32,000 bases of DNA. Origin: an uncultured Rhodospira sp. GTDB lineage: Bacteria; Pseudomonadota; Alphaproteobacteria; Rhodospirillales; Rhodospirillaceae. The translations under genes were made by a program, and so were the position numbers. Shown one piece after another: positions 1-32,000 of this stretch. The notes under the pieces were generated by a model. That model was not told where the DNA came from, made no database searches, and saw only the letters and a list, made by a program, of their open reading frames with translations. Location: NCBI RefSeq assembly GCF_937138205.1, contig NZ_CAKZOT010000028.1, positions 1 to 32,000 of the forward strand, in the 5' to 3' direction. Numbering within the stretch: the stretch's first letter is position 1; the number at the start of each line of letters is the position of its first letter.

Positions 1-1040
1 TTCGAAACCGTCGGCTGCGACAGGTTCAGGTTTTGCGCGGCCTCGGGAATCCGGACCAGGGGTTTCGTCTGGAGCAGCTGATGCACGCGGATCGCCGAGG
101 TCGCGGCCCGCCCCAGGTCGGTGAGGCGGGCGGCGTCGCGTTCGAACAATCGCAGAATCGTGCGCGCCGTGGACGCCGCCTGATCGGCGGTCTGGCGCAC
201 TCCATCCAGGAAGAATGCCAGCCAGCTTTCCCAGTCCCCGGTGTCCCGCACGCCTTGCAGAAGGTCATAGTAACGCCGCCGGTGCGTTTTCAGGTACAGG
301 CTGAGATACAGCACGGGCTCTCTGAGCAGGCCGCGCTCGCACAGGACCAGGGTGATGAGCAGGCGCCCAAGGCGTCCGTTGCCGTCCAGGAACGGGTGGA
401 TGGTCTCGAACTGCACGTGGGCCAGTCCGGCCTTGACCAGAGTTGACAGGCCTCGCGTGTCCGCGTGCAGGAAGGTTTCCAGATCGCCCATGAGATCGAG
501 CACGCGGTGGGGCGGCGGTGGCACATAGGTGGCGTTGCCGGGGCGGGTGCCTCCGATCCAGTTCTGCGAGCGCCTGAATTCGCCCGGGTCCATCTCGTTC
601 CCACGCCCCCCGGCCAACAGCTTGGCGTGGATTTCGCGCAGGAGGCGCAGCGACAGGGGAAAGCCCTCCCGCAGGCGGTCAAGGCCATGGTTCATGGCGC
701 GGACGTAGTTCGAGACCTCTCGAACGTCGTCCAGGGGAACACCAGGGGCTTCCTCGCTTTCGAACAGGAGAAGGTCGGACAGGGAGGATTGCGTCCCCTC
801 GATCTGTGAGGACAGCAGGGCCTCCTTGCGGACGTACATGTACAGGAACAACGGGGTATCGGGCAGAACGGATGCGACCCCGTCGAGCTGTCCCAGGGAC
901 TGTGTCGCCCGCTCCAGCGATCCGGCGAACGGCGCCATGTCGATGGGCGGATGGGGTGGCAGCGGCGGCGGGATGAACGCCCGCACCGTCTCGCCGACTG
1001 TGGTTTCCTCGTATCGGCCCAGCCGATTGTCCCGGTCCAA
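1..1040 (-). CDS. Fic/DOC family protein (class II-like, AMPylase-type); 3' end runs off the window
   Basis: The minus-strand frame has no stop inside the window, so it is absent from the ORF track. It reads ...AHVQFETIHPFLDGNGRLGRLLITLVLCERG..., the canonical Fic motif HPFx[D/E]GNGRxxR. The N-terminal region has LLSSQIEGTQSS, matching the [S/T]xxxE[G/N] inhibitory-helix motif. There is an in-frame TAA at 1050-1052 and a TTG at 1038-1040 giving MDRDNRLGRYEETTVGETVRAFIPPPLPP. The start is inferred. Confidence 0.85.
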   Translation of the reverse strand, partial: MDRDNRLGRYEETTVGETVRAFIPPPLPPHPPIDMAPFAGSLERATQSLGQLDGVASVLPDTPLFLYMYVRKEALLSSQIEGTQSSLSDLLLFESEEAPGVPLDDVREVSNYVRAMNHGLDRLREGFPLSLRLLREIHAKLLAGGRGNEMDPGEFRRSQNWIGGTRPGNATYVPPPPHRVLDLMGDLETFLHADTRGLSTLVKAGLAHVQFETIHPFLDGNGRLGRLLITLVLCERGLLREPVLYLSLYLKTHRRRYYDLLQGVRDTGDWESWLAFFLDGVRQTADQAASTARTILRLFERDAARLTDLGRAATSAIRVHQLLQTKPLVRIPEAAQNLNLSQPTVS

Positions 1041-1220
1041 TCCGCCCCCTTATGAAAGCATCCTTTCATTCGCGTCGTGCTTATTAAAGCATTTGGCCTT
1101 TCGCTTTCACAAGGGGCGCGCGCCACGCCAGGGCACCGTGTCGGTGCCGCCGTCAATAATGGACGGCGCGGCGGCGGCGCGCTAGGCTACAGCCCTGCTC
1201 GACGCACGCGGAGCCCCCCC

Positions 1221-1379
1221 ATGAGCGATCCGTCCGCCCCCGCCCGCACCGGCGGTTGCCTGTGCGGCGCCGCCCGTTTCTCGCTGGCCGAGGAGACCAC
1301 GGCGTTCTCGGCCTGCCACTGCGCTATGGACCGGCGCTGGAGCGGCGGCGACGGCGGCGCGGCAACGGACCCGGCATGA
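1221..1379 (+). pseudogene. Short remnant of a GFA/CENP-V family (Cys-rich zinc) protein, 52 codons
   Basis: MSDPSAPARTGGCLCGAARFSLAEETTAFSACHCAMDRRWSGG... resembles the N-terminal GGCxCGAVRF...CHCxxCRRWSGG pattern of GFA-family proteins. The third Cys of the second cluster is Asp, and the ORF stops after ~50 aa where the family is ~130 aa. Its TGA overlaps the ATG of the next gene (ATGA at 1376-1379). Confidence 0.35.
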
Positions 1380-2128
1380 CCCCAACTCCCGCCCCGGCCT
1401 GCGGCCTGCGCCACGTCGAGCACTGGGTCTTCGACCTGGACAACACGCTCTATCCGGCCAGCGCCCAGGTGTTCGCGCAGATGGACGCGCGCATGAAGCG
1501 GTTCATCGCCGACTACCTGGACCTGCCGGAGGACGAGGCGTTCGTGGTCCAGAAGCTCTACTATCACCAGTACGGTACGTCGATGCGCGGCCTGATGATC
1601 GAGCACGGCATGGACCCGCACGCCTTCATGGACTACGTGCACGACATCGACCATACGGTCATCCCACCGGCGCCGCGCCTGGCCGCCGCGCTGGCGGGGC
1701 TGGACGGCCGCAAGGTCGTGTTCACCAACGGCTCGCGCAAGCACGCCGAGCAGGTGCTGGAGCGGGTCGGCATCGCCGACCACGTCGAGGCTGTCTTCGA
1801 CATCGAGGCCGGGCTGTTTGTGCCCAAGCCGCATCCGGAAACCTATGACGCCATGCTGCGCCGGTTCGGCCTGGACGCCCGCGCCAGCGCCATGGTCGAG
1901 GACAGCCTGAAGAACCTGGTGCCGGCCCACGCGCTGGGCATGACGACGGTGCTGGTCCGCGACCCGTCGCACTGGAGCTTTGATCCGGACGCCGACTGGA
2001 GCCACTGCCAGCACGTCACCGATGACCTGACAGCGTGGTTGGAGGCGGTGGTGGCGGCGCGGCGGGGCGAGCGCCCCGGCCTGTTGAACGGGTCGACGAT
2101 CATTGAGGCCGGTCGATGGAACGGCTGA
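1376..2128 (+). CDS. HAD-superfamily pyrimidine 5'-nucleotidase-like hydrolase
   Basis: HAD motif I is WVFDLDNTLY (DxD). The protein also has VVFTNGSRKHAEQVL, the conserved Lys in FVPKPHPETY, and a motif IV region SAMVEDSLKNL. Overall it resembles the YjjG/Ssm-type pyrimidine 5'-nucleotidase subfamily. I chose the ATG at 1376 over the track start at 1256 because the first 40 aa of the longer ORF are Arg/Gly junk overlapping the previous ORF. Confidence 0.85.
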   Translation: MTPTPAPACGLRHVEHWVFDLDNTLYPASAQVFAQMDARMKRFIADYLDLPEDEAFVVQKLYYHQYGTSMRGLMIEHGMDPHAFMDYVHDIDHTVIPPAPRLAAALAGLDGRKVVFTNGSRKHAEQVLERVGIADHVEAVFDIEAGLFVPKPHPETYDAMLRRFGLDARASAMVEDSLKNLVPAHALGMTTVLVRDPSHWSFDPDADWSHCQHVTDDLTAWLEAVVAARRGERPGLLNGSTIIEAGRWNG

Positions 2129-2136
2129 TCTTTTGT

Positions 2137-2174
2137 GCCGCCCGACGAAAAGGATGACCTTTTCCTCGGGCGGC
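2137..2174 (+). terminator. Stem-loop directly after the HAD gene stop (possible terminator, no clear T-tract)
   Basis: gccgcccgacgaaaagg (2137-2153), loop atga, ccttttcctcgggcggc (2158-2174). This is a 17-bp stem with one mismatch, 9 nt after the stop at 2128. Confidence 0.4.
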
Positions 2175-2261
2175 CGGCGCGACCTTGGCGTCGCCTTGCG
2201 ACGCCAGCTTTTTCAGACTGGGGCCGGCGCCCACGGCGCCGCTTCGCGGCGCCGACCAAGT

Positions 2262-2463
2262 ATGGCCGACCTTTTAGCGGCCGTGGCCCCCCTCAATGCT
2301 CACCGCCGCCTACCATATGCTCAGCAACGGGACCTTCTATCAGGACCCGGGCGCCGATCACTTCGACAAACGCAACCCAGAAAAACAGCTCAACAGGCTC
2401 CTCAAGCGGATCACCGATCTCGGATTCGACGTCGAGATCAGACCCCGCACGGCGACCGCCTGA
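2262..2463 (+). pseudogene. IS110-family transposase, C-terminal remnant with a frameshift
   Basis: The frame ending in TGA at 2461-2463 reads SMLTAAYHMLSNGTFYQDPGADHFDKRNPEKQLNRLLKRITDLGFDVEIRP. This is the characteristic C-terminal tail of IS110-family (DEDD) transposases: ...AxxHMLxxGxxYxDxGADyFxxR....LxxLGyxVxl.P. Upstream, MADLLAAVAP continues the match in another frame across a C6 run (2287-2292), which implies a 1-nt frameshift. The catalytic N-terminal ~80% of the transposase is absent. Confidence 0.65.
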
Positions 2464-2656
2464 CGGAGTTTCTTGTTAGCCAAGTCTATTCCGCTCATCG
2501 GTCACGGCCCGGAAAACCGCCGAACTCCGCCCTATCTGCCCTAGAACTGATGCTCAAGCGTGCAATCCGGCGACGATGGTGCGAAGATTCGTCCGCGCAG
2601 ACGAGGCGCCGCACCCCGAATGCGAGGGAGGCGTCAGGTCAAGGGGGACGCCGGAC

Positions 2657-5476
2657 ATGATCAACCGCTTTTTCAGAGGCCTGTACAGGGCGGGTCTGCA
2701 CGGAACCAGTCTGTATTGGGCCGTGGTGATTGGCATGGGCATCTCGGCTGCCGTGCTGAGCGTGGCCGGTTGGATGGAAGTTCTGGACAAGACAGAAACG
2801 GCATTGACGCCCAGCGCGCTGCTCGATGGTGCCATCGGTACGGTGCAGATTTTCACGGGCAGCGCGCCAACCATGCCGGAATGCCAGCCCGGCAATCCGG
2901 ACTGCGCCATGGATTCGGTCCCCCTATCGCTTCGTCTCGCCCAACTTCTGGCGCCCCTGGCTGCGGCCGGCGCCGTTCTGAGGATTGGGGCCGAAGTGCT
3001 GTCCAACCAACTGGCCGCCTTTCGCATTGCAGGGATGCACGGTCACACCGTCATTTGCGGCCATGGCGACAGTGCGCGCGCCTTCGCCCGCTCGGAACAT
3101 AACGCCGGCCGGCACGTGATCATGGTGGACACCTCCGCCGGGGAAGACAATGCGGACGCCGACTTGCGCCGCCTCGGGATTGAGTTAAAGGCGGGCGACC
3201 CGCTCGATCCAGACGTCTTGCACAAGGTGGGCGTGCCTGGGGCTCGATGTTTGATCATCGCCCCGGGGGACGACAATCGCGCCCTCGACATCACCGGCCG
3301 AGCGCGGGAGGTCTGCGCGGCGACCCGCGAGGGTCCAGACAACGCCCTCCTCACCCGCTTCGAGATTTCGAACCGTCGCCTGTGGCGCCCCCTGTCGCGC
3401 TTTCACGGCCTGGCGCCCGCGCGAGAGGGCAAGACTGTTGGCGGGCGGGAGCAGGAGGCCATGGACCCGCTGCCGTTCAACATGGCCGCGCTGGCGGCGC
3501 GCGCCGTGATCTGGGGCCAGCGGCTGGAGGCCCAGGCGCTGCTGCGCGACCAGGACCGGCTGCACGTCGTGCTGATCGGCTACGACGACTTCACCGAAGC
3601 GCTGATCGGCCACCTGCCGCCGGCGGTGGCTCACCCGGCGCTCAAGACCCCGGTGATCAGCATCCTTGCGTCCGACCCGGCAGCGGCCAAGGAGCGCCTG
3701 ACGGAATCCTTCCCCGAACTGATGAAGACTCCGGACGACAGCGGAAAGGACCTTGCTGTCCGCGACATGGAACGGCGCCTCGGCCCCGTCGCCGACGTGC
3801 GGATCGACACGTTCCGCGCCGACCTGGAGCGATTGAGCGGCGCGATCATGGAGACCATCGTCGAGCGGGCACCGGTTACCACCGTGTTCGTCAGCCAGGA
3901 GAGCGATGCCGCCAGCCTGCGCACGGCCATGATCGTGCAAGACCGGATGCGCCAGGAGAACCTTTGGCATTCCCCTGTTCTTGTTCGGCTGTCGCGCTGC
4001 AAGGGCATGAACAATTTCCTGACCCAATCGCGGAAAACCAAACGGTTCGGCGAGGTTCTTCAGGCTTTCGGGGTTGAGGAGCAGTTGTGCAGTTTGTCCG
4101 TTCTGACGGGCCCTATGGAAACGCTGGCCGAGGCAATCCACGAGAAGTACGCGGAACAGAGGCGCGAGAAAAAAGAAGCGGACTCGCAAGGTGGAGTAGC
4201 ACCCACGCAGAGTGCCAGGCCGGTATCCGAGTGGGCAAGACTGCCGGAAACCTGGCGGGATTCGAACCGCCGGGCGGCCGACCACATCTTCGCCAAGCTG
4301 ACGGCGGCGGGGTGCCATGTCCCCAGCGATTTGATTTCAGCGTCCCAGTCCGAAGACAAACCGGTGCTGCCTGTTCCGCCCGGTTTCGACCTGCTCCCGA
4401 GAGACACGGACGCGGATCGAAAACGCCGCGACCGTCTGGCCGAACTGGAGCACGCATCTTGGATCGCCGGGCGCCGACTGGACGGCTGGCAGTACAACGC
4501 GAAGCGCGATGACGACCGACAGTGGCATCCCAGTCTCATTCCTTACGACGACCTTGGCGAAGACCTCAAGGCGTACGACCTGGACCAAGTTGACCTGTTG
4601 CAAATAGAACTCGGGCGTACGGGGAGAGGCTCGGGCGCGGACCAGGACACGCGCGAAGCACGAAAAGGATTGCTGACGGAAGCATCAAAGGCGGATCAGG
4701 ACGGCCTGATCCGCCATGACCTGTGGATCGGTCTGATCGGCAAGCTCTATATCACAACGGACGAGGGGTGTTGGCTGGCGGCGGATGACGAGGCGGACCC
4801 GAATGGCGGCGCCCCCAAGACCTTCAAGGCCAAACTGCGGCGCAGTCTGGCGGACCACCCCGAGGCGTTCGTGTCCCTGGTGACCCCACTTGCCCCGGGC
4901 GCCGACGTGGCCATGACACGGGCGGCCCAGGAGGTTCTGAGCGATCTCGGGCGCGCGTATCGTCTCTTGGTGCTTGAGGCCGTGCCCGAGGACATCCTTC
5001 TCGACGATTATGTCCGAAAAATCGAAGGATCAACGGACGCTTTCGACGGGTTCGACACGGTGCCGCAGGACCCCGGCGAAAGCTGGCGTGCTGACCACAA
5101 AGCGAACCGCGAACACATTCTGAACGAAGAGACAACCGAATGGATCATCGACCTGCGCGAGCCCACGCCACGCTCGTGCGAGCGGTGCGACACTCCGGAC
5201 ACACCCTACCAGAGGGCCGCCTACTACATCGCCGAACGCGCCCATATCCTGTTCGCGGCCGACAGATTGAGCGAAGCAAAGGGAACACCCGCGCCGGGCG
5301 GCGTCTCCGATACGCTGGCCAAACGCGACGCCTTCACCGAAGACGGGAAATGGCTGTCGGGCTGCACACTGTTCGCGTTGTCCCCGTTCACACGCGACCG
5401 CGTGGTTCTCGACCTCGATGATCTCTCCAGAGGCACCCGCAAGCAGGATTCACTGCCGGGCGAGGACACCCCGTGA
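2657..5476 (+). CDS. Membrane protein: 2 TM helices + two TrkA-N/RCK-like Rossmann modules + RyR (ryanodine-receptor repeat)-like domain + uncharacterised C-terminal domain
   Basis: ATG at 2657 with AAGGGGGA ~9 nt upstream. Hydrophobic helices are SLYWAVVIGMGISAAVLSVAGWM and LAQLLAPLAAAGAVLRIGA. Rossmann-like strands are HTVICGHGDSARAFA...HVIMVD and HVVLIGYDDFTEALIG. The RyR-type motifs are LAEAIHEKYAEQRR...WARLPETWRDSNRRAADHIFAKL and ELEHASWIAGRRLDGWQYNAKRDDDRQWHPSLIPYDDLGEDLKAYDLDQV (nt ~4120-4590). The C-terminal ~250 aa has ...FVSLVTPLAPGADVAMTRAAQEVLSDLGRAYRLLVLEAVP..., which is of unknown type. The stop overlaps the next gene's start (GTGA). Confidence 0.8.
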   Translation: MINRFFRGLYRAGLHGTSLYWAVVIGMGISAAVLSVAGWMEVLDKTETALTPSALLDGAIGTVQIFTGSAPTMPECQPGNPDCAMDSVPLSLRLAQLLAPLAAAGAVLRIGAEVLSNQLAAFRIAGMHGHTVICGHGDSARAFARSEHNAGRHVIMVDTSAGEDNADADLRRLGIELKAGDPLDPDVLHKVGVPGARCLIIAPGDDNRALDITGRAREVCAATREGPDNALLTRFEISNRRLWRPLSRFHGLAPAREGKTVGGREQEAMDPLPFNMAALAARAVIWGQRLEAQALLRDQDRLHVVLIGYDDFTEALIGHLPPAVAHPALKTPVISILASDPAAAKERLTESFPELMKTPDDSGKDLAVRDMERRLGPVADVRIDTFRADLERLSGAIMETIVERAPVTTVFVSQESDAASLRTAMIVQDRMRQENLWHSPVLVRLSRCKGMNNFLTQSRKTKRFGEVLQAFGVEEQLCSLSVLTGPMETLAEAIHEKYAEQRREKKEADSQGGVAPTQSARPVSEWARLPETWRDSNRRAADHIFAKLTAAGCHVPSDLISASQSEDKPVLPVPPGFDLLPRDTDADRKRRDRLAELEHASWIAGRRLDGWQYNAKRDDDRQWHPSLIPYDDLGEDLKAYDLDQVDLLQIELGRTGRGSGADQDTREARKGLLTEASKADQDGLIRHDLWIGLIGKLYITTDEGCWLAADDEADPNGGAPKTFKAKLRRSLADHPEAFVSLVTPLAPGADVAMTRAAQEVLSDLGRAYRLLVLEAVPEDILLDDYVRKIEGSTDAFDGFDTVPQDPGESWRADHKANREHILNEETTEWIIDLREPTPRSCERCDTPDTPYQRAAYYIAERAHILFAADRLSEAKGTPAPGGVSDTLAKRDAFTEDGKWLSGCTLFALSPFTRDRVVLDLDDLSRGTRKQDSLPGEDTP

Positions 5477-6684
5477 CGTCCCTTCCTCAAGCCCCGACCC
5501 GTGACGAACACCTGTTCTCGCCGGGACCGAAACGAATGCTGGCGCTCGACGGTGGCGGCGTGCGGGGGATCATCTCGGTCGCCTTCCTGGAGCGGCTGGA
5601 GGCCCTGCTGGCTCGGCGCCATCCCGATCCGGAGACGTTCAGACTCTGCGACTACTTCGACCTCATCGGCGGCACCTCCACCGGCGCCATCATCGCCGCG
5701 GGCCTCGCCCTGGGGATGAAGGTCGCGGAAATCCGGCGGTTCTACCTTGACCTCGCGCCCCGGGTCTTCCGTCAGGGCTGGTTCCGCATCGTCGGCGTGC
5801 AGCCGCTGTTCGACGCGCGCCGCCTGACGGAGGAGATTTCCCGCCAGGTCGGGGACCGCGCGCTCGACAGCCCGGACCTGCGCACCGGCCTGGTCATCGT
5901 CACCAAGCGGATGGACACGGGAAGCCCATGGATCCTGAGCAACGTGCCGGGAACGGCCTATTGGGACACGCCGAGCGACGGGGCGTTCCTGGGGAACCGC
6001 CATTACCGGCTCGCCAATCTGCTGCGTGCGAGTACGGCGGCCCCCTACTACTTCCAGCCTGAGCCGATCCCGGTGATCGACGGCCAGCCCCCGGGTTGGT
6101 TCGTGGACGGCGGCGTCTCGCCCTACAACAATCCCGCGCTGGCGCTGCTGCAAGTCGCGACGCTGCGCGCGCATGGCTTGCGGTGGAAGACGGGAGAGGA
6201 CAATCTCCTCCTGATGTCCATCGGCACCGGCTGTCAACGCACACGCGTGCCGCCCGACAAGGTCGGCCGCCTGTCCTCGGTCGGCTTGGCGGTGCGTGCC
6301 CTGGGCGCGGTCATCGAGGATGGGCAGGCCCTGGCGGTTGCCTTGCTGCAGGCGCTGTCGCGGCCGATCGACCCCTGGCACATCAACTCCGAGATCGGGG
6401 GCCTGGAGGACGACTGTCTCGGCGGGCAGCCCTTGCTGTCCTTCCAACGGTTCGACGTGCGTTTCGATCCCGGCTGGATCGCCACGCACACCGGCCTGAC
6501 GGTTTCGGACCGGGACCTCGAAGGCCTTGAACGGTTCGACTACCCGCCGATCGTTCCCTTGGCCGACCGCATCGGACGGGCCGCCGCCGCGCGGCTGGTC
6601 AGGGAGGACCATTTTCCCCCGGCGTTCGACACGCCGGCGACGGTCCGTCCGGCCACCGCCGACCCGCCGCCACCCCAGCGGTAG
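5473..6684 (+). CDS. Patatin-like phospholipase
   Basis: All three patatin motifs are present: the oxyanion hole LALDGGGVRGII, the nucleophile elbow IGGTSTGAIIA (GxSxG) and the catalytic Asp in FVDGGVSPYNNP (DGG). GTG start at 5473 with GAGGA 6 nt upstream, overlapping the upstream TGA by 4 nt. Confidence 0.9.
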   Translation: MTSLPQAPTRDEHLFSPGPKRMLALDGGGVRGIISVAFLERLEALLARRHPDPETFRLCDYFDLIGGTSTGAIIAAGLALGMKVAEIRRFYLDLAPRVFRQGWFRIVGVQPLFDARRLTEEISRQVGDRALDSPDLRTGLVIVTKRMDTGSPWILSNVPGTAYWDTPSDGAFLGNRHYRLANLLRASTAAPYYFQPEPIPVIDGQPPGWFVDGGVSPYNNPALALLQVATLRAHGLRWKTGEDNLLLMSIGTGCQRTRVPPDKVGRLSSVGLAVRALGAVIEDGQALAVALLQALSRPIDPWHINSEIGGLEDDCLGGQPLLSFQRFDVRFDPGWIATHTGLTVSDRDLEGLERFDYPPIVPLADRIGRAAAARLVREDHFPPAFDTPATVRPATADPPPPQR

Positions 6685-6698
6685 CCGCCCGGCAAGCC

Positions 6699-9600
6699 TC
6701 ACCGGGCCTGCGCCAGGGGAAAGTCCTGGATGGTTCCGCCGCTCTTGAACTGGGCCTGCTGCCGGTATCCCTTCTCGCTGGCGAACAGCGGGACATGCTG
6801 CTTCACCTCGGTGCCCAGTTCCAGGACGGTGGCGACGCCATCGCCGCTTCGCGTGGCCTCTTCGAGAGCGGTCAGCACGGCATGACCGAACACACCGTTG
6901 CTCTCGTTGTACCCGTCCAGCGCTTCTTCTTCGGTCGAAGACGCTGCGAGAATGAAATACCCCGTTTCATTGCCGATCTCGCCGGGCGTGTTGGCCGGAA
7001 ACGCTCCCGAATGGCACGTATCAAGCATGACCAGGGTATTGGCCCCCATCAGGGAGCCGAACAGGGAGATGAGCCGGTCCTGGTCGACCCCCACCGCCGA
7101 CGCGCCGCTCGCCCCGGGCCCGTCGTGGGTCAGGAAGCGGTATCGCCGATCCTCGGTCAGGGTCCCATGCCCCGCCAGATAGACGACGACCGTATCGTTC
7201 GGCTTGATGCGTTGGCCGACCTCGGCGAACGCGCTCTCCAGCCCCGAGACCGTCGCATCCTGGTCGAACCGCCGCACAACAATGACGTCGTCGTACGCCG
7301 TCGCGGGCATGGCCAACAGCTTTTCGGACACAGAAAGCGCGTCACGCCGCGCAAAGGCCAGGTCCTGGACGGCGTCATAGACGTCGATCCCGACCGCGAT
7401 GACGAAGAGGATCGGTTTCTCCTGCTTCTCGGGTTCCGGAACCTGCAGGGAAAGGGTCACGGACTTGCCGAACACCCCCGAGGCGCCATAGGCCCTGACG
7501 GACACCGTGTTCAGACCGGGCTTGACCGCAATAATCCGGTCGGCCTGGACCGTGCTTTCCCCGTCCTCGCCCCCCTCGTCGGCAACCACCTCGGGCCGCT
7601 GGCGCGACAGGCCGCGAGTCAGGGTGCCCGTCGTGCGCCCGTTCAGGAACACAACGTGCCGGTCAATGGCTTCAGAGCCCGGAGTCATTTCATAGACCAG
7701 GCGAACCCGATCGAACCCAGGCGGCAGCGTGGACACCGCCGCGGGGGACGTTGTCTCCTCGGTTCGGCGGCGTGACAGCCCGCGACGGGCGTGCTCGGCC
7801 GGGAAACAGGCGGCATCGGCGCCATCCGCGTCGACAGCGCAGTACCGCACCAGACGCACCTTCGGCGCCTTGGCGATCGCCTCGGCCACGCCGGGCGCTT
7901 CTTCGCGGTCGGGCGCGTATTCCTCTTCTTCGACCCGTGGGGGTGTCTCCAGCTCTATCCGGCCCACCCGCTGGCGCATCCGGTCGATATCATAGAAGCG
8001 GCTGTAGAGCTGTGAGAAGTCGATCCAACGCGCGACATTGCGCCGGCCCCGGTTCTGGACGTAGCCGGCCAGCTCCTGGCCGCCGGCCGAATGCGCGAAG
8101 CGGCCGTCGGGCGACCACAGGATCCATCGCTGTCCGTCACCATGCACGAACAGAGCCGCGATTTCCCGCAAAACAGGGCCGGGCTCCAGCGCATACCACC
8201 GGATCGTTCCGTCTCGATGCGCGGCGACAAGGCGGTCGCCGTCGCCCGAGGCCACGACCCCGGAGGCCGCCGTCAGCACCACCTTTTCCCGTGTCACGGC
8301 CCCATCCCCGGAGAAGGTGGTCACCGCATAGTCACTGCCGATGGCGACCCCGCCACCCGGCAGCATCGTCGCACTGCGCGCGATGTCGCGGGGCCGCGCC
8401 ATGTCGAGTGGCTGCCCGGCGATTGACGGCGTGCGTCCGTCGCGCCATCCGGTCAGCCCCTCCGGCACCGACGGCGCCGAAAATGCCGGTGCGGCCTCGG
8501 GGGCGTCGGTGAGCGTCAACGTCCGCGCGTCGAACCGCAGGACCTTCGAGGTGTCCCCGGTGCGGAAAGTGAAATCAACGACCGCGCCATCGCGGGAGAC
8601 ACGGAAGACATCATCAAAGATGCCCCGGAAATCGGCGGTGGCCGGGCCTTGCCGAAATGCCACCGTGCCCGTTTCGCCCGTGATCCGGCCCCAGGCGGGG
8701 TCCCCGGTCGCGAACAGGACGTCCTGGTCAGGCGTGGTTTCCAGACGCGTCACGGCATCGCGGCTGACCGGGATATCGACGAACGCGTCGGGCCGCTCCA
8801 GGTCAGCCCAGCGCCGCACCACGATCTTCCGATCGGGGTTGACGAGTCCGCCGGAGGCCCAAAGCTCCGGCCCCGCCGCACCGGTCCGCCAGGCGACGGC
8901 ACTGAAAAACCGTTCGTCGGTGTCGGGACGATCGCCGGCAAGGGTCCGCGCGTGTTCCAGCGTATCGGCCTCCAGAATATCGACGCGGGGCTGGTCCACG
9001 TATGTCACGGCCAGCCACCGTCCATCGGGCGAAAAGCGCGCCTGGGCCGGCCGGCCGGATTCCGCCTGCCACGACTGAACGGTCTCGAACCCCACGCCGT
9101 AGACGCGAACCACCCCGTTGGTCGCCGCGGCCGCAAGGCGGCCATCGGGCGCGAACTCGACCCACGTCGTGGGCGCCCCAAGATCATCCGAGAAGACGCG
9201 TTGCAGCCGCTCGTTAATCACAATGATCCCGGCGGGATTGCGGGAGTGCGCGGTCGCGAGGCGGGTTTCGCGGGCCTCGGGCGCGGCGCGAAAGGTATCG
9301 ATGGCGTTGACAATGCCGCCGCTGGCCACGCGGTCGATGACATCAAGGCCGGAGGCAAAACGGATGAAGTACAGAAGGTTGAAACGCCGCCCCTGCTCGT
9401 CGGCGAAATAGCGGGCGCCCGTGAACCCGGCGGTGATGATGTGGCTTTCCCCCGGCCAATATCGGACGGCATTGAGAATGCCTTCCTCTTCGGGTCCGAT
9501 GGGCGTCCGGACGGTCTCAAGCAGTTCACCTGTGGTGGCGTCCCATAACCGCAACGTTTTATCGTCGGAAACAGTGGCCACGACCTTACCGTCGGCCCGC

Positions 9601-9794
9601 ACCGTCATGTCGCGAATTGTGCTGGTGTGGGAGCCGGTTTCGATCCGAAGGATCGGGTCCGTCGGCAGGCCGTCCGCGCGGGCGGCCGTGCTGACCAACC
9701 CATGACTCATTGCCAGGGTCACCAGACCCACCAGACCCCAACACAGGCGAACCGCAATGCGCCACAGCGGCGGCTGCTCGGCCGTCATGACCAT
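6699..9794 (-). CDS. Exported WD40/beta-propeller protein with C-terminal caspase-like (peptidase C14) domain
   Basis: Signal-peptide-like N-terminus: LWRIAVRLCWGLVGLVTLAMSHGLVSTAARA/DG. One classic WD40 blade (HTSTIRDMTVRADGKVVATVSDDKTLRLWD) is followed by degenerate blades (DRLVAAHRDGTIRWY, WILWSPDGRFAHS...). The C-terminal caspase fold has ILFVIAVGIDVYD, VVVYLAGHGT (catalytic His) and LVMLDTCHSGAF (catalytic Cys). I favour the ATG at 9794 (GGGAG 7 nt upstream); the track start at 9821 is also possible. Confidence 0.85.
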   Translation of the reverse strand: MVMTAEQPPLWRIAVRLCWGLVGLVTLAMSHGLVSTAARADGLPTDPILRIETGSHTSTIRDMTVRADGKVVATVSDDKTLRLWDATTGELLETVRTPIGPEEEGILNAVRYWPGESHIITAGFTGARYFADEQGRRFNLLYFIRFASGLDVIDRVASGGIVNAIDTFRAAPEARETRLATAHSRNPAGIIVINERLQRVFSDDLGAPTTWVEFAPDGRLAAAATNGVVRVYGVGFETVQSWQAESGRPAQARFSPDGRWLAVTYVDQPRVDILEADTLEHARTLAGDRPDTDERFFSAVAWRTGAAGPELWASGGLVNPDRKIVVRRWADLERPDAFVDIPVSRDAVTRLETTPDQDVLFATGDPAWGRITGETGTVAFRQGPATADFRGIFDDVFRVSRDGAVVDFTFRTGDTSKVLRFDARTLTLTDAPEAAPAFSAPSVPEGLTGWRDGRTPSIAGQPLDMARPRDIARSATMLPGGGVAIGSDYAVTTFSGDGAVTREKVVLTAASGVVASGDGDRLVAAHRDGTIRWYALEPGPVLREIAALFVHGDGQRWILWSPDGRFAHSAGGQELAGYVQNRGRRNVARWIDFSQLYSRFYDIDRMRQRVGRIELETPPRVEEEEYAPDREEAPGVAEAIAKAPKVRLVRYCAVDADGADAACFPAEHARRGLSRRRTEETTSPAAVSTLPPGFDRVRLVYEMTPGSEAIDRHVVFLNGRTTGTLTRGLSRQRPEVVADEGGEDGESTVQADRIIAVKPGLNTVSVRAYGASGVFGKSVTLSLQVPEPEKQEKPILFVIAVGIDVYDAVQDLAFARRDALSVSEKLLAMPATAYDDVIVVRRFDQDATVSGLESAFAEVGQRIKPNDTVVVYLAGHGTLTEDRRYRFLTHDGPGASGASAVGVDQDRLISLFGSLMGANTLVMLDTCHSGAFPANTPGEIGNETGYFILAASSTEEEALDGYNESNGVFGHAVLTALEEATRSGDGVATVLELGTEVKQHVPLFASEKGYRQQAQFKSGGTIQDFPLAQAR

Positions 9795-9840
9795 CGTCAA
9801 ACTCCCTGAGTCGTCTGTCATCGCCGGCGTGTGACGGGGG

Positions 9841-9880
9841 CTCCACTGGGAACTCCACTGGGAACTCCACTGGGGGCTCC
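9841..9880. repeat. 12-bp tandem repeat (ctccactgggaa x3 plus a partial copy) in the intergenic spacer
   Basis: ctccactgggaa ctccactgggaa ctccactggggg ctcc, read directly at 9841-9880. It lies between the stop of the SH3 lipoprotein gene (9984) and the start of the WD40-caspase gene. Confidence 0.75.
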
Positions 9881-9983
9881 GCCAGCCCTTCTCGTTCGGA
9901 TCACGTCACCCGCGCACGGTCCCGGTCCCCGCTTCGGAACCGGTTCCGCGCAAACGGTTGCAAAGCCGAGGCCCCAAGGGGCA

Positions 9984-11048
9984 TCAGCTGAGGGTGAAGG
10001 CGTCGGTTTGCGCCTTGGACGTCGCCACTTCCTCGTACACGCGATCCCGCTTCTCGACATTGGCCAGGCTGACGGCCTGCAGGTCGCCGACCTTGTCCCG
10101 CTCGTTCGAGGGCAGAACCACGTCGTCAACGCGCCCGGGAGGAAGCGGTTTTTCCGCCGGCCGGTTCTCGATTCGCGCCGAAGCCGGACCGGCCCCGCGA
10201 CCGCGACCGATCAGGAAATCGGCGATGTAGGCTTGGCCGCCGTTCGGATTGACGATCCGCGACCACCCGTTCGCGCTCGACAAGACTGTCACACGGGTTC
10301 CCCGGGTCAGGCGGCCCACCTTGTCGTACTGCGTTCCGGGTCCCGACCGCAAATTGGCGGTGCGCGTCACGCGCGCGCCACCGCCCTGGGACAGGCGCGG
10401 CGCATTGACCTCAAGCTGCCGGCCGCCGTTGTCCGCCGCGATCTGGTTGTAGACGGCCGCATAGCCCTCGGTTCGGTCGGAAATGTTGCTGGCGATGCGC
10501 TCCATCTGTCGCACGTCTTCCTGGTACCGTTCGCGCACAGCGGCCATGCGCTCCTCGGCGACGGCGCGCGTGATGCGGCCGGCGTCAAGGGCCTCGCGGA
10601 TGTCCTGGGCCTCGTCGTACCGGCACCCGCGCAACGCCTCGAACCGGGTCAGCAGCAGGTCGATGCGGGTGTTTTCCTCGCGAACACCCTTGATGGCCGC
10701 CTCCGTAAGTTCGACCGAATTGCCGGTCTGCCGTTGAAGGTCGTACAACAGAGTTCCGGCGAGCGCGGCCGCGGCGCCCAGACCGGCCCCGACAAACGGA
10801 TTCTCATCGGCGAGCAGCGCCCCCAGGGCACCCGCCCCCGCCCCCAACAGGACATTGCGGAGCACCTCGGTTTCGAACGTGTTGCCGGTGCTGTCCAGGG
10901 CGGCCCGTTGGGCGTAGCATTTGTCGTCCTTGTCGGACAGATACCCCCCGGGAAGGATGCTGCCGATATTCGTTGTCTGGCAACCGCCAAGGACCAGCGC
11001 CGTCGCGACCGCCGTTGTCATGAAAAAGCGAGACCTCGTGTACGTCAT
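9984..11048 (-). CDS. Lipoprotein with Gly-zipper region, coiled-coil segment and bacterial SH3 domain
   Basis: ATG at 11048 with GGAGG 8 nt upstream. The lipobox is MTYTRSRFFMTTAVATALVLGG/C. There is a Gly/Ala-rich zipper (LLGAGAGALGALLA...GAGLGAAAALAG) and an SH3_3-like segment (ANLRSGPGTQYDKVGRLTRGTRVTVLSSANGWSRIVNPNGGQAYIADFLI). Confidence 0.75.
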   Translation of the reverse strand: MTYTRSRFFMTTAVATALVLGGCQTTNIGSILPGGYLSDKDDKCYAQRAALDSTGNTFETEVLRNVLLGAGAGALGALLADENPFVGAGLGAAAALAGTLLYDLQRQTGNSVELTEAAIKGVREENTRIDLLLTRFEALRGCRYDEAQDIREALDAGRITRAVAEERMAAVRERYQEDVRQMERIASNISDRTEGYAAVYNQIAADNGGRQLEVNAPRLSQGGGARVTRTANLRSGPGTQYDKVGRLTRGTRVTVLSSANGWSRIVNPNGGQAYIADFLIGRGRGAGPASARIENRPAEKPLPPGRVDDVVLPSNERDKVGDLQAVSLANVEKRDRVYEEVATSKAQTDAFTLS

Positions 11049-11076
11049 AAAAGATGCCTCCGCTGAAAGCCCAGGA

Positions 11077-12465
11077 TCAGGACGGGTCACTGACATACCC
11101 CACCAACAAAGGGGTGGGAACGTCGGCGTGGTGCAAGGCCAGATGGAACGGACGGTCGGCGACAAAGGTGAACGGCTCGGAGCCCGCCGTGCGCAGGCCG
11201 ATGACCGCCGTCGCGGCGGCGGCGACGGTGCCTTGCTCCGTCACCTCCACCACCGAGCGCTGCACCACATTGGTCACCGACGGAGGGATGCTGCCCTGGA
11301 TGCCCTGAATGGCCGCGCTGTCGCCGAGCAACGCGCCCATGCCCAGGGAAGACAACAGGCGTGTGAGTTCCATTTTCCGGTCCAGTGACAGTCGTGGCAG
11401 GCTCACGGTTCCCTCGCCCGGCCGGGTCGTCTCCGTGTGGTCGGTTGTGAACAGCCAGGCCAAGGATTCGGACCGCGCCGCGCTCGGGTCGCTATCCGTA
11501 TCAGGCAGGTACAACGTCAGCGACAGCTTCGGGTCGATGTAAAACAGACGAACGACCTGCCCATGCTCCGTGCGGGCATAGGGGAAGACGCCGGCGCGGG
11601 ACATCATGGGAACCTGCACCGGGCTCCCTGCTCCGGTCTGGAACGGACCGTCGGCCGTATCGGTCGGATCGAAGGGCCGCAACCAATCGCCCTTGAAATA
11701 GAACGCGTTGGTCAGGACGAGGCTGGTCTGCCTGGGGAGCCTGTCGACGATGGCCTCGACCGCGTTGTTTGTCTCCGCCGCGACCCAGTCGTTGATCGTC
11801 TTGCTCGGTTCGCCGGTGGCGAAGTCGATGGAAAAGACTTCGCCACCGAACACGGACTGCATTTGGTGCGAATAGTCCGGCGTCAACGTGTAGCCCGGCG
11901 CCAGCCACAGGGCGTTGGCAAACGTCACCGTGGCTTTTTCCGACGGCGGCAAATCATTGATCGCGGCCAAACTCTCATACGGAACCCCCACGGCCTCACG
12001 GATGGACTCCCTGAGGGGGGCCCTGGTGGCCTCGCCGATCATGCTGACGGCGATCTCCATGCTGGCCGGCGACAGCACCACATTGCCGTCCCCCTGGTCC
12101 AGCAATCCCTGGTACACCCGGGCGCCCAGGGTTTCGGCTGGCGGATCAAGGGCGACGACCGACGAGGGGATCGCCATCGCGCCGGCCGGATCGGGTTGCC
12201 CGCCCTCCGCCACGACCGTTCCGCCACCGTTCTGCGAGGACTCCGTCCCCGTCTGGGCGAAGGCCGGTGAGGCCAACGACACCAGCGGCTGGCCGCCGCG
12301 ACCCCGCTCGATCCCCGTGCCCGGCGCCATGCCGTCAATGGCCAGGCCGCAGCCGGCCCACACGCCCACAGCCCCCATCAGGGCGGCCCGGCAGGTGCGC
12401 CGCAGCCCGGATCCGCGGACCGATGGACGGTACCGTCCCTCCACGGGGATTGCATGGCCGCTCAT
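11077..12465 (-). CDS. Serpin (serine protease inhibitor), exported or lipoprotein-like
   Basis: Serpin core motifs: LVLTNAFYFKGDWLRPFD, VQVPMMS, and the reactive-centre-loop hinge VVEVTEQGTVAAAATAVIGLRTAGS followed by FVADRPFHLAL. The N-terminus has RR plus a hydrophobic stretch plus VWAGC (signal/lipobox-like). GGAGAAAGGGA precedes the ATG at 12465. Confidence 0.9.
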   Translation of the reverse strand: MSGHAIPVEGRYRPSVRGSGLRRTCRAALMGAVGVWAGCGLAIDGMAPGTGIERGRGGQPLVSLASPAFAQTGTESSQNGGGTVVAEGGQPDPAGAMAIPSSVVALDPPAETLGARVYQGLLDQGDGNVVLSPASMEIAVSMIGEATRAPLRESIREAVGVPYESLAAINDLPPSEKATVTFANALWLAPGYTLTPDYSHQMQSVFGGEVFSIDFATGEPSKTINDWVAAETNNAVEAIVDRLPRQTSLVLTNAFYFKGDWLRPFDPTDTADGPFQTGAGSPVQVPMMSRAGVFPYARTEHGQVVRLFYIDPKLSLTLYLPDTDSDPSAARSESLAWLFTTDHTETTRPGEGTVSLPRLSLDRKMELTRLLSSLGMGALLGDSAAIQGIQGSIPPSVTNVVQRSVVEVTEQGTVAAAATAVIGLRTAGSEPFTFVADRPFHLALHHADVPTPLLVGYVSDPS

Positions 12466-12537
12466 GTCTTCGTCCCTTTCTCCAATCGGTGGCTGACTGG
12501 CACTGGGCCCGGATCACCCTCCGCCCGCACGCGCCGT

Positions 12538-14943
12538 TCAGGGGAGAACCCGGTAGGTCGACTTGGCCATGGACCAGCGCGCCCGCCGAACGTTGGAATC
12601 CGCGCCGACCGTAGGCTGACGCAGCTGTTTCGCCAAGGTATCGATGAAAGCCTGAGGACCAGAGACCGCCAGCACTTCGTCCAACAAGGCCTGATCCAGG
12701 GGCGCCTCGGACACCACGGCCACCAGCAGATACTCGCCCGCCGGGGGCGCAACGGTGAACCATTCGTAGCCAGTGTTCAAGACATCGGGGACAACCTGTG
12801 ACTGTCCCGGCCGAATGACATACCGGTCGATGTAGGATTGTGGAGCCGGGATGACGCGACTTACGGTGCCCGACGGGCCAACCTCGAACAGCGTGAAGTG
12901 TCCCCCCAGGTCCGTATCGACCCGGATGCGGATGCGGTCGCCGATGGGCCGGTCCGGGGTGGGTTCGACCCGGATGGCCAACTGGGCCTCGGACGGCGGC
13001 GGATTGAGTCCCCCATTGATGGCGTCTCCCGGATCGTTCGCCGCCGCGCCCGTGACGACGTCTGAACTCAGGACCGCCCGCCGCGCCGACAGACCCGGCG
13101 TCAGGCCAAGCCCGCAGATGTCACGGTTCCGCTGGCAGTACGCCTCTGATTCCTCCGTCACGTAGTCGAGCAACTCGGCATGGCTGACGACGCCGTCGTG
13201 GTCGAAATCGGCCTTCAATTCGGCGATGCCGGCAACGAAACGCCCGGTGAAGACCCCTTGGGGAACAGGAGTCTCGTCGTCGACCAGCGCGAGCTGGCTC
13301 GGGCTGACCGCCGTCCAGGTCGTGACATGGCTGTCCAGGGCCTCGAATCCAGGCGCCAGTTGAGCCGCGCGCGTGCTTCCCCGCGTGGGGCTCGCCACCG
13401 CCCGCCACGGCGTTCCTGACGGCATACGGCGCAGGCTTCGGTTCTGGGCGGGACCGAAACCCCGCGTCATGGTCCCCGCGTGGCAGCTGTCGATAACCAC
13501 GGTGACCTGTCTGTCGGGTATCCGCGCCAGCAGCGCGCGGATCTCGTCGTCGCGGATGACGTTCTTGACGCCGTCCTCCTGGGCGGATCCATCCTGGGCC
13601 ACCAGAACCTCATCGGTTCCGTCGCTTTCGTCACCGTCATCATCCGCCACGCTGAAACCATGTCCGGAAAACGACAGGAACACCCGGCCGCCGGGTTTCG
13701 AACCCTCGACAAGCCAGCTCTCGATCGCGGCGAGAATGCCGTCGCGTGTGGCGGCGGAGTCCTTGAGAACCTTCACCTGATCCGTCTGGTAGCCAAAATG
13801 CTCGACCAGGAGGGTTGCCATGTTGTCGGCGTCGACGGTCGAGCCGACCAGGTCGTTGAGGTCGCCGACATAGTCGTCAATGCCGATGACAAGCGCGCGG
13901 TCTGAATCCGTGGGGGTCGGCGGCGGCGGCGGTGCCGGCTGGCCATTGTAGCGCGGGAGCGCGACGTATTGCTCGATCCACGAGGCGTACGCCGAAACGC
14001 GGGTGTAGACGCTGGGTTTCGGAAGGCACGGGACGGCCTCCGAGCCGGGGCCCCAACTGGTCAATCCGATTTGATAGTATTGCCCGTCCGCCGCGCGGGT
14101 CAGAATGGGCCCCCCGGAGTCCCCTTTGCAGGTATCGGAGACCCCAACGCCGGCGCATATCTGGTTCTCGGTGATCAGCCCCCTCAGGTTCGGCGTCATC
14201 TGACGCCGGCAGTCCGGCACCGAGACCACCGGAACCTCCGCGCGCAGGAGCTGTTCCGACGTGGCGGTCCCGCGTCGATCCGTCCGCCCCCAGCCGACGA
14301 CGACCGCGTCTTGGCCGGATTGCTCGACCTGCGCGGCAACCGGTCCGACACCGAGGCGGACGGTCGGCACGTCAAGGTCGTCCTCCAGTTCCAGCAGCGC
14401 AATGTCGTGCAGCTCTCCGTTCGTGGAAATGTAGTCCGGATGAACAATGGCCCGAGTGACTTGCGACGCGGGGCCATAGGTACGGACCTTGCCGGGCGCC
14501 ACCACGTCGGGCCGACGGACGTTGCCGGCCTGCACAATGACCGTGGCGGTCCCCCGGACCGGATCCAGGATGACGCGGTTATCCTCATCGTAAACACAAT
14601 GCGCGGCGGTGAGCACCCAGCGGGGCGCGACCACGGTCCCGCCGCACATGATGTTCCCCTCGCGCTTTGCAATGAAGAGGAAGGCCTGATACGGCCAAGC
14701 GTTCGCGCGAGCGGGCCTGCCGCCGATGATCCGCGTCCCCCCCGAGGGGAGGACGGGACGGTTGGCGGGGCGCACCAGGCGGTCCTCACCGCTCGCCTGG
14801 TCACCGGACGGGTCTTGAGTCCCGCCCCGAACGATTTCGAACCGCGGCAGTCCGCCCTCTGCCCGCGCGCTGTTGCTTCCAAACAGGACCGCCACCGCGG
14901 CCACGGCGATCAGCAGCACCCCCAGGATTGAACGGTTCAGCAT
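12538..14943 (-). CDS. Exported fusion protein: trypsin-like S1 serine protease + caspase-like C14 domain + EF-hand-like loop + DUF4384-like C-terminal domain
   Basis: Signal peptide MLNRSILGVLLIAVAAVAVLFGSNSARA/EG. The S1 triad is present: RIIGG...LTAAHCV (His), DIALLEL (Asp), DTCKGDSGGP (Ser; the Asp six residues before it is the trypsin-type S1 pocket). A Pro-rich linker (PAPPPPPTP) follows. The caspase part has LVIGIDDY, FLSFSGHGFS (His) and VVIDSCHAGT (Cys). The DxDxDG loop is DFDHDGVVSHAELLDY, and the C-terminal beta-rich segment is IRIRVDTDLGGHFTLFEVGPSGTV...GEYLLVAVVS. Confidence 0.9.
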   Translation of the reverse strand: MLNRSILGVLLIAVAAVAVLFGSNSARAEGGLPRFEIVRGGTQDPSGDQASGEDRLVRPANRPVLPSGGTRIIGGRPARANAWPYQAFLFIAKREGNIMCGGTVVAPRWVLTAAHCVYDEDNRVILDPVRGTATVIVQAGNVRRPDVVAPGKVRTYGPASQVTRAIVHPDYISTNGELHDIALLELEDDLDVPTVRLGVGPVAAQVEQSGQDAVVVGWGRTDRRGTATSEQLLRAEVPVVSVPDCRRQMTPNLRGLITENQICAGVGVSDTCKGDSGGPILTRAADGQYYQIGLTSWGPGSEAVPCLPKPSVYTRVSAYASWIEQYVALPRYNGQPAPPPPPTPTDSDRALVIGIDDYVGDLNDLVGSTVDADNMATLLVEHFGYQTDQVKVLKDSAATRDGILAAIESWLVEGSKPGGRVFLSFSGHGFSVADDDGDESDGTDEVLVAQDGSAQEDGVKNVIRDDEIRALLARIPDRQVTVVIDSCHAGTMTRGFGPAQNRSLRRMPSGTPWRAVASPTRGSTRAAQLAPGFEALDSHVTTWTAVSPSQLALVDDETPVPQGVFTGRFVAGIAELKADFDHDGVVSHAELLDYVTEESEAYCQRNRDICGLGLTPGLSARRAVLSSDVVTGAAANDPGDAINGGLNPPPSEAQLAIRVEPTPDRPIGDRIRIRVDTDLGGHFTLFEVGPSGTVSRVIPAPQSYIDRYVIRPGQSQVVPDVLNTGYEWFTVAPPAGEYLLVAVVSEAPLDQALLDEVLAVSGPQAFIDTLAKQLRQPTVGADSNVRRARWSMAKSTYRVLP

Positions 14944-16604
14944 TGCGGGGCCCCTTGTGCGCAGGTGTACAAGGCGAACAATCCCAACCGATAGGACGCC
15001 GATCGCAATCGCTCTTCCATCCTGTCCGGCACATCAAGCGCACGCGTCGTGCCGTCCAGGCCACGCAACGCTTCGACCATGTCGGGCAATGGGCGATCCG
15101 TGGCGAGGCCGACCAGCAGATCGGCCCCGTAGGGGCGGCCGACCAGGATATCCTCCAGGATAAACGGCTCGGCCGGATCGCGCGGCCCGGCTTCCACCGC
15201 ATCGAGAGGGTAAAGGAACTGGACGGTGCCGTCGTTGGCCAGATTGACGAGCGTCAAGTAAGGGTACGTGAGGTCGTCCATGATCAGCGTCACCAGTTCC
15301 CCGTCGGCGTAGGTCGGCTTCGGGGGCGACGCCGCGATTGTCAAGGGGGCCATTTCGGCCAGCGCGGCGAACCGCAGATGGGCGCGAGCCTTGCTCACAA
15401 CGCCCTGCAATGCGTCGGCGTCGATGTCCTCGGCGACCACCGTATCAATGCCACTGATCACATCGCCGGTCGCCGGATCCCAGACGATGTCCGGCGTCTC
15501 GGTTACCGCGACGACCTGAACGCCCTCCAGTGGCGGCAGCCTCGCGGCGACCTCTCCGTGCACGGCCAGCCGGATGGGCCGATCGGGCATGGGAGCGGGC
15601 GAGGAGTGAGCGCCAGCGGCCGGTGACAAGTCCGCGTGCCAGTTCTCGTCACTGGCGACGATGCTGGGAATCTGCTGGCCCTGCGTTGCGGTCCTGATGT
15701 TCCGGATGATGTAGTCCTTGAACTCATCGAACCTGAGCACGCCGTCCCGGTCGGCATCCGCCGCGCCGCGCAGGCCCCGGGCGAAGTAGTAGCTCAGGGC
15801 GCCGCGCGGCACCGCCTGTCCGGACTCGTCGGGCAAGGCGATCTCCGGCGCGAGGCTGTCATCCAGCACGGCGGAAAACGAAAACAGGTTGTCGGCGATC
15901 GTCTCCTCGGCGCCCCCTGAGTCCACGTCCAATCCCTCGAACAGCATCGACTCATCGAGGTCCGCCATAAGGTCGCCCTCGACCTTGACGTTCGAGAATC
16001 GGTAGCGCGGTCGCACGCGCCGGTCGACGGCGCGGAAGGTCGTTCCCGAGTGGCAGGCGTCGACGACAAGGGCGACGGTGACGCCCTTGTCGCCAGCCTT
16101 GTCAACAAACGCGCCGATCTCGTCATCCAGGATGAAATCCTGGCGCCCGGGTCCGCGCCGTTCGAAGGCGTGCAGGGCCAGGAACTCGTCGTAGCCGTCC
16201 GCTTCTTCGCTATCGACGGCGGCGACGCGCTGCATTCCGTGGCCGGCATACGTCAGCAACAGCAGGTCACCGGGGTGCGCGCGCGCCAGGGCGCGATCCC
16301 ATGCCCCCACAACGGCCCCCCGGGTCGCCTGGTCGTCGAGAAGCACCGACAGATCCGTGATGCCCAGCGTTCGCAGCGTCTCGGCGATATCCCGCGCGTC
16401 ATTGACCGCGCCGCTCAGGTCCGAGAGGATGCCTTCCGGGTCGCGGTAGTCGTCGATGCCAACCACCACCGCCCGCCACTCGCCGGCCTGCGCTTGCGCG
16501 AGAGCCGGATCGGACACCATGCCCAGCAGCGCCGCGCCGGCAAGACTGCCGGCCAACAGCGCGGACGCCACGGGTCGGCACACTCTATTGGGCACAGACA
16601 CCAT
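14937..16604 (-). CDS. Exported caspase-like (C14) protein with EF-hand-like loop and DUF4384-like C-terminal domain
   Basis: I favour the ATG at 16604 (GAGGA 6 nt upstream); the track start is a GTG at 16625. Signal peptide: VASALLAGSLAGAALLGMVSDPALA/QA. The caspase part has AVVVGIDDY, LLLTYAGHGMQ (His) and LVVDACHSGT (Cys). The Ca-binding-like loop is DADRDGVLRFDEFKDYI. The 3' end overlaps the next gene's ATG by 7 nt (14937-14943). Confidence 0.85.
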   Translation of the reverse strand: MVSVPNRVCRPVASALLAGSLAGAALLGMVSDPALAQAQAGEWRAVVVGIDDYRDPEGILSDLSGAVNDARDIAETLRTLGITDLSVLLDDQATRGAVVGAWDRALARAHPGDLLLLTYAGHGMQRVAAVDSEEADGYDEFLALHAFERRGPGRQDFILDDEIGAFVDKAGDKGVTVALVVDACHSGTTFRAVDRRVRPRYRFSNVKVEGDLMADLDESMLFEGLDVDSGGAEETIADNLFSFSAVLDDSLAPEIALPDESGQAVPRGALSYYFARGLRGAADADRDGVLRFDEFKDYIIRNIRTATQGQQIPSIVASDENWHADLSPAAGAHSSPAPMPDRPIRLAVHGEVAARLPPLEGVQVVAVTETPDIVWDPATGDVISGIDTVVAEDIDADALQGVVSKARAHLRFAALAEMAPLTIAASPPKPTYADGELVTLIMDDLTYPYLTLVNLANDGTVQFLYPLDAVEAGPRDPAEPFILEDILVGRPYGADLLVGLATDRPLPDMVEALRGLDGTTRALDVPDRMEERLRSASYRLGLFALYTCAQGAPQC

Positions 16605-17577
16605 AGCGCTCCTCGGATACGCCACCCTGGCCGTAGAACACCTCGACCCTGCGGTTGATTTGCCAGCGCTCCTCCTGAGTGTATCCGCCCGGATTGCTCA
16701 GCCGCACAGGCACCCGTTCGCCGCACCACCGCACCCGCACGGATCCCGGGAAGCCGTTGGCCTGAAGATAATCCTTGAGGCGGAGCGCGCGCCGCTTTGA
16801 CAGCTCCAGGTTGTGGATATCCGATCCTCGATCGTCGGTGTGGCCGATCACAGTGACGGAATGGGGCGTTTCCTTGCGCAGGATCGGCAACAGCCGCTCG
16901 GCCGAAACCTGGCCACGGGGATCGAACTCGGCCTTGTTTGTGACAAACGTGATTTGCGGCGTCTTTTTCGGAACGGCGATGCCCCGAACGGTCGGCGCGA
17001 AGTAAGGCGTCGGCGCGCCGCCGCGGGTCGTGGGCTCCACCGGAATGGAACTGAGGGACAGCGCCTCCGATGCCGCGTCGTGCACCGCCAGGATCGTCTC
17101 CTGGTCGGGCGGCGTGCGGGTGAAGCGCGTATCGTCAATCAGTTCGAGGGCTTTGAAGTACTGCTCGGTGGCGTCGCTGAACCGTTTCCGGGACATGGCG
17201 AGTTCGCCGAGCAGACGCCGCAATTCCCAATGATCCCCGTACGCGAGAAAGGCCTCGGCGTCCGCGATGACGCCGGAAACGTCCTCGCCCTTTTCGAGCC
17301 TGAGCCGAGCAAGTCGTGCCGCCAACAGGCCAAGGTTCGACCGCGCATCGATCCGGTTCTGCGGCGGGCAATAGAGGTCGATGTCCTCGATCAGACCGCT
17401 GGCTGTCGTGATATCAGCCTGCTTGAGCGCGGCGACAAATTCTTTCAGCGCACTGCGACAAGAGTCGGCACCGCCCGGCGTCGCACTGGCAGGCCCCGGA
17501 CTTAAAAACAAAAACAAACCGACGCACAGAACCGCGCACCGTACATGCTTTGATAAACGGTCTTCCTCGTCCAACAC
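16585..17577 (-). CDS. Exported helical (TPR-like) protein with OmpA-family peptidoglycan-binding C-terminal domain
   Basis: OmpA_C pattern: ITFVTNKAEFDPRGQVSAERLLPIL...VTVIGHTDDRGSDIHNLELSKRRALRLKDYL. Signal peptide: KHVRCAVLCVGLFLFLSPGPASA/T. I favour the GTG at 17577 (GGAGGGGGG just upstream); the track start at 17673 would add 32 non-signal residues. The 3' end overlaps the next gene by 20 nt. Confidence 0.8.
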   Translation of the reverse strand: MLDEEDRLSKHVRCAVLCVGLFLFLSPGPASATPGGADSCRSALKEFVAALKQADITTASGLIEDIDLYCPPQNRIDARSNLGLLAARLARLRLEKGEDVSGVIADAEAFLAYGDHWELRRLLGELAMSRKRFSDATEQYFKALELIDDTRFTRTPPDQETILAVHDAASEALSLSSIPVEPTTRGGAPTPYFAPTVRGIAVPKKTPQITFVTNKAEFDPRGQVSAERLLPILRKETPHSVTVIGHTDDRGSDIHNLELSKRRALRLKDYLQANGFPGSVRVRWCGERVPVRLSNPGGYTQEERWQINRRVEVFYGQGGVSEERYGVCAQ

Positions 17578-17968
17578 TAGCCCCCCTCCAATACAAAGAA
17601 AGCGTTCGACGATCGGAATGCCAATACGATCAAAGGGAAATATCGTTTCTTTGTCCCCGAACCCATGAACCATAGGGAGGCGTATTTAAATATTGCATTT
17701 TGTGGTGTTTATCCTATTATAGATTTTCTGTCAAGGGGCACGGAACAGATTCGTCGGCAAGGTGCTGTTGAATGGTATTGCCGCGAGGCGGCACCCGGGC
17801 TCGGCCTTTCAATCGTCAGTCCGTCGCCCCGCGGCGACGGAAGGTGAACGGTGAAACCAGCAGTCGACAATTGAATACGGCGCCGATTCTCGTGCCTGGG
17901 GACGTGACTCCCCGAATTGGCCGGCAAAGCATTTAGGCGATTCCGATTTGATCTTGTTGGAGGGGGCA
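17578..17968. promoter_or_regulatory. Divergent intergenic control region with a strongly AT-rich patch
   Basis: The ~390-bp spacer lies between the minus-strand six-gene operon and the plus-strand STAND gene. The 17680-17740 stretch (gtatttaaatattgcattttgtggtgtttatcctattatagattttctg) is far more AT-rich than the rest of the window. A perfect 8-bp hairpin, ccgtcgcc-ccgc-ggcgacgg, sits at 17821-17840. Promoters are inferred, not mapped. Confidence 0.4.
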
Positions 17969-20900
17969 GTGGGTGACGTCCGGGTCTTCATTTCATCCCC
18001 AGGGGATGCACAGGCGGAACGCGCCCGCATTGAGAGGGCAATCGATCGACTAAACGGCCTGATAGGGGGCTCCGTCCGCCTCAAGGCGATCCGTTGGGAA
18101 TCGGGCTACTACACGGCGGCCAGCACCTTCCAGACCCAGATTCCGGAAGCGGCGGAGTGCGACATCGTCCTGGCGGTTCTGCGCCACCGACTGGGGACGC
18201 CGCTGCCCGAGGACTTCAAGCGGATGTCGGACGGCGCGCCATATCCCAGCGGGACCGCCTACGAGATCCTCTCGGCGGTCCACACCAGCCAGCACAAAGG
18301 GACCCCCGACGTCTACGTGTTCCGCTACGCGCACCCACCCCAGGTGGGCAATATCGACGACACCGCGGCGCTGACCCAGACCCGGGAGGACTGGGAACGC
18401 CTGAAGGGGTTCTTCCAGTCCTGGTTCGAGACGGATACCGGTCAGTTCAAGGCTGCCTTCCATCGATATGACAGCGTCGACGTGTTGGAAGGTCAGGTGG
18501 AGGATCTCCTCCAAACCTGGGTCGAAGACCATCTGAACACGGGCCAGCTGGTCGAGTGGCCGATCCACCTCAAGGGCTCGCCTTTTCGAGGCCTTGCCGC
18601 GTTCGGCGCCCGGCACGCCGCCGTCTTCTTCGGTCGCCGGCGTGAAACCCTGCGCGCCGCCGAGGCGCTCAAGGATGCGGCGGACCGGGGCACACCGGCG
18701 CTCCTGCTGGTCGGCCCAAGTGGTTCCGGAAAATCCTCCCTGGCGCGCGCTGGACTGATCCCGCATCTGACCGCGCCGGGCGCGGTCTCGGACGTCGACC
18801 TGTGGCGGGTGGCCAGCCTCTGTCCGGGTGAACATCCCGACGGGCCCGTTGCGGCCCTGGCCGCGCGCCTGTTCACGGCCGAGCGGGATATGGAGCCGGA
18901 CGATGAGGGCTGGCCGCGCGCCCTGCCGGAACTTGCCCACGGCGACTTCGCGACCCCGGACGCCCTTGCGGCGTTGCTCGCCGGCACGAACACCACTGCG
19001 GCAACAGGCCCCATCCTGGCCGCATTGGACCGCGTGGCAGAGGAAACCCGGCGCACGGAAGCGTTCGACAGGCCGGTCACCGTCCGCCTCTTGCTCCTCG
19101 TGGACCAGTTCGAGCAGCTTTTCGCCGACGCCGTGGATCAGGCAGACAGAACCGCGTTCACAACCCTGCTGCGGGCGCTTGTGGAGACGCGACGCGTCTG
19201 GGTGATCGGCACGCTGCGAGCCGACTACTATGAAGCCTTCATTGCCGACCCCAACCTGCTGCCCCTGAAGCGCGACGGCGCCCACGTCGATCTCCGTCCG
19301 CCCGGCATGGACGCGATGGCCGAGATCATCCGCGCCCCGGCACGGGCGGCCGCCCTCGTCTACGAGGTCGATGCCAAGGGTACCGGTCTCGACGAGCGGA
19401 TTCTGGCCGAGGCCGATCGGCCCGACATGCTGCCCCTGGTCCAGTTCACGCTGAACCGGCTGTTCGAGGTCCGGAGCGAGGCGAGCGGCGAAATCCGGCT
19501 GACCCATGCCGCCTACGACGCCATGGGGGGGCTTGACGGGGCCATCAATCAGGAAGCCGACCGGGCCATCGCCAATCTCGGCGAGGCGGACCGGAAAACC
19601 TTGCCGCGCCTGCTCCGCCTGATGGTCGTGCCAGCCACCAACGCGGGCTCGGCCAGCGAGGCCTCGCGCCGCATGGCCGTGCGGCCGATCCCCTGGCGCA
19701 CGGCCACGGGCGACCCGGCGCAACGCCGGCTCGTGGAGGCCTTGATCGAAGCGCGTATTCTGTATCTGTCCGGAAGCGGCCCAAAGGCGCACGTTCAGCT
19801 CGCGCACCAGCGCGTCCTGGAAAGCTGGGCGCTCGCACGCAAGATCGTCGCCGACAACGTGGACTTCTTCCGCATCCGCCAGGATGTGGAGGACGCCCGC
19901 GTCCGCTGGCAGACCAGCAACCGCCCCCGCGACCGCCTGATCCCCCCAGGCGTCGCGCTGGCCGAGGCGGAATCCCTCGCCGCCCGGTTCCAGGATGAGT
20001 TGACCGAGGACACGCGCGGCTTCATCCGCGCTTCGGGCCGGCGGGCGCGGCGGCGCCAGAGGCTCACCACCATGGCCGCGGCGGTCTTCGCGGGCGTCGC
20101 GGTGCTCGCCGCTTGGTCGTACATGCAGGCGGAAACCGCCCGGAATGAGGCGGCCGGCAACTACCAGATCGCCCTGAATGTGGTCGACGGCCTCGCCCTG
20201 GACATCATCGAGGGCCTGCAAACCAACTGGAGCGTCCCCGTCGAGGAGAAGCTTTACGTCGCCGACAGGATCGAGGGAAATCTCGGCGACCTCGTGGCGG
20301 AGGTTGAAGACGACCAGGTACTGAGGTTGCGGTACGCGGATGTCCTGGCGTCGACCGCATACATGCTTGCCCTCGTCGGTCATCACCGCGCGGCGGAAGA
20401 CAGCGCGCAAAACGCCGCCCGACAATTGGCGACGATCGATCCGGACACCATCGACACACGCGGCTGGGACAAGGCCCGGCCGGCGGCGTTGACCCAGGCC
20501 CGGGTGAACGTCGCTTTGGCCTTGGGACGATGGCAGGCCTTCGATCAAGCCGCCGTGGAGCGCCATCTCCGCAGCGCAGAGGACAGCCTGGCCCGCCTGT
20601 CCGCCTCGGAGACGGAGGTCACGGCTTCCGACGTTGCAGAGCTCAGGGCATGGATGGACGATCTTCGGATCACCCTGATGATCGCCAGACGCGACACCCT
20701 GGCCTACCAGGAAGAGCATATGGCGGCGGTGGAGCGCCGCCGGGCCGACCTCGAACGGGCCCGCGACAATGGCGACACCCGCGCGGCACGCCTCATCGCC
20801 TTCCACCTTGCCAAGCTCGCCGTGGGCGATGCCGCCTTCGCGGCGGGAACCGGAGCGCGCGACTTCGAGGACCGGCACAAACGCGCGTCGGAGATTTCGG

Positions 20901-23209
20901 CGGAAGTGGCCTCGGTTTTCGTCGAGCCATCGGATCCGGCCCTCGTCTATATCGAGGCCAGCATGGACCTGACCCGGGCGGCGAACCTCGCCGAACGGGG
21001 TGGACAGGACGCCACAGCGTTGGCGACCCGCGCCATCCAGCGCTTGTTCGGCCTTGTCCAGCAGGATTTCCTGAACCTGGAATGGCGGCACATCCTGACC
21101 CACGCGCTGGGCCGGCGGGCACAGTGGGCGTCGGCGCATTCCAACGCGACCCTGTCGTTGGGCGACGCCCTGGCCGCGCGCCAGATCGCCCTGTCCAGTC
21201 TCAGGGACGGGGGTCTGACCCGCGATGTGTTCGCGACCGCGAACTGGGCGGACTACGTCACCGGCGCGCATCGCGCGGTGGGCAGCCAGGATGCCCGCGC
21301 CGCCTTCGCCCGCATTACCACGCGTGTCGACGGTTTGGCGGCCGACGGCGTGGACGATCCCGCCTTGGCGCGGTTCAAGTTCCTCGCGAAACAGGGGCTG
21401 GCGCGCCACCTGTTGAAACGGGCCGAGGCCGGACCCGCGCGAGCCGACGATGCGTCGAGGCGCCGTCTCCTGCTGGAGGCGAAGGAAGCGGCCATGGCCG
21501 CTCTCGACACCCTGCCAGACCGGCCGCCGGCCGACGGGACCGCCAGCTTGCCGACGGAGATCGACCGGCACGCCGCACTCACTGATTTGGTGCGAATCGC
21601 CGAACAAATGACGGAGACGCGCCTGCTTGACCAGGCGCTCGACGACGCCCTGCGGCAAAACGCAGTGCTGTTGTCCCTGACCGGCGGGGGCGCGGTTTGG
21701 CATCAGGACCGGGGCGCTTTGCGTGCGCGCCTGGCGGATACGCGCGCCGAACAGGACCGGTGGCAGGAGGCTGGGGAGGCCTATGCAAGGGCGGCGCGCG
21801 ATTTCGCCAAGGCAATGGCCGCGGACGCCCCGACGGCGGCGCGGCTGCAGAACCTCTTGGCCTATGCCCAACGCGCGCTCAAAGCCCAGGCCAAGACAGG
21901 GGACTGGGCAGCCGCCAAGGCCCTGTTTGCCGAGGTCACGGAGATTTTGGACGGATTGGACACGCTTCCCGGCGATCCAAGGACCCGTTTCGACTCTTGG
22001 ATCGCGTTGACCGAGGCCCTTGAAACAGCGGCGCCCTCTCCCTCCGCGTTTCAAGACACGATTGTCGATCTCCAGTCCCAGGCGGACCGCGTCACGACGC
22101 GCCTGCAGCGTCCGCCCACCGAGACGGACCCGGCGCACGGAAATCGAGCGCACGCCATCGATTTCCGCCCGTTGGACCTGCCAACCGCCGCCGGATCGAG
22201 CGCACAGGCCGGCGTCCCGGACGGCTCCATCGGCTGGGAGGCGCCGCCTCTCATGTCCGGGCCATGGACCACGCTGGTTGGCGCGGACTTCGAGACAGCC
22301 GTCGGCCATCTCAAGGCCATGCAGCATCATGTGCCTGGAGAGAACCGCCGGCAATACATCCGCATTCGGACCTTGCGTCTCCCGTTCTACCAGGACGCCC
22401 GGGTTCTCGAAGCTGAGTATCCGGGACCGGATGGTCGCATCCTGTCCCTGGGGGCTTTGCGGGCGAAAGGCGTCACCCGTCTTCTGGACGGCACGGAACT
22501 GTACATTGTTGCCGCCAACAGCAGCGGCCTGGAGATCGATACCCACTCGCTGGCGGCTGGGTACCTTAAGTTCCGACAAGCCTACACGGCCCCGCACGGC
22601 AGCGGACCGCCCGACCGCATTGTCGAGAGCCTGGCCGATCTACACCTGCAGCCGGGCGTCGATCCGAGCACGCGGGAGCGGATCGGGGCCTTGATCCGCC
22701 CTCTGGCGGTCTGGCGCGATCCGGATGCGCCCGGGGGATGGCGGGCCACGGCGGCCGTTCTGCGGGGCAACACACTGCTCCACGCGGCATTTCGTCTCGA
22801 TCAAGCGGGCACCGTCACCATGACCGAGCATCGGGTCGTGGCCTCGGGGCTGCTTGTCCGCCGGCGCTGGTTCAGCACGGACGGTTCGCTGGTGACCGAC
22901 AGACCGCACGGTCTCGACGTTCGCGCGCTCGATCTTCCGGACGTCCAGGCGGAACCGCGCATTTTGTTGCGCTTGGCGGAGGGCAATGACGCGGCGACAT
23001 CGCTCGGCGCGGTCACGCTCATCGACATGGCGATGGCACACGCCAAGCTGGCCACGGAGCACGGGGAGATGACCCAGGCCGCCTATGCGGGCGAATTGGC
23101 GCGGGCCGCCCGCACCCTGCGAGACCAGGATCGCCCGCAGGTGGCTGAACGCTATGAACGGGAGTTGAGGGCCCTCTCGGCGTCGACCTCCGGCGAACAG
23201 GCTGAATAA
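17969..23209 (+). CDS. Giant DUF4062 (TIR-like) - STAND P-loop NTPase - single TM helix - long helical region - unknown C-terminal domain protein
   Basis: GTG at 17969, 5 nt after GGAGG; the track start is a TTG at 17948. The N-terminus VRVFISSPGDAQAERARIERAI...ECDIVLAVLRHRLGT...PSGTAYEILSA matches the DUF4062/TIR-like pattern (FISSxxxDxxxER...CDhhhhhhGxRYG...SxTExEY). The STAND entry motif is PFRGLAAFGARHAAVFFGRRRE. Walker A is LLLVGPSGSGKSSLARAGL (nt 18713-18739) and Walker B is LLLLVDQFEQLF. A sensor/WH region has LPLVQFTLNRLFE. A basic cluster plus hydrophobic helix, RRARRRQRLTTMAAAVFAGVAVLAAWSYM, lies at nt ~20063-20122. About 680 aa of Ala/Leu/Arg-rich helical sequence follow, then a ~350-aa domain with no motif I recognise. 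Confidence 0.85.
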   Translation: MGDVRVFISSPGDAQAERARIERAIDRLNGLIGGSVRLKAIRWESGYYTAASTFQTQIPEAAECDIVLAVLRHRLGTPLPEDFKRMSDGAPYPSGTAYEILSAVHTSQHKGTPDVYVFRYAHPPQVGNIDDTAALTQTREDWERLKGFFQSWFETDTGQFKAAFHRYDSVDVLEGQVEDLLQTWVEDHLNTGQLVEWPIHLKGSPFRGLAAFGARHAAVFFGRRRETLRAAEALKDAADRGTPALLLVGPSGSGKSSLARAGLIPHLTAPGAVSDVDLWRVASLCPGEHPDGPVAALAARLFTAERDMEPDDEGWPRALPELAHGDFATPDALAALLAGTNTTAATGPILAALDRVAEETRRTEAFDRPVTVRLLLLVDQFEQLFADAVDQADRTAFTTLLRALVETRRVWVIGTLRADYYEAFIADPNLLPLKRDGAHVDLRPPGMDAMAEIIRAPARAAALVYEVDAKGTGLDERILAEADRPDMLPLVQFTLNRLFEVRSEASGEIRLTHAAYDAMGGLDGAINQEADRAIANLGEADRKTLPRLLRLMVVPATNAGSASEASRRMAVRPIPWRTATGDPAQRRLVEALIEARILYLSGSGPKAHVQLAHQRVLESWALARKIVADNVDFFRIRQDVEDARVRWQTSNRPRDRLIPPGVALAEAESLAARFQDELTEDTRGFIRASGRRARRRQRLTTMAAAVFAGVAVLAAWSYMQAETARNEAAGNYQIALNVVDGLALDIIEGLQTNWSVPVEEKLYVADRIEGNLGDLVAEVEDDQVLRLRYADVLASTAYMLALVGHHRAAEDSAQNAARQLATIDPDTIDTRGWDKARPAALTQARVNVALALGRWQAFDQAAVERHLRSAEDSLARLSASETEVTASDVAELRAWMDDLRITLMIARRDTLAYQEEHMAAVERRRADLERARDNGDTRAARLIAFHLAKLAVGDAAFAAGTGARDFEDRHKRASEISAEVASVFVEPSDPALVYIEASMDLTRAANLAERGGQDATALATRAIQRLFGLVQQDFLNLEWRHILTHALGRRAQWASAHSNATLSLGDALAARQIALSSLRDGGLTRDVFATANWADYVTGAHRAVGSQDARAAFARITTRVDGLAADGVDDPALARFKFLAKQGLARHLLKRAEAGPARADDASRRRLLLEAKEAAMAALDTLPDRPPADGTASLPTEIDRHAALTDLVRIAEQMTETRLLDQALDDALRQNAVLLSLTGGGAVWHQDRGALRARLADTRAEQDRWQEAGEAYARAARDFAKAMAADAPTAARLQNLLAYAQRALKAQAKTGDWAAAKALFAEVTEILDGLDTLPGDPRTRFDSWIALTEALETAAPSPSAFQDTIVDLQSQADRVTTRLQRPPTETDPAHGNRAHAIDFRPLDLPTAAGSSAQAGVPDGSIGWEAPPLMSGPWTTLVGADFETAVGHLKAMQHHVPGENRRQYIRIRTLRLPFYQDARVLEAEYPGPDGRILSLGALRAKGVTRLLDGTELYIVAANSSGLEIDTHSLAAGYLKFRQAYTAPHGSGPPDRIVESLADLHLQPGVDPSTRERIGALIRPLAVWRDPDAPGGWRATAAVLRGNTLLHAAFRLDQAGTVTMTEHRVVASGLLVRRRWFSTDGSLVTDRPHGLDVRALDLPDVQAEPRILLRLAEGNDAATSLGAVTLIDMAMAHAKLATEHGEMTQAAYAGELARAARTLRDQDRPQVAERYERELRALSASTSGEQAE

Positions 23210-23299
23210 TACCGCCCATCGAAAAGGTGGACCGTTCTTGCTGGCCGTCCATCACACCGCGGCTCGAGATCCCTCGGCTCGCTTAGGGCGGATCGCGTT

Positions 23300-23860
23300 G
23301 TGGGGCGCCGTCACGCCCATGGCGTCCTGGAGACCGCCGTCATCCTTTCCGACGATGCCGGGCAGTTCAATGTCGGCGAGCACGCGTCGTGCTGGGTCCA
23401 CGCCGAGCGGCTGGTTCACAAGCTCGACACCTTCACCGAGGCGGCCCGCCACGCCAAGGAAACGGTTCGGTCCCTGATCTGGCGGTTCTACACCGACCTG
23501 AAGGCCTACCGCGCCGCGCCCATGCCGCGCCGCAAGGCCGAACTGAAGGCCCGGTTCGCGCGCATCTTCAGGCGCCGAACCGGGTTCGTCACCCTGGGTC
23601 GCCTGCTGGCCCGACTGCGGGCCAACAGGGACGAACTCCTGCGCGTCCTGGATCGGCCGGAGATCCCGCTGCACACCAACGGCTCGGAAAACGACATCCG
23701 CTGCCATGTGACCCGCCGCAAGGTCAGCGCCACCACCCACAGCGACCACGGGCGAGACTGCCGTGACGCCTTCCTCGGCCTGAACAAGACCTGCCGCAAG
23801 CTCGGCGTCTCGTTCTGGGATGACCTCCACACGCGACTGGGATCCGATACGCTACGGACC
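23300..23860 (+). pseudogene. 5'-truncated DDE transposase fragment (IS66-like C-terminal half)
   Basis: ...VILSDDAGQFNVGEHASCWVHAERLVHKL...EIPLHTNGSENDIRCHVTRRKVSATTHSDHGRDCRDAFLGLNKTCRKLGVSFWDDLHTRLG follows the IS66-type C-terminal layout (sDgyxxY...CWaHxrR...; xNxxExxIRxxxxxRKxxxxxxSxxG...TCKxxGvxxxxYL). The N-terminal half, including the first catalytic Asp region, is missing. The reading frame then runs on without similarity into the convergent GT2 gene. The exact family is uncertain. Confidence 0.55.
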
Positions 23861-23931
23861 GCAGCCGGGCGCGGGTGTCGGGCGCCGAGGCCATGCGCCG
23901 CACGCACCGGACAGCGGCCCACGCCGACGGG

Positions 23932-24861
23932 CTATTTTCCGCCCGACCGGATCAACGCCCGGGCCGCATCCCACACGCCGCGCGGCTCCGCCGTCAGCAT
24001 CCCCGGCCACTCCATCACGGCCTGCGCCAGCATCCCCAGCGCCAGGCTGCGCGGCGCGCCGGCGCGGCGTTTGGCCACGGCCAGGGCGCGGCGGTGACGG
24101 GCGCGCGCCTTGTCCCGTCCGGTCGACGCGGCCGGATCGAGCGCGGCCGCGCGCTGCCACAGCCGGTCCCACGCGCCTATGGACGGCAGCGGCAGCGCCG
24201 CGGTCATCACCGGCGCCTCAGGCGGGAGAGACGCCTGCCCCAGCCTGAACACGGACCGCGGGCTGGCCTTCAGCGCACGTAGAATCCAGTCCTCGATCAT
24301 CGTTTCCGGCTGGGTCTCGTCGAAGCCGCCGACCATCTCCCACGCGGTCCGGGTCATCGCCAGCGGCGCCCCGTGTGTGGCGGCGATTCCGTCCATCAAC
24401 GCCGCCGGGGTCAGCGGGGCGACCGCCTCGTCGCCCGGATCGTGCCCGACCATCGCCGCCACGGTATCCGTCCGCCGCTCCAGAAGGTCCCAGCGCGTGC
24501 TCGCGATCGCCGGGGGAACGCAGGTTCCCGGCACGACGAAGGCCAGCACCGCGCCGCGCGCCAGCGTCGCGCCGGCGTTCAGGGCGGTGGTGACGGTCAG
24601 GCCCTCCGCGTGGTGCGGCCGCACGGTCGGGTCAAGGCGGACAAAGTCCCGGATGACCGCGCTGCACGCCGGCCCGAGGCCCGTATCGACGACGATCACC
24701 TCGTGCGACGGCCTGGTGATGGCCAGCATCGAGGTCAGCGTCTCGCGCAAGGCGCCGGGATCGGCCGAGCCCGCCACAATGAGGGAGACGACCGGTGTGT
24801 CGGGACCGGGTCCTCCGGGACCGCTTCCCGGATCGCCGAACAGTGGAAAGGGCATGTGCAT
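23932..24861 (-). CDS. Family 2 glycosyltransferase
   Basis: VSLIVAGSADPGALRETLTSMLAITRPSHEVIVVDTGLGPACSAVIRDF...ALNAGATLARGAVLAFVVPG is the GT-A fold N-terminal pattern (hhhPxxN.....L..sL.....eIIVVDdgS....; NxGxxxAxGxhhhFLDxD degenerated to VVPG). I favour the ATG at 24861 (GAGGAG 7 nt upstream); the track start at 25053 adds 64 implausible residues. Confidence 0.75.
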   Translation of the reverse strand: MHMPFPLFGDPGSGPGGPGPDTPVVSLIVAGSADPGALRETLTSMLAITRPSHEVIVVDTGLGPACSAVIRDFVRLDPTVRPHHAEGLTVTTALNAGATLARGAVLAFVVPGTCVPPAIASTRWDLLERRTDTVAAMVGHDPGDEAVAPLTPAALMDGIAATHGAPLAMTRTAWEMVGGFDETQPETMIEDWILRALKASPRSVFRLGQASLPPEAPVMTAALPLPSIGAWDRLWQRAAALDPAASTGRDKARARHRRALAVAKRRAGAPRSLALGMLAQAVMEWPGMLTAEPRGVWDAARALIRSGGK

Positions 24862-25602
24862 GGCGCCGCTCCTCGGGCAGATCGGCCCAGGCGGCGTCCC
24901 GGCTCGCGCGGGAGCGCGCGTCGGGCAGACCGTCAGGGGGAATGTGTTTCCCGAATAATGGCAAGTCGTGTGCCAACTGAAAAGGGGGGCTGTGCCGGCC
25001 GGACAAAAGATATATAGAATGGAGGTCGGATCGAGTTCGAGGTGTCGGCGCAAAGCAGTGCGCGGTCTGTTTTCGGCGGAGACTAACGGTCTGATCGACT
25101 TCCCGCTGCTTCCTTGTGTACTTTCTAGATTGTCCGTTGCGTATGTTTAATAATATGCCGGCCTTTTATTGGCTGGCGCGCGGGCCAGAGCGCGAGGAGG
25201 CGCCTCTTGTCGCAAGTGATCTTTGCTATAACAAATCCTGTTGTACAGTACCCGTTGGGCAATCCGGCGGCACGCCCGTCACCCCGACCATGCCATTTTG
25301 CGAAACACCCAAACGGCCCCCGGGATTTCGGCCTTTCTGACATCGGCGCGCGGTCAAAATGACCGATCGCCGAGATCGCTGAACGACACGTGCCGCACCC
25401 AAAGACCGCGTACCGGCCGACCGAAGCGTTGCGTCTTTGCCATGCGACGTGCGCCTTGGCGTCGGCGGCGTTCCATCTCCCCGGTGACGCTTCGCGTTGC
25501 GACTTGAAAGACCCGCTCGGCCGAATGGCCGCGCGTGTTGCGATCTCATCACAGGGTGGGGGCGAGAACTTTTGTCATCTTGTTTCCTTTGCCCCGCTGC
25601 CG

Positions 25603-25617
25603 GAACTAAAGTAGAAC
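25603..25617 (+). promoter_or_regulatory. Alphaproteobacterial-type SOS (LexA) box GAAC-N7-GAAC, distal
   Basis: GAACtaaagtaGAAC read directly. It matches the direct-repeat LexA operator consensus described for Rhodobacter/Rhizobium-type alphaproteobacteria and lies 226 nt upstream of the lexA ATG. Confidence 0.6.
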
Positions 25618-25702
25618 GAATGGAGGCGGAACGCGGGCGTTCGCCCTTGACGGGGATCACCCGCCGCCGGGGTAACGGGCCGGGGTGACGGTCCGTGACC
25701 AG

Positions 25703-25717
25703 GAACGACGAGCGAAC
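25703..25717 (+). promoter_or_regulatory. Second GAAC-N7-GAAC SOS box, proximal
   Basis: GAACgacgagcGAAC read directly. It is exactly 100 bp downstream of the first box and 126 nt upstream of the lexA ATG. Confidence 0.5.
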
Positions 25718-25842
25718 CGATGGGATCGGCGGTGCTCTGGGTGGAAGGCGCGCGGGCAGGCCCTGGGCCGGTCCGCTCAGAGGGAACAACAACAGCGACC
25801 GACGACACGCGCAATGGACGCCGGCGCAAGGGGCATAACGGC

Positions 25843-26571
25843 ATGTTGACGCGCAAGCAGCACGAACTCTTGGTCTTTCTCGACGAGCGTCTGAGTACCA
25901 CCGGAGTCGCGCCAAGCTTCGACGAGATGAAGGACGCGCTTGGTCTGCGCTCGAAGTCGGGCATCCACCGGCTGATCTCGGCACTGGAGGAACGCGGGTT
26001 TATCCGCCGCCTGCCCCACCGGGCGCGTGCCCTGGAGATCCTGCGCCGGCCGGGCGAGGCCGCCGAACCTGCCGTCGCCGAGTCGCGCCCGCCGGAGCCG
26101 GCGGTGCATGGCCACTTTGACCCAAAGGTCATCCGGGGCGATTTCAGTGGCCACAGCCTGCCGAGTGCCACGGTCCGCGAGGCCATCGACGCCGTGCACC
26201 TGCCGCTGTTGGGCAAGATCGCCGCCGGTACACCCATCGCCGCCCTGTCCGATGCTTCCAACCTGATCGAGGTGCCCGCCGGGCTGCTGGGGCGGGGCGA
26301 TCACTATGCCTTGCAAGTGGATGGCGATTCGATGATCGATGCCGGCATCCTGGACGGCGACACGGTGCTGATCCGCAGTTGCGATATGGCCGACTCCGGC
26401 GCCATCGTGGTCGCGTTGGTGGACGATCACGAGGCAACCCTCAAGCGCCTGCGCCGCAAGGGCCAGTCGATCGCCCTGGAGCCCGCGAATCCGGCGTACC
26501 GGACGCAGGTGCTGCCAGCGGACAGGGTCAAGGTGCAGGGGCGCCTGGTGGGCCTGATGCGGCAGTATTAG
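25843..26571 (+). CDS. lexA: LexA repressor (SOS regulator, S24 self-cleaving peptidase)
   Basis: [66 protein letters not shown] is the LexA winged-HTH. The cleavage site is [13 protein letters not shown] (Ala-Gly). The S24 catalytic residues are in [13 protein letters not shown] (Ser) and ATLKRL (Lys). I chose the ATG at 25843 rather than the track start at 25720. Confidence 0.95.
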
Positions 26572-26632
26572 AGCAGATCGTGAACACTCTGAATCACCTC
26601 GTGTTTCAGAGTGTTCACGTGAGTGTGCTCTA
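26569..26632 (+). terminator. Large palindromic element overlapping the lexA stop (likely terminator or repeat element)
   Basis: A perfect 14-bp inverted repeat, gtgaacactctgaa (26580-26593) / ttcagagtgttcac (26605-26618), is nested inside tagagca (26569-26575) / tgctcta (26626-26632). Its right half recurs at 29686-29713. Confidence 0.5.
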
Positions 26633-26645
26633 AATCGAATATTTG

Positions 26646-26705
26646 GGGCGGATTCACGTGTCCCATTTACCCTGCCGAGCGGGTCAAATGGGACGCGATC
26701 CGCCC
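26646..26705. repeat. Second long imperfect hairpin containing a TTCACGTG core
   Basis: gggcggat-tcacgt-gtcccattt-accc ... gggtc-aaatgggac-gc-gatccgccc. The arms gggcggat/atccgccc and gtcccattt/aaatgggac pair perfectly. Confidence 0.4.
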
Positions 26706-27220
26706 TAGACCTGTGCACCATTGCCGGCCTGGACGCGGCGTGACGCGGCAAGGGGCGGAGGCGGAGGCGGACCCGCTCAGGGAAGCAGGTCCCGGAGGGG
26801 AGCGGCCCTGGCAGATCGGTCGCCGCAAGTCCGCCGCCGTATGGTATAGTGCCGTGACTGACCCTATGTCGTTCCTTGGTCGCAATCACCGACCCGTGTC
26901 GGGCAAGTGATCAACAGGGCGCCGGACGAGGGGGTCGGGAGCGCGGCAGCCTGCGTTCGCATTCCACGGTGTGAGCCGACCGTGGTTGGTCACGGATGAT
27001 CGCTGCGCGGCGTGGCCCGCTTGCACTCCGGACTCCGGCCGGGGCGTGGGCGGGTCTCGGCATGGGCCGGTCCGGTGCAATGAAACCGACGGAGCAGGTC
27101 TCCCTCTACCATCGCGGGGCCGGCCTATGAAAGGCGCGTTTGGCGAGGGGCATTGCCGGAAAAGCGGGCATCAACCAACTGCTCGAGTCGAACTTGGTGG
27201 TCATTTGTGCGACGTGGCGG

Positions 27221-27226
27221 TATAAT
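27221..27226 (+). promoter_or_regulatory. Candidate -10 hexamer TATAAT upstream of the DUF2336 gene
   Basis: A perfect TATAAT lies 24 nt upstream of the ATG at 27250. I found no convincing -35 at 17 bp spacing, so this is weak. Confidence 0.25.
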
Positions 27227-27249
27227 GATCCAGTTGGTGAGTGTGGGCG

Positions 27250-28449
27250 ATGACGGATCAGGGGGACAACGACGTGTACGGAAACAGTGCCCCGTCGGCC
27301 AAGAACCCGAGCGCTTCGCTTGGGGAAACCGGGCAATTTGACACCCGGCATCTGCTGGAACTGGCACGCCAGCGATCGCAGGAGTCGCGCGAGTCGCTGG
27401 CCTCCTTCATGATGGATTTGTTGGACGGGCGTCCCGGCACGCTGTCCGACAGCGAACGCTCGCTGATGAGCGACATCCTGCGCACCATCATTTTCACGGT
27501 GGAGCGGTCGATCCGCGACCGCCTGGTCAGTGTCTTGGCCGACATCAAGGGCTGCCCCCATGACCTGATCTGGTTCCTGGCCAACGAACCGATCGAGATC
27601 GCCTATCCCATCCTCCTGCGCAGTAAAGTGTTGCGCGACGAGGATCTCATCGAACTGATCAAGCACAAGGCGATTGAGCATCGGTTAACGATCGCCAAAC
27701 GGGCCAATCTTTCCGAGACCGTGTCGGACACCATCGCGCACATCGGCGAGTCCGAAGTCATTGTCGAAATGCTGCGCAACGAGACGGCGGCCATCGCCGA
27801 GGCGACGCTGGCCTACCTGGTGGAGCGGTCGCGAACGGAACGGACGTTCCACGAGCCCCTGGTCAAACGGCCAGAAATGACCACTGAGTTGGCGCAGAAG
27901 CTGTACCACTGGGTTTCCGCCGCGTTGCGCCAGTACATCCTGGCGAACTGGGCGGTTCCCGCCGCGACCATCGACGAAAGCCTGGAAACCGTTCTGGAAG
28001 ACACGGCGATCCTCAAGGACGAGGACGGCGTCGAGGTGCGGGCGGATGCCTTAGCGCAGGCGGTGGTGGGTGATCGGGACCGCCTCAAGCGGCTGGTCAT
28101 TTCTTCGATGGCCGTGGGCGATATTCGTCTGGTCGTCTCGCTGATCAGCACGTCCCTTGGCCTGCGCAAGGTACTGGTGCGCCGCGTTCTGGTCGAACGC
28201 ACCAGCGAATCGCTGGCCATCGTGTGCCGGGCCTTGGGTATGACCTGCCGCGAGTTCCTGGATTTCAGTGCCGCCGCCGCGCGCCTGAAGGCCCACGCGT
28301 CCGGCCGCTTGGACGAAGACCCCGCGACCCTGTCCGACTTTTTCGACCGCGTCAGCGAGGAAACGGCCCTGTCCGTGATCTCTCACTGGTGTCGTCAACC
28401 GGGCTTTCTTGGCGCCGTGCGCGACCTGGAGGCGTGGCGGAATGACTGA
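27250..28449 (+). CDS. DUF2336-family protein (alphaproteobacterial helical-repeat protein)
   Basis: The pattern LSDSERSLMSDILRTIIFTVERSIRDRL...LANEPIEIAYPILLRSKVLRDEDLIELIKHK...LSETVSDTIAHIGESEVIVEMLRN... resembles DUF2336 repeats (LAxDxxIxVAxPVLxxSxxLxDxDL). The start is ATG 27250 or GTG 27241. Confidence 0.7.
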   Translation: MTDQGDNDVYGNSAPSAKNPSASLGETGQFDTRHLLELARQRSQESRESLASFMMDLLDGRPGTLSDSERSLMSDILRTIIFTVERSIRDRLVSVLADIKGCPHDLIWFLANEPIEIAYPILLRSKVLRDEDLIELIKHKAIEHRLTIAKRANLSETVSDTIAHIGESEVIVEMLRNETAAIAEATLAYLVERSRTERTFHEPLVKRPEMTTELAQKLYHWVSAALRQYILANWAVPAATIDESLETVLEDTAILKDEDGVEVRADALAQAVVGDRDRLKRLVISSMAVGDIRLVVSLISTSLGLRKVLVRRVLVERTSESLAIVCRALGMTCREFLDFSAAAARLKAHASGRLDEDPATLSDFFDRVSEETALSVISHWCRQPGFLGAVRDLEAWRND

Positions 28450-29605
28450 GGTGCTTCGGTATTCCGATATCGGGCAAGCAAAATGGACTGAACCTCACGA
28501 CGTTCGTTACCTCGCCCTGACGACGATCCTTCCGTACATTGTCTGGGAAACCGATCCCCAGGACAGGGTGCGGTTTATCTCAAGCCTTTCTTTGGAAGTG
28601 CTGCAGCGGCACCCCTCGGAACTGATCGGCGAAGCGTTCAGTTCTGTGTTCGAGGATCGGTCCTGGACCCTGAACGCGCATTTACGACGGGCCGGCAGGG
28701 TGCCGACGGGCGAGGGCCCCTTGAGCCCGATGCATCAAGCTCGGACCGTTCGCGGCACGCCCCTTTACTGCCGGGTCGAAGGCCGGCGCTGCTTCAATCC
28801 AAGCACGGGCCAGTTGATCGGCAAGATCGGAATCGCGGAATTCGAACCACAGGAGACCATGCGCCGGGCCGTTGCCGGCGGCTTGGCCGACGCCCTGTCC
28901 AAGGGGTTGCTGGGCGTCGTCCTGGTGGACGGGCAGGGCACGGTTCGGTTCGCCAACCCGGTGTTCCTGCGTGCGGTTGGCGCGGATGACGCCCCGCCGG
29001 TCGGGCGCCGGCTGTCGGAATACCTTCAGATGCCGTCGCCCTGCACGCCCACGGAGTCAGGCAAGGGCGTCTGGCACAGGATGCAGACCGTCGTGAAGCG
29101 GGATGGGATCCCGCATCCCCTGGTGGCCGTGTTCAGCGTCCTTCGGGGTGAGCGGGGCTGCCAACTGGTGATCCTGGTGGACGAACATGCGCGCCACCTG
29201 GCCGCCTCCCTGCTCAATGACGCGGACGGAGCCGACGCCGTTCTTTTTGAGTACGCGGAATCGCTGCTCGCCGGGTTCGACGATCTGTGGACGGAGGTCA
29301 TTGGCCTCCTGGAGGGCGCTCCGACCGCCACGGGCCAAGCGACGGCTTCGTCCGCCGGGGGCGACCCTGCGCACGAGGCGGACGCCGAAGTCCCGAACGA
29401 TGTGCTGACGACCCTGACCGGCCGGCAGGCCCAGGTGCTCCAGCTTCTGGCCTGCGGTCACACCAACAAGGAAATCGGCCGCGAGCTCGGTATTTCCGAG
29501 GCGACGGTCAAGACCCATGTCCGGTCGCTCATGGATGCCCTGGGCGCCGGCAACCGAACGTCCGCCGCGGCGCTCGCCTCCCGTTACTTCCCCCCGAATT
29601 CCTAG
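28442..29605 (+). CDS. LuxR-family transcriptional regulator with N-terminal PAS-like sensor domains
   Basis: The C-terminal HTH is LTGRQAQVLQLLACGHTNKEIGRELGISEATVKTHVRSLMDALGAGNRTSAA (GerE/LuxR type). There are two PAS-like segments: IVWETDPQDRVRFISSLSLEVLQRHPSELIG and VVLVDGQGTVRFANPVFLRAVG. ATG at 28442 has GGAGG 9 nt upstream and overlaps the upstream stop by 8 nt. Confidence 0.85.
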   Translation: MTEVLRYSDIGQAKWTEPHDVRYLALTTILPYIVWETDPQDRVRFISSLSLEVLQRHPSELIGEAFSSVFEDRSWTLNAHLRRAGRVPTGEGPLSPMHQARTVRGTPLYCRVEGRRCFNPSTGQLIGKIGIAEFEPQETMRRAVAGGLADALSKGLLGVVLVDGQGTVRFANPVFLRAVGADDAPPVGRRLSEYLQMPSPCTPTESGKGVWHRMQTVVKRDGIPHPLVAVFSVLRGERGCQLVILVDEHARHLAASLLNDADGADAVLFEYAESLLAGFDDLWTEVIGLLEGAPTATGQATASSAGGDPAHEADAEVPNDVLTTLTGRQAQVLQLLACGHTNKEIGRELGISEATVKTHVRSLMDALGAGNRTSAAALASRYFPPNS

Positions 29606-29665
29606 TGCATTGATCCAGACAAAAGATGCAACGCACATCATTTGCCTGGATCGAAAATGCACTAG
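29602..29665 (+). terminator. Stem-loop overlapping the LuxR-gene stop
   Basis: ctagtgcattgatccag (29602-29618) pairs with ctggatcgaaaatgcactag (29646-29665), with a 3-nt bulge. The loop is ~27 nt and there is no T-tract. Confidence 0.35.
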
Positions 29666-29685
29666 ATTCCGCCCTAACTATTCGA

Positions 29686-29713
29686 TTCAGAGTTTTCACG
29701 TGAATCTGCTCTA
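29686..29713. repeat. Second copy of the 28-nt CACGTG-core element seen at 26605-26632
   Basis: ttcagagttttcacgtgaatctgctcta versus ttcagagtgttcacgtgagtgtgctcta, 25 of 28 identical by eye. It contains the perfect palindrome TTCACGTGAA and is followed by ctctaga-N8-tctagag. Confidence 0.6.
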
Positions 29714-30084
29714 GAGTCTTTCTTCTAGAGAGCCGCACCGGCGCGCCTCGGTATCGTCGCGCGCTGACTCTTTGGCGCGAGCGATACGACGCGCGGCTGG
29801 CGGCGCGTCGGACGACTGCATTGCGTCCCCGCATAGTCTCGACTGGTAGGGCTCCCCCTTGAAAATGGAACGGGACAGGATTCCATTTCCGTGCAATGTG
29901 CTCTATCGTGCGGGTGCTTCGAAACCCAACGCGTCATTTCGGTTGAGTCTTGATCCCTTCCGTGAGGTTGCCCTGTGGGTCGATTGAAATCCTCTTGCCG
30001 GGCGCCCGGATGGAGACGCAGGACGAAAGCGCCAAGACCCAACGGACGTGATCCGAGATCCTCGGCGGCGAAAGGCCCATCGCC

Positions 30085-30417
30085 ATGGCGAAAGAAATGC
30101 GTCGGATTCTGTTGTCCGAGGCGGAATTTACGGATGCACTGCGGCGCTTCGTCCGGGCGCGGGATCAGGTGTTTCATGGGGCGGCCCTGCAGACCAGCCG
30201 CGTGACGAGCGCGGATCCGCTTGAGGTCGAGGTCGTCGTGCAGCATAGGGACCGCCAGGAACAGGTTATGACGCTGAGCGCGACGCTGCTCGCGGCGGCG
30301 GTCATCCGCTTTTGCATGGAACAGCGCATCCCCTTGCCGCGCGCCGCCGAAAAGTCGGTCCGGCGTGTATCGGGGGGCGTTGCCCTGGACATGCAGATCG
30401 ACCTGTCGCCGGGCTGA
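30085..30417 (+). CDS. Hypothetical small protein (110 aa)
   Basis: The ORF has high third-position GC and a balanced, non-Arg/Pro-biased composition (MAKEMRRILLSEAEFTDALRRFVRARDQVF...LLAAAVIRFCMEQRIPLPRAAEKSV...). I recognise no motif, and the RBS is weak (GAAAGG). Confidence 0.5.
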   Translation: MAKEMRRILLSEAEFTDALRRFVRARDQVFHGAALQTSRVTSADPLEVEVVVQHRDRQEQVMTLSATLLAAAVIRFCMEQRIPLPRAAEKSVRRVSGGVALDMQIDLSPG

Positions 30418-30604
30418 CGCGCCCACCCCACGGCGCCCCCTGCCCGGGACGCGCGGCACGGGACCGTCGCCAACGCCCAAGGCCGAATTCGGCTCATGCC
30501 TGGGCGGAGAACTCCTCGTTTGTGGCCTGGACGGCCGTGATCCACCTTGGTGGCATGGGCCGGCGCCTTTCGCGCCCGCCGACCGACCGCAAGGAGATCG
30601 CGCG

Positions 30605-30859
30605 ATGACCCACGCCACGTGTTCCGTTCCACCCCGGATCGCGCCCGCCTCGACGGCGTTGCCGCGCGCGGTGTCGGCCAGCCGGCACGCCACCATGCAA
30701 TCGGCCGCGGCCGGCCTGGCACGCTTGGTCGTGGCTTGGCGCCACCGCGCCCGCTCGCGCGCCCAGCTCCAGGCCATGGACGACCGCATGTTGCGCGACA
30801 TCGGCCTCGATCATCTGAGCGCCTGGGACGAGGCCCGCAAGCCGTTCTGGGTGCCGTAA
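30605..30859 (+). CDS. DUF1127 domain-containing small protein
   Basis: The C-terminus LVVAWRHRARSRAQLQAMDDRMLRDIGLDHLSAWDEARKPFW matches the DUF1127 signature (WxxRxRxRxxLxxLDDRxLxDIGLxRxxxxxEAxKPFW). ATG at 30605 has AAGGAGA 7 nt upstream; the longer track ORF (from 30365) is rejected. Confidence 0.75.
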   Translation: MTHATCSVPPRIAPASTALPRAVSASRHATMQSAAAGLARLVVAWRHRARSRAQLQAMDDRMLRDIGLDHLSAWDEARKPFWVP

Positions 30860-30900
30860 GGGCGACCAAGGGGATCGCGGCGACCGCGACCGACCGGACT

Positions 30901-30927
30901 CGGGGGGTGCTTGGCGCCCCCCGTTTG
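30901..30927 (+). terminator. Rho-independent terminator after the DUF1127 gene
   Basis: cggggggtgc-ttg-gcgccccccg followed by tttg. It is nested inside a longer inverted repeat, cgaccaagggga (30863-30874) / tccccttggtcg (30941-30952). Confidence 0.6.
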
Positions 30928-31084
30928 CGTGTGCGCGCTCCCCTTGGTCGGCGCGGCGCGGACACGCCCGCCGCCAAGCGGATGAGTCCGGTCATGCGTC
31001 TGCTCACGGGCATGGTCTTGGCCACACCGACCGATTACACTCGGGGCCGGTTGACCCCTCCGGATCGCAGGAGCGCCGCCCGCC

Positions 31085-31402
31085 ATGACCGCGTCGCCAG
31101 GGCCTGTCCCGCCCGAGTCCGATCCCGTCCCGTCGTCAAGCGAGACCAAGCAGCTCGCCGCGCTGCTGCCGCGCGACCACGCCGTCGACGTGCGGCTGTC
31201 CATTCCCGTGTTCGGGCGCCGATACTACTTCGTGGTGCTGGCCGGCACCGAACTGCGCAGCGCCGCGCGCCGCGCCCGCGAGCGCACGTTGCATCCCCTG
31301 CTGACCCTGGGCAACGTGCTGTTCCTGGGTGGCGTGGTCGCCGCCATCTATGCGTTCAGCCTGGTGGTGCTGGTGGTCCTGAACGGAATGACGGCCGGGT
31401 AG
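31085..31402 (+). CDS. Hypothetical small membrane protein (105 aa)
   Basis: AGGAG 11 nt upstream of the ATG and high GC3. A C-terminal hydrophobic helix, LLTLGNVLFLGGVVAAIYAFSLVVLVVL, follows a basic segment (RSAARRARER). No family is recognised. Confidence 0.55.
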   Translation: MTASPGPVPPESDPVPSSSETKQLAALLPRDHAVDVRLSIPVFGRRYYFVVLAGTELRSAARRARERTLHPLLTLGNVLFLGGVVAAIYAFSLVVLVVLNGMTAG

Positions 31403-31459
31403 GGACGGCCGGCCCTTCTCGGCGATCGCCGCCTATGATCCAGACCAGGAGCCTTCTTC

Positions 31460-32000
31460 ATGCCGCTCGACGTCAATCCGCCGGTCGTCAACGACCTGTC
31501 CGCCTTGTGGATGCCGTTCACCGCCAACCGCCAGTTCAAGGGCGCGCCGCGCCTGCTGGTGGCGGCCGAGGGGATGCACTACACCAGCCACGACGGCCGC
31601 CAGATCCTGGACGGCACGGCCGGCCTGTGGTGCGTCAACGCCGGCCACGGCCGCCCCGAGATCGTCGAGGCCATCCGCGCCATGGCCGGCCATCTGGACT
31701 ACGCCCCGCCGTTCCAGATGGGCCACCCGCTGGCCTTTGACTTCGCCAACAGGCTGGCGCGGATCATGCCCGACGGCCTCGATCATGTGTTCTTCACCAA
31801 CTCGGGCTCCGAGGCGGTCGAAACGGCGCTGAAGATCGCCATCGCCTACCACGCCGTCCGGGGCGAGGGTGGGCGCACCCGCCTGATCGGGCGTGAGCGC
31901 GGCTATCACGGTGTGAACTTCGGCGGCATTTCGGTGGGCGGCATCGTCAACAACCGCCGCCTCTTCGGTGGCCTGCTGAGCGGCGTGGACCACCTGCCCC
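31460..32000 (+). CDS. Class-III (omega) aminotransferase, beta-alanine/omega-amino acid:pyruvate type; 3' end runs off the window
   Basis: ATG at 31460 with AGGAG 8 nt upstream. MPLDVNPPVVNDLSALWMPFTANRQFKGAPRLLVAAEGMHYTSHDGRQILDGTAGLWCVNAGHGRPEIVEAI...FFTNSGSEAVETALKIA...GRERGYHGVNFGG is the typical N-terminal half of omega-aminotransferases. It is absent from the ORF track because there is no stop in the window. Confidence 0.9.
   Translation, partial: MPLDVNPPVVNDLSALWMPFTANRQFKGAPRLLVAAEGMHYTSHDGRQILDGTAGLWCVNAGHGRPEIVEAIRAMAGHLDYAPPFQMGHPLAFDFANRLARIMPDGLDHVFFTNSGSEAVETALKIAIAYHAVRGEGGRTRLIGRERGYHGVNFGGISVGGIVNNRRLFGGLLSGVDHLP

Follow-up and report, generated by a model that had tools for sequence, protein, structure and literature searches.

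A membrane protein with RyR-type repeats on a channel-like scaffold and its overlapping patatin gene: a candidate receiver and effector of Thoeris-like defence

What is the function of two genes that encode a membrane protein with several potential ligand-binding domains (ORF A) and, overlapping its stop codon, a patatin-like phospholipase (ORF B)? We examined this pair within a 32,000-nucleotide stretch of DNA (the window; Table 1). The 939-aa frame of ORF A was present as an earlier note on this sequence had described it. The longest possible frame begins at 2576; ATG 2657 is the better start, being preceded at 8 nt by a GGGGGA Shine-Dalgarno sequence and lying where the N-termini of aligned homologues begin. 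A terminator-like hairpin separates the pair from the upstream HAD hydrolase gene (1256–2128), and the pair is therefore read as its own transcription unit. The proposed GTGA overlap between the ORF A stop and the patatin start was borne out by the sequence: a GAGGA Shine-Dalgarno sequence sits 6 nt 5' of the GTG, and conservation of the motif RDxHLFGPGPKR ahead of the internal Met22 of ORF B establishes the GTG start and, with it, the overlap.

Table 1. Positions of the features discussed, numbered from the first nucleotide of the window.
Feature	Positions	Strand	Basis
Terminator-like hairpin 3' of HAD hydrolase gene	2185–2207	+	10-bp stem, 7 G-C pairs, T-rich tail
ORF A, 939-aa two-helix membrane protein	2657–5476	+	ORF, translation, Pfam, AlphaFold, Foldseek
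ORF A membrane module	2702–3001	+	Hydropathy, model helices, GsuK alignment
ORF A tandem RCK/TrkA-N Rossmann domains (residues ~128–296 and ~300–480)	3038–4096	+	Pfam, Foldseek
ORF A tandem RyR repeats, Repeat12-like	4112–4606	+	Pfam, PDB profile search, Foldseek, residue conservation
ORF A C-terminal Rossmann-like alpha/beta domain (residues ~685–927)	4709–5437	+	Model, hhalign, Pfam hints, BFVD
Coupling junction (GAGGA 5462–5466; GTG start 5473; ORF A TGA 5474–5476)	5462–5476	+	Sequence read
ORF B, 403-aa patatin-like phospholipase	5473–6684	+	Pfam, PADLOC, NCBIfam, PDB, motifs
ORF B catalytic motif codons	5551–5568 (GGGxRG); 5671–5685 (GTSTG); 6106–6114 (DGG)	+	
DUF4062-nSTAND1 protein, 1753 aa	17948–23209	+	Pfam nSTAND1 4e-80; DUF4062 24.4 bits (cut-off 24.7)

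ORF B matched Pfam Patatin (103.5 bits, 2e-29), and the full set of catalytic motifs that the note had listed, GGGxRG (residues 27–32), GTSTG (67–71) and DGG (212–214), is invariant in 11 homologues. Its sequence marks ORF B as a patatin phospholipase of the Ser-Asp type, and the GTGA overlap predicts that its synthesis keeps pace with that of ORF A. Membrane destruction is an established effector role of patatins, for example of CapV (PMC12480259). ORF B shares the patatin fold and catalytic motifs of CBASS with CapV, its best PADLOC and PDB matches were CBASS-effector phospholipase (3e-42) and CapV (9e-23), and nucleotide-triggered membrane attack is the logic that we propose here as well. 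In contrast to CBASS, its score against NCBIfam CBASS_lipase (110 bits) is under the cut-off of 200, the region past residue 290 is not CapV-like and holds no ligand domain recognised by Pfam or PADLOC, and its partner is a predicted membrane sensor. As the note had claimed, no cyclase was found in any scanned ORF of the window, and no CD-NTase cyclase was found in related loci.

The AlphaFold model of ORF A (pLDDT 89.2, pTM 0.89) and Foldseek gave the domain order two-helix pore-type domain, tandem RCK, tandem RyR and C-terminal Rossmann-like domain, with GsuK, TrkA, MthK and RyR Repeat12 as best structural matches. HMM searches found the three families that the note had expected (TrkA_N, RyR, Patatin); none of the PADLOC models matched ORF A. 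Hydropathy and the model place TM1 at residues 16–43 and TM2 at 90–115, with a pore-helix-like helix (52–66) and then a loop of ~23 residues with two cysteines before TM2. The full-length GsuK chain aligned with ORF A over 520 columns. Among relatives, the consensus FLDxLYRTLQLFxLE occupies the position of the pore helix and TVGYG of K+ channels; a selectivity filter of the TVGYG type was found neither in ORF A, in agreement with the note, nor in the family alignment. Pfam TrkA_N covers residues 132–220 (37.1 bits, cut-off 23.8), where the first RCK domain carries a G135-H-G137-D-S-A motif and a conserved D158. The second of the two TrkA-N-like Rossmann modules postulated earlier is backed by the model and by Foldseek matches to tandem-RCK structures of GsuK (4gx2, 4gx1; NAD- and ADP-bound) and TrkA (4j9v). 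GsuK is regulated by NAD+ and ADP. Like GsuK, ORF A combines in a single chain two transmembrane helices, a pore helix and, after these, tandem RCK domains; unlike GsuK, MthK and TrkA, it has a non-conserved loop in place of the filter, adds two cytoplasmic modules (the RyR tandem and a SLOG-like domain) and lies in a context of conflict rather than ion homeostasis. In the model, ORF A is folded like an RCK-gated, GsuK-like channel with a degenerate filter, and it may therefore act as a pore-type effector in addition to sensing.

The same RCK-channel fold would suit a housekeeping role, in which ORF A would regulate a transporter or be a cation channel under RCK control, the patatin would turn over lipids, and their adjacency would be irrelevant to conflict. 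A homologue is indeed labelled 'voltage-gated potassium channel Kch' in one source, and patatin homologues stand alone amid metabolic genes in two loci (L004, L032). We regard this as the least likely reading, given the missing selectivity filter, the sparse and patchy occurrence of the ORF A family (9 matches among 185,579 species representatives in a motif scan), neighbours that change from locus to locus, the TIR, nSTAND1 and SLATT genes that recur nearby, and the carriage of some relatives on mobile elements. Viral contigs yielded no member of the family.

The RyR-type domain that the note had recognised from the peptide EHASWIAGRRLDGWQYNAKRDDDRQWHPSLIPYDDL (residues 598–633) is present, as two tandem repeats rather than one. 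Pfam RyR covers residues 590–645 (55.2 bits, cut-off 27.4), and a PDB profile search returned Repeat12 of RyR1/2/3 and bacterial RyR proteins (E down to 1e-23). Repeat 1 (~486–556) contains H495, Y498, W526 and K547; repeat 2 (~585–650) contains H599, W602, R617, H624 and D641. The spacing of H599, W602, H624 and D641 (+3, +25, +42) equals that of H75, W78, H100 and D117 in phage RyDEP, which contact ADPR/3'cADPR. The pocket is likewise equivalent to phage RyR-Tad H129/W132, H154 and D171, with R617 at the K147 position. Among 125 relatives, H599 is kept in 122, W602 in 124, H624 in 91 and D641 in 118. Binding of cADPR/ADPR by RyR domains was shown in 2026, and the affinities of phage RyR domains for 2'cADPR, 3'cADPR and cADPR are in the nanomolar range. 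We infer that ORF A is a membrane-anchored adenine-nucleotide sensor on an RCK-gated two-helix channel scaffold, with three candidate ligand modules: the tandem RCK domains, the Repeat12-like RyR tandem and a SLOG/DprA-like C-terminal domain.

ORF A also retains, together with the ligand-binding residues, the His and Asp that form the dyad with which the RyDEP glycosidase works, and its RyR domain could therefore degrade the signal instead of sensing it; no enzymes other than RyR-domain proteins have so far been reported to cleave 2'/3'cADPR. ORF A might then be a safety catch that, like phage RyDEP and RyR-Tad, hydrolyses or sequesters cADPR-type signals and sets a threshold below which the patatin or other effectors stay silent. 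However, non-catalytic sponges and animal RyRs keep identical residues, so their retention is no sign of catalysis. A buffer would also have no need of a membrane pore scaffold, an RCK tandem or another Rossmann-like domain, and the recurrent operon slot beside TIR genes is that of Thoeris effectors; we consider such a sink improbable. ORF A belongs with the phage RyR proteins to PF02026, has the same ligand-contacting residues at the same spacing and matches both them and RyR1/2/3 Repeat12 in structure. Those phage proteins, however, act on a host signal as small, soluble dimers, by destruction or sequestration, whereas the ORF A domain is an intramolecular tandem in a host membrane protein with relatives beside TIR and patatin genes. 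This gene position argues for a receiver, not an anti-defence protein.

The model also backs the extra C-terminal domain noted earlier. It carries the motifs IGLIGK, LAPGAD and PGGVSDTL, gave weak Pfam hints of YpsA and DprA and a DprA-like match in BFVD, and is probably SLOG/DprA-like, an assignment to SLOG whose statistical support is not established. Its homologue in a patatin-linked 4TM family, members of which occur at five other patatin loci, is the N-terminal domain (hhalign 98.2%, E 2.8e-14). Short-form relatives of ORF A that lack the domain are likewise paired with the patatin, and the domain is therefore dispensable for pairing.

We sampled 19 loci of the ORF A family for linkage. 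The patatin subfamily of ORF B (37–48% identity) adjoins the family in 6 of the 19, in three gene orders, and a TIR gene is adjacent or in the same cluster in 8. All three occur together at four loci, at three of which (L008, L010, L017) the gene ends overlap or almost abut; a further five have TIR and no patatin (L002, L012, L018, L019, L020). In the fetched flanks of six loci (L001, L009, L011, L013, L014, L023), two of them on contigs that are short or end directly after the gene, patatin, TIR and nSTAND1 genes were not found. From the patatin side, a membrane protein with an RyR or SLOG-like domain adjoins the subfamily in 7 of 10 sampled loci; in L027 the order is patatin, short RyR protein, TIR gene. 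A patatin is missing beside the two homologues closest to ORF A (55% identity), and the patatin subfamily has other partners, so the pairing is recurrent yet facultative. nSTAND1 proteins bearing TIR or DUF4062 domains are encoded nearby in the window and in L002, L006, L027, L028 and L030; in L002 and L016, ORF A relatives have nSTAND1 genes at their flanks, and an ankyrin-repeat protein headed by a DUF4062-like domain lies beside the patatin in L025. The two families occur together in distant genomes (Alphaproteobacteria, Woeseiaceae, Thiothrix), among TIR, nSTAND1, SLATT and caspase genes rather than lipid or ion housekeeping genes, which supports the earlier idea that a ligand-sensing membrane protein is coupled to a patatin effector in conflict. 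The 'different trigger logic' suggested with it can be given a name, Thoeris-like rather than unfamiliar, because the commonest third partner of the pair is a TIR-domain gene and RyR domains bind cADPR/ADPR.

On balance, we lean towards a Thoeris-like abortive-infection system that responds to NAD-derived signals, of which the pair would be the half that receives the signal and kills. Upon infection, a TIR or TIR-like NADase would turn NAD+ into an ADP-ribose-derived signal, which the RyR pocket of ORF A, and possibly its SLOG-like or RCK domains, would take up. The resulting conformational change would license the patatin at the membrane and perhaps open a non-selective ORF A pore; the membrane would be lost and the infected cell would die. 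If so, the pair is part of a little-studied bacterial anti-virus alarm system with an RyR-type receiver and a membrane-degrading lipase. As in Thoeris (types I–XI and further predicted types; Yirmiya et al., 2025, bioRxiv 10.64898/2025.12.03.692087), relatives of the pair combine in one operon a TIR protein, a protein with an ADPR-derived-nucleotide-binding domain and a membrane-damaging output. The SLOG-like domain recalls ThsA, and types II, VII and X have membrane effectors, in type X an 'ion channel' (ThsK). The candidate effectors listed in that preprint include 'SLOG Patatin' and 'SLOG and 4TM'; the terms RyR, TrkA and PF02026 are absent from its text and available supplements. Unlike Thoeris, the candidate sensor is a Repeat12-like RyR tandem on an RCK-channel scaffold, the lipase is a protein separate from the SLOG-like domain rather than a SLOG-patatin fusion, and the window has no TIR gene (tblastn, purpose-built HMMs, Pfam).

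Control of the patatin by ORF A is a separate point. CapV-type patatins bind nucleotide directly, and by analogy ORF B could sense a ligand by itself. ORF A would then be a ligand-gated non-selective killing pore, comparable to the 'ion channel' and transmembrane effectors of Thoeris types X and II, that acts in parallel with the patatin without controlling it, as its GsuK/MthK channel fold, pore domain included, the TIR-bearing loci without patatin and the documented Thoeris operons with two effectors answering one signal would allow. We consider this possible but rather unlikely: ORF A lacks the K+ filter and its conduction is conjectural, an overlap of 4 bp points to matched production of both proteins, no ligand domain is recognised in the patatin past residue 290, and the RyR/SLOG-like membrane partner at most sampled patatin loci fits dependence on a partner.

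The source of the signal in the window leads to its other genes. Next to the pair lies a convergent cluster of WD40-caspase, SH3, serpin, trypsin-caspase and caspase genes. Type IV Thoeris uses caspase-like proteases as effectors of a TIR signal, and in L001 the ORF A orthologue is likewise convergent to the same cluster, with different upstream genes and with cluster proteins 56–67% identical (the trypsin-caspase more diverged). ORF A might accordingly work with the proteases, the patatin being a later insertion. This is very unlikely, as the arrangement was seen at one further locus only, possibly in a related genome, with the cluster in 0 of the 17 remaining ORF A-family loci, and because of the convergent orientation ORF A and the cluster are not co-transcribed. 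In the preferred Thoeris-like scheme, with no adjacent TIR gene, the signal would come in trans. DUF4062 is a TIR-like NADase that produces ADPR, and the DUF4062-nSTAND1 protein is the sole TIR-like candidate signal-maker in the window. Its gene lies 11 kb from the pair, beyond the protease cluster, and the functional link is putative; ORF A and ORF B themselves, unlike nSTAND1/DUF4062 (Swarozyc) TIR-like NADase systems, have no NTPase or DUF4062 domain. A DUF4062-nSTAND1 gene directly adjoins the patatin subfamily in L006 and L028, and loci L002 and L025 also have the domain type close to relatives of the pair.

The longest reading frame of ORF A, the gene for the two-helix membrane protein, spans 2576-5476. 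Within it, ATG 2657 is preceded by a GGGGGA Shine-Dalgarno sequence 8 nt 5′, and the N-termini of homologues align there, confirming the length of 939 aa given in the earlier note. ORF B, the patatin gene, begins at GTG 5473, which overlaps the ORF A stop codon TGA and has GAGGA 6 nt upstream. Since the motif RDxHLFGPGPKR, which lies upstream of an internal Met22, is kept in homologues, GTG is taken as the true start of ORF B; the GTGA overlap described earlier is thus borne out by both the sequence and the conserved ORF B N-terminus. A protein of ‘uncultured Rhodospira sp.’ matches ORF B at 100% identity. A terminator-like hairpin separates the pair from the HAD hydrolase gene upstream, and a convergent WD40-caspase gene ends 14 bp beyond the patatin stop; therefore, ORF A and ORF B constitute a two-gene unit of their own. 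An ORF at 2103-2660, the end of which overlaps the ORF A start (ATGA), was rejected as a gene: it has no family match, and the HAD gene's terminator-like hairpin lies inside it. The G+C content of the window is ~66%, and neither the Rfam nor the tRNA scan gave a match in it.

Features of the window and predicted domains of the ORF A product
Feature	Location	Strand	Remarks
Terminator-like hairpin	2185-2207		after HAD hydrolase gene, upstream of the pair
ORF A	2657-5476	+	939-aa membrane protein
TM1	ORF A residues 16-43 (17-45 in the model)
Pore-helix-like helix	ORF A residues 52-66
TM2	ORF A residues 90-115 (90-125 in the model)
Tandem RCK	ORF A residues about 128-480
Tandem RyR repeats	ORF A residues about 486-556 and 585-650
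Rossmann-like alpha/beta domain	ORF A residues about 685-927
ORF B	5473-6684	+	403-aa patatin-like phospholipase
Protease/inhibitor cluster	6699-17673	-	WD40-caspase (1040 aa), SH3-domain protein, serpin, trypsin-caspase-DUF4384 (801 aa), caspase (562 aa), OmpA-domain protein
nSTAND1 NTPase	17948-23209	+	1753 aa
LexA repressor gene	25720-26571	+	followed by DUF2336 and LuxR/PAS regulator genes

An AlphaFold model of ORF A built with 125 relatives reached pLDDT 89.2 and pTM 0.89 (a three-sequence input gave pLDDT 36). In this model TM1, a pore helix and TM2 precede the RCK domains, as in channels of the GsuK, MthK and Kch type. Pfam places TrkA_N at residues 132-220 (37.1 bits, curated cut-off 23.8), and a dinucleotide-binding loop, GHGDSA, together with D158 can be read from the sequence. 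The TrkA-N assignment of the earlier note therefore stands, and the tandem RCK arrangement matches that of GsuK and TrkA. GsuK, a K+ channel gated by several ligands and carrying two RCK domains in each chain, was the top match of the model in the PDB (Foldseek; full-length chain, over 520 columns), with NAD- and ADP-bound entries among the best matches, and was followed in the ranking by TrkA, full-length MthK and Slo1. The family consensus between the TM helices (FLDxLYRTLQLFxLE) is like a K+-channel pore helix. The TVGYG selectivity filter, the lack of which had been correctly noticed before, is absent both from ORF A, where TGSAPTMPE follows the pore helix, and from the family consensus (LFxLE), and a plain K+ channel was rejected as the identity of ORF A for this reason. 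Despite the absent filter, the modelled fold is that of an RCK-gated channel. Such a fold would also suit a pair of parallel effectors, in which ORF A is itself the pore and the patatin acts beside it; that reading we consider rather unlikely. Two inserts set the window protein apart from its homologues: one at 2864-2923 (residues 70-89) lengthens the TM1-TM2 loop and brings in cysteines C76 and C83, and the other, at 4613-4666 (residues 653-670), adds 18 Gly/Arg/Asp-rich residues of low model confidence after RyR repeat 2.

The RyR-type domain proposed for ORF A was confirmed by Pfam (PF02026, residues 590-645, 55.2 bits, curated cut-off 27.4), and a second, divergent repeat lies N-terminal to it (H495, Y498, W526, K547). 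Profile searches of the PDB matched RyR Repeat12 at E 1e-23 to 1e-15, and Foldseek aligned Repeat12 of RyR1/2/3 to ORF A over about 170-190 columns with 22-28% identity. In the passages covered from two 2026 preprints, which treat only phage proteins, RyR-domain proteins are described as binding 2′cADPR, 3′cADPR and cADPR at nanomolar affinity, and RyDEP as cleaving such signals to ADPR; the ligand contacts reported there are H75, W78, H100 and D117 in RyDEP and H129/W132, K147/H154 and K170/D171 in RyR-Tad. ORF A has H599, W602, R617, H624 and D641 at the spacings of these contacts, with H599/W602/H624/D641 equivalent to RyDEP H75/W78/H100/D117. The pocket is under strong constraint, since these residues are conserved among the 125 relatives (H599 in 122, W602 in 124, H624 in 91 and D641 in 118). 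From these residues we infer, on good grounds, that the ORF A RyR pocket would bind an adenine or ADPR-type ligand. A pocket of this kind could also belong to a RyDEP-like signal sink, a reading that we regard as quite improbable.

ORF B is a patatin with the full set of catalytic motifs, as had been claimed. It scored 103.5 bits against Patatin PF01734 (cut-off 27.7), and the GGGxRG oxyanion loop, the GxSxG serine (GTSTG) and the DGG aspartate are invariant in 11 homologues. In libraries of defence proteins and of structures, CBASS phospholipases and CapV come closest to it. The score against the NCBIfam CBASS_lipase equivalog was 110.5 bits, under the cut-off of 200, and no CD-NTase cyclase was found among the scanned window ORFs, in agreement with the earlier note, or among the scanned neighbours in related loci; CBASS was rejected on these two counts. 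The neighbours of the patatin subfamily were compared in ten loci, the window and those of nine homologues. A membrane protein of 610-650 aa with four hydrophobic helices (4TM) stands beside the patatin in five loci, an RyR-family protein in two (the window and one other), and a DUF4062-nSTAND1 gene directly ahead of it in one; two loci have no clear partner. In one of the nine homologues (P0013, 55% identity; locus L027) the patatin gene is followed by genes for a short RyR protein and a TIR protein, and a TIR-nSTAND1-WD40 gene is close by. The patatin subfamily thus habitually adjoins a membrane protein with an RyR domain or a Rossmann-like domain of the ORF A type.

The latter domain links ORF A to the 4TM family, the commonest neighbour of the patatin subfamily (L006, L026, L029, L030 and L031). 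Proteins of this family consist of a soluble Rossmann-like N-terminal domain and the four helices, and give a faint DUF4231/SLATT match. The ORF A C-terminal domain is homologous to their N-terminal domain (hhalign 98.2%, E 2.8e-14, 164 columns; hmmsearch E 7.8e-10), and both have the motifs IG(L/I)xGH, LA(P/E)GAD and GGT. In ORF A itself the motifs read IGLIGK, LAPGAD and PGGVSDTL on an alpha/beta topology. Single-member Pfam hints were weak (YpsA, E 0.014; DprA, E 0.26), and a DprA-like match in BFVD had probability 0.99, the search giving no query region. A sequence-profile search of the PDB with the domain found no match, and hhalign comparisons with E. coli Smf and PpnN were not significant, Smf aligning only at GLAxGID. 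SLOG domains (LOG, DprA, YpsA, ThsA) are Rossmann-like, with a Gly-rich loop following strand 1, GxD following strand 2 and a GGT-x-E-like motif towards the C-terminus. The ORF A motifs agree with this, and the domain looks SLOG/DprA-like, an assignment that is not statistically established.

An exhaustive HMM search yielded 290 cluster representatives of the ORF A family at E<=1e-30; a word-indexed protein search had found only two relatives, and only three with a 32-sequence profile. Most representatives have the full architecture in about 800-880 aa, and the others, of about 590-600 aa, end after the RyR module. Ten outlier relatives that were scanned contained TrkA_N and RyR only, with no fused effector. 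A scan of viral contigs returned no relative. For scanning genomes by pattern, a 10-sequence alignment gave usable patterns; those from 3 sequences found nothing, and a 32-sequence alignment was too diverse. Neighbourhoods were compared in 19 non-redundant loci, window included. In six (the window, L008, L010, L015, L017, L022) a patatin of the same subfamily, 37-48% identical to ORF B, is directly adjacent, in three gene orders. In eight (L002, L008, L010, L012, L017, L018, L019, L020) a TIR gene is a direct neighbour or part of the cluster, and three (L008, L010, L017) have the ORF A relative, patatin and TIR together, with gene ends that overlap or nearly abut. The fetched flanks of six loci, two of them on contigs that are short or stop immediately beyond the gene, contained no patatin, TIR or nSTAND1 partner. 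The pairing is recurrent but not strict, as the two closest ORF A homologues (55% identity) are without a patatin.

We think it on balance probable that the pair makes up half of a Thoeris-like system, the half that receives the signal and executes the response. ORF A would be a membrane-anchored sensor of an NAD-derived nucleotide and ORF B its co-translated phospholipase effector, under ORF A control; ORF A may also have pore activity, and a defence phenotype is the expected outcome. The signal in relatives would be made by the operon-encoded TIR protein. The working of the pair would be like that of Thoeris, but the window lacks an operon-encoded TIR gene, the defining feature. In Thoeris the effector carries the domain that binds the TIR-made ADPR derivative; ORF A keeps the RyR pocket residues of phage domains that bind such signals and is a candidate for this role. 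Among the 29 putative effector types that the Thoeris survey of Yirmiya et al. (2025, bioRxiv 10.64898/2025.12.03.692087) lists in the parts covered are ‘Ion channel’ (type X), ‘SLOG Patatin’ and ‘SLOG and 4TM’; RyR, TrkA and PF02026 are not mentioned in its text and the supplements examined. The 4TM family may equal the ‘SLOG and 4TM’ candidate, whose architecture it matches, and ORF A could be related to the type X ‘Ion channel’ effector ThsK. The similarity of type X TIRs to the TIR of L002 is no more than generic, at ThsB level, and a plasmid-collection search with a type X TIR led only to a type II system, the effector of which has a Macro domain. PADLOC gave no match for ORF A or its C-terminal domain; pairs of the patatin subfamily with RyR or SLOG-like membrane proteins have so far stood outside such defence catalogues.

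No canonical TIR gene was found in the window by tblastn with ten partner proteins, two purpose-built TIR HMMs or Pfam. Under the Thoeris-like reading the signal would have to come in trans, the sole candidate present being the nSTAND1 protein. A GT-x-(Y/W)-E motif is retained in its N-terminal domain, which scored 24.4 bits against DUF4062, just under the cut-off of 24.7. A 2026 report describes DUF4062 (Swarozyc) as a TIR-like NADase producing ADPR, and on this literature we link the domain to TIR. The same DUF4062-like domain heads nSTAND1 proteins beside relatives of ORF A or of the patatin (L002, L006, L028); in L027 and L030, relatives have canonical TIR-nSTAND1 genes in their vicinity. 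The protease/inhibitor cluster beyond ORF B is syntenic in the metagenome locus L001, most proteins being 56-67% identical and the trypsin-caspase more diverged (the OmpA gene falls outside the fetched L001 sequence). There the ORF A orthologue is directly next to the cluster, with no patatin, and its upstream genes differ from those of the window. This synteny is the one observation in favour of ORF A belonging to the protease island, which we hold to be very improbable. On the far side, the stretch of conflict genes is bounded by the LexA, DUF2336 and LuxR/PAS genes, which are ordinary for a chromosome, and the rest of the window also holds a glycosyltransferase gene. A housekeeping role of the pair is the least probable of the explanations weighed.

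A bolder proposal is offered tentatively, and we doubt that it holds as a whole: that the ORF A family consists of bacterial channels whose gating by ADPR/cADPR runs through the RyR Repeat12 domain, downstream of TIR enzymes. They would then be a prokaryotic equivalent of the animal cADPR-ryanodine receptor link, which may even have evolved from them, and the source of phage RyR sponges and glycosidases; the activated channel would also license the partner patatin, so that one nucleotide signal could bring about both ion leak and lipid destruction. That RyR Repeat12 domains bind, and even cleave, TIR-made cADPR signals was described in 2026, in the passages covered only for phage anti-defence proteins. 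ORF A is of real interest because it would put the Repeat12 domain on the receiving side of TIR signalling, in the host and within a channel-like protein. The family is a concrete candidate for the host-side receptor of cADPR-type signals, suggests where phage RyR sponges may have come from, and could serve as a bacterial model for how cADPR-type ligands act on a channel-attached RyR domain.

Several related loci have features of their own. In L002, the segment directly upstream of the ORF A homologue (1282-4496) encodes a TIR-TGT fusion, an Ogg-HhH protein, QueC and a small ThsB-type TIR; TIR genes combined with parts of the 7-deazaguanine (preQ0) pathway could hint at an unusual base-exchange signal or at a link to DNA modification. 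In L015 (Thiothrix caldifontis, 12714-13175), a small SLATT/DUF4231 protein is encoded after the short-form RyR protein and the patatin, with no TIR gene within 10 kb. On the low-G+C sediment contig of L019, paralogous TIR-TPR genes (65% identical; 6722-9847 and 13098-15179) stand on either side of the ORF A homologue. L025, on the Sinorhizobium meliloti conjugative plasmid pEm1132b (record 195209-212741), has a short-form ORF A relative; ~6 kb from it, a patatin adjoins an ankyrin-repeat protein that begins with a DUF4062-like domain, and adenylate/guanylate cyclase genes lie nearby.

Follow-up and report, generated by a model that had tools for sequence, protein, structure and literature searches.

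Does an operon for exported proteases and a serpin act together with the giant STAND NTPase gene that lies divergently beside it, or are the two merely neighbours? The question is raised by a window of 32,000 nucleotides, the whole stretch of DNA analysed here. Six minus-strand genes (6699-17577) form an operon for OmpA-like, C14, trypsin-C14-DUF4384, serpin, SH3-lipoprotein and WD40-C14 products, all predicted to be exported (Table 1). An earlier note on this DNA had joined them to the STAND gene in a single trans-envelope system; what it had observed in the sequence is confirmed throughout.

Table 1. Coordinates of the genes, motifs and domains discussed (window numbering; an arrow marks the cleavage position)
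Feature	Coordinates	Strand	ORF and chosen start	Description
Gene 1	16585..17577	-	ORF 16585-17673, start 17577	predicted exported OmpA-like peptidoglycan-binding protein
Gene 1 OmpA domain	~16693-16950
Gene 2	14937..16604	-	ORF 14937-16625, start 16604	predicted exported C14 (metacaspase-like) peptidase
Gene 2 C14 His	16236-16247			AGHG
Gene 2 C14 Cys	16044-16061			DACHSG
Gene 2 EF-hand loop	15723-15758			canonical, DADRDGVLRFDE
Gene 3	12538..14943	-		predicted exported trypsin-C14-EF-hand-DUF4384 fusion
Gene 3 activation site	14719-14733			GTR↓IIGG
Gene 3 H57	14596-14610			TAAHC
Gene 3 D102	14392-14406			DIALL
Gene 3 D189...S195	14107-14136			DTCKGDSGGP
Gene 3 C14 His	13657-13668			SGHG
Gene 3 C14 Cys	13474-13491			DSCHAG
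Gene 3 EF-hand loop	13174-13209			canonical, DFDHDGVVSHAE
Gene 3 DUF4384	~12700-12945
Gene 4	11077..12465	-		predicted exported inhibitory-type serpin
Gene 4 reactive-centre loop	11182-11238			EQGTVAAAATAVIGLR↓TAG
Gene 5	9984..11048	-	ORF 9984-11165, start 11048	predicted SH3 lipoprotein
Gene 5 lipobox	10980-10991			LGGC, followed by QTTN
Gene 6	6699..9794	-	ORF 6699-9821, start 9794	predicted exported WD40-C14 protein
Gene 6 C14 His	7164-7175			AGHG
Gene 6 C14 Cys	7005-7022			DTCHSG
Divergent spacer	17578..17968			391 bp, lower GC content
STAND gene	17969..23209	+	ORF 17948-23209, start 17969	nSTAND1 NTPase, divergent neighbour
STAND head	~17978-18550			DUF4062-like
STAND NTPase	18581-19930			nSTAND1
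STAND Walker A	18713-18736
STAND polybasic stretch and TM helix	20039-20125			followed by helical tail
STAND C-terminal domain	~22229-22870			~220 aa
IS66 transposase fragment	23300-24097			directly 3' of the STAND gene

The operon is tightly packed at its 5' end, where gene 2 overlaps gene 1 by 20 nt and gene 3 overlaps gene 2 by 7 nt. The start codons chosen earlier are plausible: gene 1 and the STAND gene begin with GTG, each with TTGGAGGGGG upstream (upstream of the gene 1 GTG: TTGGAGGGGGG), and genes 2, 5 and 6 begin with ATG. The spacer, given before as about 390 bp and AT-rich, is indeed part of the least GC-rich 1-kb bin of the window (17001-18000, GC 0.586 versus ~0.67). A promoter search of the spacer returned no sigma-70-like sites, and zero Rfam families matched it; its sole repeat is the Shine-Dalgarno regions of the two divergent genes.

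Pfam profile searches of the ORFs recovered domains in all six operon genes; none of the seven proteins falls in a curated NCBIfam family. The OmpA domain of gene 1 (44 bits) follows a helical N-terminal part; its NCBIfam matches, of the Pal/YiaD/YfiB type, are all under the cut-off, and its orthologues are 57-59% identical. Three proteins pass the Peptidase_C14 profile (PF00656, cut-off 21.4 bits): gene 2 with 52 bits, gene 3 with 72 and gene 6 with 43 (aa 810-1028). Their His/Cys dyads were described as intact, and each protein has xGHG and D-x-C-H-(S/A)-G. The C-terminus of gene 2 is divergent and DUF4384-like, with weak similarity to the DUF4384 of a Rhizobium protein, and its orthologue in locus L006 gives a weak DUF4384 match. 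Gene 3 adds Trypsin (162 bits) and DUF4384 (37 bits) domains to its C14 domain, and its S1 triad, too, is intact (TAAHC, DIALL, GDSGGP). The serpin of gene 4 covers profile positions 5-370 of 370 (255 bits). Gene 5 (SH3_3, 51 bits) has a C-terminal bacterial SH3 domain and a Gly/Ala-rich hydrophobic segment, and shows weak, sub-threshold similarity to TagQ in NCBIfam. Gene 6 carries a WD40 beta-propeller (51 bits); its orthologues are 60% identical in locus L003 and 72% in L006.

All six products probably leave the cytoplasm, as the earlier note had proposed: each starts with an N-terminal hydrophobic signal, judged from hydropathy, motif inspection and conservation. Signals at matching positions are seen in the orthologues from L003 and L006 and in the corresponding Rhizobium proteins; the signal peptide of gene 1 is kept in both loci, and the serpin orthologues also have the N-terminal hydrophobic segment. 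The lipobox of gene 5, L-(G/A)-(G/A)-C, is followed by an identical QTTN in L003 and L006. The OmpA-type peptidoglycan-binding protein, the lipoprotein and the DUF4384 domains are the predicted envelope anchors.

The operon is a real, conserved alphaproteobacterial unit. All six genes are found in three other metagenomic loci (L003, L089/L090 and L006). A four-gene core of OmpA protein, C14, trypsin-C14-DUF4384 and serpin is complete in L004, L011, R. leguminosarum pRle248d (L088) and R. lusitanum (L010), and partial versions occur in several other Alphaproteobacteria (L005, L008, L009, L023, L029). The genome scan for operon loci used generic trypsin motifs, and most of its 80 loci are plain trypsins. 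The fusion protein is encoded on 224 plasmid records, 93 of them from Rhizobium. In the serpin, SH3 and WD40-C14 proteins the window and L006 are closest to each other, and L003 and L089 pair at ~70%. An exported protease-serpin operon of this kind is not described in the literature covered by our limited searches, which also agree with the earlier view that no described system has the composition of the whole locus.

The specificities of the encoded proteins appear to match. Gene 3 fits a trypsin-like S1 protease by its PF00089 domain, its triad, the R↓IIGG zymogen N-terminus and Asp189 (DTCKGDSGGP). The zymogen site, [R/K]↓[IV][IV]GG, is present in 12 of 12 trypsin-C14 fusions compared; Asp189 is kept in nine and replaced in three, and the C14 D-x-C-H is kept in ten, P0052 and P0061 having lost the dyad. 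In their D-x-C-H arrangement the C14 domains resemble the Arg/Lys-specific metacaspases, the Asp two residues before the catalytic Cys being presumably the metacaspase S1 Asp; they are putative Arg/Lys-cleaving enzymes. The serpin hinge GT-x-AAAATA is of the inhibitory type, with small residues at P15 (Gly), P14 (Thr) and P12-P9. In all nine operon-linked serpins a loop Arg stands 16th or 17th, counted from the P17 Glu, and is followed by S/T/A; in the window serpin a strict count from this Glu puts the Arg at P2, not P1, and the loop-length offset is our assumption. The zymogen site, Asp189, the metacaspase S1 Asp and the serpin hinge and loop Arg together support a serpin-checked, Arg-specific extracytoplasmic protease module. 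The exported, inhibitor-controlled proteolytic half of the earlier proposal is upheld in this form, since the operon is conserved in Alphaproteobacteria and its predicted specificities fit each other.

We suggest the following course of events. The trypsin zymogen would be activated by a cut after Arg (GTR↓IIGG), made by an Arg-specific protease, which might be the trypsin itself or a C14 partner. The activating protease is possibly Ca2+-dependent via the EF-hand loops. The serpin would then be consumed 1:1 as a suicide substrate, trapping the active protease, and net proteolysis would therefore appear only above a threshold. The output, at a guess, might be the cleavage of envelope or incoming foreign proteins, in the service of defence, death or remodelling.

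The STAND protein has a different build. Its NTPase matches Pfam nSTAND1 over nearly the full profile (PF20703, 271 bits, positions 1-378 of 379), AAA_16 is also matched, and the Walker motifs read GPSGSGKS (A) and LLLLVDQ (B). The head scores 20.4 bits against Pfam DUF4062 (PF13271; E = 6e-4), under the cut-off of 24.7, and PF13271 is among the precomputed matches of two close homologues (P0146, P0169); a weak match to the PADLOC candidate PDC-S60 was also obtained. The head is modelled with alternating beta-alpha elements (pLDDT 73). Foldseek returned nothing for this model at E <= 1e-3, and its weak top matches include several TIR domains and nucleoside 2'-deoxyribosyltransferase. The motifs RWE and GTAYE are invariant, with no equivalence to KpSwz E97 implied. 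Mitoribosomal mL98, the sole match of the head in a PDB profile search, is spurious. In Swarozyc and Evangelion, experiments have shown that DUF4062 acts as a TIR-like NADase effector (bioRxiv 10.64898/2026.05.01.722283, 10.64898/2026.06.25.731849).

A single hydrophobic helix (aa 706-726) with RRARRRQR just before it was found, and the basic stretch and helix are present in 14 of 14 family members read. This makes plausible the claim that one TM helix places the ~1000-aa tail in the compartment of the proteases; the NTPase part would stay in the cytoplasm, apart from them. The family comprises 2292 matches with the N-terminal ~700 aa in common, whose tails are of TPR, WD40 or other types. An exhaustive HMMER search located the tail and C-terminal domain of the window protein in 1139 cluster representatives, where one TM helix usually precedes them; a word-indexed search with the tail profile gave only the source protein and P0122, and metagenome scans with the tail and C-terminal-domain alignments gave no confirmed locus. 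The C-terminal domain, whose low-confidence structure model was built from three sequences (pLDDT 53), also follows a TM helix in Ser/Thr kinases. Between the window and L006 the tail is 35% identical and the N-terminal half 61%; the tail thus evolves fast, as is expected for a sensor. The STAND protein is probably a complete single-chain device: an effector, a switch and a TM helix, with a sensor that is variable and faces outward.

Is it tied to the operon? Among ~14 operon-type loci with readable flanks and six STAND loci, the two adjoin in two of the former (the window and L006) and two of the latter. Beyond the window the divergent arrangement occurs only in L006, with spacers of 313-391 bp. 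No STAND gene adjoins the operon in the sister clade, which has all six genes (L003, L089/L090), or in L004, L005, L008-L011, L023, L029 and the Rhizobium replicons. The adjacency counts as one evolutionary event, the window and L006 being a single clade. Locus L007 has a full-tail STAND homologue without the operon, and the three closest TPR-tailed homologues lie in unrelated gene contexts; no C14, trypsin or serpin genes are found in the neighbourhoods of L007, L093, L094 and L095. The plasmid matches of nSTAND1 and of the fusion show scant taxonomic overlap. Synteny, which the earlier note had set in advance as the refutation test of its one-system claim, is thus limited to one clade (two of ~14 operon loci).

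We therefore favour, with a probability of about 0.6, a conserved envelope-anchored protease operon and a separate, self-contained STAND gene that stand side by side. The STAND protein, carrying its own effector, would not need the operon, and the adjacency would have arisen once, in the window/L006 lineage, in what looks like a variable region with defence-like genes. However, the divergent arrangement has outlasted a divergence to about 55-70% protein identity (operon proteins of the window and L006: 44-72%), and this could reflect selection for linkage.

The variable region itself suggests a tentative second reading, in which the operon by itself would serve immunity or suicide at the envelope and the stretch 2576-24097 is a defence island where a patatin with a RyR/TrkA_N protein, the operon and the STAND gene are independent defence genes, gathered in one place as such genes commonly are. 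The patatin, on the other flank, matches CBASS-type phospholipase effectors (PADLOC 3e-42, NCBIfam CBASS_lipase 9e-32), and the STAND gene of L007 adjoins a patatin 47% identical to it, together with a weakly SLATT-like protein. The PDC-S60 match of the STAND head, the proven defence role of DUF4062 and the IS66 fragment point the same way, as does the operon context, which differs among L003, L089 and the window. However, these surroundings are housekeeping in L003 and L089 (Opp transporter, ribonucleotide reductase, a methyltransferase), the PADLOC 'caspase' matches are generic domain matches, and exported C14/trypsin/serpin operons are not known to have a defence phenotype. A comparison of the RyR/TrkA_N protein of the window with the 622-aa neighbour from L007 showed the two to be unrelated.

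It is doubtful that the operon encodes ordinary proteases, secreted or at the surface, with a role in nutrition, matrix turnover or interaction with a host, and that the serpin only shields the producer's periplasm in transit. The predicted export of all products agrees with such a role, the large replicons of plant-associated Rhizobium strains commonly carry the fusion gene, and periplasmic inhibitors co-encoded with secreted proteases are a known pattern (AprI and Inh for secreted metalloproteases). But the build, with an OmpA peptidoglycan anchor, a lipoprotein and, across loci, DUF4384 or PG_binding partners, favours retention over release; the zymogen and threshold features are typical of regulated cascades, and the operon also occurs in free-living phototroph-like and marine metagenomic lineages.

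Trans-envelope coupling, in which the STAND tail is a target or a sensor of a periplasmic protease/serpin cascade and passes the signal to the NTPase and TIR-like head, or the reverse, is unlikely: the divergent arrangement kept in two loci, the very probable location of the tail in the compartment of the proteases and its sensor-like divergence speak for it, but the adjacency is a single event, full-tail and TPR-tailed homologues do without the operon, none of the seven proteins matches an adaptor (EAD-type) family (Pfam, E <= 0.01), and the spacers of the window, L006 and L003 have no convincing conserved block in common. A different single-pass signaller, a Ser/Thr kinase that spans the membrane and has a periplasmic domain, is encoded in the Rhizobium operons, so that the pairing of the operon with one membrane-spanning signalling protein or another may recur. 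The kinase ectodomain was compared with the STAND tail and is unrelated. The exported, serpin-checked part of the trans-envelope proposal is supported and its link to the STAND protein, with synteny in one clade only, is not. It is quite unlikely that in the window/L006 lineage the periplasmic tail was recruited as a substrate or sensor of the serpin-gated Arg-specific module. If it was, envelope proteolysis caused by a breach, a phage or a toxin would be relayed to NTPase oligomerisation and the TIR-like NADase, and a bacterial trans-envelope immune relay would combine a clotting-like cascade with an NLR-like receptor.

What most bacterial serpins target in the cell, and what most bacterial metacaspases do, is to our knowledge not established. 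The operon unites a serpin, metacaspase-like domains and a trypsin zymogen, with apparently matching specificities, in one predicted exported, envelope-anchored unit, and provides a concrete model, open to experiment, for a protease cascade of the bacterial envelope that is controlled by a threshold. A close version lies on a replicon of R. leguminosarum, a species grown in pure culture, so the model is directly testable. The STAND gene highlights a very large, little-discussed STAND class with sensors that apparently face the periplasm, and an unannotated sensor-type domain of ~220 aa common to its tail and Ser/Thr kinases.

The proposed cascade is formally similar to plant metacaspase-serpin control and to animal clotting and Toll cascades. 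In plants, AtSerpin1 acts as a suicide-substrate serpin on AtMC9 or AtMC1, Arg/Lys-specific C14 metacaspases with Ca2+-dependent activation. The operon likewise appears to pair a C14 metacaspase-like enzyme with an inhibitory-type serpin; unlike the plant pairs it is bacterial, exported and a single operon, with a chymotrypsin-fold protease fused to one C14 domain and with peptidoglycan/outer-membrane anchors. In animal cascades (coagulation, complement, arthropod CLIP/Toll/prophenoloxidase) zymogens with trypsin-like S1 pockets are cut after Arg/Lys before I/V-I/V-G-G and Arg-serpins set the threshold. The predicted zymogen site, S1 pocket and loop-Arg serpin are the same here, but the operon has one S1 domain, its other proteases are C14, and the compartment is the bacterial envelope. 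AprI/Inh and ecotin, reversible tight-binding inhibitors with folds unrelated to serpins, are similarly placed in the operon or compartment of an exported protease; the window serpin, in contrast, would be consumed 1:1, which gives threshold behaviour.

Multi-metacaspase operons in Alphaproteobacteria were surveyed by Asplund-Samuelsson et al. 2012 (PMC3501461), who found OmpA domains in 14 metacaspase operons and many metacaspases with an N-terminal helix, probably a signal peptide. Serpin and trypsin have zero occurrences each in that survey, and the present operon and its specificity logic are not defined there. Caspase and trypsin effectors are also known from conflict systems (Kaur 2020 PMC7159879; Kaur 2021 PMC8195603, where nSTAND1 was named; Dore 2023 10.1101/2023.09.22.558884), where they are cytoplasmic and recruited via shared adaptor (EAD) domains, with periplasmic sensors predicted for some; the word serpin is absent from both eLife papers (Kaur 2020 and 2021). 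The window shares with these systems the nSTAND1 NTPase, a putative TIR-type head, a repeat-type sensor and nearby caspase and trypsin genes, but its proteases are predicted to be exported, no Pfam adaptor is present and the neighbourhood is not conserved. With Swarozyc, Evangelion and the human TEP1 and NWD1 the STAND protein shares a DUF4062-like domain, here a match under the Pfam threshold, in the N-terminal effector position. TEP1 and NWD1 have the same order of DUF4062-like domain, STAND ATPase and repeat sensor; the window protein, in contrast, has nSTAND1 rather than NACHT, and its TM helix would put the sensor outside the cytoplasm.

In the window, which is GC-rich (about 67% over its whole length) and comes from an uncultured Rhodospira sp. 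of the Alphaproteobacteria according to the annotation of an identical public protein, six closely packed ORFs with Pfam-assigned domains lie on the minus strand between 6699 and 17577. Given the likely start codons, their junctions are overlaps or short gaps, and a strong ribosome-binding site precedes the first gene. All three C14 domains keep the xGHG and D-x-C-H-S/A-G motifs, TAAHC, DIALL and GDSGGP are intact in the S1 domain, and two of the C14 domains are each followed by a canonical EF-hand loop. On inspection, every one of the six products begins with a basic N-terminus and continues with a hydrophobic stretch. The signals keep their positions in orthologues and Rhizobium counterparts alike, and the QTTN following the lipobox of the SH3 protein is identical in two orthologues. 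From these signals and their conservation the operon products are predicted to be exported. The divergent STAND gene is separated from the operon by a 391-bp spacer of lower GC. Its product of 1746 aa has a strong nSTAND1 match, a sub-threshold Pfam match to DUF4062 and one hydrophobic helix with RRARRRQR ahead of it, followed by a tail of ~1000 aa. The earlier note had described this arrangement from the sequence, and the domains, catalytic residues, N-terminal signals, TM helix and spacer therefore confirm that observation.

Features of the window and their coordinates
Feature	Position	Strand	Evidence
TrkA_N/RyR protein	2576-5476	+	
Patatin	5473-6684	+	PADLOC, NCBIfam
OmpA-domain protein	within 6699-17577	-	Pfam
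C14 peptidase	within 6699-17577	-	Pfam
Trypsin-C14-DUF4384 fusion	within 6699-17577	-	Pfam
Serpin	within 6699-17577	-	Pfam
SH3_3 protein with lipobox	9984-11048	-	Pfam + motif
WD40-C14 protein	within 6699-17577	-	Pfam
Spacer inverted repeat	17582-17604 / 17944-17966		
Polybasic + hydrophobic element of STAND	20039-20125	+	
C-terminal domain of STAND tail	about 22229-22870	+	
IS66 transposase fragment	23300-24097	+	
ORF with weak glycosyltransferase-2 match	23932-25053	-	
LexA (LexA_DNA_bind + Peptidase_S24)	25720-26571	+	
DUF2336 protein	27241-28449	+	
PAS-LuxR regulator	28409-29605	+	

In its N-terminal half, the SH3 lipoprotein shows a weak, far sub-threshold likeness (E = 1.5e-4, 21 bits; cut-off 300) to TagQ, which in Pseudomonas is the outer-membrane lipoprotein of TagQRST/PpkA envelope signalling. 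An NCBIfam search with all seven proteins gave no curated family for the operon proteins or the STAND. The spacer contains a 23-nt inverted repeat, 74% complementary, whose arms are the ribosome-binding regions of the two divergent genes, near-identical in sequence (TTG..TTGGAGGGGG).

Judging from the loci compared, the six-gene operon is one unit. The six genes occur in unchanged order in the sister-clade loci L003 (a 4.96-Mb genome) and L089/L090 and in the relative L006, with proteins 44-72% identical to those of the window. A four-gene core, comprising the OmpA-domain protein, the C14 peptidase, the trypsin-C14-DUF4384 fusion and the serpin, is complete in L004, L011 (Minwuia), plasmid pRle248d of Rhizobium leguminosarum bv. 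viciae 248 (L088) and R. lusitanum (L010). Partial forms are found in L005, L008 (an alphaproteobacterial MAG), L009 (Paracoccaceae), L023 (Hyphomicrobiaceae) and L029. By tblastn, the fusion matches 224 plasmid records (93 Rhizobium, 46 Pseudosulfitobacter), and in 53 of these records query coverage is 80% or more. Accessory genes differ by locus. The window has the SH3 lipoprotein and WD40-C14 protein, other loci have DUF4384 proteins and proteins of C14-PG_binding-FGE-sulfatase architecture, and the Rhizobium loci have a transmembrane Ser/Thr kinase. The kinase gene follows the serpin gene on the same strand (L088 12638-15043, L010 13649-16042), and its product has a TM helix at aa 310-340 and a periplasmic part of ~460 aa. 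A 196-aa protein, absent from the window, adjoins six operon-type loci (L088 at 4000-4590, L008, L010, L023, L029 and L053; 40-78% identity). It has neither a signal peptide nor a Pfam family and could be a dedicated cytoplasmic regulator.

Immediately ahead of the mature S1 N-terminus (I/V-I/V-G-G), 10 of 12 fusion-family members have Arg and the other two Lys, which argues that the trypsin domain is a zymogen activated by Arg/Lys-specific cleavage. Asp189 is present in 9/12, the window included. The C14 domains of the operon have Asp two residues ahead of the catalytic Cys, which in metacaspases forms the basic-P1 pocket. All nine operon-linked serpins possess an inhibitory-type small-residue hinge and a reactive-loop Arg followed by Ser/Thr/Ala at the expected P1, within one residue. 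Hence, four independent features (zymogen site, Asp189, C14 Asp and serpin hinge/Arg) point to one specificity, and their concordance makes an envelope-anchored, Arg-specific protease module the best-supported mechanism. We infer its cleavage specificities, inhibition, Ca2+ dependence and biological output from the residues, motifs, operon structure and conservation observed here. The trypsin zymogen would be activated by itself or by a C14 partner. The cognate serpin would act as a suicide inhibitor, capping the protease activity stoichiometrically, and the EF-hand loops suggest that the module may be under Ca2+ control. In two fusions, P0052 (Siculibacillus) and P0061 (Xanthobacter sp. AM11), the C14 catalytic Cys is lost, in P0052 together with the His, and the trypsin triad is intact; by these residues they are pseudo-caspase variants.

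The STAND is complete by itself. Its family has 2292 detected members, 50-60% identical over a common N-terminal portion of ~700 aa; beyond this, their C-terminal parts are of TPR, WD40, trypsin-like or other type. The polybasic and hydrophobic element is present in 14/14 members inspected. In homologues P0122-P0220 a conserved polybasic stretch and a single hydrophobic helix lie between the NTPase and the repeats, including long TPR/WD40 arrays. Such an element would put the TPR/WD40 sensors of the family outside the cytoplasm; no discussion of this placement for the DUF4062-like/nSTAND1 family was found in the literature searched. DUF4062 was recently shown to serve as the effector, a TIR-like NADase, of Swarozyc and Evangelion, which are single-gene defence systems, and of human TEP1 (10.64898/2026.05.01.722283, 10.64898/2026.06.25.731849). 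The head of the STAND is a candidate DUF4062 domain: its Pfam score falls short of the threshold, its fold model resembles TIR domains only weakly, and it carries invariant RWE and GTAYE motifs.

An exhaustive HMMER search finds the STAND tail in 1139 cluster representatives; TIR_2-nSTAND1, TIR or nSTAND1 heads precede the whole tail elsewhere. The final ~220 aa (about 1428-1640 of the protein) match no Pfam family and recur in hundreds of cluster representatives, also behind Ser/Thr kinases (Pkinase-TM-Sel1-domain) and Sel1/TPR proteins. This region appears to be a hitherto undescribed sensor domain of extracytoplasmic type; its structure model (pLDDT 53) is of too low confidence for a classification. 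In most proteins checked it follows a single TM helix, and this supports the outward-facing topology proposed earlier for the STAND. Thus, on domain architecture, the tail looks like an outward-facing, general sensor-type module.

The earlier note had gone further and suggested that operon and STAND form one coupled trans-envelope system. The divergent arrangement is indeed kept across substantial divergence, and the Rhizobium version of the operon also includes a single-pass signalling protein. However, the periplasmic part of that kinase was rejected as a relative of the STAND tail, the sequences being unrelated. The note's own test, synteny in other genomes, failed: among the operon-type and STAND loci compared, the two adjoin in the window and L006 only. 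When serpin, SH3 and WD40-C14 proteins are compared, these two operons are nearest to one another, and L003 pairs with L089 (about 70%), so the adjacency represents a single event. At the position of the STAND, the six-gene sister clade has an Opp transporter or more envelope genes, and no nSTAND1 relative lies within about 10 kb in L004, L005, L008-L011, L023, L029 or L088. The sole other full-tail homologue from the indexed search, in L007, is without the operon, and the three nearest TPR-tailed homologues are surrounded by unrelated genes. Plasmid matches of nSTAND1 (Streptomyces, cyanobacteria) barely overlap those of the fusion (Rhizobium, Pseudosulfitobacter), and comparison of the window and L006 spacers gave no conserved element. 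The evidence that the STAND is part of the operon system thus runs mostly against it, and a coupled system is quite improbable. What holds of the earlier interpretation is the putative serpin-checked envelope protease operon, conserved and with matching motifs, whereas its trans-envelope coupling to the STAND, for which synteny fails, is unlikely on present evidence.

The stretch around the operon looks like a variable region with defence-like genes. A 4-bp overlap joins the TrkA_N/RyR gene, encoding 966 aa with N-terminal TM segments, to the patatin gene. Models of CBASS-type phospholipase effectors pick up the patatin in PADLOC (3e-42) and, below cut-off, in NCBIfam (CBASS_lipase, 9e-32), and the two genes may form a separate defence-like pair. 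Directly 3' of the STAND stop codon comes the IS66 fragment, which spans profile positions 148-281 of 284 and overlaps the glycosyltransferase-2-like ORF. In L007 the STAND homologue (955-6036) adjoins a region, 6153-9246 (-), with a patatin 47% identical to that of the window, and also a protein of 622 aa that matches SLATT_1 weakly. Tail-bearing STAND and this patatin type occur together in two of the three known loci; the third, L006, ends on that side. Further downstream in the window are the LexA, DUF2336 and PAS-LuxR genes, for which no link to the operon or the STAND is seen there.

In 2012 a survey of caspase homologues in prokaryotes reported multi-metacaspase operons in Alphaproteobacteria, and OmpA domains in 14 metacaspase operons; it mentions neither serpin nor trypsin (PMC3501461). 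NTPase conflict systems are the subject of two eLife papers, which describe cytoplasmic caspase/trypsin effectors recruited via adaptor domains (PMC7159879, PMC8195603); one of them named nSTAND1 (PMC8195603), and serpins are mentioned in neither. A later study predicted periplasmic sensors for some STAND systems (10.1101/2023.09.22.558884). A literature search for serpin and caspase in Rhizobium leguminosarum returned only an unrelated cyanobacterial paper, and within the limited literature searched we found no description of the operon as a system. The operon is a new variant assembled from known parts, and its real interest lies in offering a testable partner logic for bacterial serpins and exported metacaspases in a species grown in pure culture. 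Its closest known working analogues are plant metacaspase-serpin pairs and the serpin-regulated zymogen cascades of animals.

What the first reader, a model, noticed from the sequence alone, without database searches (positions are those of the whole stretch)
11077..12465. Bacterial serpin encoded immediately downstream of its probable target protease
Serpins are uncommon in bacteria, and their targets are usually unknown. This one has an export signal and sits 72 nt after the trypsin-caspase gene in the same orientation. Its reactive-centre loop, EQGTVAAAATAVIGLRTAGS, has a canonical Ala-rich inhibitory hinge. Counting from the hinge Gly as P15 puts Arg at P2 and Thr at P1; a one-residue loop-length difference would make Arg the P1. 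That would match the Asp-containing S1 pocket of the neighbouring protease. Some serpins also cross-inhibit caspases, so it could gate both activities.
Basis: partly seen in the sequence, partly recalled or inferred. Interest (0 to 1): 0.62.

Follow-up and report, generated by a model that had tools for sequence, protein, structure and literature searches.

The report
Bacterial serpin paired with neighbouring protease
This gene encodes an exported serpin-type protease inhibitor that, in every related gene cluster I could examine, sits directly after a trypsin-like protease gene, so it gives a rare bacterial serpin a probable, testable target inside its own operon.

Summary
Window 11077-12465 (-) is a 462-aa serpin (Pfam E 2e-75; confident AlphaFold native-serpin core), 72 nt downstream of a trypsin-orthocaspase-DUF4384 gene.

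The hinge is of the inhibitory type (E410-x-G-T-x-AAAA). Arg425 is the only basic residue in the reactive loop.

New evidence:
- A serpin gene directly follows the gene carrying the trypsin (S1) domain in about 10 distinct fusion loci from three clades. It also does so where the S1 protease is a separate gene (L107, L110) and in Acidobacteriota.
- Only 3 of 79 other prokaryotic serpin loci show this arrangement.
- The loop Arg is invariant in all linked serpins, 16 or 17 residues after the hinge Glu, followed by Ser, Thr or Ala.
- Alignment to Iripin-8 pairs Arg425-Thr426 with its P1 Arg and the next residue.
- This genome has one serpin, and its only full-length trypsin-family match is the neighbouring gene.

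Best reading (about 0.6): a cognate periplasmic suicide inhibitor, with P1 Arg425, of the neighbouring zymogen-type S1 domain. It may also act on the Arg/Lys-specific C14 domains.

Caveats: nothing is tested biochemically; the closest relatives' S1 domains lack Asp189; the loop is one residue short.

I found no published description. This scan noted a similar cluster earlier in other genomes.

The parts
11077..12465 (-). Serpin gene, 462 aa including stop
   Evidence: ORF. Pfam Serpin E 2.1e-75. AlphaFold core residues 110-462 mostly pLDDT >90. Foldseek best matches are native antithrombin, alpha-1-antitrypsin, miropin and neuroserpin, E about 1e-30.
12340..12465 (-). Residues 1-42: Arg-rich n-region plus hydrophobic segment. 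Probable export signal, with a possible lipobox VWAG-C39.
   Evidence: Hydropathy scan. N-terminal leaders in all relatives, and a canonical lipobox LLGC in P0004. By inspection only.
12142..12339 (-). Residues 43-108: Gly/Ala/Pro/Ser-rich linker, predicted disordered
   Evidence: pLDDT mostly below 55 over residues 1-100, about 83 for 101-110. Variable in length and sequence among relatives.
11173..11238 (-). Reactive-centre loop, residues 410-431. Hinge is E410-Q-G-T-V-A-A-A-A. The exposed loop precedes strand s1C (FTFV, 432-435).
   Evidence: Alignments. pLDDT below 50 for residues 416-427, flanked by confident strands.
11188..11193 (-). Proposed scissile bond Arg425 (cgc) - Thr426 (acg)
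   Evidence: R425 is invariant in all linked serpins. It is the only Arg/Lys in residues 410-436. It aligns to the P1 Arg of Iripin-8.
12466..12537 (-). 72-nt intergenic spacer between the protease gene and the serpin gene
   Evidence: No terminator-like site. Fold z-score 0.66. Shine-Dalgarno-like GGAGAAAGGGA before the ATG.
12538..14943 (-). Trypsin(S1)-orthocaspase(C14)-DUF4384 fusion protease, 801 aa, with a Sec-type signal peptide (..SNSARA/EGG)
   Evidence: Pfam. Signal peptide by inspection output.
13975..14730 (-). S1 domain, residues 72-323. Activation junction R71/I72 (TR-IIGG). Catalytic H115, D180 and S276. Pocket residues D270 (=189), G298 (=216) and S311 (=226).
13459..13899 (-). 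C14 p20-like domain of the fusion. Intact His428/Cys487 dyad and acidic DDDGDESDGTDE loop.
   Evidence: Aligned to yeast metacaspase Yca1 (4f6o): SGHG and DSCHxGT..
9984..11048 (-). SH3_3-domain lipoprotein gene. Starts 28 nt after the serpin stop (ATG 11048, GGAGG upstream, lipobox LGGC).
   Evidence: The same position is conserved in clade A loci.
14937..16625 (-). Second exported C14 protein. Overlaps the fusion gene start. Its own start codon is uncertain.
6699..9821 (-). Exported WD40-C14 protein, last gene of the cassette
16585..17673 (-). OmpA-like peptidoglycan-anchor protein, first gene of the cassette. Start codon uncertain.

Best explanation
The gene encodes an exported, inhibitory-type serpin, either periplasmic or lipid-anchored. 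It is the dedicated partner of the trypsin-like (S1A) domain encoded by the gene directly upstream and is probably co-transcribed with it.

Inferred mechanism: the S1 domain is made as a zymogen with a propeptide of about 44 residues. It becomes active after cleavage at Arg71/Ile72, either by itself or by one of the Arg/Lys-specific C14 domains of the cassette. Active protease attacks the serpin's exposed loop at Arg425-Thr426. The loop then inserts into beta-sheet A and the protease is trapped as a covalent acyl-enzyme.

The serpin would therefore act as a one-for-one safety catch or threshold. It would keep an envelope-anchored protease module (S1, three C14 domains, DUF4384, OmpA and SH3 anchors) silent until activation outruns the inhibitor pool. 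The same Arg could also make it a suicide substrate for the C14 domains.

Shown here: the serpin fold, the inhibitory hinge, the conserved gene order, the invariant Arg, and the Asp189 pocket in this window.

Inferred: export, co-transcription, the scissile bond, the target, and the physiological role.
For: (1) Serpin identity. Pfam full-length match E 2e-75. The model resembles native serpins, with target-normalised TM 0.73-0.84. All 17 positions invariant across 91 bacterial serpins are kept, among them W261, E410, G412 and P439-F440.

(2) Inhibitory hinge: E-x-G-T-x-A-A-A-A, the consensus quoted in PMC8233489.

(3) Linkage. A serpin gene lies immediately after the gene with the S1 domain in the following loci:
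- clade A: L002, L005, L007, L008, L009
- clade B: L094, L095, L096
- clade C genomes G462 and G299
- loci where S1 is a separate 306-aa gene: L107, L110/L111
- Pyrinomonadaceae L033 and L041, and Azospirillaceae L037
The background rate is 3 of 79 other serpin loci. Linked serpins cluster on the serpin tree: 6 label changes against 14.5 expected, with 0 of 500 shuffles as low.

(4) The Arg is invariant in all linked serpins, at position 16 or 17 from the hinge Glu, followed by Ser, Thr or Ala. R425 is the sole basic residue in the loop.

(5) HMMER pairs R425 with the RCL Arg of Iripin-8 and T426 with the following Thr. The paper gives Arg364 as P1 (PMC8431025).

(6) S1 domains with canonical D189/G216/G226 (L107, L110) pair with serpins whose Arg is at position 16. 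That spacing is therefore normal for this lineage.

(7) The window's S1 domain has D189, an intact catalytic triad and an R/IIGG activation site.

(8) The genome has one serpin. The neighbouring gene is its only full-length PF00089 match (164 bits, model 1-220); the other five hits are partial and weaker. At least three further C14 domains lie outside this contig.

(9) All cassette proteins start with signal-peptide or lipobox-like sequences.
Against:
- In the closest relatives (P0122-P0126) the S1 domain has Ser, Thr or Gly at position 189 and Thr, Ala or Gly at 226. Their serpins still keep the Arg, so an Arg-Asp189 match is not general.
- The window's own S1 domain has Ser rather than Gly at position 226.
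- With Arg as P1 the P side is 16 residues, not the usual 17. From my own knowledge of Zhou, Carrell and Huntington (J Biol Chem 2001), shortening lowers inhibition efficiency, although CrmA naturally has 16.
- Basic residues at positions 16 or 17 are common in other bacterial serpins: R16 15%, R17 9%, K17 23%. The Arg alone is therefore not specific to linked serpins.
- Some S1-C14 fusions or copies have no serpin next to them: the second copy in L095 and the Xanthobacter locus L097.
- Five of seven other alphaproteobacterial serpins in the sample are not protease-linked.
Confidence: 0.6

Rival explanations
1. The primary target is one or more of the C14 (orthocaspase, metacaspase-like) domains of the cassette rather than the S1 domain. 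This would be cross-class suicide inhibition at Arg425, as for Arabidopsis Serpin1 and metacaspase 9.
For: - Orthocaspases cleave after basic residues (abstract of PMC6426788).
- The fusion's C14 domain keeps the His/Cys dyad and the acidic DGDExDGxDE loop, aligned to Yca1.
- AtSerpin1 regulates AtMC9 (PMC2064784).
- Clade A relatives lost Asp189 in the S1 domain but keep the loop Arg.
- The only examined fusion with a dead C14 domain (P0181, Cys replaced) has no serpin nearby.
- The 16-residue P side equals that of the caspase inhibitor CrmA (own knowledge).
Against: - The serpin follows the S1 gene even where S1 is a separate protein (L107, L110). In L110 no C14 was detected within 12 kb.
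- A C14-DUF4384 protein without S1 (L106) has no serpin within 10 kb.
- This genome has at least three further C14 domains outside this contig, with no serpin beside them.
- The dead-C14 observation rests on a single locus.
Confidence: 0.2
2. The serpin protects the cell envelope, or the cassette proteins themselves, from foreign proteases of competitors, predators or hosts. It is merely co-regulated with the cassette and has no cognate relationship to the neighbouring protease.
For: - Characterised bacterial serpins such as miropin, the siropins and the Bifidobacterium serpin act on host proteases (PMC8233489).
- A basic P1 is common in bacterial serpins generally.
- Five alphaproteobacterial serpins in the sample have no protease neighbour.
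Against: The position immediately after the S1 gene is kept across lineages with 27-31% serpin identity and across fused and unfused protease architectures. This is hard to explain without a direct functional tie. The carriers appear to be free-living environmental bacteria, judging from record titles such as Thalassobaculaceae.
Confidence: 0.08
3. Arg425 is P2 and the scissile bond is Thr426-Ala427 (the canonical 17-residue register), matched to a non-tryptic S1 pocket. Alternatively, the protein is a non-inhibitory serpin that acts as a substrate, chaperone or decoy for the protease.
For: - Canonical counting puts Thr or Ser at P1 throughout clade A.
- Clade A S1 domains mostly have Ser/Thr/Gly189 with Thr/Ala226, an elastase-like small pocket.
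- The loop between the hinge Glu and the PF motif is 2 residues longer than in alpha-1-antitrypsin.
Against: - The window's own S1 domain has Asp189.
- Serpins paired with canonical D189/G216/G226 S1 domains (L107, L110) have the same Arg-Ser at positions 16-17.
- In clade B the Arg is at position 17.
- The hinge has small residues at P12-P9 and none of the bulky or charged residues typical of non-inhibitory serpins.
Confidence: 0.07

Closest known systems
Arabidopsis Serpin1 (AtSerpin1) with metacaspase 9
   Same: An inhibitory serpin with Arg at the reactive bond that controls an Arg/Lys-specific caspase homologue of the same organism (PMC2064784). By my own recollection, its loop (..AAAASAGVIKLR/G..) is very similar in form.
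   Different: It is plant and intracellular, and the genes are not linked. Here the serpin is exported, operon-encoded, and tracks a trypsin-type domain more closely than the C14 domains.
Serpin-controlled S1A zymogen cascades of animals (antithrombin or PAI-1 in blood; Spn27A or SRPN2 in insect clip-protease cascades)
   Same: Chymotrypsin-fold proteases are activated by cleavage before an I-[IV]-G-G N-terminus and are held in check by an Arg-P1 serpin outside the cytoplasm.
   Different: Those are eukaryotic, multi-step and experimentally proven. Here there is a single operon, the protease is fused to a caspase homologue, peptidoglycan and outer-membrane anchors are present, and nothing has been tested.
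Characterised bacterial and archaeal serpins (miropin, siropins, Bifidobacterium longum serpin, tengpin, chloropin, Tk-serpin, Pnserpin)
   Same: Same fold and hinge consensus. Miropin (5ncs) and tengpin (2pee) are among the Foldseek matches.
   Different: For these the targets are host proteases or are unknown (PMC8233489). None that I found is described as encoded directly after an S1A zymogen gene. The window's serpin is at most 34% identical to anything outside its small clade.
Iripin-8 (tick serpin, PDB 7pmu)
   Same: The local loop sequence L-R-T-A aligns with G-L-R-T-A-G here. Its P1 is Arg364 and it inhibits trypsin-like proteases.
   Different: It is a eukaryotic salivary protein. Its P side has the usual 17 residues and its P' side is 11 residues longer. 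It is an alignment reference only, not a close relative.
Alphaproteobacterial trypsin / QC pseudo-orthocaspase / DUF4384 proteins (Klemencic et al. 2019, PMC6426788)
   Same: The partner protease has the same domain order of trypsin, p20 and DUF4384.
   Different: Those have a dead C14 dyad. The window's fusion has an intact His/Cys dyad. The paper does not mention a serpin (0 occurrences).
CrmA (poxvirus cross-class serpin)
   Same: A natural serpin whose P side is one residue shorter than usual (own knowledge) and which inhibits caspase-family enzymes.
   Different: Its P1 is Asp, for Asp-specific caspases. The loop here has no Asp and the local C14 domains are of the basic-specific metacaspase type.

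Membership tests
Serpin superfamily (PF00079) | Full-length serpin fold | tested here: met
   Pfam covers model positions 5-370 of 370, E 2.1e-75. The AlphaFold core has pLDDT mostly above 90. Foldseek to native serpins gives E about 1e-30 and target-normalised TM 0.73-0.84.
Inhibitory serpins | Hinge consensus P17 Glu, P15 Gly, P14 Thr/Ser, and small residues at P12-P9 | tested here: met
   The hinge is E410-Q-G412-T413-V-A-A-A-A418. The consensus ExGTEAAAA is quoted in PMC8233489.
Inhibitory serpins | Conserved core residues needed for the stressed-to-relaxed transition (breach Trp, residues around the shutter, P289-K290-like, PF motif) | tested here: met
   All 17 positions invariant in the 91-sequence alignment are present: S132, P133, N225, T232, W261, F265, T270, F275, M288, P357, L371, G375, E410, G412, A416, P439 and F440. 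P357 is followed by R358.
Inhibitory serpins | 17 residues from P17 to P1 | tested here: inconclusive
   With Arg425 as P1 the count is 16. With Thr426 it is 17. A spacing of 16 recurs in serpins paired with canonical trypsin domains, and 16 is frequent among other bacterial serpins.
Inhibitory serpins | SDS-stable covalent complex with the target and loop insertion after cleavage | not testable with these tools
   Requires recombinant proteins.
Cognate operon-encoded inhibitor of the neighbouring S1A protease | Gene order conserved across divergent lineages and rare elsewhere | tested here: met
   About 16 distinct linked loci, against 3 of 79 background serpin loci.
Cognate operon-encoded inhibitor of the neighbouring S1A protease | Reactive-bond residue matches the protease S1 pocket | tested here: inconclusive
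   Arg425 matches D270 (=189) in this window and in clades B and C, L107, L110, L033 and L041. Clade A relatives have Ser, Thr or Gly at 189.
Cognate operon-encoded inhibitor of the neighbouring S1A protease | Same cellular compartment | tested here: inconclusive
   Both proteins have N-terminal signal-like sequences by inspection. No dedicated predictor was available.
Cross-class serpin acting on C14 (metacaspase-type) proteases | Basic residue at the reactive bond and catalytically intact C14 partners | tested here: met
   R425 is the only basic loop residue. An HC dyad is present in all three C14 domains of the cassette.
Cross-class serpin acting on C14 (metacaspase-type) proteases | Serpin co-occurs with C14 independently of S1 | tested here: not met
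   C14-DUF4384 without S1 (L106) has no serpin. L110 has S1 and a serpin but no detectable C14 within 12 kb.

The most novel reading that the evidence does not exclude
The cassette is a bacterial extracytoplasmic zymogen cascade. A sensor-bearing orthocaspase (WD40-C14) would activate the trypsin-type domain by cleavage at the conserved Arg/I-[IV]-G-G junction. The serpin would set the firing threshold, as in animal clotting or insect immune cascades. The output would be envelope remodelling, programmed death or defence. The serpin-after-S1 pairing across Alphaproteobacteria and Acidobacteriota would then mark an undescribed, widespread class of serpin-gated protease switches in prokaryotes.
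Probability: 0.3. Interest if true: 0.85.

Novelty: new variant of a known kind. Interest (0 to 1): 0.66.

Why it matters
Serpins are sparse in prokaryotes. A recent superfamily analysis calls their functions 'relatively enigmatic' and states that prokaryotes lack the proteolytic networks serpins regulate in eukaryotes (PMC8233489).

Here a bacterial serpin has a concrete, conserved candidate target in its own operon. That target is a zymogen-type trypsin domain, usually fused or linked to caspase homologues and cell-wall anchors.

If confirmed, three things would follow:
- It would give an endogenous target for a bacterial serpin lineage.
- It would show that inhibitor-controlled protease switches of the animal type exist in the bacterial envelope.
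- It would offer an entry point to the unknown function of exported orthocaspases and DUF4384 proteins.

The pair can be tested directly with two recombinant proteins.

Tried and rejected
- Close relatives: I searched 200 genomes of the same order, including 15 of the same family. Neither the serpin nor the fusion was found in those searched, so the cassette is patchy.
The second returned only generic serpins of 25-40% identity (mostly 27-31%), none with a match to the cassette proteins nearby.
- PADLOC and NCBIfam returned nothing for the serpin.
- Literature: no paper was found that links a serpin with orthocaspase or trypsin operons or conflict systems.
- CrmA-like inhibition of Asp-specific caspases was considered and rejected. 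The loop has no Asp and the C14 domains align to metacaspases.
- A mis-called start was considered and rejected. ATG 12465 has a Shine-Dalgarno-like sequence, and the next Met (M30) would remove the n-region of the leader.
- A terminator or regulatory RNA in the 72-nt gap was considered; nothing was found.
- I tried to separate S1 from C14 as target by context of fusions with a dead C14 domain. Only one such locus (L097) could be read before the look-up cap.
- A resemblance between the serpin loop and the zymogen activation site was considered. The similarity is weak (Gly at P3 in clade A, Thr at P2 in clade B, by eye) and I make no claim from it.
Full report
**Observation.**
The minus-strand ORF 11077-12465 encodes a 462-aa protein. 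Its ATG follows a GGAGAAAGGGA ribosome-binding-like sequence. Pfam Serpin matches residues 112-461 over model positions 5-370 of 370, E 2.1e-75. phmmer finds 135 distinct PDB serpin sequences at E below 1e-20.

An AlphaFold2 model was built on a 91-sequence alignment. It is confident for residues 110-462, disordered for about residues 1-105, and has one low-confidence exposed loop at 416-427. Foldseek's best matches are native (uncleaved) antithrombin, alpha-1-antitrypsin, miropin and neuroserpin.

The upstream gene 12538-14943 has Trypsin + Peptidase_C14 + DUF4384 domains. The gap between the two genes is exactly 72 nt, with no terminator-like site and no unusual fold.

The quoted loop EQGTVAAAATAVIGLRTAGS is residues 410-429. 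Counted from E410 as P17, Arg425 is P2 and Thr426 is P1. The export signal is only judged by eye: an Arg-rich n-region, a hydrophobic stretch at residues 25-42, and a possible VWAG-C39 lipobox.

**The gene sits in a conserved exported cassette.**
On the minus strand the order is:
- OmpA-like protein (16585-17673)
- C14 protein (14937-16625)
- S1-C14-DUF4384 fusion
- serpin
- SH3 lipoprotein (ATG 11048, 28 nt after the serpin stop, lipobox LGGC)
- WD40-C14 protein (6699-9821)

The serpin has only four close homologues among 5.8 billion clustered proteins, at 46-50% identity. One is from Thalassobaculum salexigens. Identity then drops to 38% or less. All four, plus a Thalassobaculaceae MAG, show the same gene order.

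Neither the serpin nor the fusion was found in 200 sampled genomes of the same order, including 15 of the same family. The cassette is therefore a patchy accessory module. In the window it lies beside an nSTAND1 NTPase, an IS66 fragment and a RyR-patatin pair.

**Linkage extends far beyond the close clade.**
Homologues of the fusion at 37-39% identity (clade B; L094, L095, L096) also have a serpin as the next gene, although those serpins are only about 30% identical to ours. Two complete genomes of another alphaproteobacterial family (G462, G299) have OmpA, C14, fusion and serpin in that order.

The same arrangement appears where the S1 protease is a separate gene. Serpins P0036 and P0108 were picked because their loops resemble ours. 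Both lie directly after stand-alone 306-aa trypsin genes, flanked by DUF4384 and OmpA genes. A C14 gene is present in L107, and none is detectable within 12 kb in L110.

Among 79 unrelated prokaryotic serpin loci with up to 10 kb flanks, only three have a trypsin gene upstream. Two are Pyrinomonadaceae, which also carry a nearby C14 gene, and one is an Azospirillaceae contig.

On a 126-sequence serpin tree the linked serpins are strongly clustered: 6 label changes against 14.5 expected, with 0 of 500 shuffles as low. Thirteen of the 15 fall in one 23-row set with 96% support. One unlabelled member of that set (P0108) later proved to be linked as well.

Counter-examples exist:
- The second fusion copy in L095 has no serpin next to it.
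- A Xanthobacter fusion whose C14 domain is catalytically dead has no serpin.
- A clade-B-like serpin sits beside only a DUF4384 gene, next to mobile-element genes.
- Five of seven other alphaproteobacterial serpins in a 400-genome sample have no protease neighbour.

**Where is P1?**
In all linked serpins the loop contains an invariant Arg followed by Ser, Thr or Ala.
- Clade B reads E-x-G-T-E-A-A-A-[AG]-[ST]-A-A-V-[MF]-[TS]-T-R-[SA], so the Arg is exactly 17 residues from the hinge Glu. This is the canonical P1.
- Clade A (including the window), clade C, L107/L110, the Pyrinomonadaceae pair and L037 have the Arg at position 16.

MAFFT places a single gap on the P side of clade A relative to clade B, which aligns the Arg residues. 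HMMER does the same against Iripin-8 (7pmu), pairing R425 with the Arg of its RCL and T426 with the following Thr. The paper gives Arg364 as P1 (PMC8431025).

The position-16 Arg occurs in serpins paired with fully canonical trypsin pockets (D189/G216/G226 in L107 and L110). Arg425 is also the only Arg or Lys between residues 410 and 436. Arg425-Thr426 is therefore the most probable scissile bond.

The cost is a 16-residue P side. From my own knowledge, loop shortening reduces inhibition efficiency (Zhou, Carrell and Huntington 2001), and CrmA is a natural 16-residue case. Among 116 other bacterial serpins, Arg at position 16 (15%) is about as common as Arg at position 17 (9%). Basic residues in these registers are frequent overall. 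The Arg is consistent with the reading but not unique to linked serpins.

**Which protease is the target?**
The S1 domain of the neighbour has these features:
- catalytic His115, Asp180 and Ser276
- Asp270 at chymotrypsin position 189
- Gly at position 216 and Ser at position 226
- a zymogen-type junction, ...GGTR71/IIGG, after a Sec signal peptide and a propeptide of about 44 residues

Every S1 domain in the family has an [RK]/[IV][IVL]GG junction. The genome holds one serpin. The neighbouring gene is its only full-length PF00089 match (164 bits); the other five hits are partial and weaker. At least three further C14 domains lie outside this contig. Together with the stand-alone-S1 loci, this favours the S1 domain as the partner.

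Against a simple Arg-Asp189 lock, the closest relatives' S1 domains have Ser, Thr or Gly at 189 and Thr, Ala or Gly at 226, while their serpins keep the Arg. This keeps a second target in play. The fusion's C14 domain aligns to yeast metacaspase Yca1, with the His/Cys dyad and the acidic DGDExDGxDE loop intact. Orthocaspases cleave after basic residues (PMC6426788). A plant serpin with a P1 Arg is a known metacaspase inhibitor (PMC2064784).

The one fusion with a dead C14 domain whose context I could read has no serpin. That is a hint from a single locus.

**Mechanism proposed.**
Shown: an inhibitory-type serpin, conserved adjacency to an S1A zymogen gene, and an invariant loop Arg.

Inferred: the two genes are co-transcribed and both proteins are exported. 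Once activated at Arg71/Ile72, the S1 domain attacks Arg425-Thr426 and is trapped covalently. The serpin thus works as a one-for-one threshold for an envelope-anchored protease module, and may also trap the C14 domains.

The purpose of the module (envelope remodelling, cell death or defence) is unknown. PADLOC has no model for the serpin or the cassette as a system.

**Comparison and novelty.**
The protein is a member of the serpin superfamily and meets the sequence criteria for inhibitory serpins, apart from the ambiguous loop register.

What differs from known bacterial serpins is the conserved operonic pairing with an endogenous S1A zymogen, frequently fused to an active orthocaspase. Klemencic et al. 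2019 described trypsin-(QC pseudo-)orthocaspase-DUF4384 proteins but do not mention a serpin. Spence et al. 2021 call prokaryotic serpin functions enigmatic. My literature searches found no description of such an operon.

Earlier notes of this scan recorded the operon on this window. They also recorded a similar caspase/S1/serpin/DUF4384/OmpA cluster in marine Rhodobacterales. My results agree with them and extend them.

**Verdict.**
This is a real inhibitory-type serpin. It is a new variant of a known kind, with interest 0.66.

Noticed in passing
window 13975-14730 (S1 domain) and relatives P0122-P0126: Within the closest clade the S1 specificity pocket is unusually variable: position 189 is Asp, Ser, Thr or Gly and position 226 is Ser, Thr, Ala or Gly. 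Four of the six clade members share an extra loop with a conserved Glu (GSEAVPC, GSENVSC, GTEEVSC, GTNEVSC) just before Cys220. The serpin loop stays constant throughout.
   Followed up: partly
window 14731-14733 (Arg71) and all family members: Every S1 domain examined has a eukaryote-style zymogen junction [RK]/[IV][IVL]GG after a propeptide. This implies activation by an Arg/Lys-specific protease, either self or the C14 domains. In relatives lacking Asp189 the activator is unlikely to be the S1 domain itself.
   Followed up: partly
P0168-P0181 and L097:10001-12454: One subgroup of trypsin-C14 fusions has lost the C14 catalytic Cys (DTTQVS in place of DSCHAG) and the acidic DGDExDGxDE loop. 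Several members also have Gln for the catalytic His. This is the pseudo-orthocaspase type of Klemencic 2019. The single context available has no serpin.
   Followed up: partly
L095:10001-18219: Two 811-aa fusion paralogues lie 3.3 kb apart, each preceded by a 380-aa DUF4384 protein. Only the first is followed by a serpin.
   Followed up: no
L033:8605-10852 and L041:8963-11128 (Pyrinomonadaceae): Acidobacterial trypsin-then-serpin pairs have Arg at loop position 16 (..MGRS.., ..VGRS..), Asp189 in the protease, and a C14 gene about 3 kb away on the other strand. These serpins fall outside the alphaproteobacterial set on the tree, so the association may be independent or very old.
   Followed up: partly
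L108:818-3516: A clade-B-like serpin (P0040, loop ..AAVMSTRSAM..) lies next to a DUF4384 protein only. A DDE transposase and a reverse transcriptase are nearby, so this looks like a rearranged or decaying copy of the module.
   Followed up: no
window 12349-12363 and P0004: The serpin of relative P0004 has a canonical lipobox (FLALLGC). The window's serpin has only a permissive one (VWAGC39). All clade members carry a disordered linker of 60-110 residues before the serpin core, which suggests a tethered inhibitor.
   Followed up: partly
window 17948-24097 and 2576-6684: The cassette is flanked by an nSTAND1 NTPase (1753 aa), an IS66 transposase fragment and a RyR/TrkA-patatin pair. Neither the serpin nor the fusion gene was found in 15 genomes of the same family. 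The region looks like an accessory, defence-island-like stretch.
   Followed up: no
L094:4757-6028, 15238-16281; L096:15766-18033: Clade B loci add FGE-sulfatase domain proteins, some fused to C14 and PG_binding_1, and an ECF sigma factor to the S1/serpin/DUF4384/OmpA core.
   Followed up: no

Follow-up and report, generated by a model that had tools for sequence, protein, structure and literature searches.

The gene at 12538..14943 of the window (the whole 32,000-nucleotide stretch analysed here, from an uncultured Rhodospira sp.) is provisionally identified, with moderate confidence, as encoding an exported two-protease zymogen of the Trypsin/orthocaspase (C14)/DUF4384 family, in which the S1 half would be switched on by a cut after Arg71, the C14 half would be gated by Ca2+ and the whole would be restrained by a serpin from the same conserved envelope operon. 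The gene is a member of an uncharacterised family that has already been noted in Alphaproteobacteria, and by its sequence it is the predicted catalytically intact, intact-dyad sister form of the QC proteins of that family. The conserved envelope operon around the fusion is a new context and the more interesting point than the fusion itself. The features of the gene are as follows.

12538..14943, minus strand: whole gene of the trypsin–caspase fusion, 801 aa, stop codon included (ORF, Pfam, 34 full-length homologues)
14860..14943, minus strand: predicted Sec signal peptide, residues 1-28 (MLNRSILGVLLIAVAAVAVLFGSNSARA-EGG), read from the sequence
14731..14859, minus strand: propeptide, residues 29-71, ending at the activation site R71, which is followed by I72-I-G-G (AlphaFold disorder, conservation)
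13960..14730, minus strand: S1A trypsin-fold protease domain, residues 72-328 (Pfam, PDB sequence matches, Foldseek)
13903..13959, minus strand: Pro-rich interdomain linker, residues 329-347 (read from the sequence)
13477..13902, minus strand: C14 p20-like catalytic part, residues 348-489 (Pfam, alignment with Yca1 and CgMCA-I, conservation)
13339..13476, minus strand: Arg-rich, poorly ordered linker past the catalytic Cys, residues 490-535 (AlphaFold, conservation)
13084..13338, minus strand: p10-like part of the caspase fold, residues 536-620 (AlphaFold secondary structure, conservation)
13174..13209, minus strand: EF-hand-like 12-residue loop DFDHDGVVSHAE, D579-F-D-H-D-G-V-V-S-H-A-E590 (pattern, sub-threshold Pfam match)
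12541..12996, minus strand: C-terminal beta-sandwich tail, residues 650-801 (Pfam DUF4384, model)

The reading frame has no internal stop over its 801 aa and is matched by the Pfam families Trypsin, Peptidase_C14 and DUF4384, in agreement with the first-pass annotation of a single polypeptide carrying an S1 and a C14 protease. The protein comprises, in order, the signal peptide, the 43-aa propeptide, the S1A trypsin, the Pro-rich linker, the metacaspase-like C14 domain, the EF-hand-like loop and the DUF4384 beta-sandwich tail. Both catalytic sets, earlier described as intact, are present: H115, D180 and S276 of the S1 half (motifs TAAHC, HDIAL and SDTCKGDSGGP) are in register with human tryptase, and H428 and C487 of the C14 half (SGHG and DSCHAG) align with the dyads of yeast and Candida metacaspase-1. 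In the AlphaFold model (mean pLDDT 80), both protease folds are confident, while the propeptide and linkers are disordered. The predicted signal peptide has a basic n-region (R4), a 16-residue hydrophobic core and the residues A-R-A-E at 26-29, with the cut before E; residues 4-20 form a lone helix in the model, and an N-terminal hydrophobic segment is found in every aligned homologue of the fusion. The Pro-rich linker noticed earlier contains PAPPPPPTP at about 335-345, where the pLDDT falls at 333-336, and its length varies from 15 to >90 residues across the homologues.

The same single-ORF architecture is found in 34 homologues from independent assemblies, at 30-55% identity over >90% of the length. 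That two neighbouring genes were joined by a sequencing or assembly error is almost inconceivable, for although unfused versions occur elsewhere (loci L010 and L005), the ORF is continuous and the fusion recurs in dozens of independent assemblies, complete Rhizobium replicons included. About 50 clusters at 90% identity and 25-30 at 50% identity share the architecture, and the named relatives are all Alphaproteobacteria (Rhizobium, Minwuia, Paracoccaceae, Hyphomicrobium, Xanthobacter and Siculibacillus). Among Rhizobium plasmid records, 88 match the fusion at E<=1e-20, 12 of them over at least 80% of the protein, and these carry only the label 'trypsin-like serine protease'. Trypsin-DUF4384 proteins without a caspase domain are also common. 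The arrangement is thus less unusual than had been implied, as it recurs in Alphaproteobacteria and is already in print (PMC6426788).

The S1 domain is matched by the full Trypsin profile (PF00089; residues 72-323, E 1.9e-47, 162.4 bits against a cutoff of 20.6, profile positions 1-220 of 220), and it contains His57, Asp102 and Ser195 in order together with the GDSGGP motif, which are the sequence criteria of S1A. It matches tryptase and matriptase at 1e-30 by sequence, while Foldseek gives a TM of about 0.8 to thrombin, elastase and tryptase. In the homologue alignment the triad and the six cysteines of the pairs 100/116, 245/263 and 272/306 are invariant; over 35 sequences, the counts are 35/35 for H115, 35/35 for S276 and 34/35 for D180. 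As aligned with human tryptase, where the triad and D189 are in register, D270 corresponds to chymotrypsin position 189, D275 to 194 and S276 to 195. As to the earlier prediction of Arg/Lys specificity for this half, D189 is present and is kept in 28 of the 35 aligned members. The pocket contains D270 (c189) and G298 (c216) but carries Ser rather than Gly at position 226 (KPSVYTRV vs RPGIYTRV), and the four closest relatives carry S, T or G at position 189, because of which the predicted Arg specificity of the S1 half is uncertain and its Arg/Lys specificity is not secure.

In S1A enzymes the activating cut creates an I-[IV]-G-G N-terminus, which pairs with Asp194. The built-in activation step suggested in the first-pass annotation is plausible, since the zymogen site [RK]-[IV]-[IV]-G-G, with R or K at P1 and I or V at P1', is kept in 35/35 aligned members, as is D194 (D275 of the fusion). 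The pLDDT is <50 over residues 22-68, which cover most of the propeptide.

Peptidase_C14 (PF00656) matches residues 349-494 (E 9.3e-20, 71.7 bits against a cutoff of 21.4), but only over profile positions 3-138 of 233. The key residues of the p20-like part are D371, H428, the acidic motif D434-E445, D451, D465/D466 and C487. The C14 half had been described as of the metacaspase type, and this is borne out by its PDB sequence matches, which are metacaspases and GSU0716 only (Yca1 at 1.2e-19 and CgMCA-I at 1.1e-16, with H428 and C487 aligned to their dyad), and by the pocket residues D371 and D451, which are invariant and align with Asp residues that are conserved in Yca1; an acidic S1 pocket of this kind would confer Arg/Lys specificity. 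Of the 35 family members, 27 retain the dyad. Since the match stops short of the C-terminal part of the Pfam profile and no p10 is detectable by HMM after the p20, the protein is an orthocaspase by the published criterion, in which metacaspases and orthocaspases are distinguished by an HMM-detectable p10 domain after p20 (PMC6426788). The AlphaFold model places p10-like strands and helices at 540-619 after a linker of about 50 residues (strand 540-544, helices 564-574 and 588-605, strand 617-619), and C603 and C610 in this part are invariant. The linker itself has pLDDT <50 at 490-498 and low values up to about 535, and contains R494, R506 and R521, which are at least 90% conserved, the pseudo-caspase clade included, and are candidate maturation cleavage sites.

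The Ca ligands of CgMCA-I are G196, D198, D214, T242 and D245 (PMC9622860). In the alignment, G442 and D444 of the cation-loop motif D434-E445, together with D465 and T491, match four of these five, the equivalence to D214 hanging on a 5-residue gap, while the fifth ligand, D245, is replaced by R494 (PMC9622860). The loop earlier named as an EF-hand motif fits both DxDxDGxVxxxE and the canonical pattern D-x-[DN]-x-[DN]-G-x-[ILV]-x-x-x-E, is flanked in the model by the helices 564-574 and 588-605, and is conserved in 25 of 35 members. Its Pfam matches are EF-hand families only, but all are below threshold (EF-hand_1, 16.5 vs 25.4 bits), and in the fusion protein it is a lone loop without a partner, for which reason it is termed EF-hand-like here. 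The cation-loop motif would be the stronger of the two lines of sequence evidence for Ca dependence of the C14 half. The acidic motif (DGDExDGxDE) and the EF-hand-like loop are both present in intact-dyad members, and were lost along with the dyad in the Xanthobacter/Siculibacillus clade and the Rhizobium QC variants.

The tail, described as DUF4384-like on first reading, is confirmed as such by PF14326 (residues 667-748, window 12700-12945; E 4.3e-9, 36.8 bits against a cutoff of 27). It is modelled as an Ig-like beta sandwich (pLDDT 84), for which Foldseek returns weak generic Ig-like matches alone, e.g. MG domains of C3/C4/C5 and CARDB (E about 3e-3). Elsewhere, DUF4384 is tied to signalling kinases and caspases (PMC6426788). 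A kinase gene adjoins the R. etli locus.

The two active sites are complementary across the 35 aligned members. Seven proteins have no D189, six of which keep the HC dyad, and eight have no dyad, seven of which keep D189, so that all but one of the 35 still have at least one predicted Arg-specific site.

The fusion is the third gene of a six-gene cluster, in the order OmpA-like anchor, C14 protein, fusion, serpin, SH3 lipoprotein and WD40-C14 protein. Its other members are listed below.

16585..17673, minus strand: OmpA-C-like peptidoglycan-binding protein, first gene (Pfam OmpA 2.9e-11, conserved position)
14937..16625, minus strand: upstream partner, exported C14 protein, 562 aa as listed (Pfam, sequence)
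11077..12465, minus strand: downstream serpin, exported, 462 aa (Pfam Serpin PF00079 2.1e-75, profile 5-370/370)
9984..11048, minus strand: SH3_3 lipoprotein (Pfam SH3_3 1.5e-13; lipobox LVLGGC and a Gly-rich hydrophobic segment)
6699..9821, minus strand: exported WD40 beta-propeller and C14 protein, 1040 aa, last gene (Pfam; intact dyad, AGHG and DTCHSG)

All six proteins begin with a signal peptide or lipobox as judged from their sequences. The OmpA-C-like protein, whose N-terminal part is helical, probably starts about 35 codons downstream of the listed start, and M40 of the listed ORF (MTYTRSRFF...) is the probable start of the SH3_3 lipoprotein. In the upstream C14 protein the dyad is intact (AGHG, DACHSG), and the protein also carries an EF-like loop of its own (DADRDGVLRFDE) and ends in a DUF4384-like tail. 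The stop codon of its gene overlaps the ATG of the fusion by 7 nt. Fusion and serpin are 72 nt apart, an SD sequence lying in the gap, and no predicted terminator separates the upstream C14, fusion and serpin genes. The co-transcribed serpin and partner caspases, overlooked in the first-pass annotation, are the most informative context of the gene.

At locus L081, the same six genes stand in the same order at 49-60% identity between unrelated flanking genes, with the SH3_3 lipoprotein (55%) and the WD40-C14 protein (60%) at the same positions; L010 has an equivalent of the latter. The core of OmpA, C14, fusion and serpin genes also occurs in L082, L085, L003, L002 and Rhizobium etli p42e, and an orthologue of the upstream C14 protein holds the same position in L081, L082, L085, L002, L003, L010 and L086. 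Hyphomicrobium zavarzinii has the same cluster, but with Trypsin-DUF4384 and C14-DUF4384 as separate genes.

At 9 of 11 loci a serpin gene follows directly 3' of the fusion; L001 and L084 have none. The window serpin, which is matched by PDB serpins at 1e-36, is predicted to be inhibitory, having the full fold, a hinge of inhibitory type with small residues at P15-P9 (EQGTVAAAATAV, E410-Q-G-T-V-A-A-A-A-T) and an exposed reactive loop. The Arg of this loop (R425, window 11191-11193) is invariant in all co-encoded serpins whose loop was read. Counted from the hinge Glu, it comes 15 residues on at five loci but 16 residues on at two; its P1/P2 register is ambiguous by one position, and strict counting puts that of the window serpin at P2.

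These features suggest the following mechanism. The protein would be exported by Sec, the signal peptide being removed after A28, and the three canonical S1A disulfides as well as C603/C610 would form in the oxidising periplasm. The 43-residue propeptide would hold the S1 half latent until a cut after R71 frees Ile72, which could pair with D275 (chymotrypsin Asp194) and form the active site, the residues for this being present. The cutter of the R71 site would be Arg-specific, and may be the protein's own or its neighbour's metacaspase-like C14, or S1 itself where D189 is present. The C14 half would require Ca2+ via the cation loop (D434-E445 and D465), possibly also via the EF-hand-like loop at 579-590, a need that would keep it silent in the low-Ca cytoplasm, and would probably mature by cuts at the conserved Arg residues of the disordered 490-535 linker. 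These residues are kept in pseudo-caspase members too, which fits S1 cutting C14 or the reverse. Against a need for Ca2+ stand the Arg at the fifth ligand position, the sub-threshold and unpaired state of the EF-hand-like loop, and the reported Ca independence of the orthocaspase MaOC1. The periplasm of a bacterium in Ca-rich water would always hold Ca, which speaks against Ca as a trigger; Ca would instead mark the compartment. The co-transcribed serpin, as its sequence and conserved synteny suggest, would covalently trap prematurely active protease and set a threshold, while the DUF4384 Ig-like tail, the OmpA-like protein and the SH3 lipoprotein may tether the proteases to peptidoglycan or the outer membrane. 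The P2 count for the Arg of the window serpin and the lack of a serpin at L001 and L084 weigh against this reading.

It is also possible, if rather unlikely, that the trypsin half is the sole working protease, the C14 half being mainly a regulatory or scaffold module (binding, dimerisation, positioning) with a dyad retained by chance in this lineage, the serpin being aimed at S1 and no cross-activation taking place. The S1 triad is invariant, whereas the C14 dyad is lost in 8/35 members and in many Rhizobium QC variants (PMC6426788); the QC-variant loci L002 and L086 retain the serpin and its Arg although their cis C14 is predicted inactive, and caspase-free Trypsin-DUF4384 proteins are, as noted above, common. 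However, in clades with an intact dyad, the dyad itself, both Asp residues of the S1 pocket, the acidic cation loop and the EF-like loop are all conserved across 35-55% identity, a pattern that points to selection on catalysis. The dyad is also retained by six of the seven members without D189, and an intact-dyad C14 protein is still encoded immediately upstream at the QC-variant loci. An improbable reading is a secreted degradative or antagonistic protease acting in nutrition or on competitors or prey, the serpin serving as a periplasmic immunity protein during export, as in protease–inhibitor pairs of the AprA/AprI type. The signal peptide, the disulfide-rich S1A domain and the inhibitor gene directly downstream would suit such an enzyme, and S1A enzymes of bacteria are typically extracellular. 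Yet the window shows neither secretion-system genes nor C-terminal secretion signals, and the partners are peptidoglycan-binding envelope proteins (OmpA-C, SH3 lipoprotein) together with two further exported caspases, of which one has a WD40 propeller, so that the set looks like a tethered regulated assembly and not a bulk enzyme. The ties of DUF4384 to signalling kinases and caspases (PMC6426788), and the kinase gene beside the R. etli locus, also speak against it.

It is very improbable that the protein works in the cytoplasm as the effector of a conflict or defence system governed by the neighbouring 1753-aa nSTAND1 NTPase, in the manner of the effectors of Kaur et al. 2020. The gene of this NTPase (4.2e-80) is divergent, with 275 nt between it and the upstream end of the operon, and on the operon's other side lies a patatin phospholipase that PADLOC matches to an effector; such systems typically use trypsin and caspase effectors (PMC7159879). 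However, all operon proteins carry export signals and the S1A domain has disulfides, the NTPase, patatin and RyR genes are absent at the orthologous L081 and other loci, and PADLOC returned a generic caspase match only, recognising no defence system on the window.

Going beyond the exported, serpin-restrained zymogen favoured here, we put forward as a speculation, and a doubtful one, that the products of the six-gene operon form a Ca2+-dependent protease cascade in the periplasm, tethered to peptidoglycan, which would run from a WD40-caspase sensor through an orthocaspase to the trypsin-caspase zymogen, with the serpin as a suicide inhibitor setting the threshold. If true, the operon would give bacteria a counterpart to the extracellular cascades that serpins control in animal immunity and clotting, the cascade would serve envelope surveillance, defence or controlled self-lysis, and a prokaryotic serpin would gain a cognate endogenous target.

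Alphaproteobacterial proteins composed of trypsin, QC pseudo-orthocaspase and DUF4384 were described by Klemencic, Asplund-Samuelsson, Dolinar and Funk in 2019, whose discussion does not extend to intact-dyad fusions, the zymogen site or the serpin operon (PMC6426788). The window protein is like this class in its N-terminal trypsin with an intact His-Asp-Ser triad, its C14 p20, its C-terminal DUF4384 and its alphaproteobacterial host (PMC6426788). An example is RHE_RS24695 (WP_011427988.1) of Rhizobium etli CFN42 p42e, which shares 33-34% identity over 88% of the length as well as the flanking C14 and serpin genes. Unlike the QC class, the window protein has His428 (SGHG), where R. etli and R. 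lusitanum have SGQG (Gln for His), and keeps the acidic cation loop and the EF-hand-like loop that are degenerate in QC proteins.

Type I metacaspases (yeast Yca1, 4f6o; Candida glabrata CgMCA-I, 7qp0; Trypanosoma MCA2, 4afp) are the best matches to the C14 half (1e-19 to 1e-8) and share with it the dyad, the Asp residues of the S1 pocket and the cation loop DGDExDGxD, four of five Ca ligands being mapped (PMC9622860). As CgMCA-I matures, its post-Cys linker is removed at Lys/Arg; the corresponding linker of the window protein is disordered and carries conserved Arg residues. These enzymes are cytoplasmic and eukaryotic without serine protease fusion, whereas the window protein is an exported fusion which has no Pfam p10 match (profile 3-138), carries Arg as the fifth Ca ligand and has its EF-like loop inserted between two p10-region helices. 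MaOC1 of Microcystis aeruginosa, said to be the only characterised orthocaspase and reportedly Ca-independent, is likewise a prokaryotic C14 protease in which no p10 is detectable by HMM. It cleaves specifically at Arg and reaches its mature form by autoprocessing (Klemencic et al. 2015, cited in PMC6426788). Unlike the window protein, it is not known to be exported, and it has neither a trypsin domain nor a partner serpin.

Bacterial multi-protease defence modules include the CHAT-to-PCaspase cascade of type III CRISPR and gasdermin-activating proteases. The window operon is like these in coupling several peptidase domains, drawn from different clans, within a single locus, with proteolytic activation proposed. 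Caspase-like and trypsin-like effectors of NTPase conflict systems have been described by Kaur et al. in 2020 (PMC7159879). Such modules are cytoplasmic with NTPase or CRISPR sensors, whereas the window operon is predicted to be exported and peptidoglycan-anchored, encodes a serpin and was assigned to no system by PADLOC.

In the clotting, complement, arthropod CLIP/Toll and prophenoloxidase cascades of animals, S1A zymogens are cut before I-[IV]-G-G outside the cytoplasm and are checked by inhibitory serpins with a basic P1. The partners in the window operon, which is bacterial and by prediction periplasmic, are of the caspase type and not further S1A enzymes, and any likeness is one of functional analogy, not of membership. 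It consists in the zymogen site, the predicted action outside the cytoplasm, the basic residue of the serpin loop and the presence of several proteases together.

The gene at 12538..14943 (minus strand) encodes one polypeptide, as the first-pass annotation had proposed in describing a trypsin-like S1 protease joined to a caspase-like C14 protease, with a Ca-binding-like loop and a DUF4384-like tail. Its open reading frame runs uninterrupted through 801 codons with no internal stop, so that it is not two genes separated by a stop or a frameshift, and homologues sharing the architecture exclude an assembly artefact. All the motifs quoted in that annotation are present at their positions, both in the sequence and in an alignment of 35 fusion-family sequences, to which the counts of members below refer. 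Pfam matches Trypsin at residues 72-323 (E 1.9e-47, whole profile), Peptidase_C14 at residues 349-494 (9.3e-20, profile positions 3-138 of 233) and DUF4384 at residues 667-748 (4.3e-9, exceeding the threshold), and the two protease halves belong to the peptidase groups S1A and C14, respectively. The AlphaFold model, for which 35 homologues were used as input, has a mean pLDDT of 80 with both protease folds confident, and low confidence is limited to the propeptide (22-68), the Pro-rich linker (333-336) and the loop after the catalytic cysteine (490-498).

The fusion is the third of six co-directional genes, which are given below in the order of transcription as matched by Pfam.

Genes of the protease operon in the window
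16585..17673, minus strand, OmpA-C-like protein
14937..16625, minus strand, C14 protein with intact dyad
12538..14943, minus strand, fusion
11077..12465, minus strand, serpin (2.1e-75)
about 9984..11048, minus strand, SH3_3 lipoprotein
6699..9821, minus strand, WD40 + C14 protein

The ATG of the fusion is overlapped by 7 nt by the stop of the upstream gene, while the serpin starts 72 nt downstream of the fusion behind a GGAG-type ribosome-binding site, and a promoter and terminator scan, otherwise uninformative, predicted no terminator between the two. Each of the six proteins has a signal peptide or a lipobox at its N-terminus. As listed, the SH3_3 reading frame (9984-11165, minus strand) overlaps at its start the 3' end of the serpin gene, and the true start is likely M40 (coordinate 11048), which gives the lipoprotein signal ALVLGGC. 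Behind this signal come a hydrophobic, Gly-rich stretch (LLGAGAGALGALL...GAGLGAAAALAG) that resembles those of glycine-zipper outer-membrane lipoproteins, a coiled region and the SH3 domain.

In the S1 half, H115, D180 and S276 form the catalytic triad and D270 occupies chymotrypsin position 189, as aligned with human tryptase, which agrees with the earlier assignment of these residues. H115 and S276 are invariant, D180 is found in 34 of the 35 members, and six invariant cysteines (100/116, 245/263 and 272/306) correspond by position to the three canonical S1A disulfides. The predicted zymogen site of the window fusion, R71|I72-I-G-G, is preceded by a 43-residue, Cys-free, disordered propeptide; across the family, P1 is Arg or Lys and the next residue Ile or Val (35/35 each), and Asp194 (D275) is invariant, so that R71|I72-I-G-G and D275 would constitute a classical zymogen arrangement. 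The Arg/Lys specificity previously predicted for this half is partly supported, as D189 is kept by the window fusion and by 28 of the 35 members in all, but position 226 is Ser, not Gly, in the window fusion, and position 189 is S, T or G in its four closest relatives. This specificity is thus likely but not secure.

In the C14 half, H428 and C487 are the catalytic His/Cys dyad, as aligned with yeast and Candida metacaspase-1, again in agreement with the first-pass annotation. The dyad is retained in 27 of the 35 members, while D371 and D451 in the pocket do not vary. By the HMM criterion this half would be classed as an orthocaspase, since the p10 profile is unmatched; its nearest relatives in sequence are type I metacaspases, and the model contains p10-like elements (strand 540-544, helices 564-574 and 588-605, strand 617-619). 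The acidic segment directly after the catalytic histidine, D434-DDGDESDGTDE-445, aligns with the loop that binds cations in type I metacaspases. The crystal structure of CgMCA-I has five Ca ligands, the fifth being D245 (PMC9622860); four of the five are matched in the window fusion by G442, D444, D465 and T491, whereas D245 is replaced by R494 (PMC9622860). Residues 490-535, past the catalytic cysteine, are poorly ordered and Arg-rich, with R494, R506 and R521 near-invariant.

The Ca-binding-like loop, D579-F-D-H-D-G-V-V-S-H-A-E590, sits between two helices, fits the canonical EF-hand loop pattern exactly and is kept in 25 of the 35 members. The segment matches EF-hand families only, all of them scoring under the Pfam cut-off (16.5 against 25.4 bits), and has no partner loop, for which reasons it is named EF-hand-like here. 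The upstream C14 protein also has such a loop (DADRDGVLRFDE), and C603 and C610, C-terminal to the loop in the fusion, are invariant. When the full model was compared with the PDB by Foldseek, all matches had the trypsin fold and none informed on the C-terminal half; the tail (650-801) was therefore modelled separately. It forms an Ig-like beta sandwich with two helices, whose matches in the PDB are weak and generically Ig-like, including macroglobulin MG domains, so that no function can be read from them.

The serpin has a hinge of the inhibitory type (E410-QGTVAAAATAV). Its reactive-loop arginine (R425) is invariant across all co-encoded serpins in which the loop was read, at an overall identity of only 28-44%. 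This Arg lies 16 residues past the hinge Glu, the standard P1 position, in two loci and 15 residues past it in five, the window included; R425 is most naturally read as a basic P1, with a register ambiguous by one residue. Such an arginine would suit the D189 trypsin site or an Arg-specific site of the metacaspase type, and plant serpins inhibit metacaspases according to a reference listed in PMC8233489. As the serpin is kept at loci encoding the QC variant, in which Gln replaces the catalytic His of the C14 domain, we infer that its targets include at least the S1 domain. The serpin at L083 (12821-14458), a related fusion locus, carries near its N-terminus an insertion of about 190 residues with Gly/Ser-rich repeats (GGGLGGGSGGG...), because of which it was missed by the pre-computed Pfam annotation.

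The six genes recur in identical order at L081, whose fusion is 55% identical, flanked by oligopeptide transporter and ribonucleotide reductase genes; the module is thus delimited by unrelated flanks. The core of OmpA, C14 protein, fusion and serpin is also found at L082, L085, L003 and L002, and on R. etli p42e (RHE_RS24685-24700), where a Ser/Thr kinase gene follows. L083 contains OmpA, fusion and the serpin with the long Gly-rich insert, while the P0040 contig (JGI 3300067032) contains fusion and serpin. A serpin lies directly downstream in 9 of 11 fusion loci; none is directly downstream at L001 and at the Xanthobacter locus L084. In Hyphomicrobium zavarzinii ATCC 27496 (L010 42-13058, NZ_KB911256.1) the set occurs unfused, as a WD40-C14 protein (1343 aa, including a Big_7 domain), Trypsin-DUF4384, serpin, OmpA and two C14-DUF4384 proteins, which independently supports joint action of the trypsin and caspase components.

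Several of these loci hold further protease genes. On P0040, two genes directly after fusion and serpin (4749-9209) each join Peptidase_C14 to an HtrA-type Trypsin_2 domain and PDZ domains, apparently an independent, second kind of caspase/serine-protease fusion. Extra exported caspases with fused PG_binding_1 and FGE-sulfatase domains surround the fusions of a clade at 37-40% identity (L082 611-5752; L083 15766-22544; L085 4757-6028 and 15238-18188), together with stand-alone DUF4384 proteins and, in L085, an ECF sigma factor, and the neighbourhood of envelope caspase genes seems to be larger in these genomes. Pseudo-caspase fusions are adjoined by Ser/Thr protein kinase genes in R. etli p42e (L086 10683-13088) and Xanthobacter sp. 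AM11 (L084 4345-6968), the latter with a PP2C phosphatase as well, which hints at a link of the protease family to transmembrane phospho-signalling.

Other genes of the window, for an nSTAND1 NTPase, a patatin and a TrkA-RyR protein, were rejected as operon members, as none is conserved at other loci. For the operon itself, PADLOC returned a generic caspase model only and recognised no defence system. The nSTAND1 protein (17948-23209, plus strand; 1753 aa, 4.2e-80) has weak matches to DUF4062 at its N-terminus and to PADLOC PDC-S60, and about 1100 C-terminal residues without a Pfam match; its gene is divergent from the operon across a low-GC (0.586) intergenic region. Beside it, an IS66-family transposase fragment (23300-24097, plus strand; profile positions 148-281 only) suggests a decayed insertion sequence and a mobile or variable region. 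A 966-aa TrkA_N + RyR-domain protein (2576-5476, plus strand) overlaps by 4 nt a patatin-like phospholipase (5473-6684, plus strand) matching PADLOC 'Effector phospholipase' models (2.9e-42), and the pair, which has no synteny link to the protease operon, may form a two-gene module for conflict or defence.

Taken as a whole, the most likely mechanism, of which we infer export, cleavages, Ca dependence, serpin target, localisation and role, would start with export of the fusion with its S1 half as a latent zymogen, activated by an Arg-directed cut at R71|I72. The C14 half would be Ca-gated and mature by cuts in the 490-535 linker, while the serpin would set the threshold and DUF4384, OmpA-C and SH3 would tether the components to the wall. 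In the main rival reading, the C14 domain serves mostly for regulation and the parts that matter are the trypsin half and the serpin alone, as indeed sister clades do without the C14 dyad. In the clade including Xanthobacter and Siculibacillus the catalytic Cys is replaced (DTTQVS), and often the His too (SGQG), and these proteins also lack the acidic cation loop and the EF-hand-like loop; in the Rhizobium QC proteins the His and both loops are gone together. No such loss is seen for the trypsin triad. In the intact-dyad clades, however, dyad, pocket and Ca motifs are conserved jointly, which argues against the regulatory reading. Six of the seven proteins without D189 have an intact dyad and seven of the eight without the dyad have D189, so that at least one predicted Arg-cutting site is present in 34 of the 35, and the zymogen site is basic in all. 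This correlation of losses fits Ca-dependent C14 catalysis and an Arg-directed activation step, and is suggestive only because the evolutionary events are few. The sister clades, having lost the caspase dyad and both Ca motifs and kept the trypsin site, amount to a natural experiment on pseudo-enzymes.

When 5.8 billion proteins were searched, about 50 clusters (90% identity) were found with the Trypsin + C14 + DUF4384 architecture, at 30-55% identity to the window fusion across more than 90% of the query. All carriers with a taxonomic name belong to the Alphaproteobacteria (Rhizobium, Minwuia, a Paracoccaceae MAG, Xanthobacter and Siculibacillus). Among 1.84 billion representatives (50% identity), an exhaustive search placed the full fusion in roughly 25-30 clusters, together with about 70 shorter proteins of 480-530 aa matching residues 345-800 only, namely C14, EF-hand-like loop and DUF4384 without the trypsin. 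In a plasmid collection (E<=1e-20), 91 records match, 88 of them Rhizobium, coverage of the protein reaches 80% or more in 12 records, and the listed matches are mostly labelled 'trypsin-like serine protease'. The contig scan used three patterns, all within the trypsin domain, and about 70 of the 80 scanned loci are therefore ordinary trypsins; L001, L002, L003 and L010 were informative, with L005, L021, L022, L041, L046 and L061 for comparison.

The architecture, which the first-pass annotation implied to be unusual, is accordingly neither rare nor newly seen, having been in print since 2019 and occurring on dozens of Rhizobium replicons. Alphaproteobacterial Gln-Cys pseudo-orthocaspases almost always carry an N-terminal trypsin with intact His-Asp-Ser and a C-terminal DUF4384 (Klemencic et al. 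2019, PMC6426788), and the R. lusitanum and R. etli CFN42 proteins are of this QC type (SGQG and D[SA]CHVG). The window fusion shares the architecture of that class (PMC6426788) but has an intact dyad in place of the QC feature, and would thus be its catalytically intact relative, or sister form. Earlier surveys go no further than recording OmpA and proteolysis domains within operons of metacaspases (PMC3501461); no description of a bacterial serpin/caspase/trypsin operon or of the fusion's zymogen site was found in the literature. A recent phylogenetic survey describes the function of serpins in prokaryotes as enigmatic and states that serpin-regulated proteolytic networks are absent there (PMC8233489). 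The operon, whose protease-inhibitor pairing is conserved over 28% to 60% identity and in unfused form in Hyphomicrobium, is a concrete candidate, open to experimental test, for a protease network that would act outside the bacterial cytoplasm and include an endogenous serpin. Its genetics are tractable, as R. etli CFN42 has the operon core, and the cultured type strain H. zavarzinii is usable for experiments. In comparison with what is known, the fusion architecture was noted in 2019 and the class is uncharacterised; noteworthy here are the intact-dyad form and its fixed partners, namely another exported caspase, the peptidoglycan anchors, a WD40-caspase and a serpin whose Arg is conserved.

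Follow-up and report, generated by a model that had tools for sequence, protein, structure and literature searches.

The gene at positions 17969 to 23209 of the window (the whole stretch of 32,000 nucleotides that was analysed) encodes a protein in which a complete nSTAND1 NTPase is followed by a conserved arginine cluster and hydrophobic helix, and we consider it probable that the product is a single-pass inner-membrane NLR-like receptor, N-in/C-out, with a TIR-like domain and the nSTAND1 module inside and NADase output reached via clustering. The cytoplasmic side of such a receptor would be a DUF4062-type TIR-like domain (aa 1-198, with Glu99) fused to the nSTAND1 ATPase (aa 205-654), the membrane would be met by the arginine cluster and then the 23-residue uncharged helix (aa 691-721), and the periplasmic side (predicted, ~1025 aa) would hold a TPR-like alpha-solenoid, an alpha+beta domain of ~240 aa and a short helical tail. 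In the mechanism proposed as likely, the periplasmic region would bind a ligand and the receptors would cluster, ATP-dependent oligomerisation of the nSTAND1 modules would take place on the cytoplasmic face, and the TIR-like domains thus brought together would switch on NAD+ hydrolysis, which may lead to growth arrest or cell death, or may generate a signal derived from NAD to which accessory effectors respond, such as the patatin and the TrkA_N/RyR protein of the neighbourhood. The gene and the parts of its product are as follows, each with the evidence for it in brackets.

17969..23209, plus strand, stop included: whole gene, DUF4062 / nSTAND1 / TM / helical / new-domain protein (ORF list, translation)
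17969..18562, plus strand: DUF4062-type (TIR-like) N-terminal domain, predicted effector, aa 1-198 (Pfam, PADLOC, AF2)
18248..18265, plus strand: SGTAYE motif, aa 94-99 (sequence)
18263-18265, plus strand: codon of E99, candidate for the catalytic glutamate, which the model places at the N-terminus of helix aa 95-110 (AF2 model)
18581..19930, plus strand: nSTAND1 NTPase module, aa 205-654 (Pfam PF20703, E 4.2e-80)
18713..18739, plus strand: Walker A, GPSGSGKSS, aa 249-257 (sequence)
19088..19114, plus strand: Walker B strand, LLLLVDQFE, aa 374-382 (sequence)
20039..20062, plus strand: juxtamembrane arginine cluster, RRARRRQR, aa 691-698 (sequence)
20063..20131, plus strand: predicted single transmembrane helix, LTTMAAAVFAGVAVLAAWSYMQA, aa 699-721 (hydrophobicity, conservation)
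20132..22183, plus strand: Ala/Leu/Arg-rich helical (TPR-like) region, predicted periplasmic scaffold or sensor, aa 722-1405 (composition)
22184..22903, plus strand: uncharacterised ~240-aa alpha+beta C-terminal domain, aa 1406-1645 (clusters, local HMM, AF2)
22904..23206, plus strand: C-terminal helical tail, aa 1646-1746 (sequence)

The reading frame is open from 17948, and its GTG start at 17969 lies 6 nt 3' of GGAGGGGG. The product of 1746 aa is identical in length and sequence (100%) to the database protein P0001, an 'nSTAND1 domain-containing NTPase' of an uncultured Rhodospira sp. An antisense ORF (1515 aa, 18050-22597, minus strand) was discarded as a high-GC artefact, since all homology sits on the plus-strand frame. 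The NCBIfam search of the protein returned no family, and the scan of the gene's flanks for promoters and terminators gave nothing above the shuffled expectation, bar one weak promoter-like site at the 3' end of the gene. The clade of this protein is a large, catalogued family with more than 1600 proteins from at least 133 species, mostly alphaproteobacterial. The preliminary description overrated its novelty, given a family of that size and the fact that TM-bearing bacterial NLR-like proteins had already been predicted in the literature.

The nSTAND1 module and the N-terminal domain

The match to nSTAND1 (PF20703) reaches 270.6 bits with a cut-off of 27.1 and covers profile positions 1-378 of 379, the motif PFRGLAAF stands at aa 205-212, and Walker A and Walker B are both intact when compared with GxxxxGK[ST] and hhhhD. 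The identification as a STAND NTPase, with which the preliminary description began, is therefore firm, and the motifs it quoted (VFISSPGD, SGTAYE, PFRGLAAF, GPSGSGKSS, LLLLVDQFE and RRARRRQR) were all found where it had placed them. The PADLOC search of the protein produced no match to Avs, bNACHT or any other validated defence system, only the candidate PDC-S60, whose N-terminus matches aa 4-145 (E 6.5e-7, weak), and Walker-A-level matches to mad8 and mad3.

The N-terminal domain carries VFISSPGD at aa 6-13 and ECDIVLAV at aa 63-70. Its Pfam match to DUF4062 (PF13271; aa 5-80), a model that spans just the first ~80 residues, falls just short of the cut-off of 24.7 with the isolated domain (24.6 bits) and reaches 20.4 bits with the full-length protein, and DUF4062 is the sole family matched in all 30 of the scanned clade members (Pfam; best E 1.8e-6). 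The AF2 model of the domain (pLDDT 82.6) has five strands and four helices in a flavodoxin-like arrangement, with a beta-alpha-beta order compatible with TIR. No variation is seen among 30 homologues at F7, S9, S10, E17, R18, W43, E44 and S94-G95-x-A97-Y98-E99. Two 2026 preprints (10.64898/2026.05.01.722283 and 10.64898/2026.06.25.731849) have shown for Swarozyc, TEP1 and Evangelion that DUF4062 acts as a TIR-like NADase, is activated by oligomerisation and has a catalytic Glu, which they place at E97 in KpSwz (Swarozyc) and at E87 in Eva01 (Evangelion). E99 may be the equivalent of these two residues, judging by its similar position and not by a residue alignment, and the N-terminal domain is predicted to be NAD-cleaving.

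Structure and profile comparisons were less specific. The top Foldseek matches of the N-domain model were generic three-layer alpha/beta (flavodoxin-like) folds, so no specific TIR call could be made from them, and a plant TIR (5ku7) appeared only at rank 35 (E 0.016, TM 0.40/0.46). Comparison of the N-domain profile with a small TIR_2 alignment in hhalign gave no signal (probability 0.5%), and the PDB sequence search with the same profile gave nothing meaningful. The TIR-like status of the domain is thus drawn from the Pfam match and the two 2026 preprints. The proposal of an N-terminal DUF4062/TIR-like domain is supported as to probable DUF4062 membership; the structural comparisons did not single out TIR. 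One relative, P0121, has a canonical TIR_2 domain in place of DUF4062 at exactly the same position ahead of the nSTAND1 module.

The hydrophobic helix and the C-terminal half

The segment aa 699-721 consists of 23 uncharged residues and contains the top Kyte-Doolittle 19-mer of the protein (KD19 1.79), with a Wimley-White octanol sum of -3.1 and a Hessa-2005 sum of +1.24 (versus +5.7 for the next-best segment); on these three scales it ranks first and far ahead of the runner-up. The charge asymmetry around it is pronounced, as 7 K/R are found in the 15 residues before the helix versus 1 in the 15 after, and the family means are 5.1 K+R and 0.44 D+E for the N-flank versus 3.2 K+R and 2.8 D+E for the C-flank, with SGrRARlRQR as the family consensus of the arginine cluster. 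The position of the helix (aa ~690-740) is kept in 120 of 120 database homologues irrespective of the type of C-terminus (TPR, WD40 or other), and the helix is also present in 67 of 69 independent GTDB genome loci, so the segment is not a chance feature. The homologues have one such helix per protein (any second segment above the threshold is in most cases a split of that helix or the Walker B strand), and the uncharged stretch has a median length of 24 aa. Residue identity in the helix is low while hydrophobicity is retained, as expected of a lipid-facing anchor. The hydrophobic helix after the arginine cluster and its positive-inside charge, both pointed out from the sequence beforehand, are therefore present, with a strong bias, unique in the protein and kept across the family.

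The helical region behind the helix (composition of aa 730-1300: A 20.7%, L 12.1%, R 10.5%) gave no repeat profile above threshold for TPR and no WD40; its TPR_12 match is sub-threshold (E 0.002, 18.7 bits versus a cut-off of 30.1), and TPR or WD40 is present in most relatives. The region aa 722-1405 shares homology with the helical parts of other nSTAND1 proteins and has 26-34% identity to P0002 and P0003. A sensor that is helical and neither WD40 nor canonical TPR had been proposed, and this agrees with the composition of aa 730-1300 and the sub-threshold profiles; a purely helical sensor does not agree with the last ~340 aa, which hold the alpha+beta domain.

This domain has the motifs W..PPL..G.W, R.R..L.FY, YLRFF-like, RPL and G.VEM, and its AF2 model is confident (pLDDT 91.4, pTM 0.88). 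No Pfam family matched it, Foldseek found no match in PDB or BFVD, and the PDB sequence searches with the C-terminal half and with the C-terminal-domain profile gave nothing meaningful. The word-indexed homologue search with the domain alone came back empty and missed even the query itself (a sensitivity limit of the tool), while the homologue search with the C-terminal-domain alignment returned 4 unannotated proteins. The domain forms a family of 149 clusters at 50% identity in a library of 1.8 billion representatives; it is an uncharacterised domain family with a confident predicted fold and no solved match. The helical tail shows little conservation, with 13-25% identity to P0002 and P0003. 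Compared with P0002, the C-terminal half is 25-37% identical and the N-terminal module ~60%, and the sensor region is fast-evolving.

Because the helix position is conserved, the positive-inside bias is strong and the segment is the most hydrophobic of the protein, a single pass with N-in/C-out is the best reading of the topology, as a prediction. An extracytoplasmic location of the ~1025-aa C-terminal part is likewise predicted, from hydrophobicity and charge rules only. The C-terminal domain family adds no independent support for export, since a signal peptide or TM helix precedes the domain in about 51 clusters, and neither is present in about 78. It seems unlikely that the protein is wholly cytoplasmic, with the Ala-rich helix serving as a buried or oligomerisation helix or as a peripheral tether and with an intracellular ligand, as in STANDs of the Avs, bNACHT or APAF-1 type, although several observations point that way. 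The hydrophobicity of the helix is marginal in the query, where it is Ala-rich and reaches only +1.24 on the Hessa scale, and weaker still in the closest relative, P0002 (KD 1.35, Hessa +3.7). The helical-plus-C-terminal module also occurs in TM-less nSTAND1 proteins (P0128, P0147 and P0127), and 46 stand-alone copies of the C-terminal domain are without any signal peptide, so the module can work in the cytoplasm. The even-number cysteine signature of export is absent from the post-TM regions (52 odd, 30 even, 37 zero). Canonical STAND auto-inhibition requires contact between the sensor and the nucleotide-binding oligomerisation module (NOD), characterised STAND sensors being cytoplasmic and touching the NOD, and a membrane between the two would prevent this contact, which counts against the preferred reading. 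Against a wholly cytoplasmic protein stands a charge-free stretch of 19-28 residues after 4-7 Arg/Lys in 120 of 120 homologues and 67 of 69 loci at low residue identity, with a Wimley-White sum below 0 in 120 of 120 and a Hessa sum of 0 or below in 76 of 120, while in a buried soluble helix one would expect the packing residues to be conserved and a few positions to be polar.

To our knowledge, all experimentally characterised STAND/NLR sensors, bacterial and eukaryotic, meet their ligand in the compartment of the NTPase and are held off by sensor-NOD contact. A clade with a TM helix always between NOD and sensor would require another activation logic, namely trans-membrane receptor clustering, and would extend NLR-type surveillance into the periplasm; through it, the recently established DUF4062 TIR-like NADases are also linked to the format of a membrane receptor. 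We would go further only tentatively, and with somewhat more doubt than belief, to a true transmembrane NLR, in which an extracytoplasmic sensor (TPR, WD40 or the new alpha+beta fold) signals via the single helix to a STAND engine that fires the TIR-like NADase, so that the periplasm is monitored. If this is true, TLR topology and NLR mechanics are combined in one polypeptide, and surveillance is directed at the periplasm, with phage entry machinery, bacteriocins and contact-dependent toxins as targets, and not at the cytoplasm.

Neighbouring genes and the possible output

Two genes of the window could encode accessory components of the receptor:

2576..5476, plus strand: TrkA_N + RyR-domain membrane protein, possible accessory component (inferred; Pfam)
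5473..6684, plus strand: patatin-like phospholipase, possible accessory effector (inferred; Pfam)

The patatin gene overlaps the preceding TrkA_N/RyR gene by 4 nt. With the same receptor architecture, the output may differ from the one preferred here, as the TIR-like domain could make an NAD-derived signalling nucleotide that activates separate membrane-directed effectors in a Thoeris-like logic (the patatin phospholipase, the TrkA_N/RyR membrane protein and a SLOG/SLATT-like protein with two TM segments, the last of these in relatives); we regard this as rather improbable. It is favoured by patatin orthologues (47-49%) and TrkA_N/RyR genes, both present in the window, that adjoin the genes of P0003, P0122, P0124 and P0125 (patatins of 47-49% identity beside P0003 and P0125, TrkA_N/RyR homologues beside related STAND genes in the loci L005, L007 and L008), and by partner proteins of 620-720 aa with weak SLATT_1, DUF4231, YpsA-SLOG and Nuc_deoxyrib_tr matches and 2+2 TM segments. 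Within 10 kb, a patatin gene is found in 8 of 80 family loci and a SLOG/SLATT-like gene in 6 of 80; however, this amounts to only about 15% of the family loci, the SLOG/SLATT assignments are under Pfam thresholds, and the patatin and TrkA_N/RyR genes of the window are 11 kb off, beyond an unrelated protease cluster.

This adjacent cluster is of the caspase/trypsin/serpin/OmpA type, and its six products all have signal-peptide-like N-termini. The STAND could be its cytoplasmic signalling arm, with the periplasmic region sensing the proteases or being cleaved by them, and the secreted character of the neighbours and the divergent arrangement kept beside P0002 (46% identity for the STAND, 56-68% for the neighbours) would suit such a role. 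However, OmpA-caspase-trypsin/caspase clusters (with or without serpin, SH3 and WD40-caspase) are present at 8 or more further metagenomic loci that lack a STAND gene within 10 kb, and caspase, serpin or OmpA neighbours are found in 0 of 80 family loci, so the adjacency is lineage-specific, probably inherited synteny. The functional link between the STAND and the secreted cluster was therefore rejected; a signalling arm of the proteases is largely refuted and very improbable, and the cluster is an independent module. The first scan of close relatives with the OmpA protein found nothing.

Comparison with known systems

The protein shares with the nSTAND1 clade (PF20703; Kaur, Iyer, Burroughs & Aravind, eLife 2021, PMC8195603) the full-length profile match with intact Walker A and B, the N-terminal effector, the C-terminal repeat or sensor and the conflict-system-like neighbourhoods. 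It differs in that the main text of PMC8195603 makes no mention of a TM helix directly after the NTPase, whereas here one is kept in the whole DUF4062-bearing clade, and in that the C-terminal domain is an uncharacterised fold and not WD40, TPR or FGS.

With the DUF4062 NADases (Swarozyc KpSwz, Evangelion Eva01 and, from eukaryotes, TEP1, NWD1, NWD2 and NPHP3) it has in common the N-terminal DUF4062 and an invariant Glu near residue 99, and in TEP1, NWD1 and NPHP3, too, DUF4062 directly precedes a STAND ATPase, with WD40 or TPR repeats behind it. For these NADases, oligomerisation was proposed or shown to be the activating step. Unlike the present protein, whose Pfam match is at threshold, they are soluble, with NACHT or no NTPase. 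A TM helix is described for none of them, and the two 2026 preprints do not contain the word 'transmembrane'.

The bNACHT and Avs antiphage STANDs follow the same tripartite logic of effector, NTPase and sensor, but they belong to a separate STAND clade, and PADLOC gave no Avs/bNACHT match here. Kibby et al. described a bacterial NACHT class with TM regions, 'likely recognising intra-membrane or periplasmic signals'; those proteins have multiple TM regions, sometimes within the NACHT, whereas here there is one helix between NOD and sensor. KAP NTPases, as far as the account of Aravind et al. 2004 cited in PMC8195603 goes, are likewise membrane-embedded STAND-related P-loop NTPases implicated in conflict systems, but their TM helices are inserted inside the NTPase domain, and here a single helix follows the complete nSTAND1 module.

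In Toll-like receptors and bacterial TIR-TM-repeat proteins, as predicted for the present protein, a TIR-type domain in the cytoplasm is combined with one TM helix and a repeat sensor outside the cytoplasm. Two of the bacterial proteins, P0123 and P0182, carry the same C-terminal domain behind TIR_2 and a TM helix, without any STAND, in a TLR-like layout. Compared with Toll-like receptors, the orientation is inverted (the TIR is N-terminal here) and an ATP-driven STAND is placed between TIR and membrane. The resemblance is one of analogy and not of sensor homology.

The gene and its N-terminal module

The STAND gene begins with GTG at 17969, with GGAGGGGG 6 nt upstream, in an open plus-strand frame spanning 17948-23209. 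Its 1746-aa product equals the window's own database protein (P0001) in length and sequence; the record is named "AAA family ATPase [uncultured Rhodospira sp.]" and, in UniRef, "nSTAND1 domain-containing NTPase". All motifs quoted in the preliminary description were found in the translated protein where it had placed them. The 1515-aa ORF running antisense to the gene (18050-22597, minus strand) is most likely an artefact of high GC, since G+C is 68% and all detected homology lies in the plus-strand frame. The nSTAND1 domain was matched by Pfam at aa 205-654 over nearly the whole profile (E 4.2e-80, 270.6 bits against a cut-off of 27.1).

Features of the STAND protein
aa 249-257: Walker A, GPSGSGKSS (from the sequence)
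aa 374-382: Walker B, LLLLVDQFE (from the sequence)
aa 699-721 (nt 20063-20131, plus strand): hydrophobic segment LTTMAAAVFAGVAVLAAWSYMQA, directly after RRARRRQR
aa 1406-1645 (window 22184-22903, plus strand): new alpha+beta domain of about 240 aa (from HMMER clusters and AlphaFold2)

The match of the N-terminal 200 aa to DUF4062 is borderline: with a cut-off of 24.7 bits, the domain taken alone scores 24.6 and the whole protein 20.4. DUF4062 was the sole family matched in 30 of 30 diverse clade members scanned; the PADLOC candidate PDC-S60 aligned to aa 4-145 (E 6.5e-7). In the 30-sequence alignment, F7, S9, S10, P11, D13, E17, R18, W43, E44 and S94-G95-x-A97-Y98-E99 are invariant. In the AlphaFold2 model of this domain (pLDDT 82.6, pTM 0.81), five strands are interleaved with four helices; the loop at aa 42-65, at the position expected of a TIR BB-loop, is modelled with low confidence, and E99 is at the N-terminus of the helix at aa 95-110. 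Two preprints from 2026 (10.64898/2026.05.01.722283 and 10.64898/2026.06.25.731849) identify DUF4062 as a TIR-like NADase whose catalytic residue is a Glu (KpSwz E97, Eva01 E87, TEP1 E1008), and point out that in human TEP1, NWD1, NWD2 and NPHP3 it stands directly ahead of a NACHT STAND module. Of the earlier proposal of a TIR-like DUF4062 domain, the family assignment held across the clade, but the TIR resemblance was not specific: Foldseek against the PDB returned generic flavodoxin-like folds, with plant TIR no higher than rank 35, and hhalign against four TIR_2 domains gave no signal. Since our own fold tests were unspecific, the label "TIR-like" rests on family membership and literature. 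In the related protein P0121, a canonical TIR_2 occupies the exact DUF4062 position, before the same nSTAND1 start motif.

The hydrophobic helix and the C-terminal half

The segment at aa 699-721 holds the top Kyte-Doolittle 19-mer of the protein (1.79), and both the Wimley-White octanol scale (-3.1) and the Hessa-2005 scale (+1.24, with the next-best segment at +5.7) reach their lowest values there. The top 19-mer keeps this position in 119 of the 120 best homologues, where it is preceded by a conserved SGrRARlRQR motif, independently of the type of C-terminus (TPR, WD40 or other), and when the search was confined to that region the segment was present in all 120, with an uncharged stretch of 19-28 residues (median 24). 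Mean charges in these 120 were 5.1 K+R and 0.44 D+E in the N-flank, and 3.2 K+R and 2.8 D+E in the C-flank. Each homologue has a single such segment, additional calls near aa 400 being the Walker B strand. An independent set of GTDB species representatives (133 species, nearly all of them Alphaproteobacteria) contained 69 ORFs that were long enough, and 67 of these have the segment at aa 683-793. Both the domain assignments and the features of this helix are established in this analysis.

As an alternative, the protein could be fully cytoplasmic with a helix that does not span the membrane; the window's helix is one of the least hydrophobic in the family, and that of the closest relative (P0002) is weaker still. 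Across the family, the segment varies widely in sequence but stays hydrophobic and keeps its flanking aromatic residues, which is the pattern of a lipid-facing anchor and not of a packed soluble helix, and we regard the cytoplasmic alternative as unlikely. An ATPase and an NAD-dependent domain both require the cytoplasm, and the protein has no N-terminal signal peptide; therefore the helix, if spanning, would give an N-in/C-out topology.

The preliminary description had the sensor as helical, with neither WD40 nor canonical TPR. This is correct for aa 722-1405, which form helices rich in Ala, Leu and Arg with only a sub-threshold TPR_12 match, but the alpha+beta domain beyond them was missed. 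An exhaustive HMMER search with aa 721-1746 against 1.84 billion representatives gave 149 clusters (at 50% identity), and because most of them align only to query positions ~700-915, a separate domain was delimited at aa ~1406-1645. Its motifs are W..PPL..G.W, R.R..L.FY, LDG.S..IH..N, YLRFF, F.IVE, RPL, W.A.A.V.YG..LF.A.F and G.VEM..D.P. AlphaFold2 with a 39-sequence alignment predicted a confident alpha+beta fold (pLDDT 91.4, pTM 0.88) resembling two helix-plus-sheet halves. Nothing matched in Pfam, in the PDB by sequence or in BFVD, and the best PDB hit by fold (E 0.035, TM <0.22) was counted as unmatched. The domain occurs stand-alone, in tandem copies and fused to Sel1/TPR, ankyrin, TIR_2 or nSTAND1. 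Since it is missing from all 80 GTDB family loci, the window's protein is a rare sensor variant of its clade. Identity to P0002 is 60-75% in the N-terminal module (DUF4062, nSTAND1, linker and TM) against 25-37% in the C-terminal parts, as would be expected of a fast-evolving sensor.

Independent evidence that the C-terminal half lies outside was sought in domain contexts and cysteine counts, and none was decisive. When the 149 clusters were sorted by context, the domain stood at the very start without a signal peptide in 46, behind a long TM-less N-terminal region in 32 (including the TM-less nSTAND1 proteins P0128, P0147 and P0127, and ankyrin fusions), behind an N-terminal signal peptide or anchor in 17, and behind exactly one internal TM in 34. 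Because clusters were found both with and without a signal peptide or TM, the domain evidently functions on either side of the membrane. Among 119 homologues, post-TM cysteine content was low (0.20% vs 0.36% in N-terminal parts), and even counts were not favoured (52 odd, 30 even, 37 zero). On the supporting side for an exported C-terminal half we count a TIR-TM-sensor layout, which recurs, since P0123 and P0182 have TIR_2, then an Arg cluster and one TM helix, then Sel1 repeats and/or the new domain, without a STAND module, and the TIR_2 protein adjoining P0122 has RRRRGRR and a hydrophobic segment. A STAND-less protein at 8157-9785 of locus L005 likewise has a TIR_2 N-terminus, an Arg cluster with a single TM helix, and Sel1 and/or the new domain.

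Neighbouring genes

Genes upstream of the STAND gene
2576-5476, plus: TrkA_N/RyR-domain membrane protein
5473-6684, plus: patatin-like phospholipase (4-nt overlap with the TrkA_N/RyR gene)
6699-9821, minus: WD40+caspase, 1040 aa
9984-11165, minus: SH3 lipoprotein-like protein
11077-12465, minus: serpin
12538-14943, minus: trypsin+caspase+DUF4384
14937-16625, minus: caspase
16585-17673, minus: OmpA-domain protein

The six minus-strand genes (6699-17673) lie divergently upstream of the STAND gene, and as all their products have signal-peptide-like N-termini, they appear to form a secreted, periplasmic caspase/trypsin/serpin module. Coupling of the STAND protein to this cluster is largely refuted and we consider it very improbable: the same block adjoins the P0002 gene, but at least eight other metagenomic loci have it while lacking any STAND within 10 kb. 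It is kept as a block in loci L001 and L091, and in part in at least seven further metagenomic loci, independently of STAND genes. It is found without a STAND and is missing from all 80 family loci, so it was treated as an independent module and rejected as support for a periplasmic STAND function. The divergent intergenic region (17674-17968) is 295 bp, with a counterpart of 313 bp in L001; G+C dips around it (0.586 in bin 17001-18000 vs ~0.67 nearby), and no sigma-70-like promoter was detected in it.

Homologues of the patatin and/or TrkA_N/RyR genes, paired or single, directly adjoin related STANDs in loci L002, L005, L007 and L008. A gene for a 620-720-aa partner adjoins STAND relatives at L002 6153-8021, L003 13615-15528, L005 14998-17160 and L008 11293-13278; its product combines a soluble N-terminal domain, which has the motif GV.GHR and weakly matches YpsA-SLOG and Nuc_deoxyrib_tr, with 2+2 TM segments that weakly match SLATT_1 and DUF4231, an arrangement that suggests a nucleotide-sensing membrane effector. 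This gene is absent from the window, where a truncated IS66-family transposase ORF (23300-24097, plus strand; profile positions 148-281 of 284 only), immediately downstream of the STAND gene, occupies the position of the partner genes in relatives and may have been left behind by an insertion or deletion. Of the 80 GTDB family loci, 8 have a patatin within 10 kb and 6 have a SLOG/SLATT-like gene there; the association is recurrent, yet confined to a minority. It is possible, if rather unlikely, that the output is signalling through patatin, TrkA_N/RyR or SLOG-SLATT partners, not NAD+ depletion, which is compatible with the receptor model below. Farther downstream (27241-29605, plus strand), a DUF2336 protein and a PAS+LuxR (GerE) regulator have no evident tie to the STAND gene.

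Mechanism and comparison with known systems

The best-supported reading, which we hold to be fairly probable, is an N-in/C-out single-pass receptor that is clustered by ligand, oligomerises through nSTAND1 and hydrolyses NAD+. A periplasmic ligand would cluster the ectodomains, the nSTAND1 modules would then oligomerise, and the TIR-like domains, brought close, would be activated to hydrolyse NAD+; we infer the topology, enzymatic activity, ligand and output in this scheme. In searchable literature we found no description of a conserved single TM helix between the nucleotide-binding oligomerisation module and the sensor across the DUF4062-nSTAND1 clade, nor of the C-terminal domain (aa ~1406-1645). 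Bacterial NLR-like proteins with TM were predicted earlier in general terms (Kibby et al.). The window's protein belongs to the nSTAND1 family, and its layout parallels the DUF4062-STAND-repeat order of TEP1, NWD1 and NPHP3. P0123, P0182 and the L005 8157-9785 protein are TLR-like in layout and lack the STAND module.
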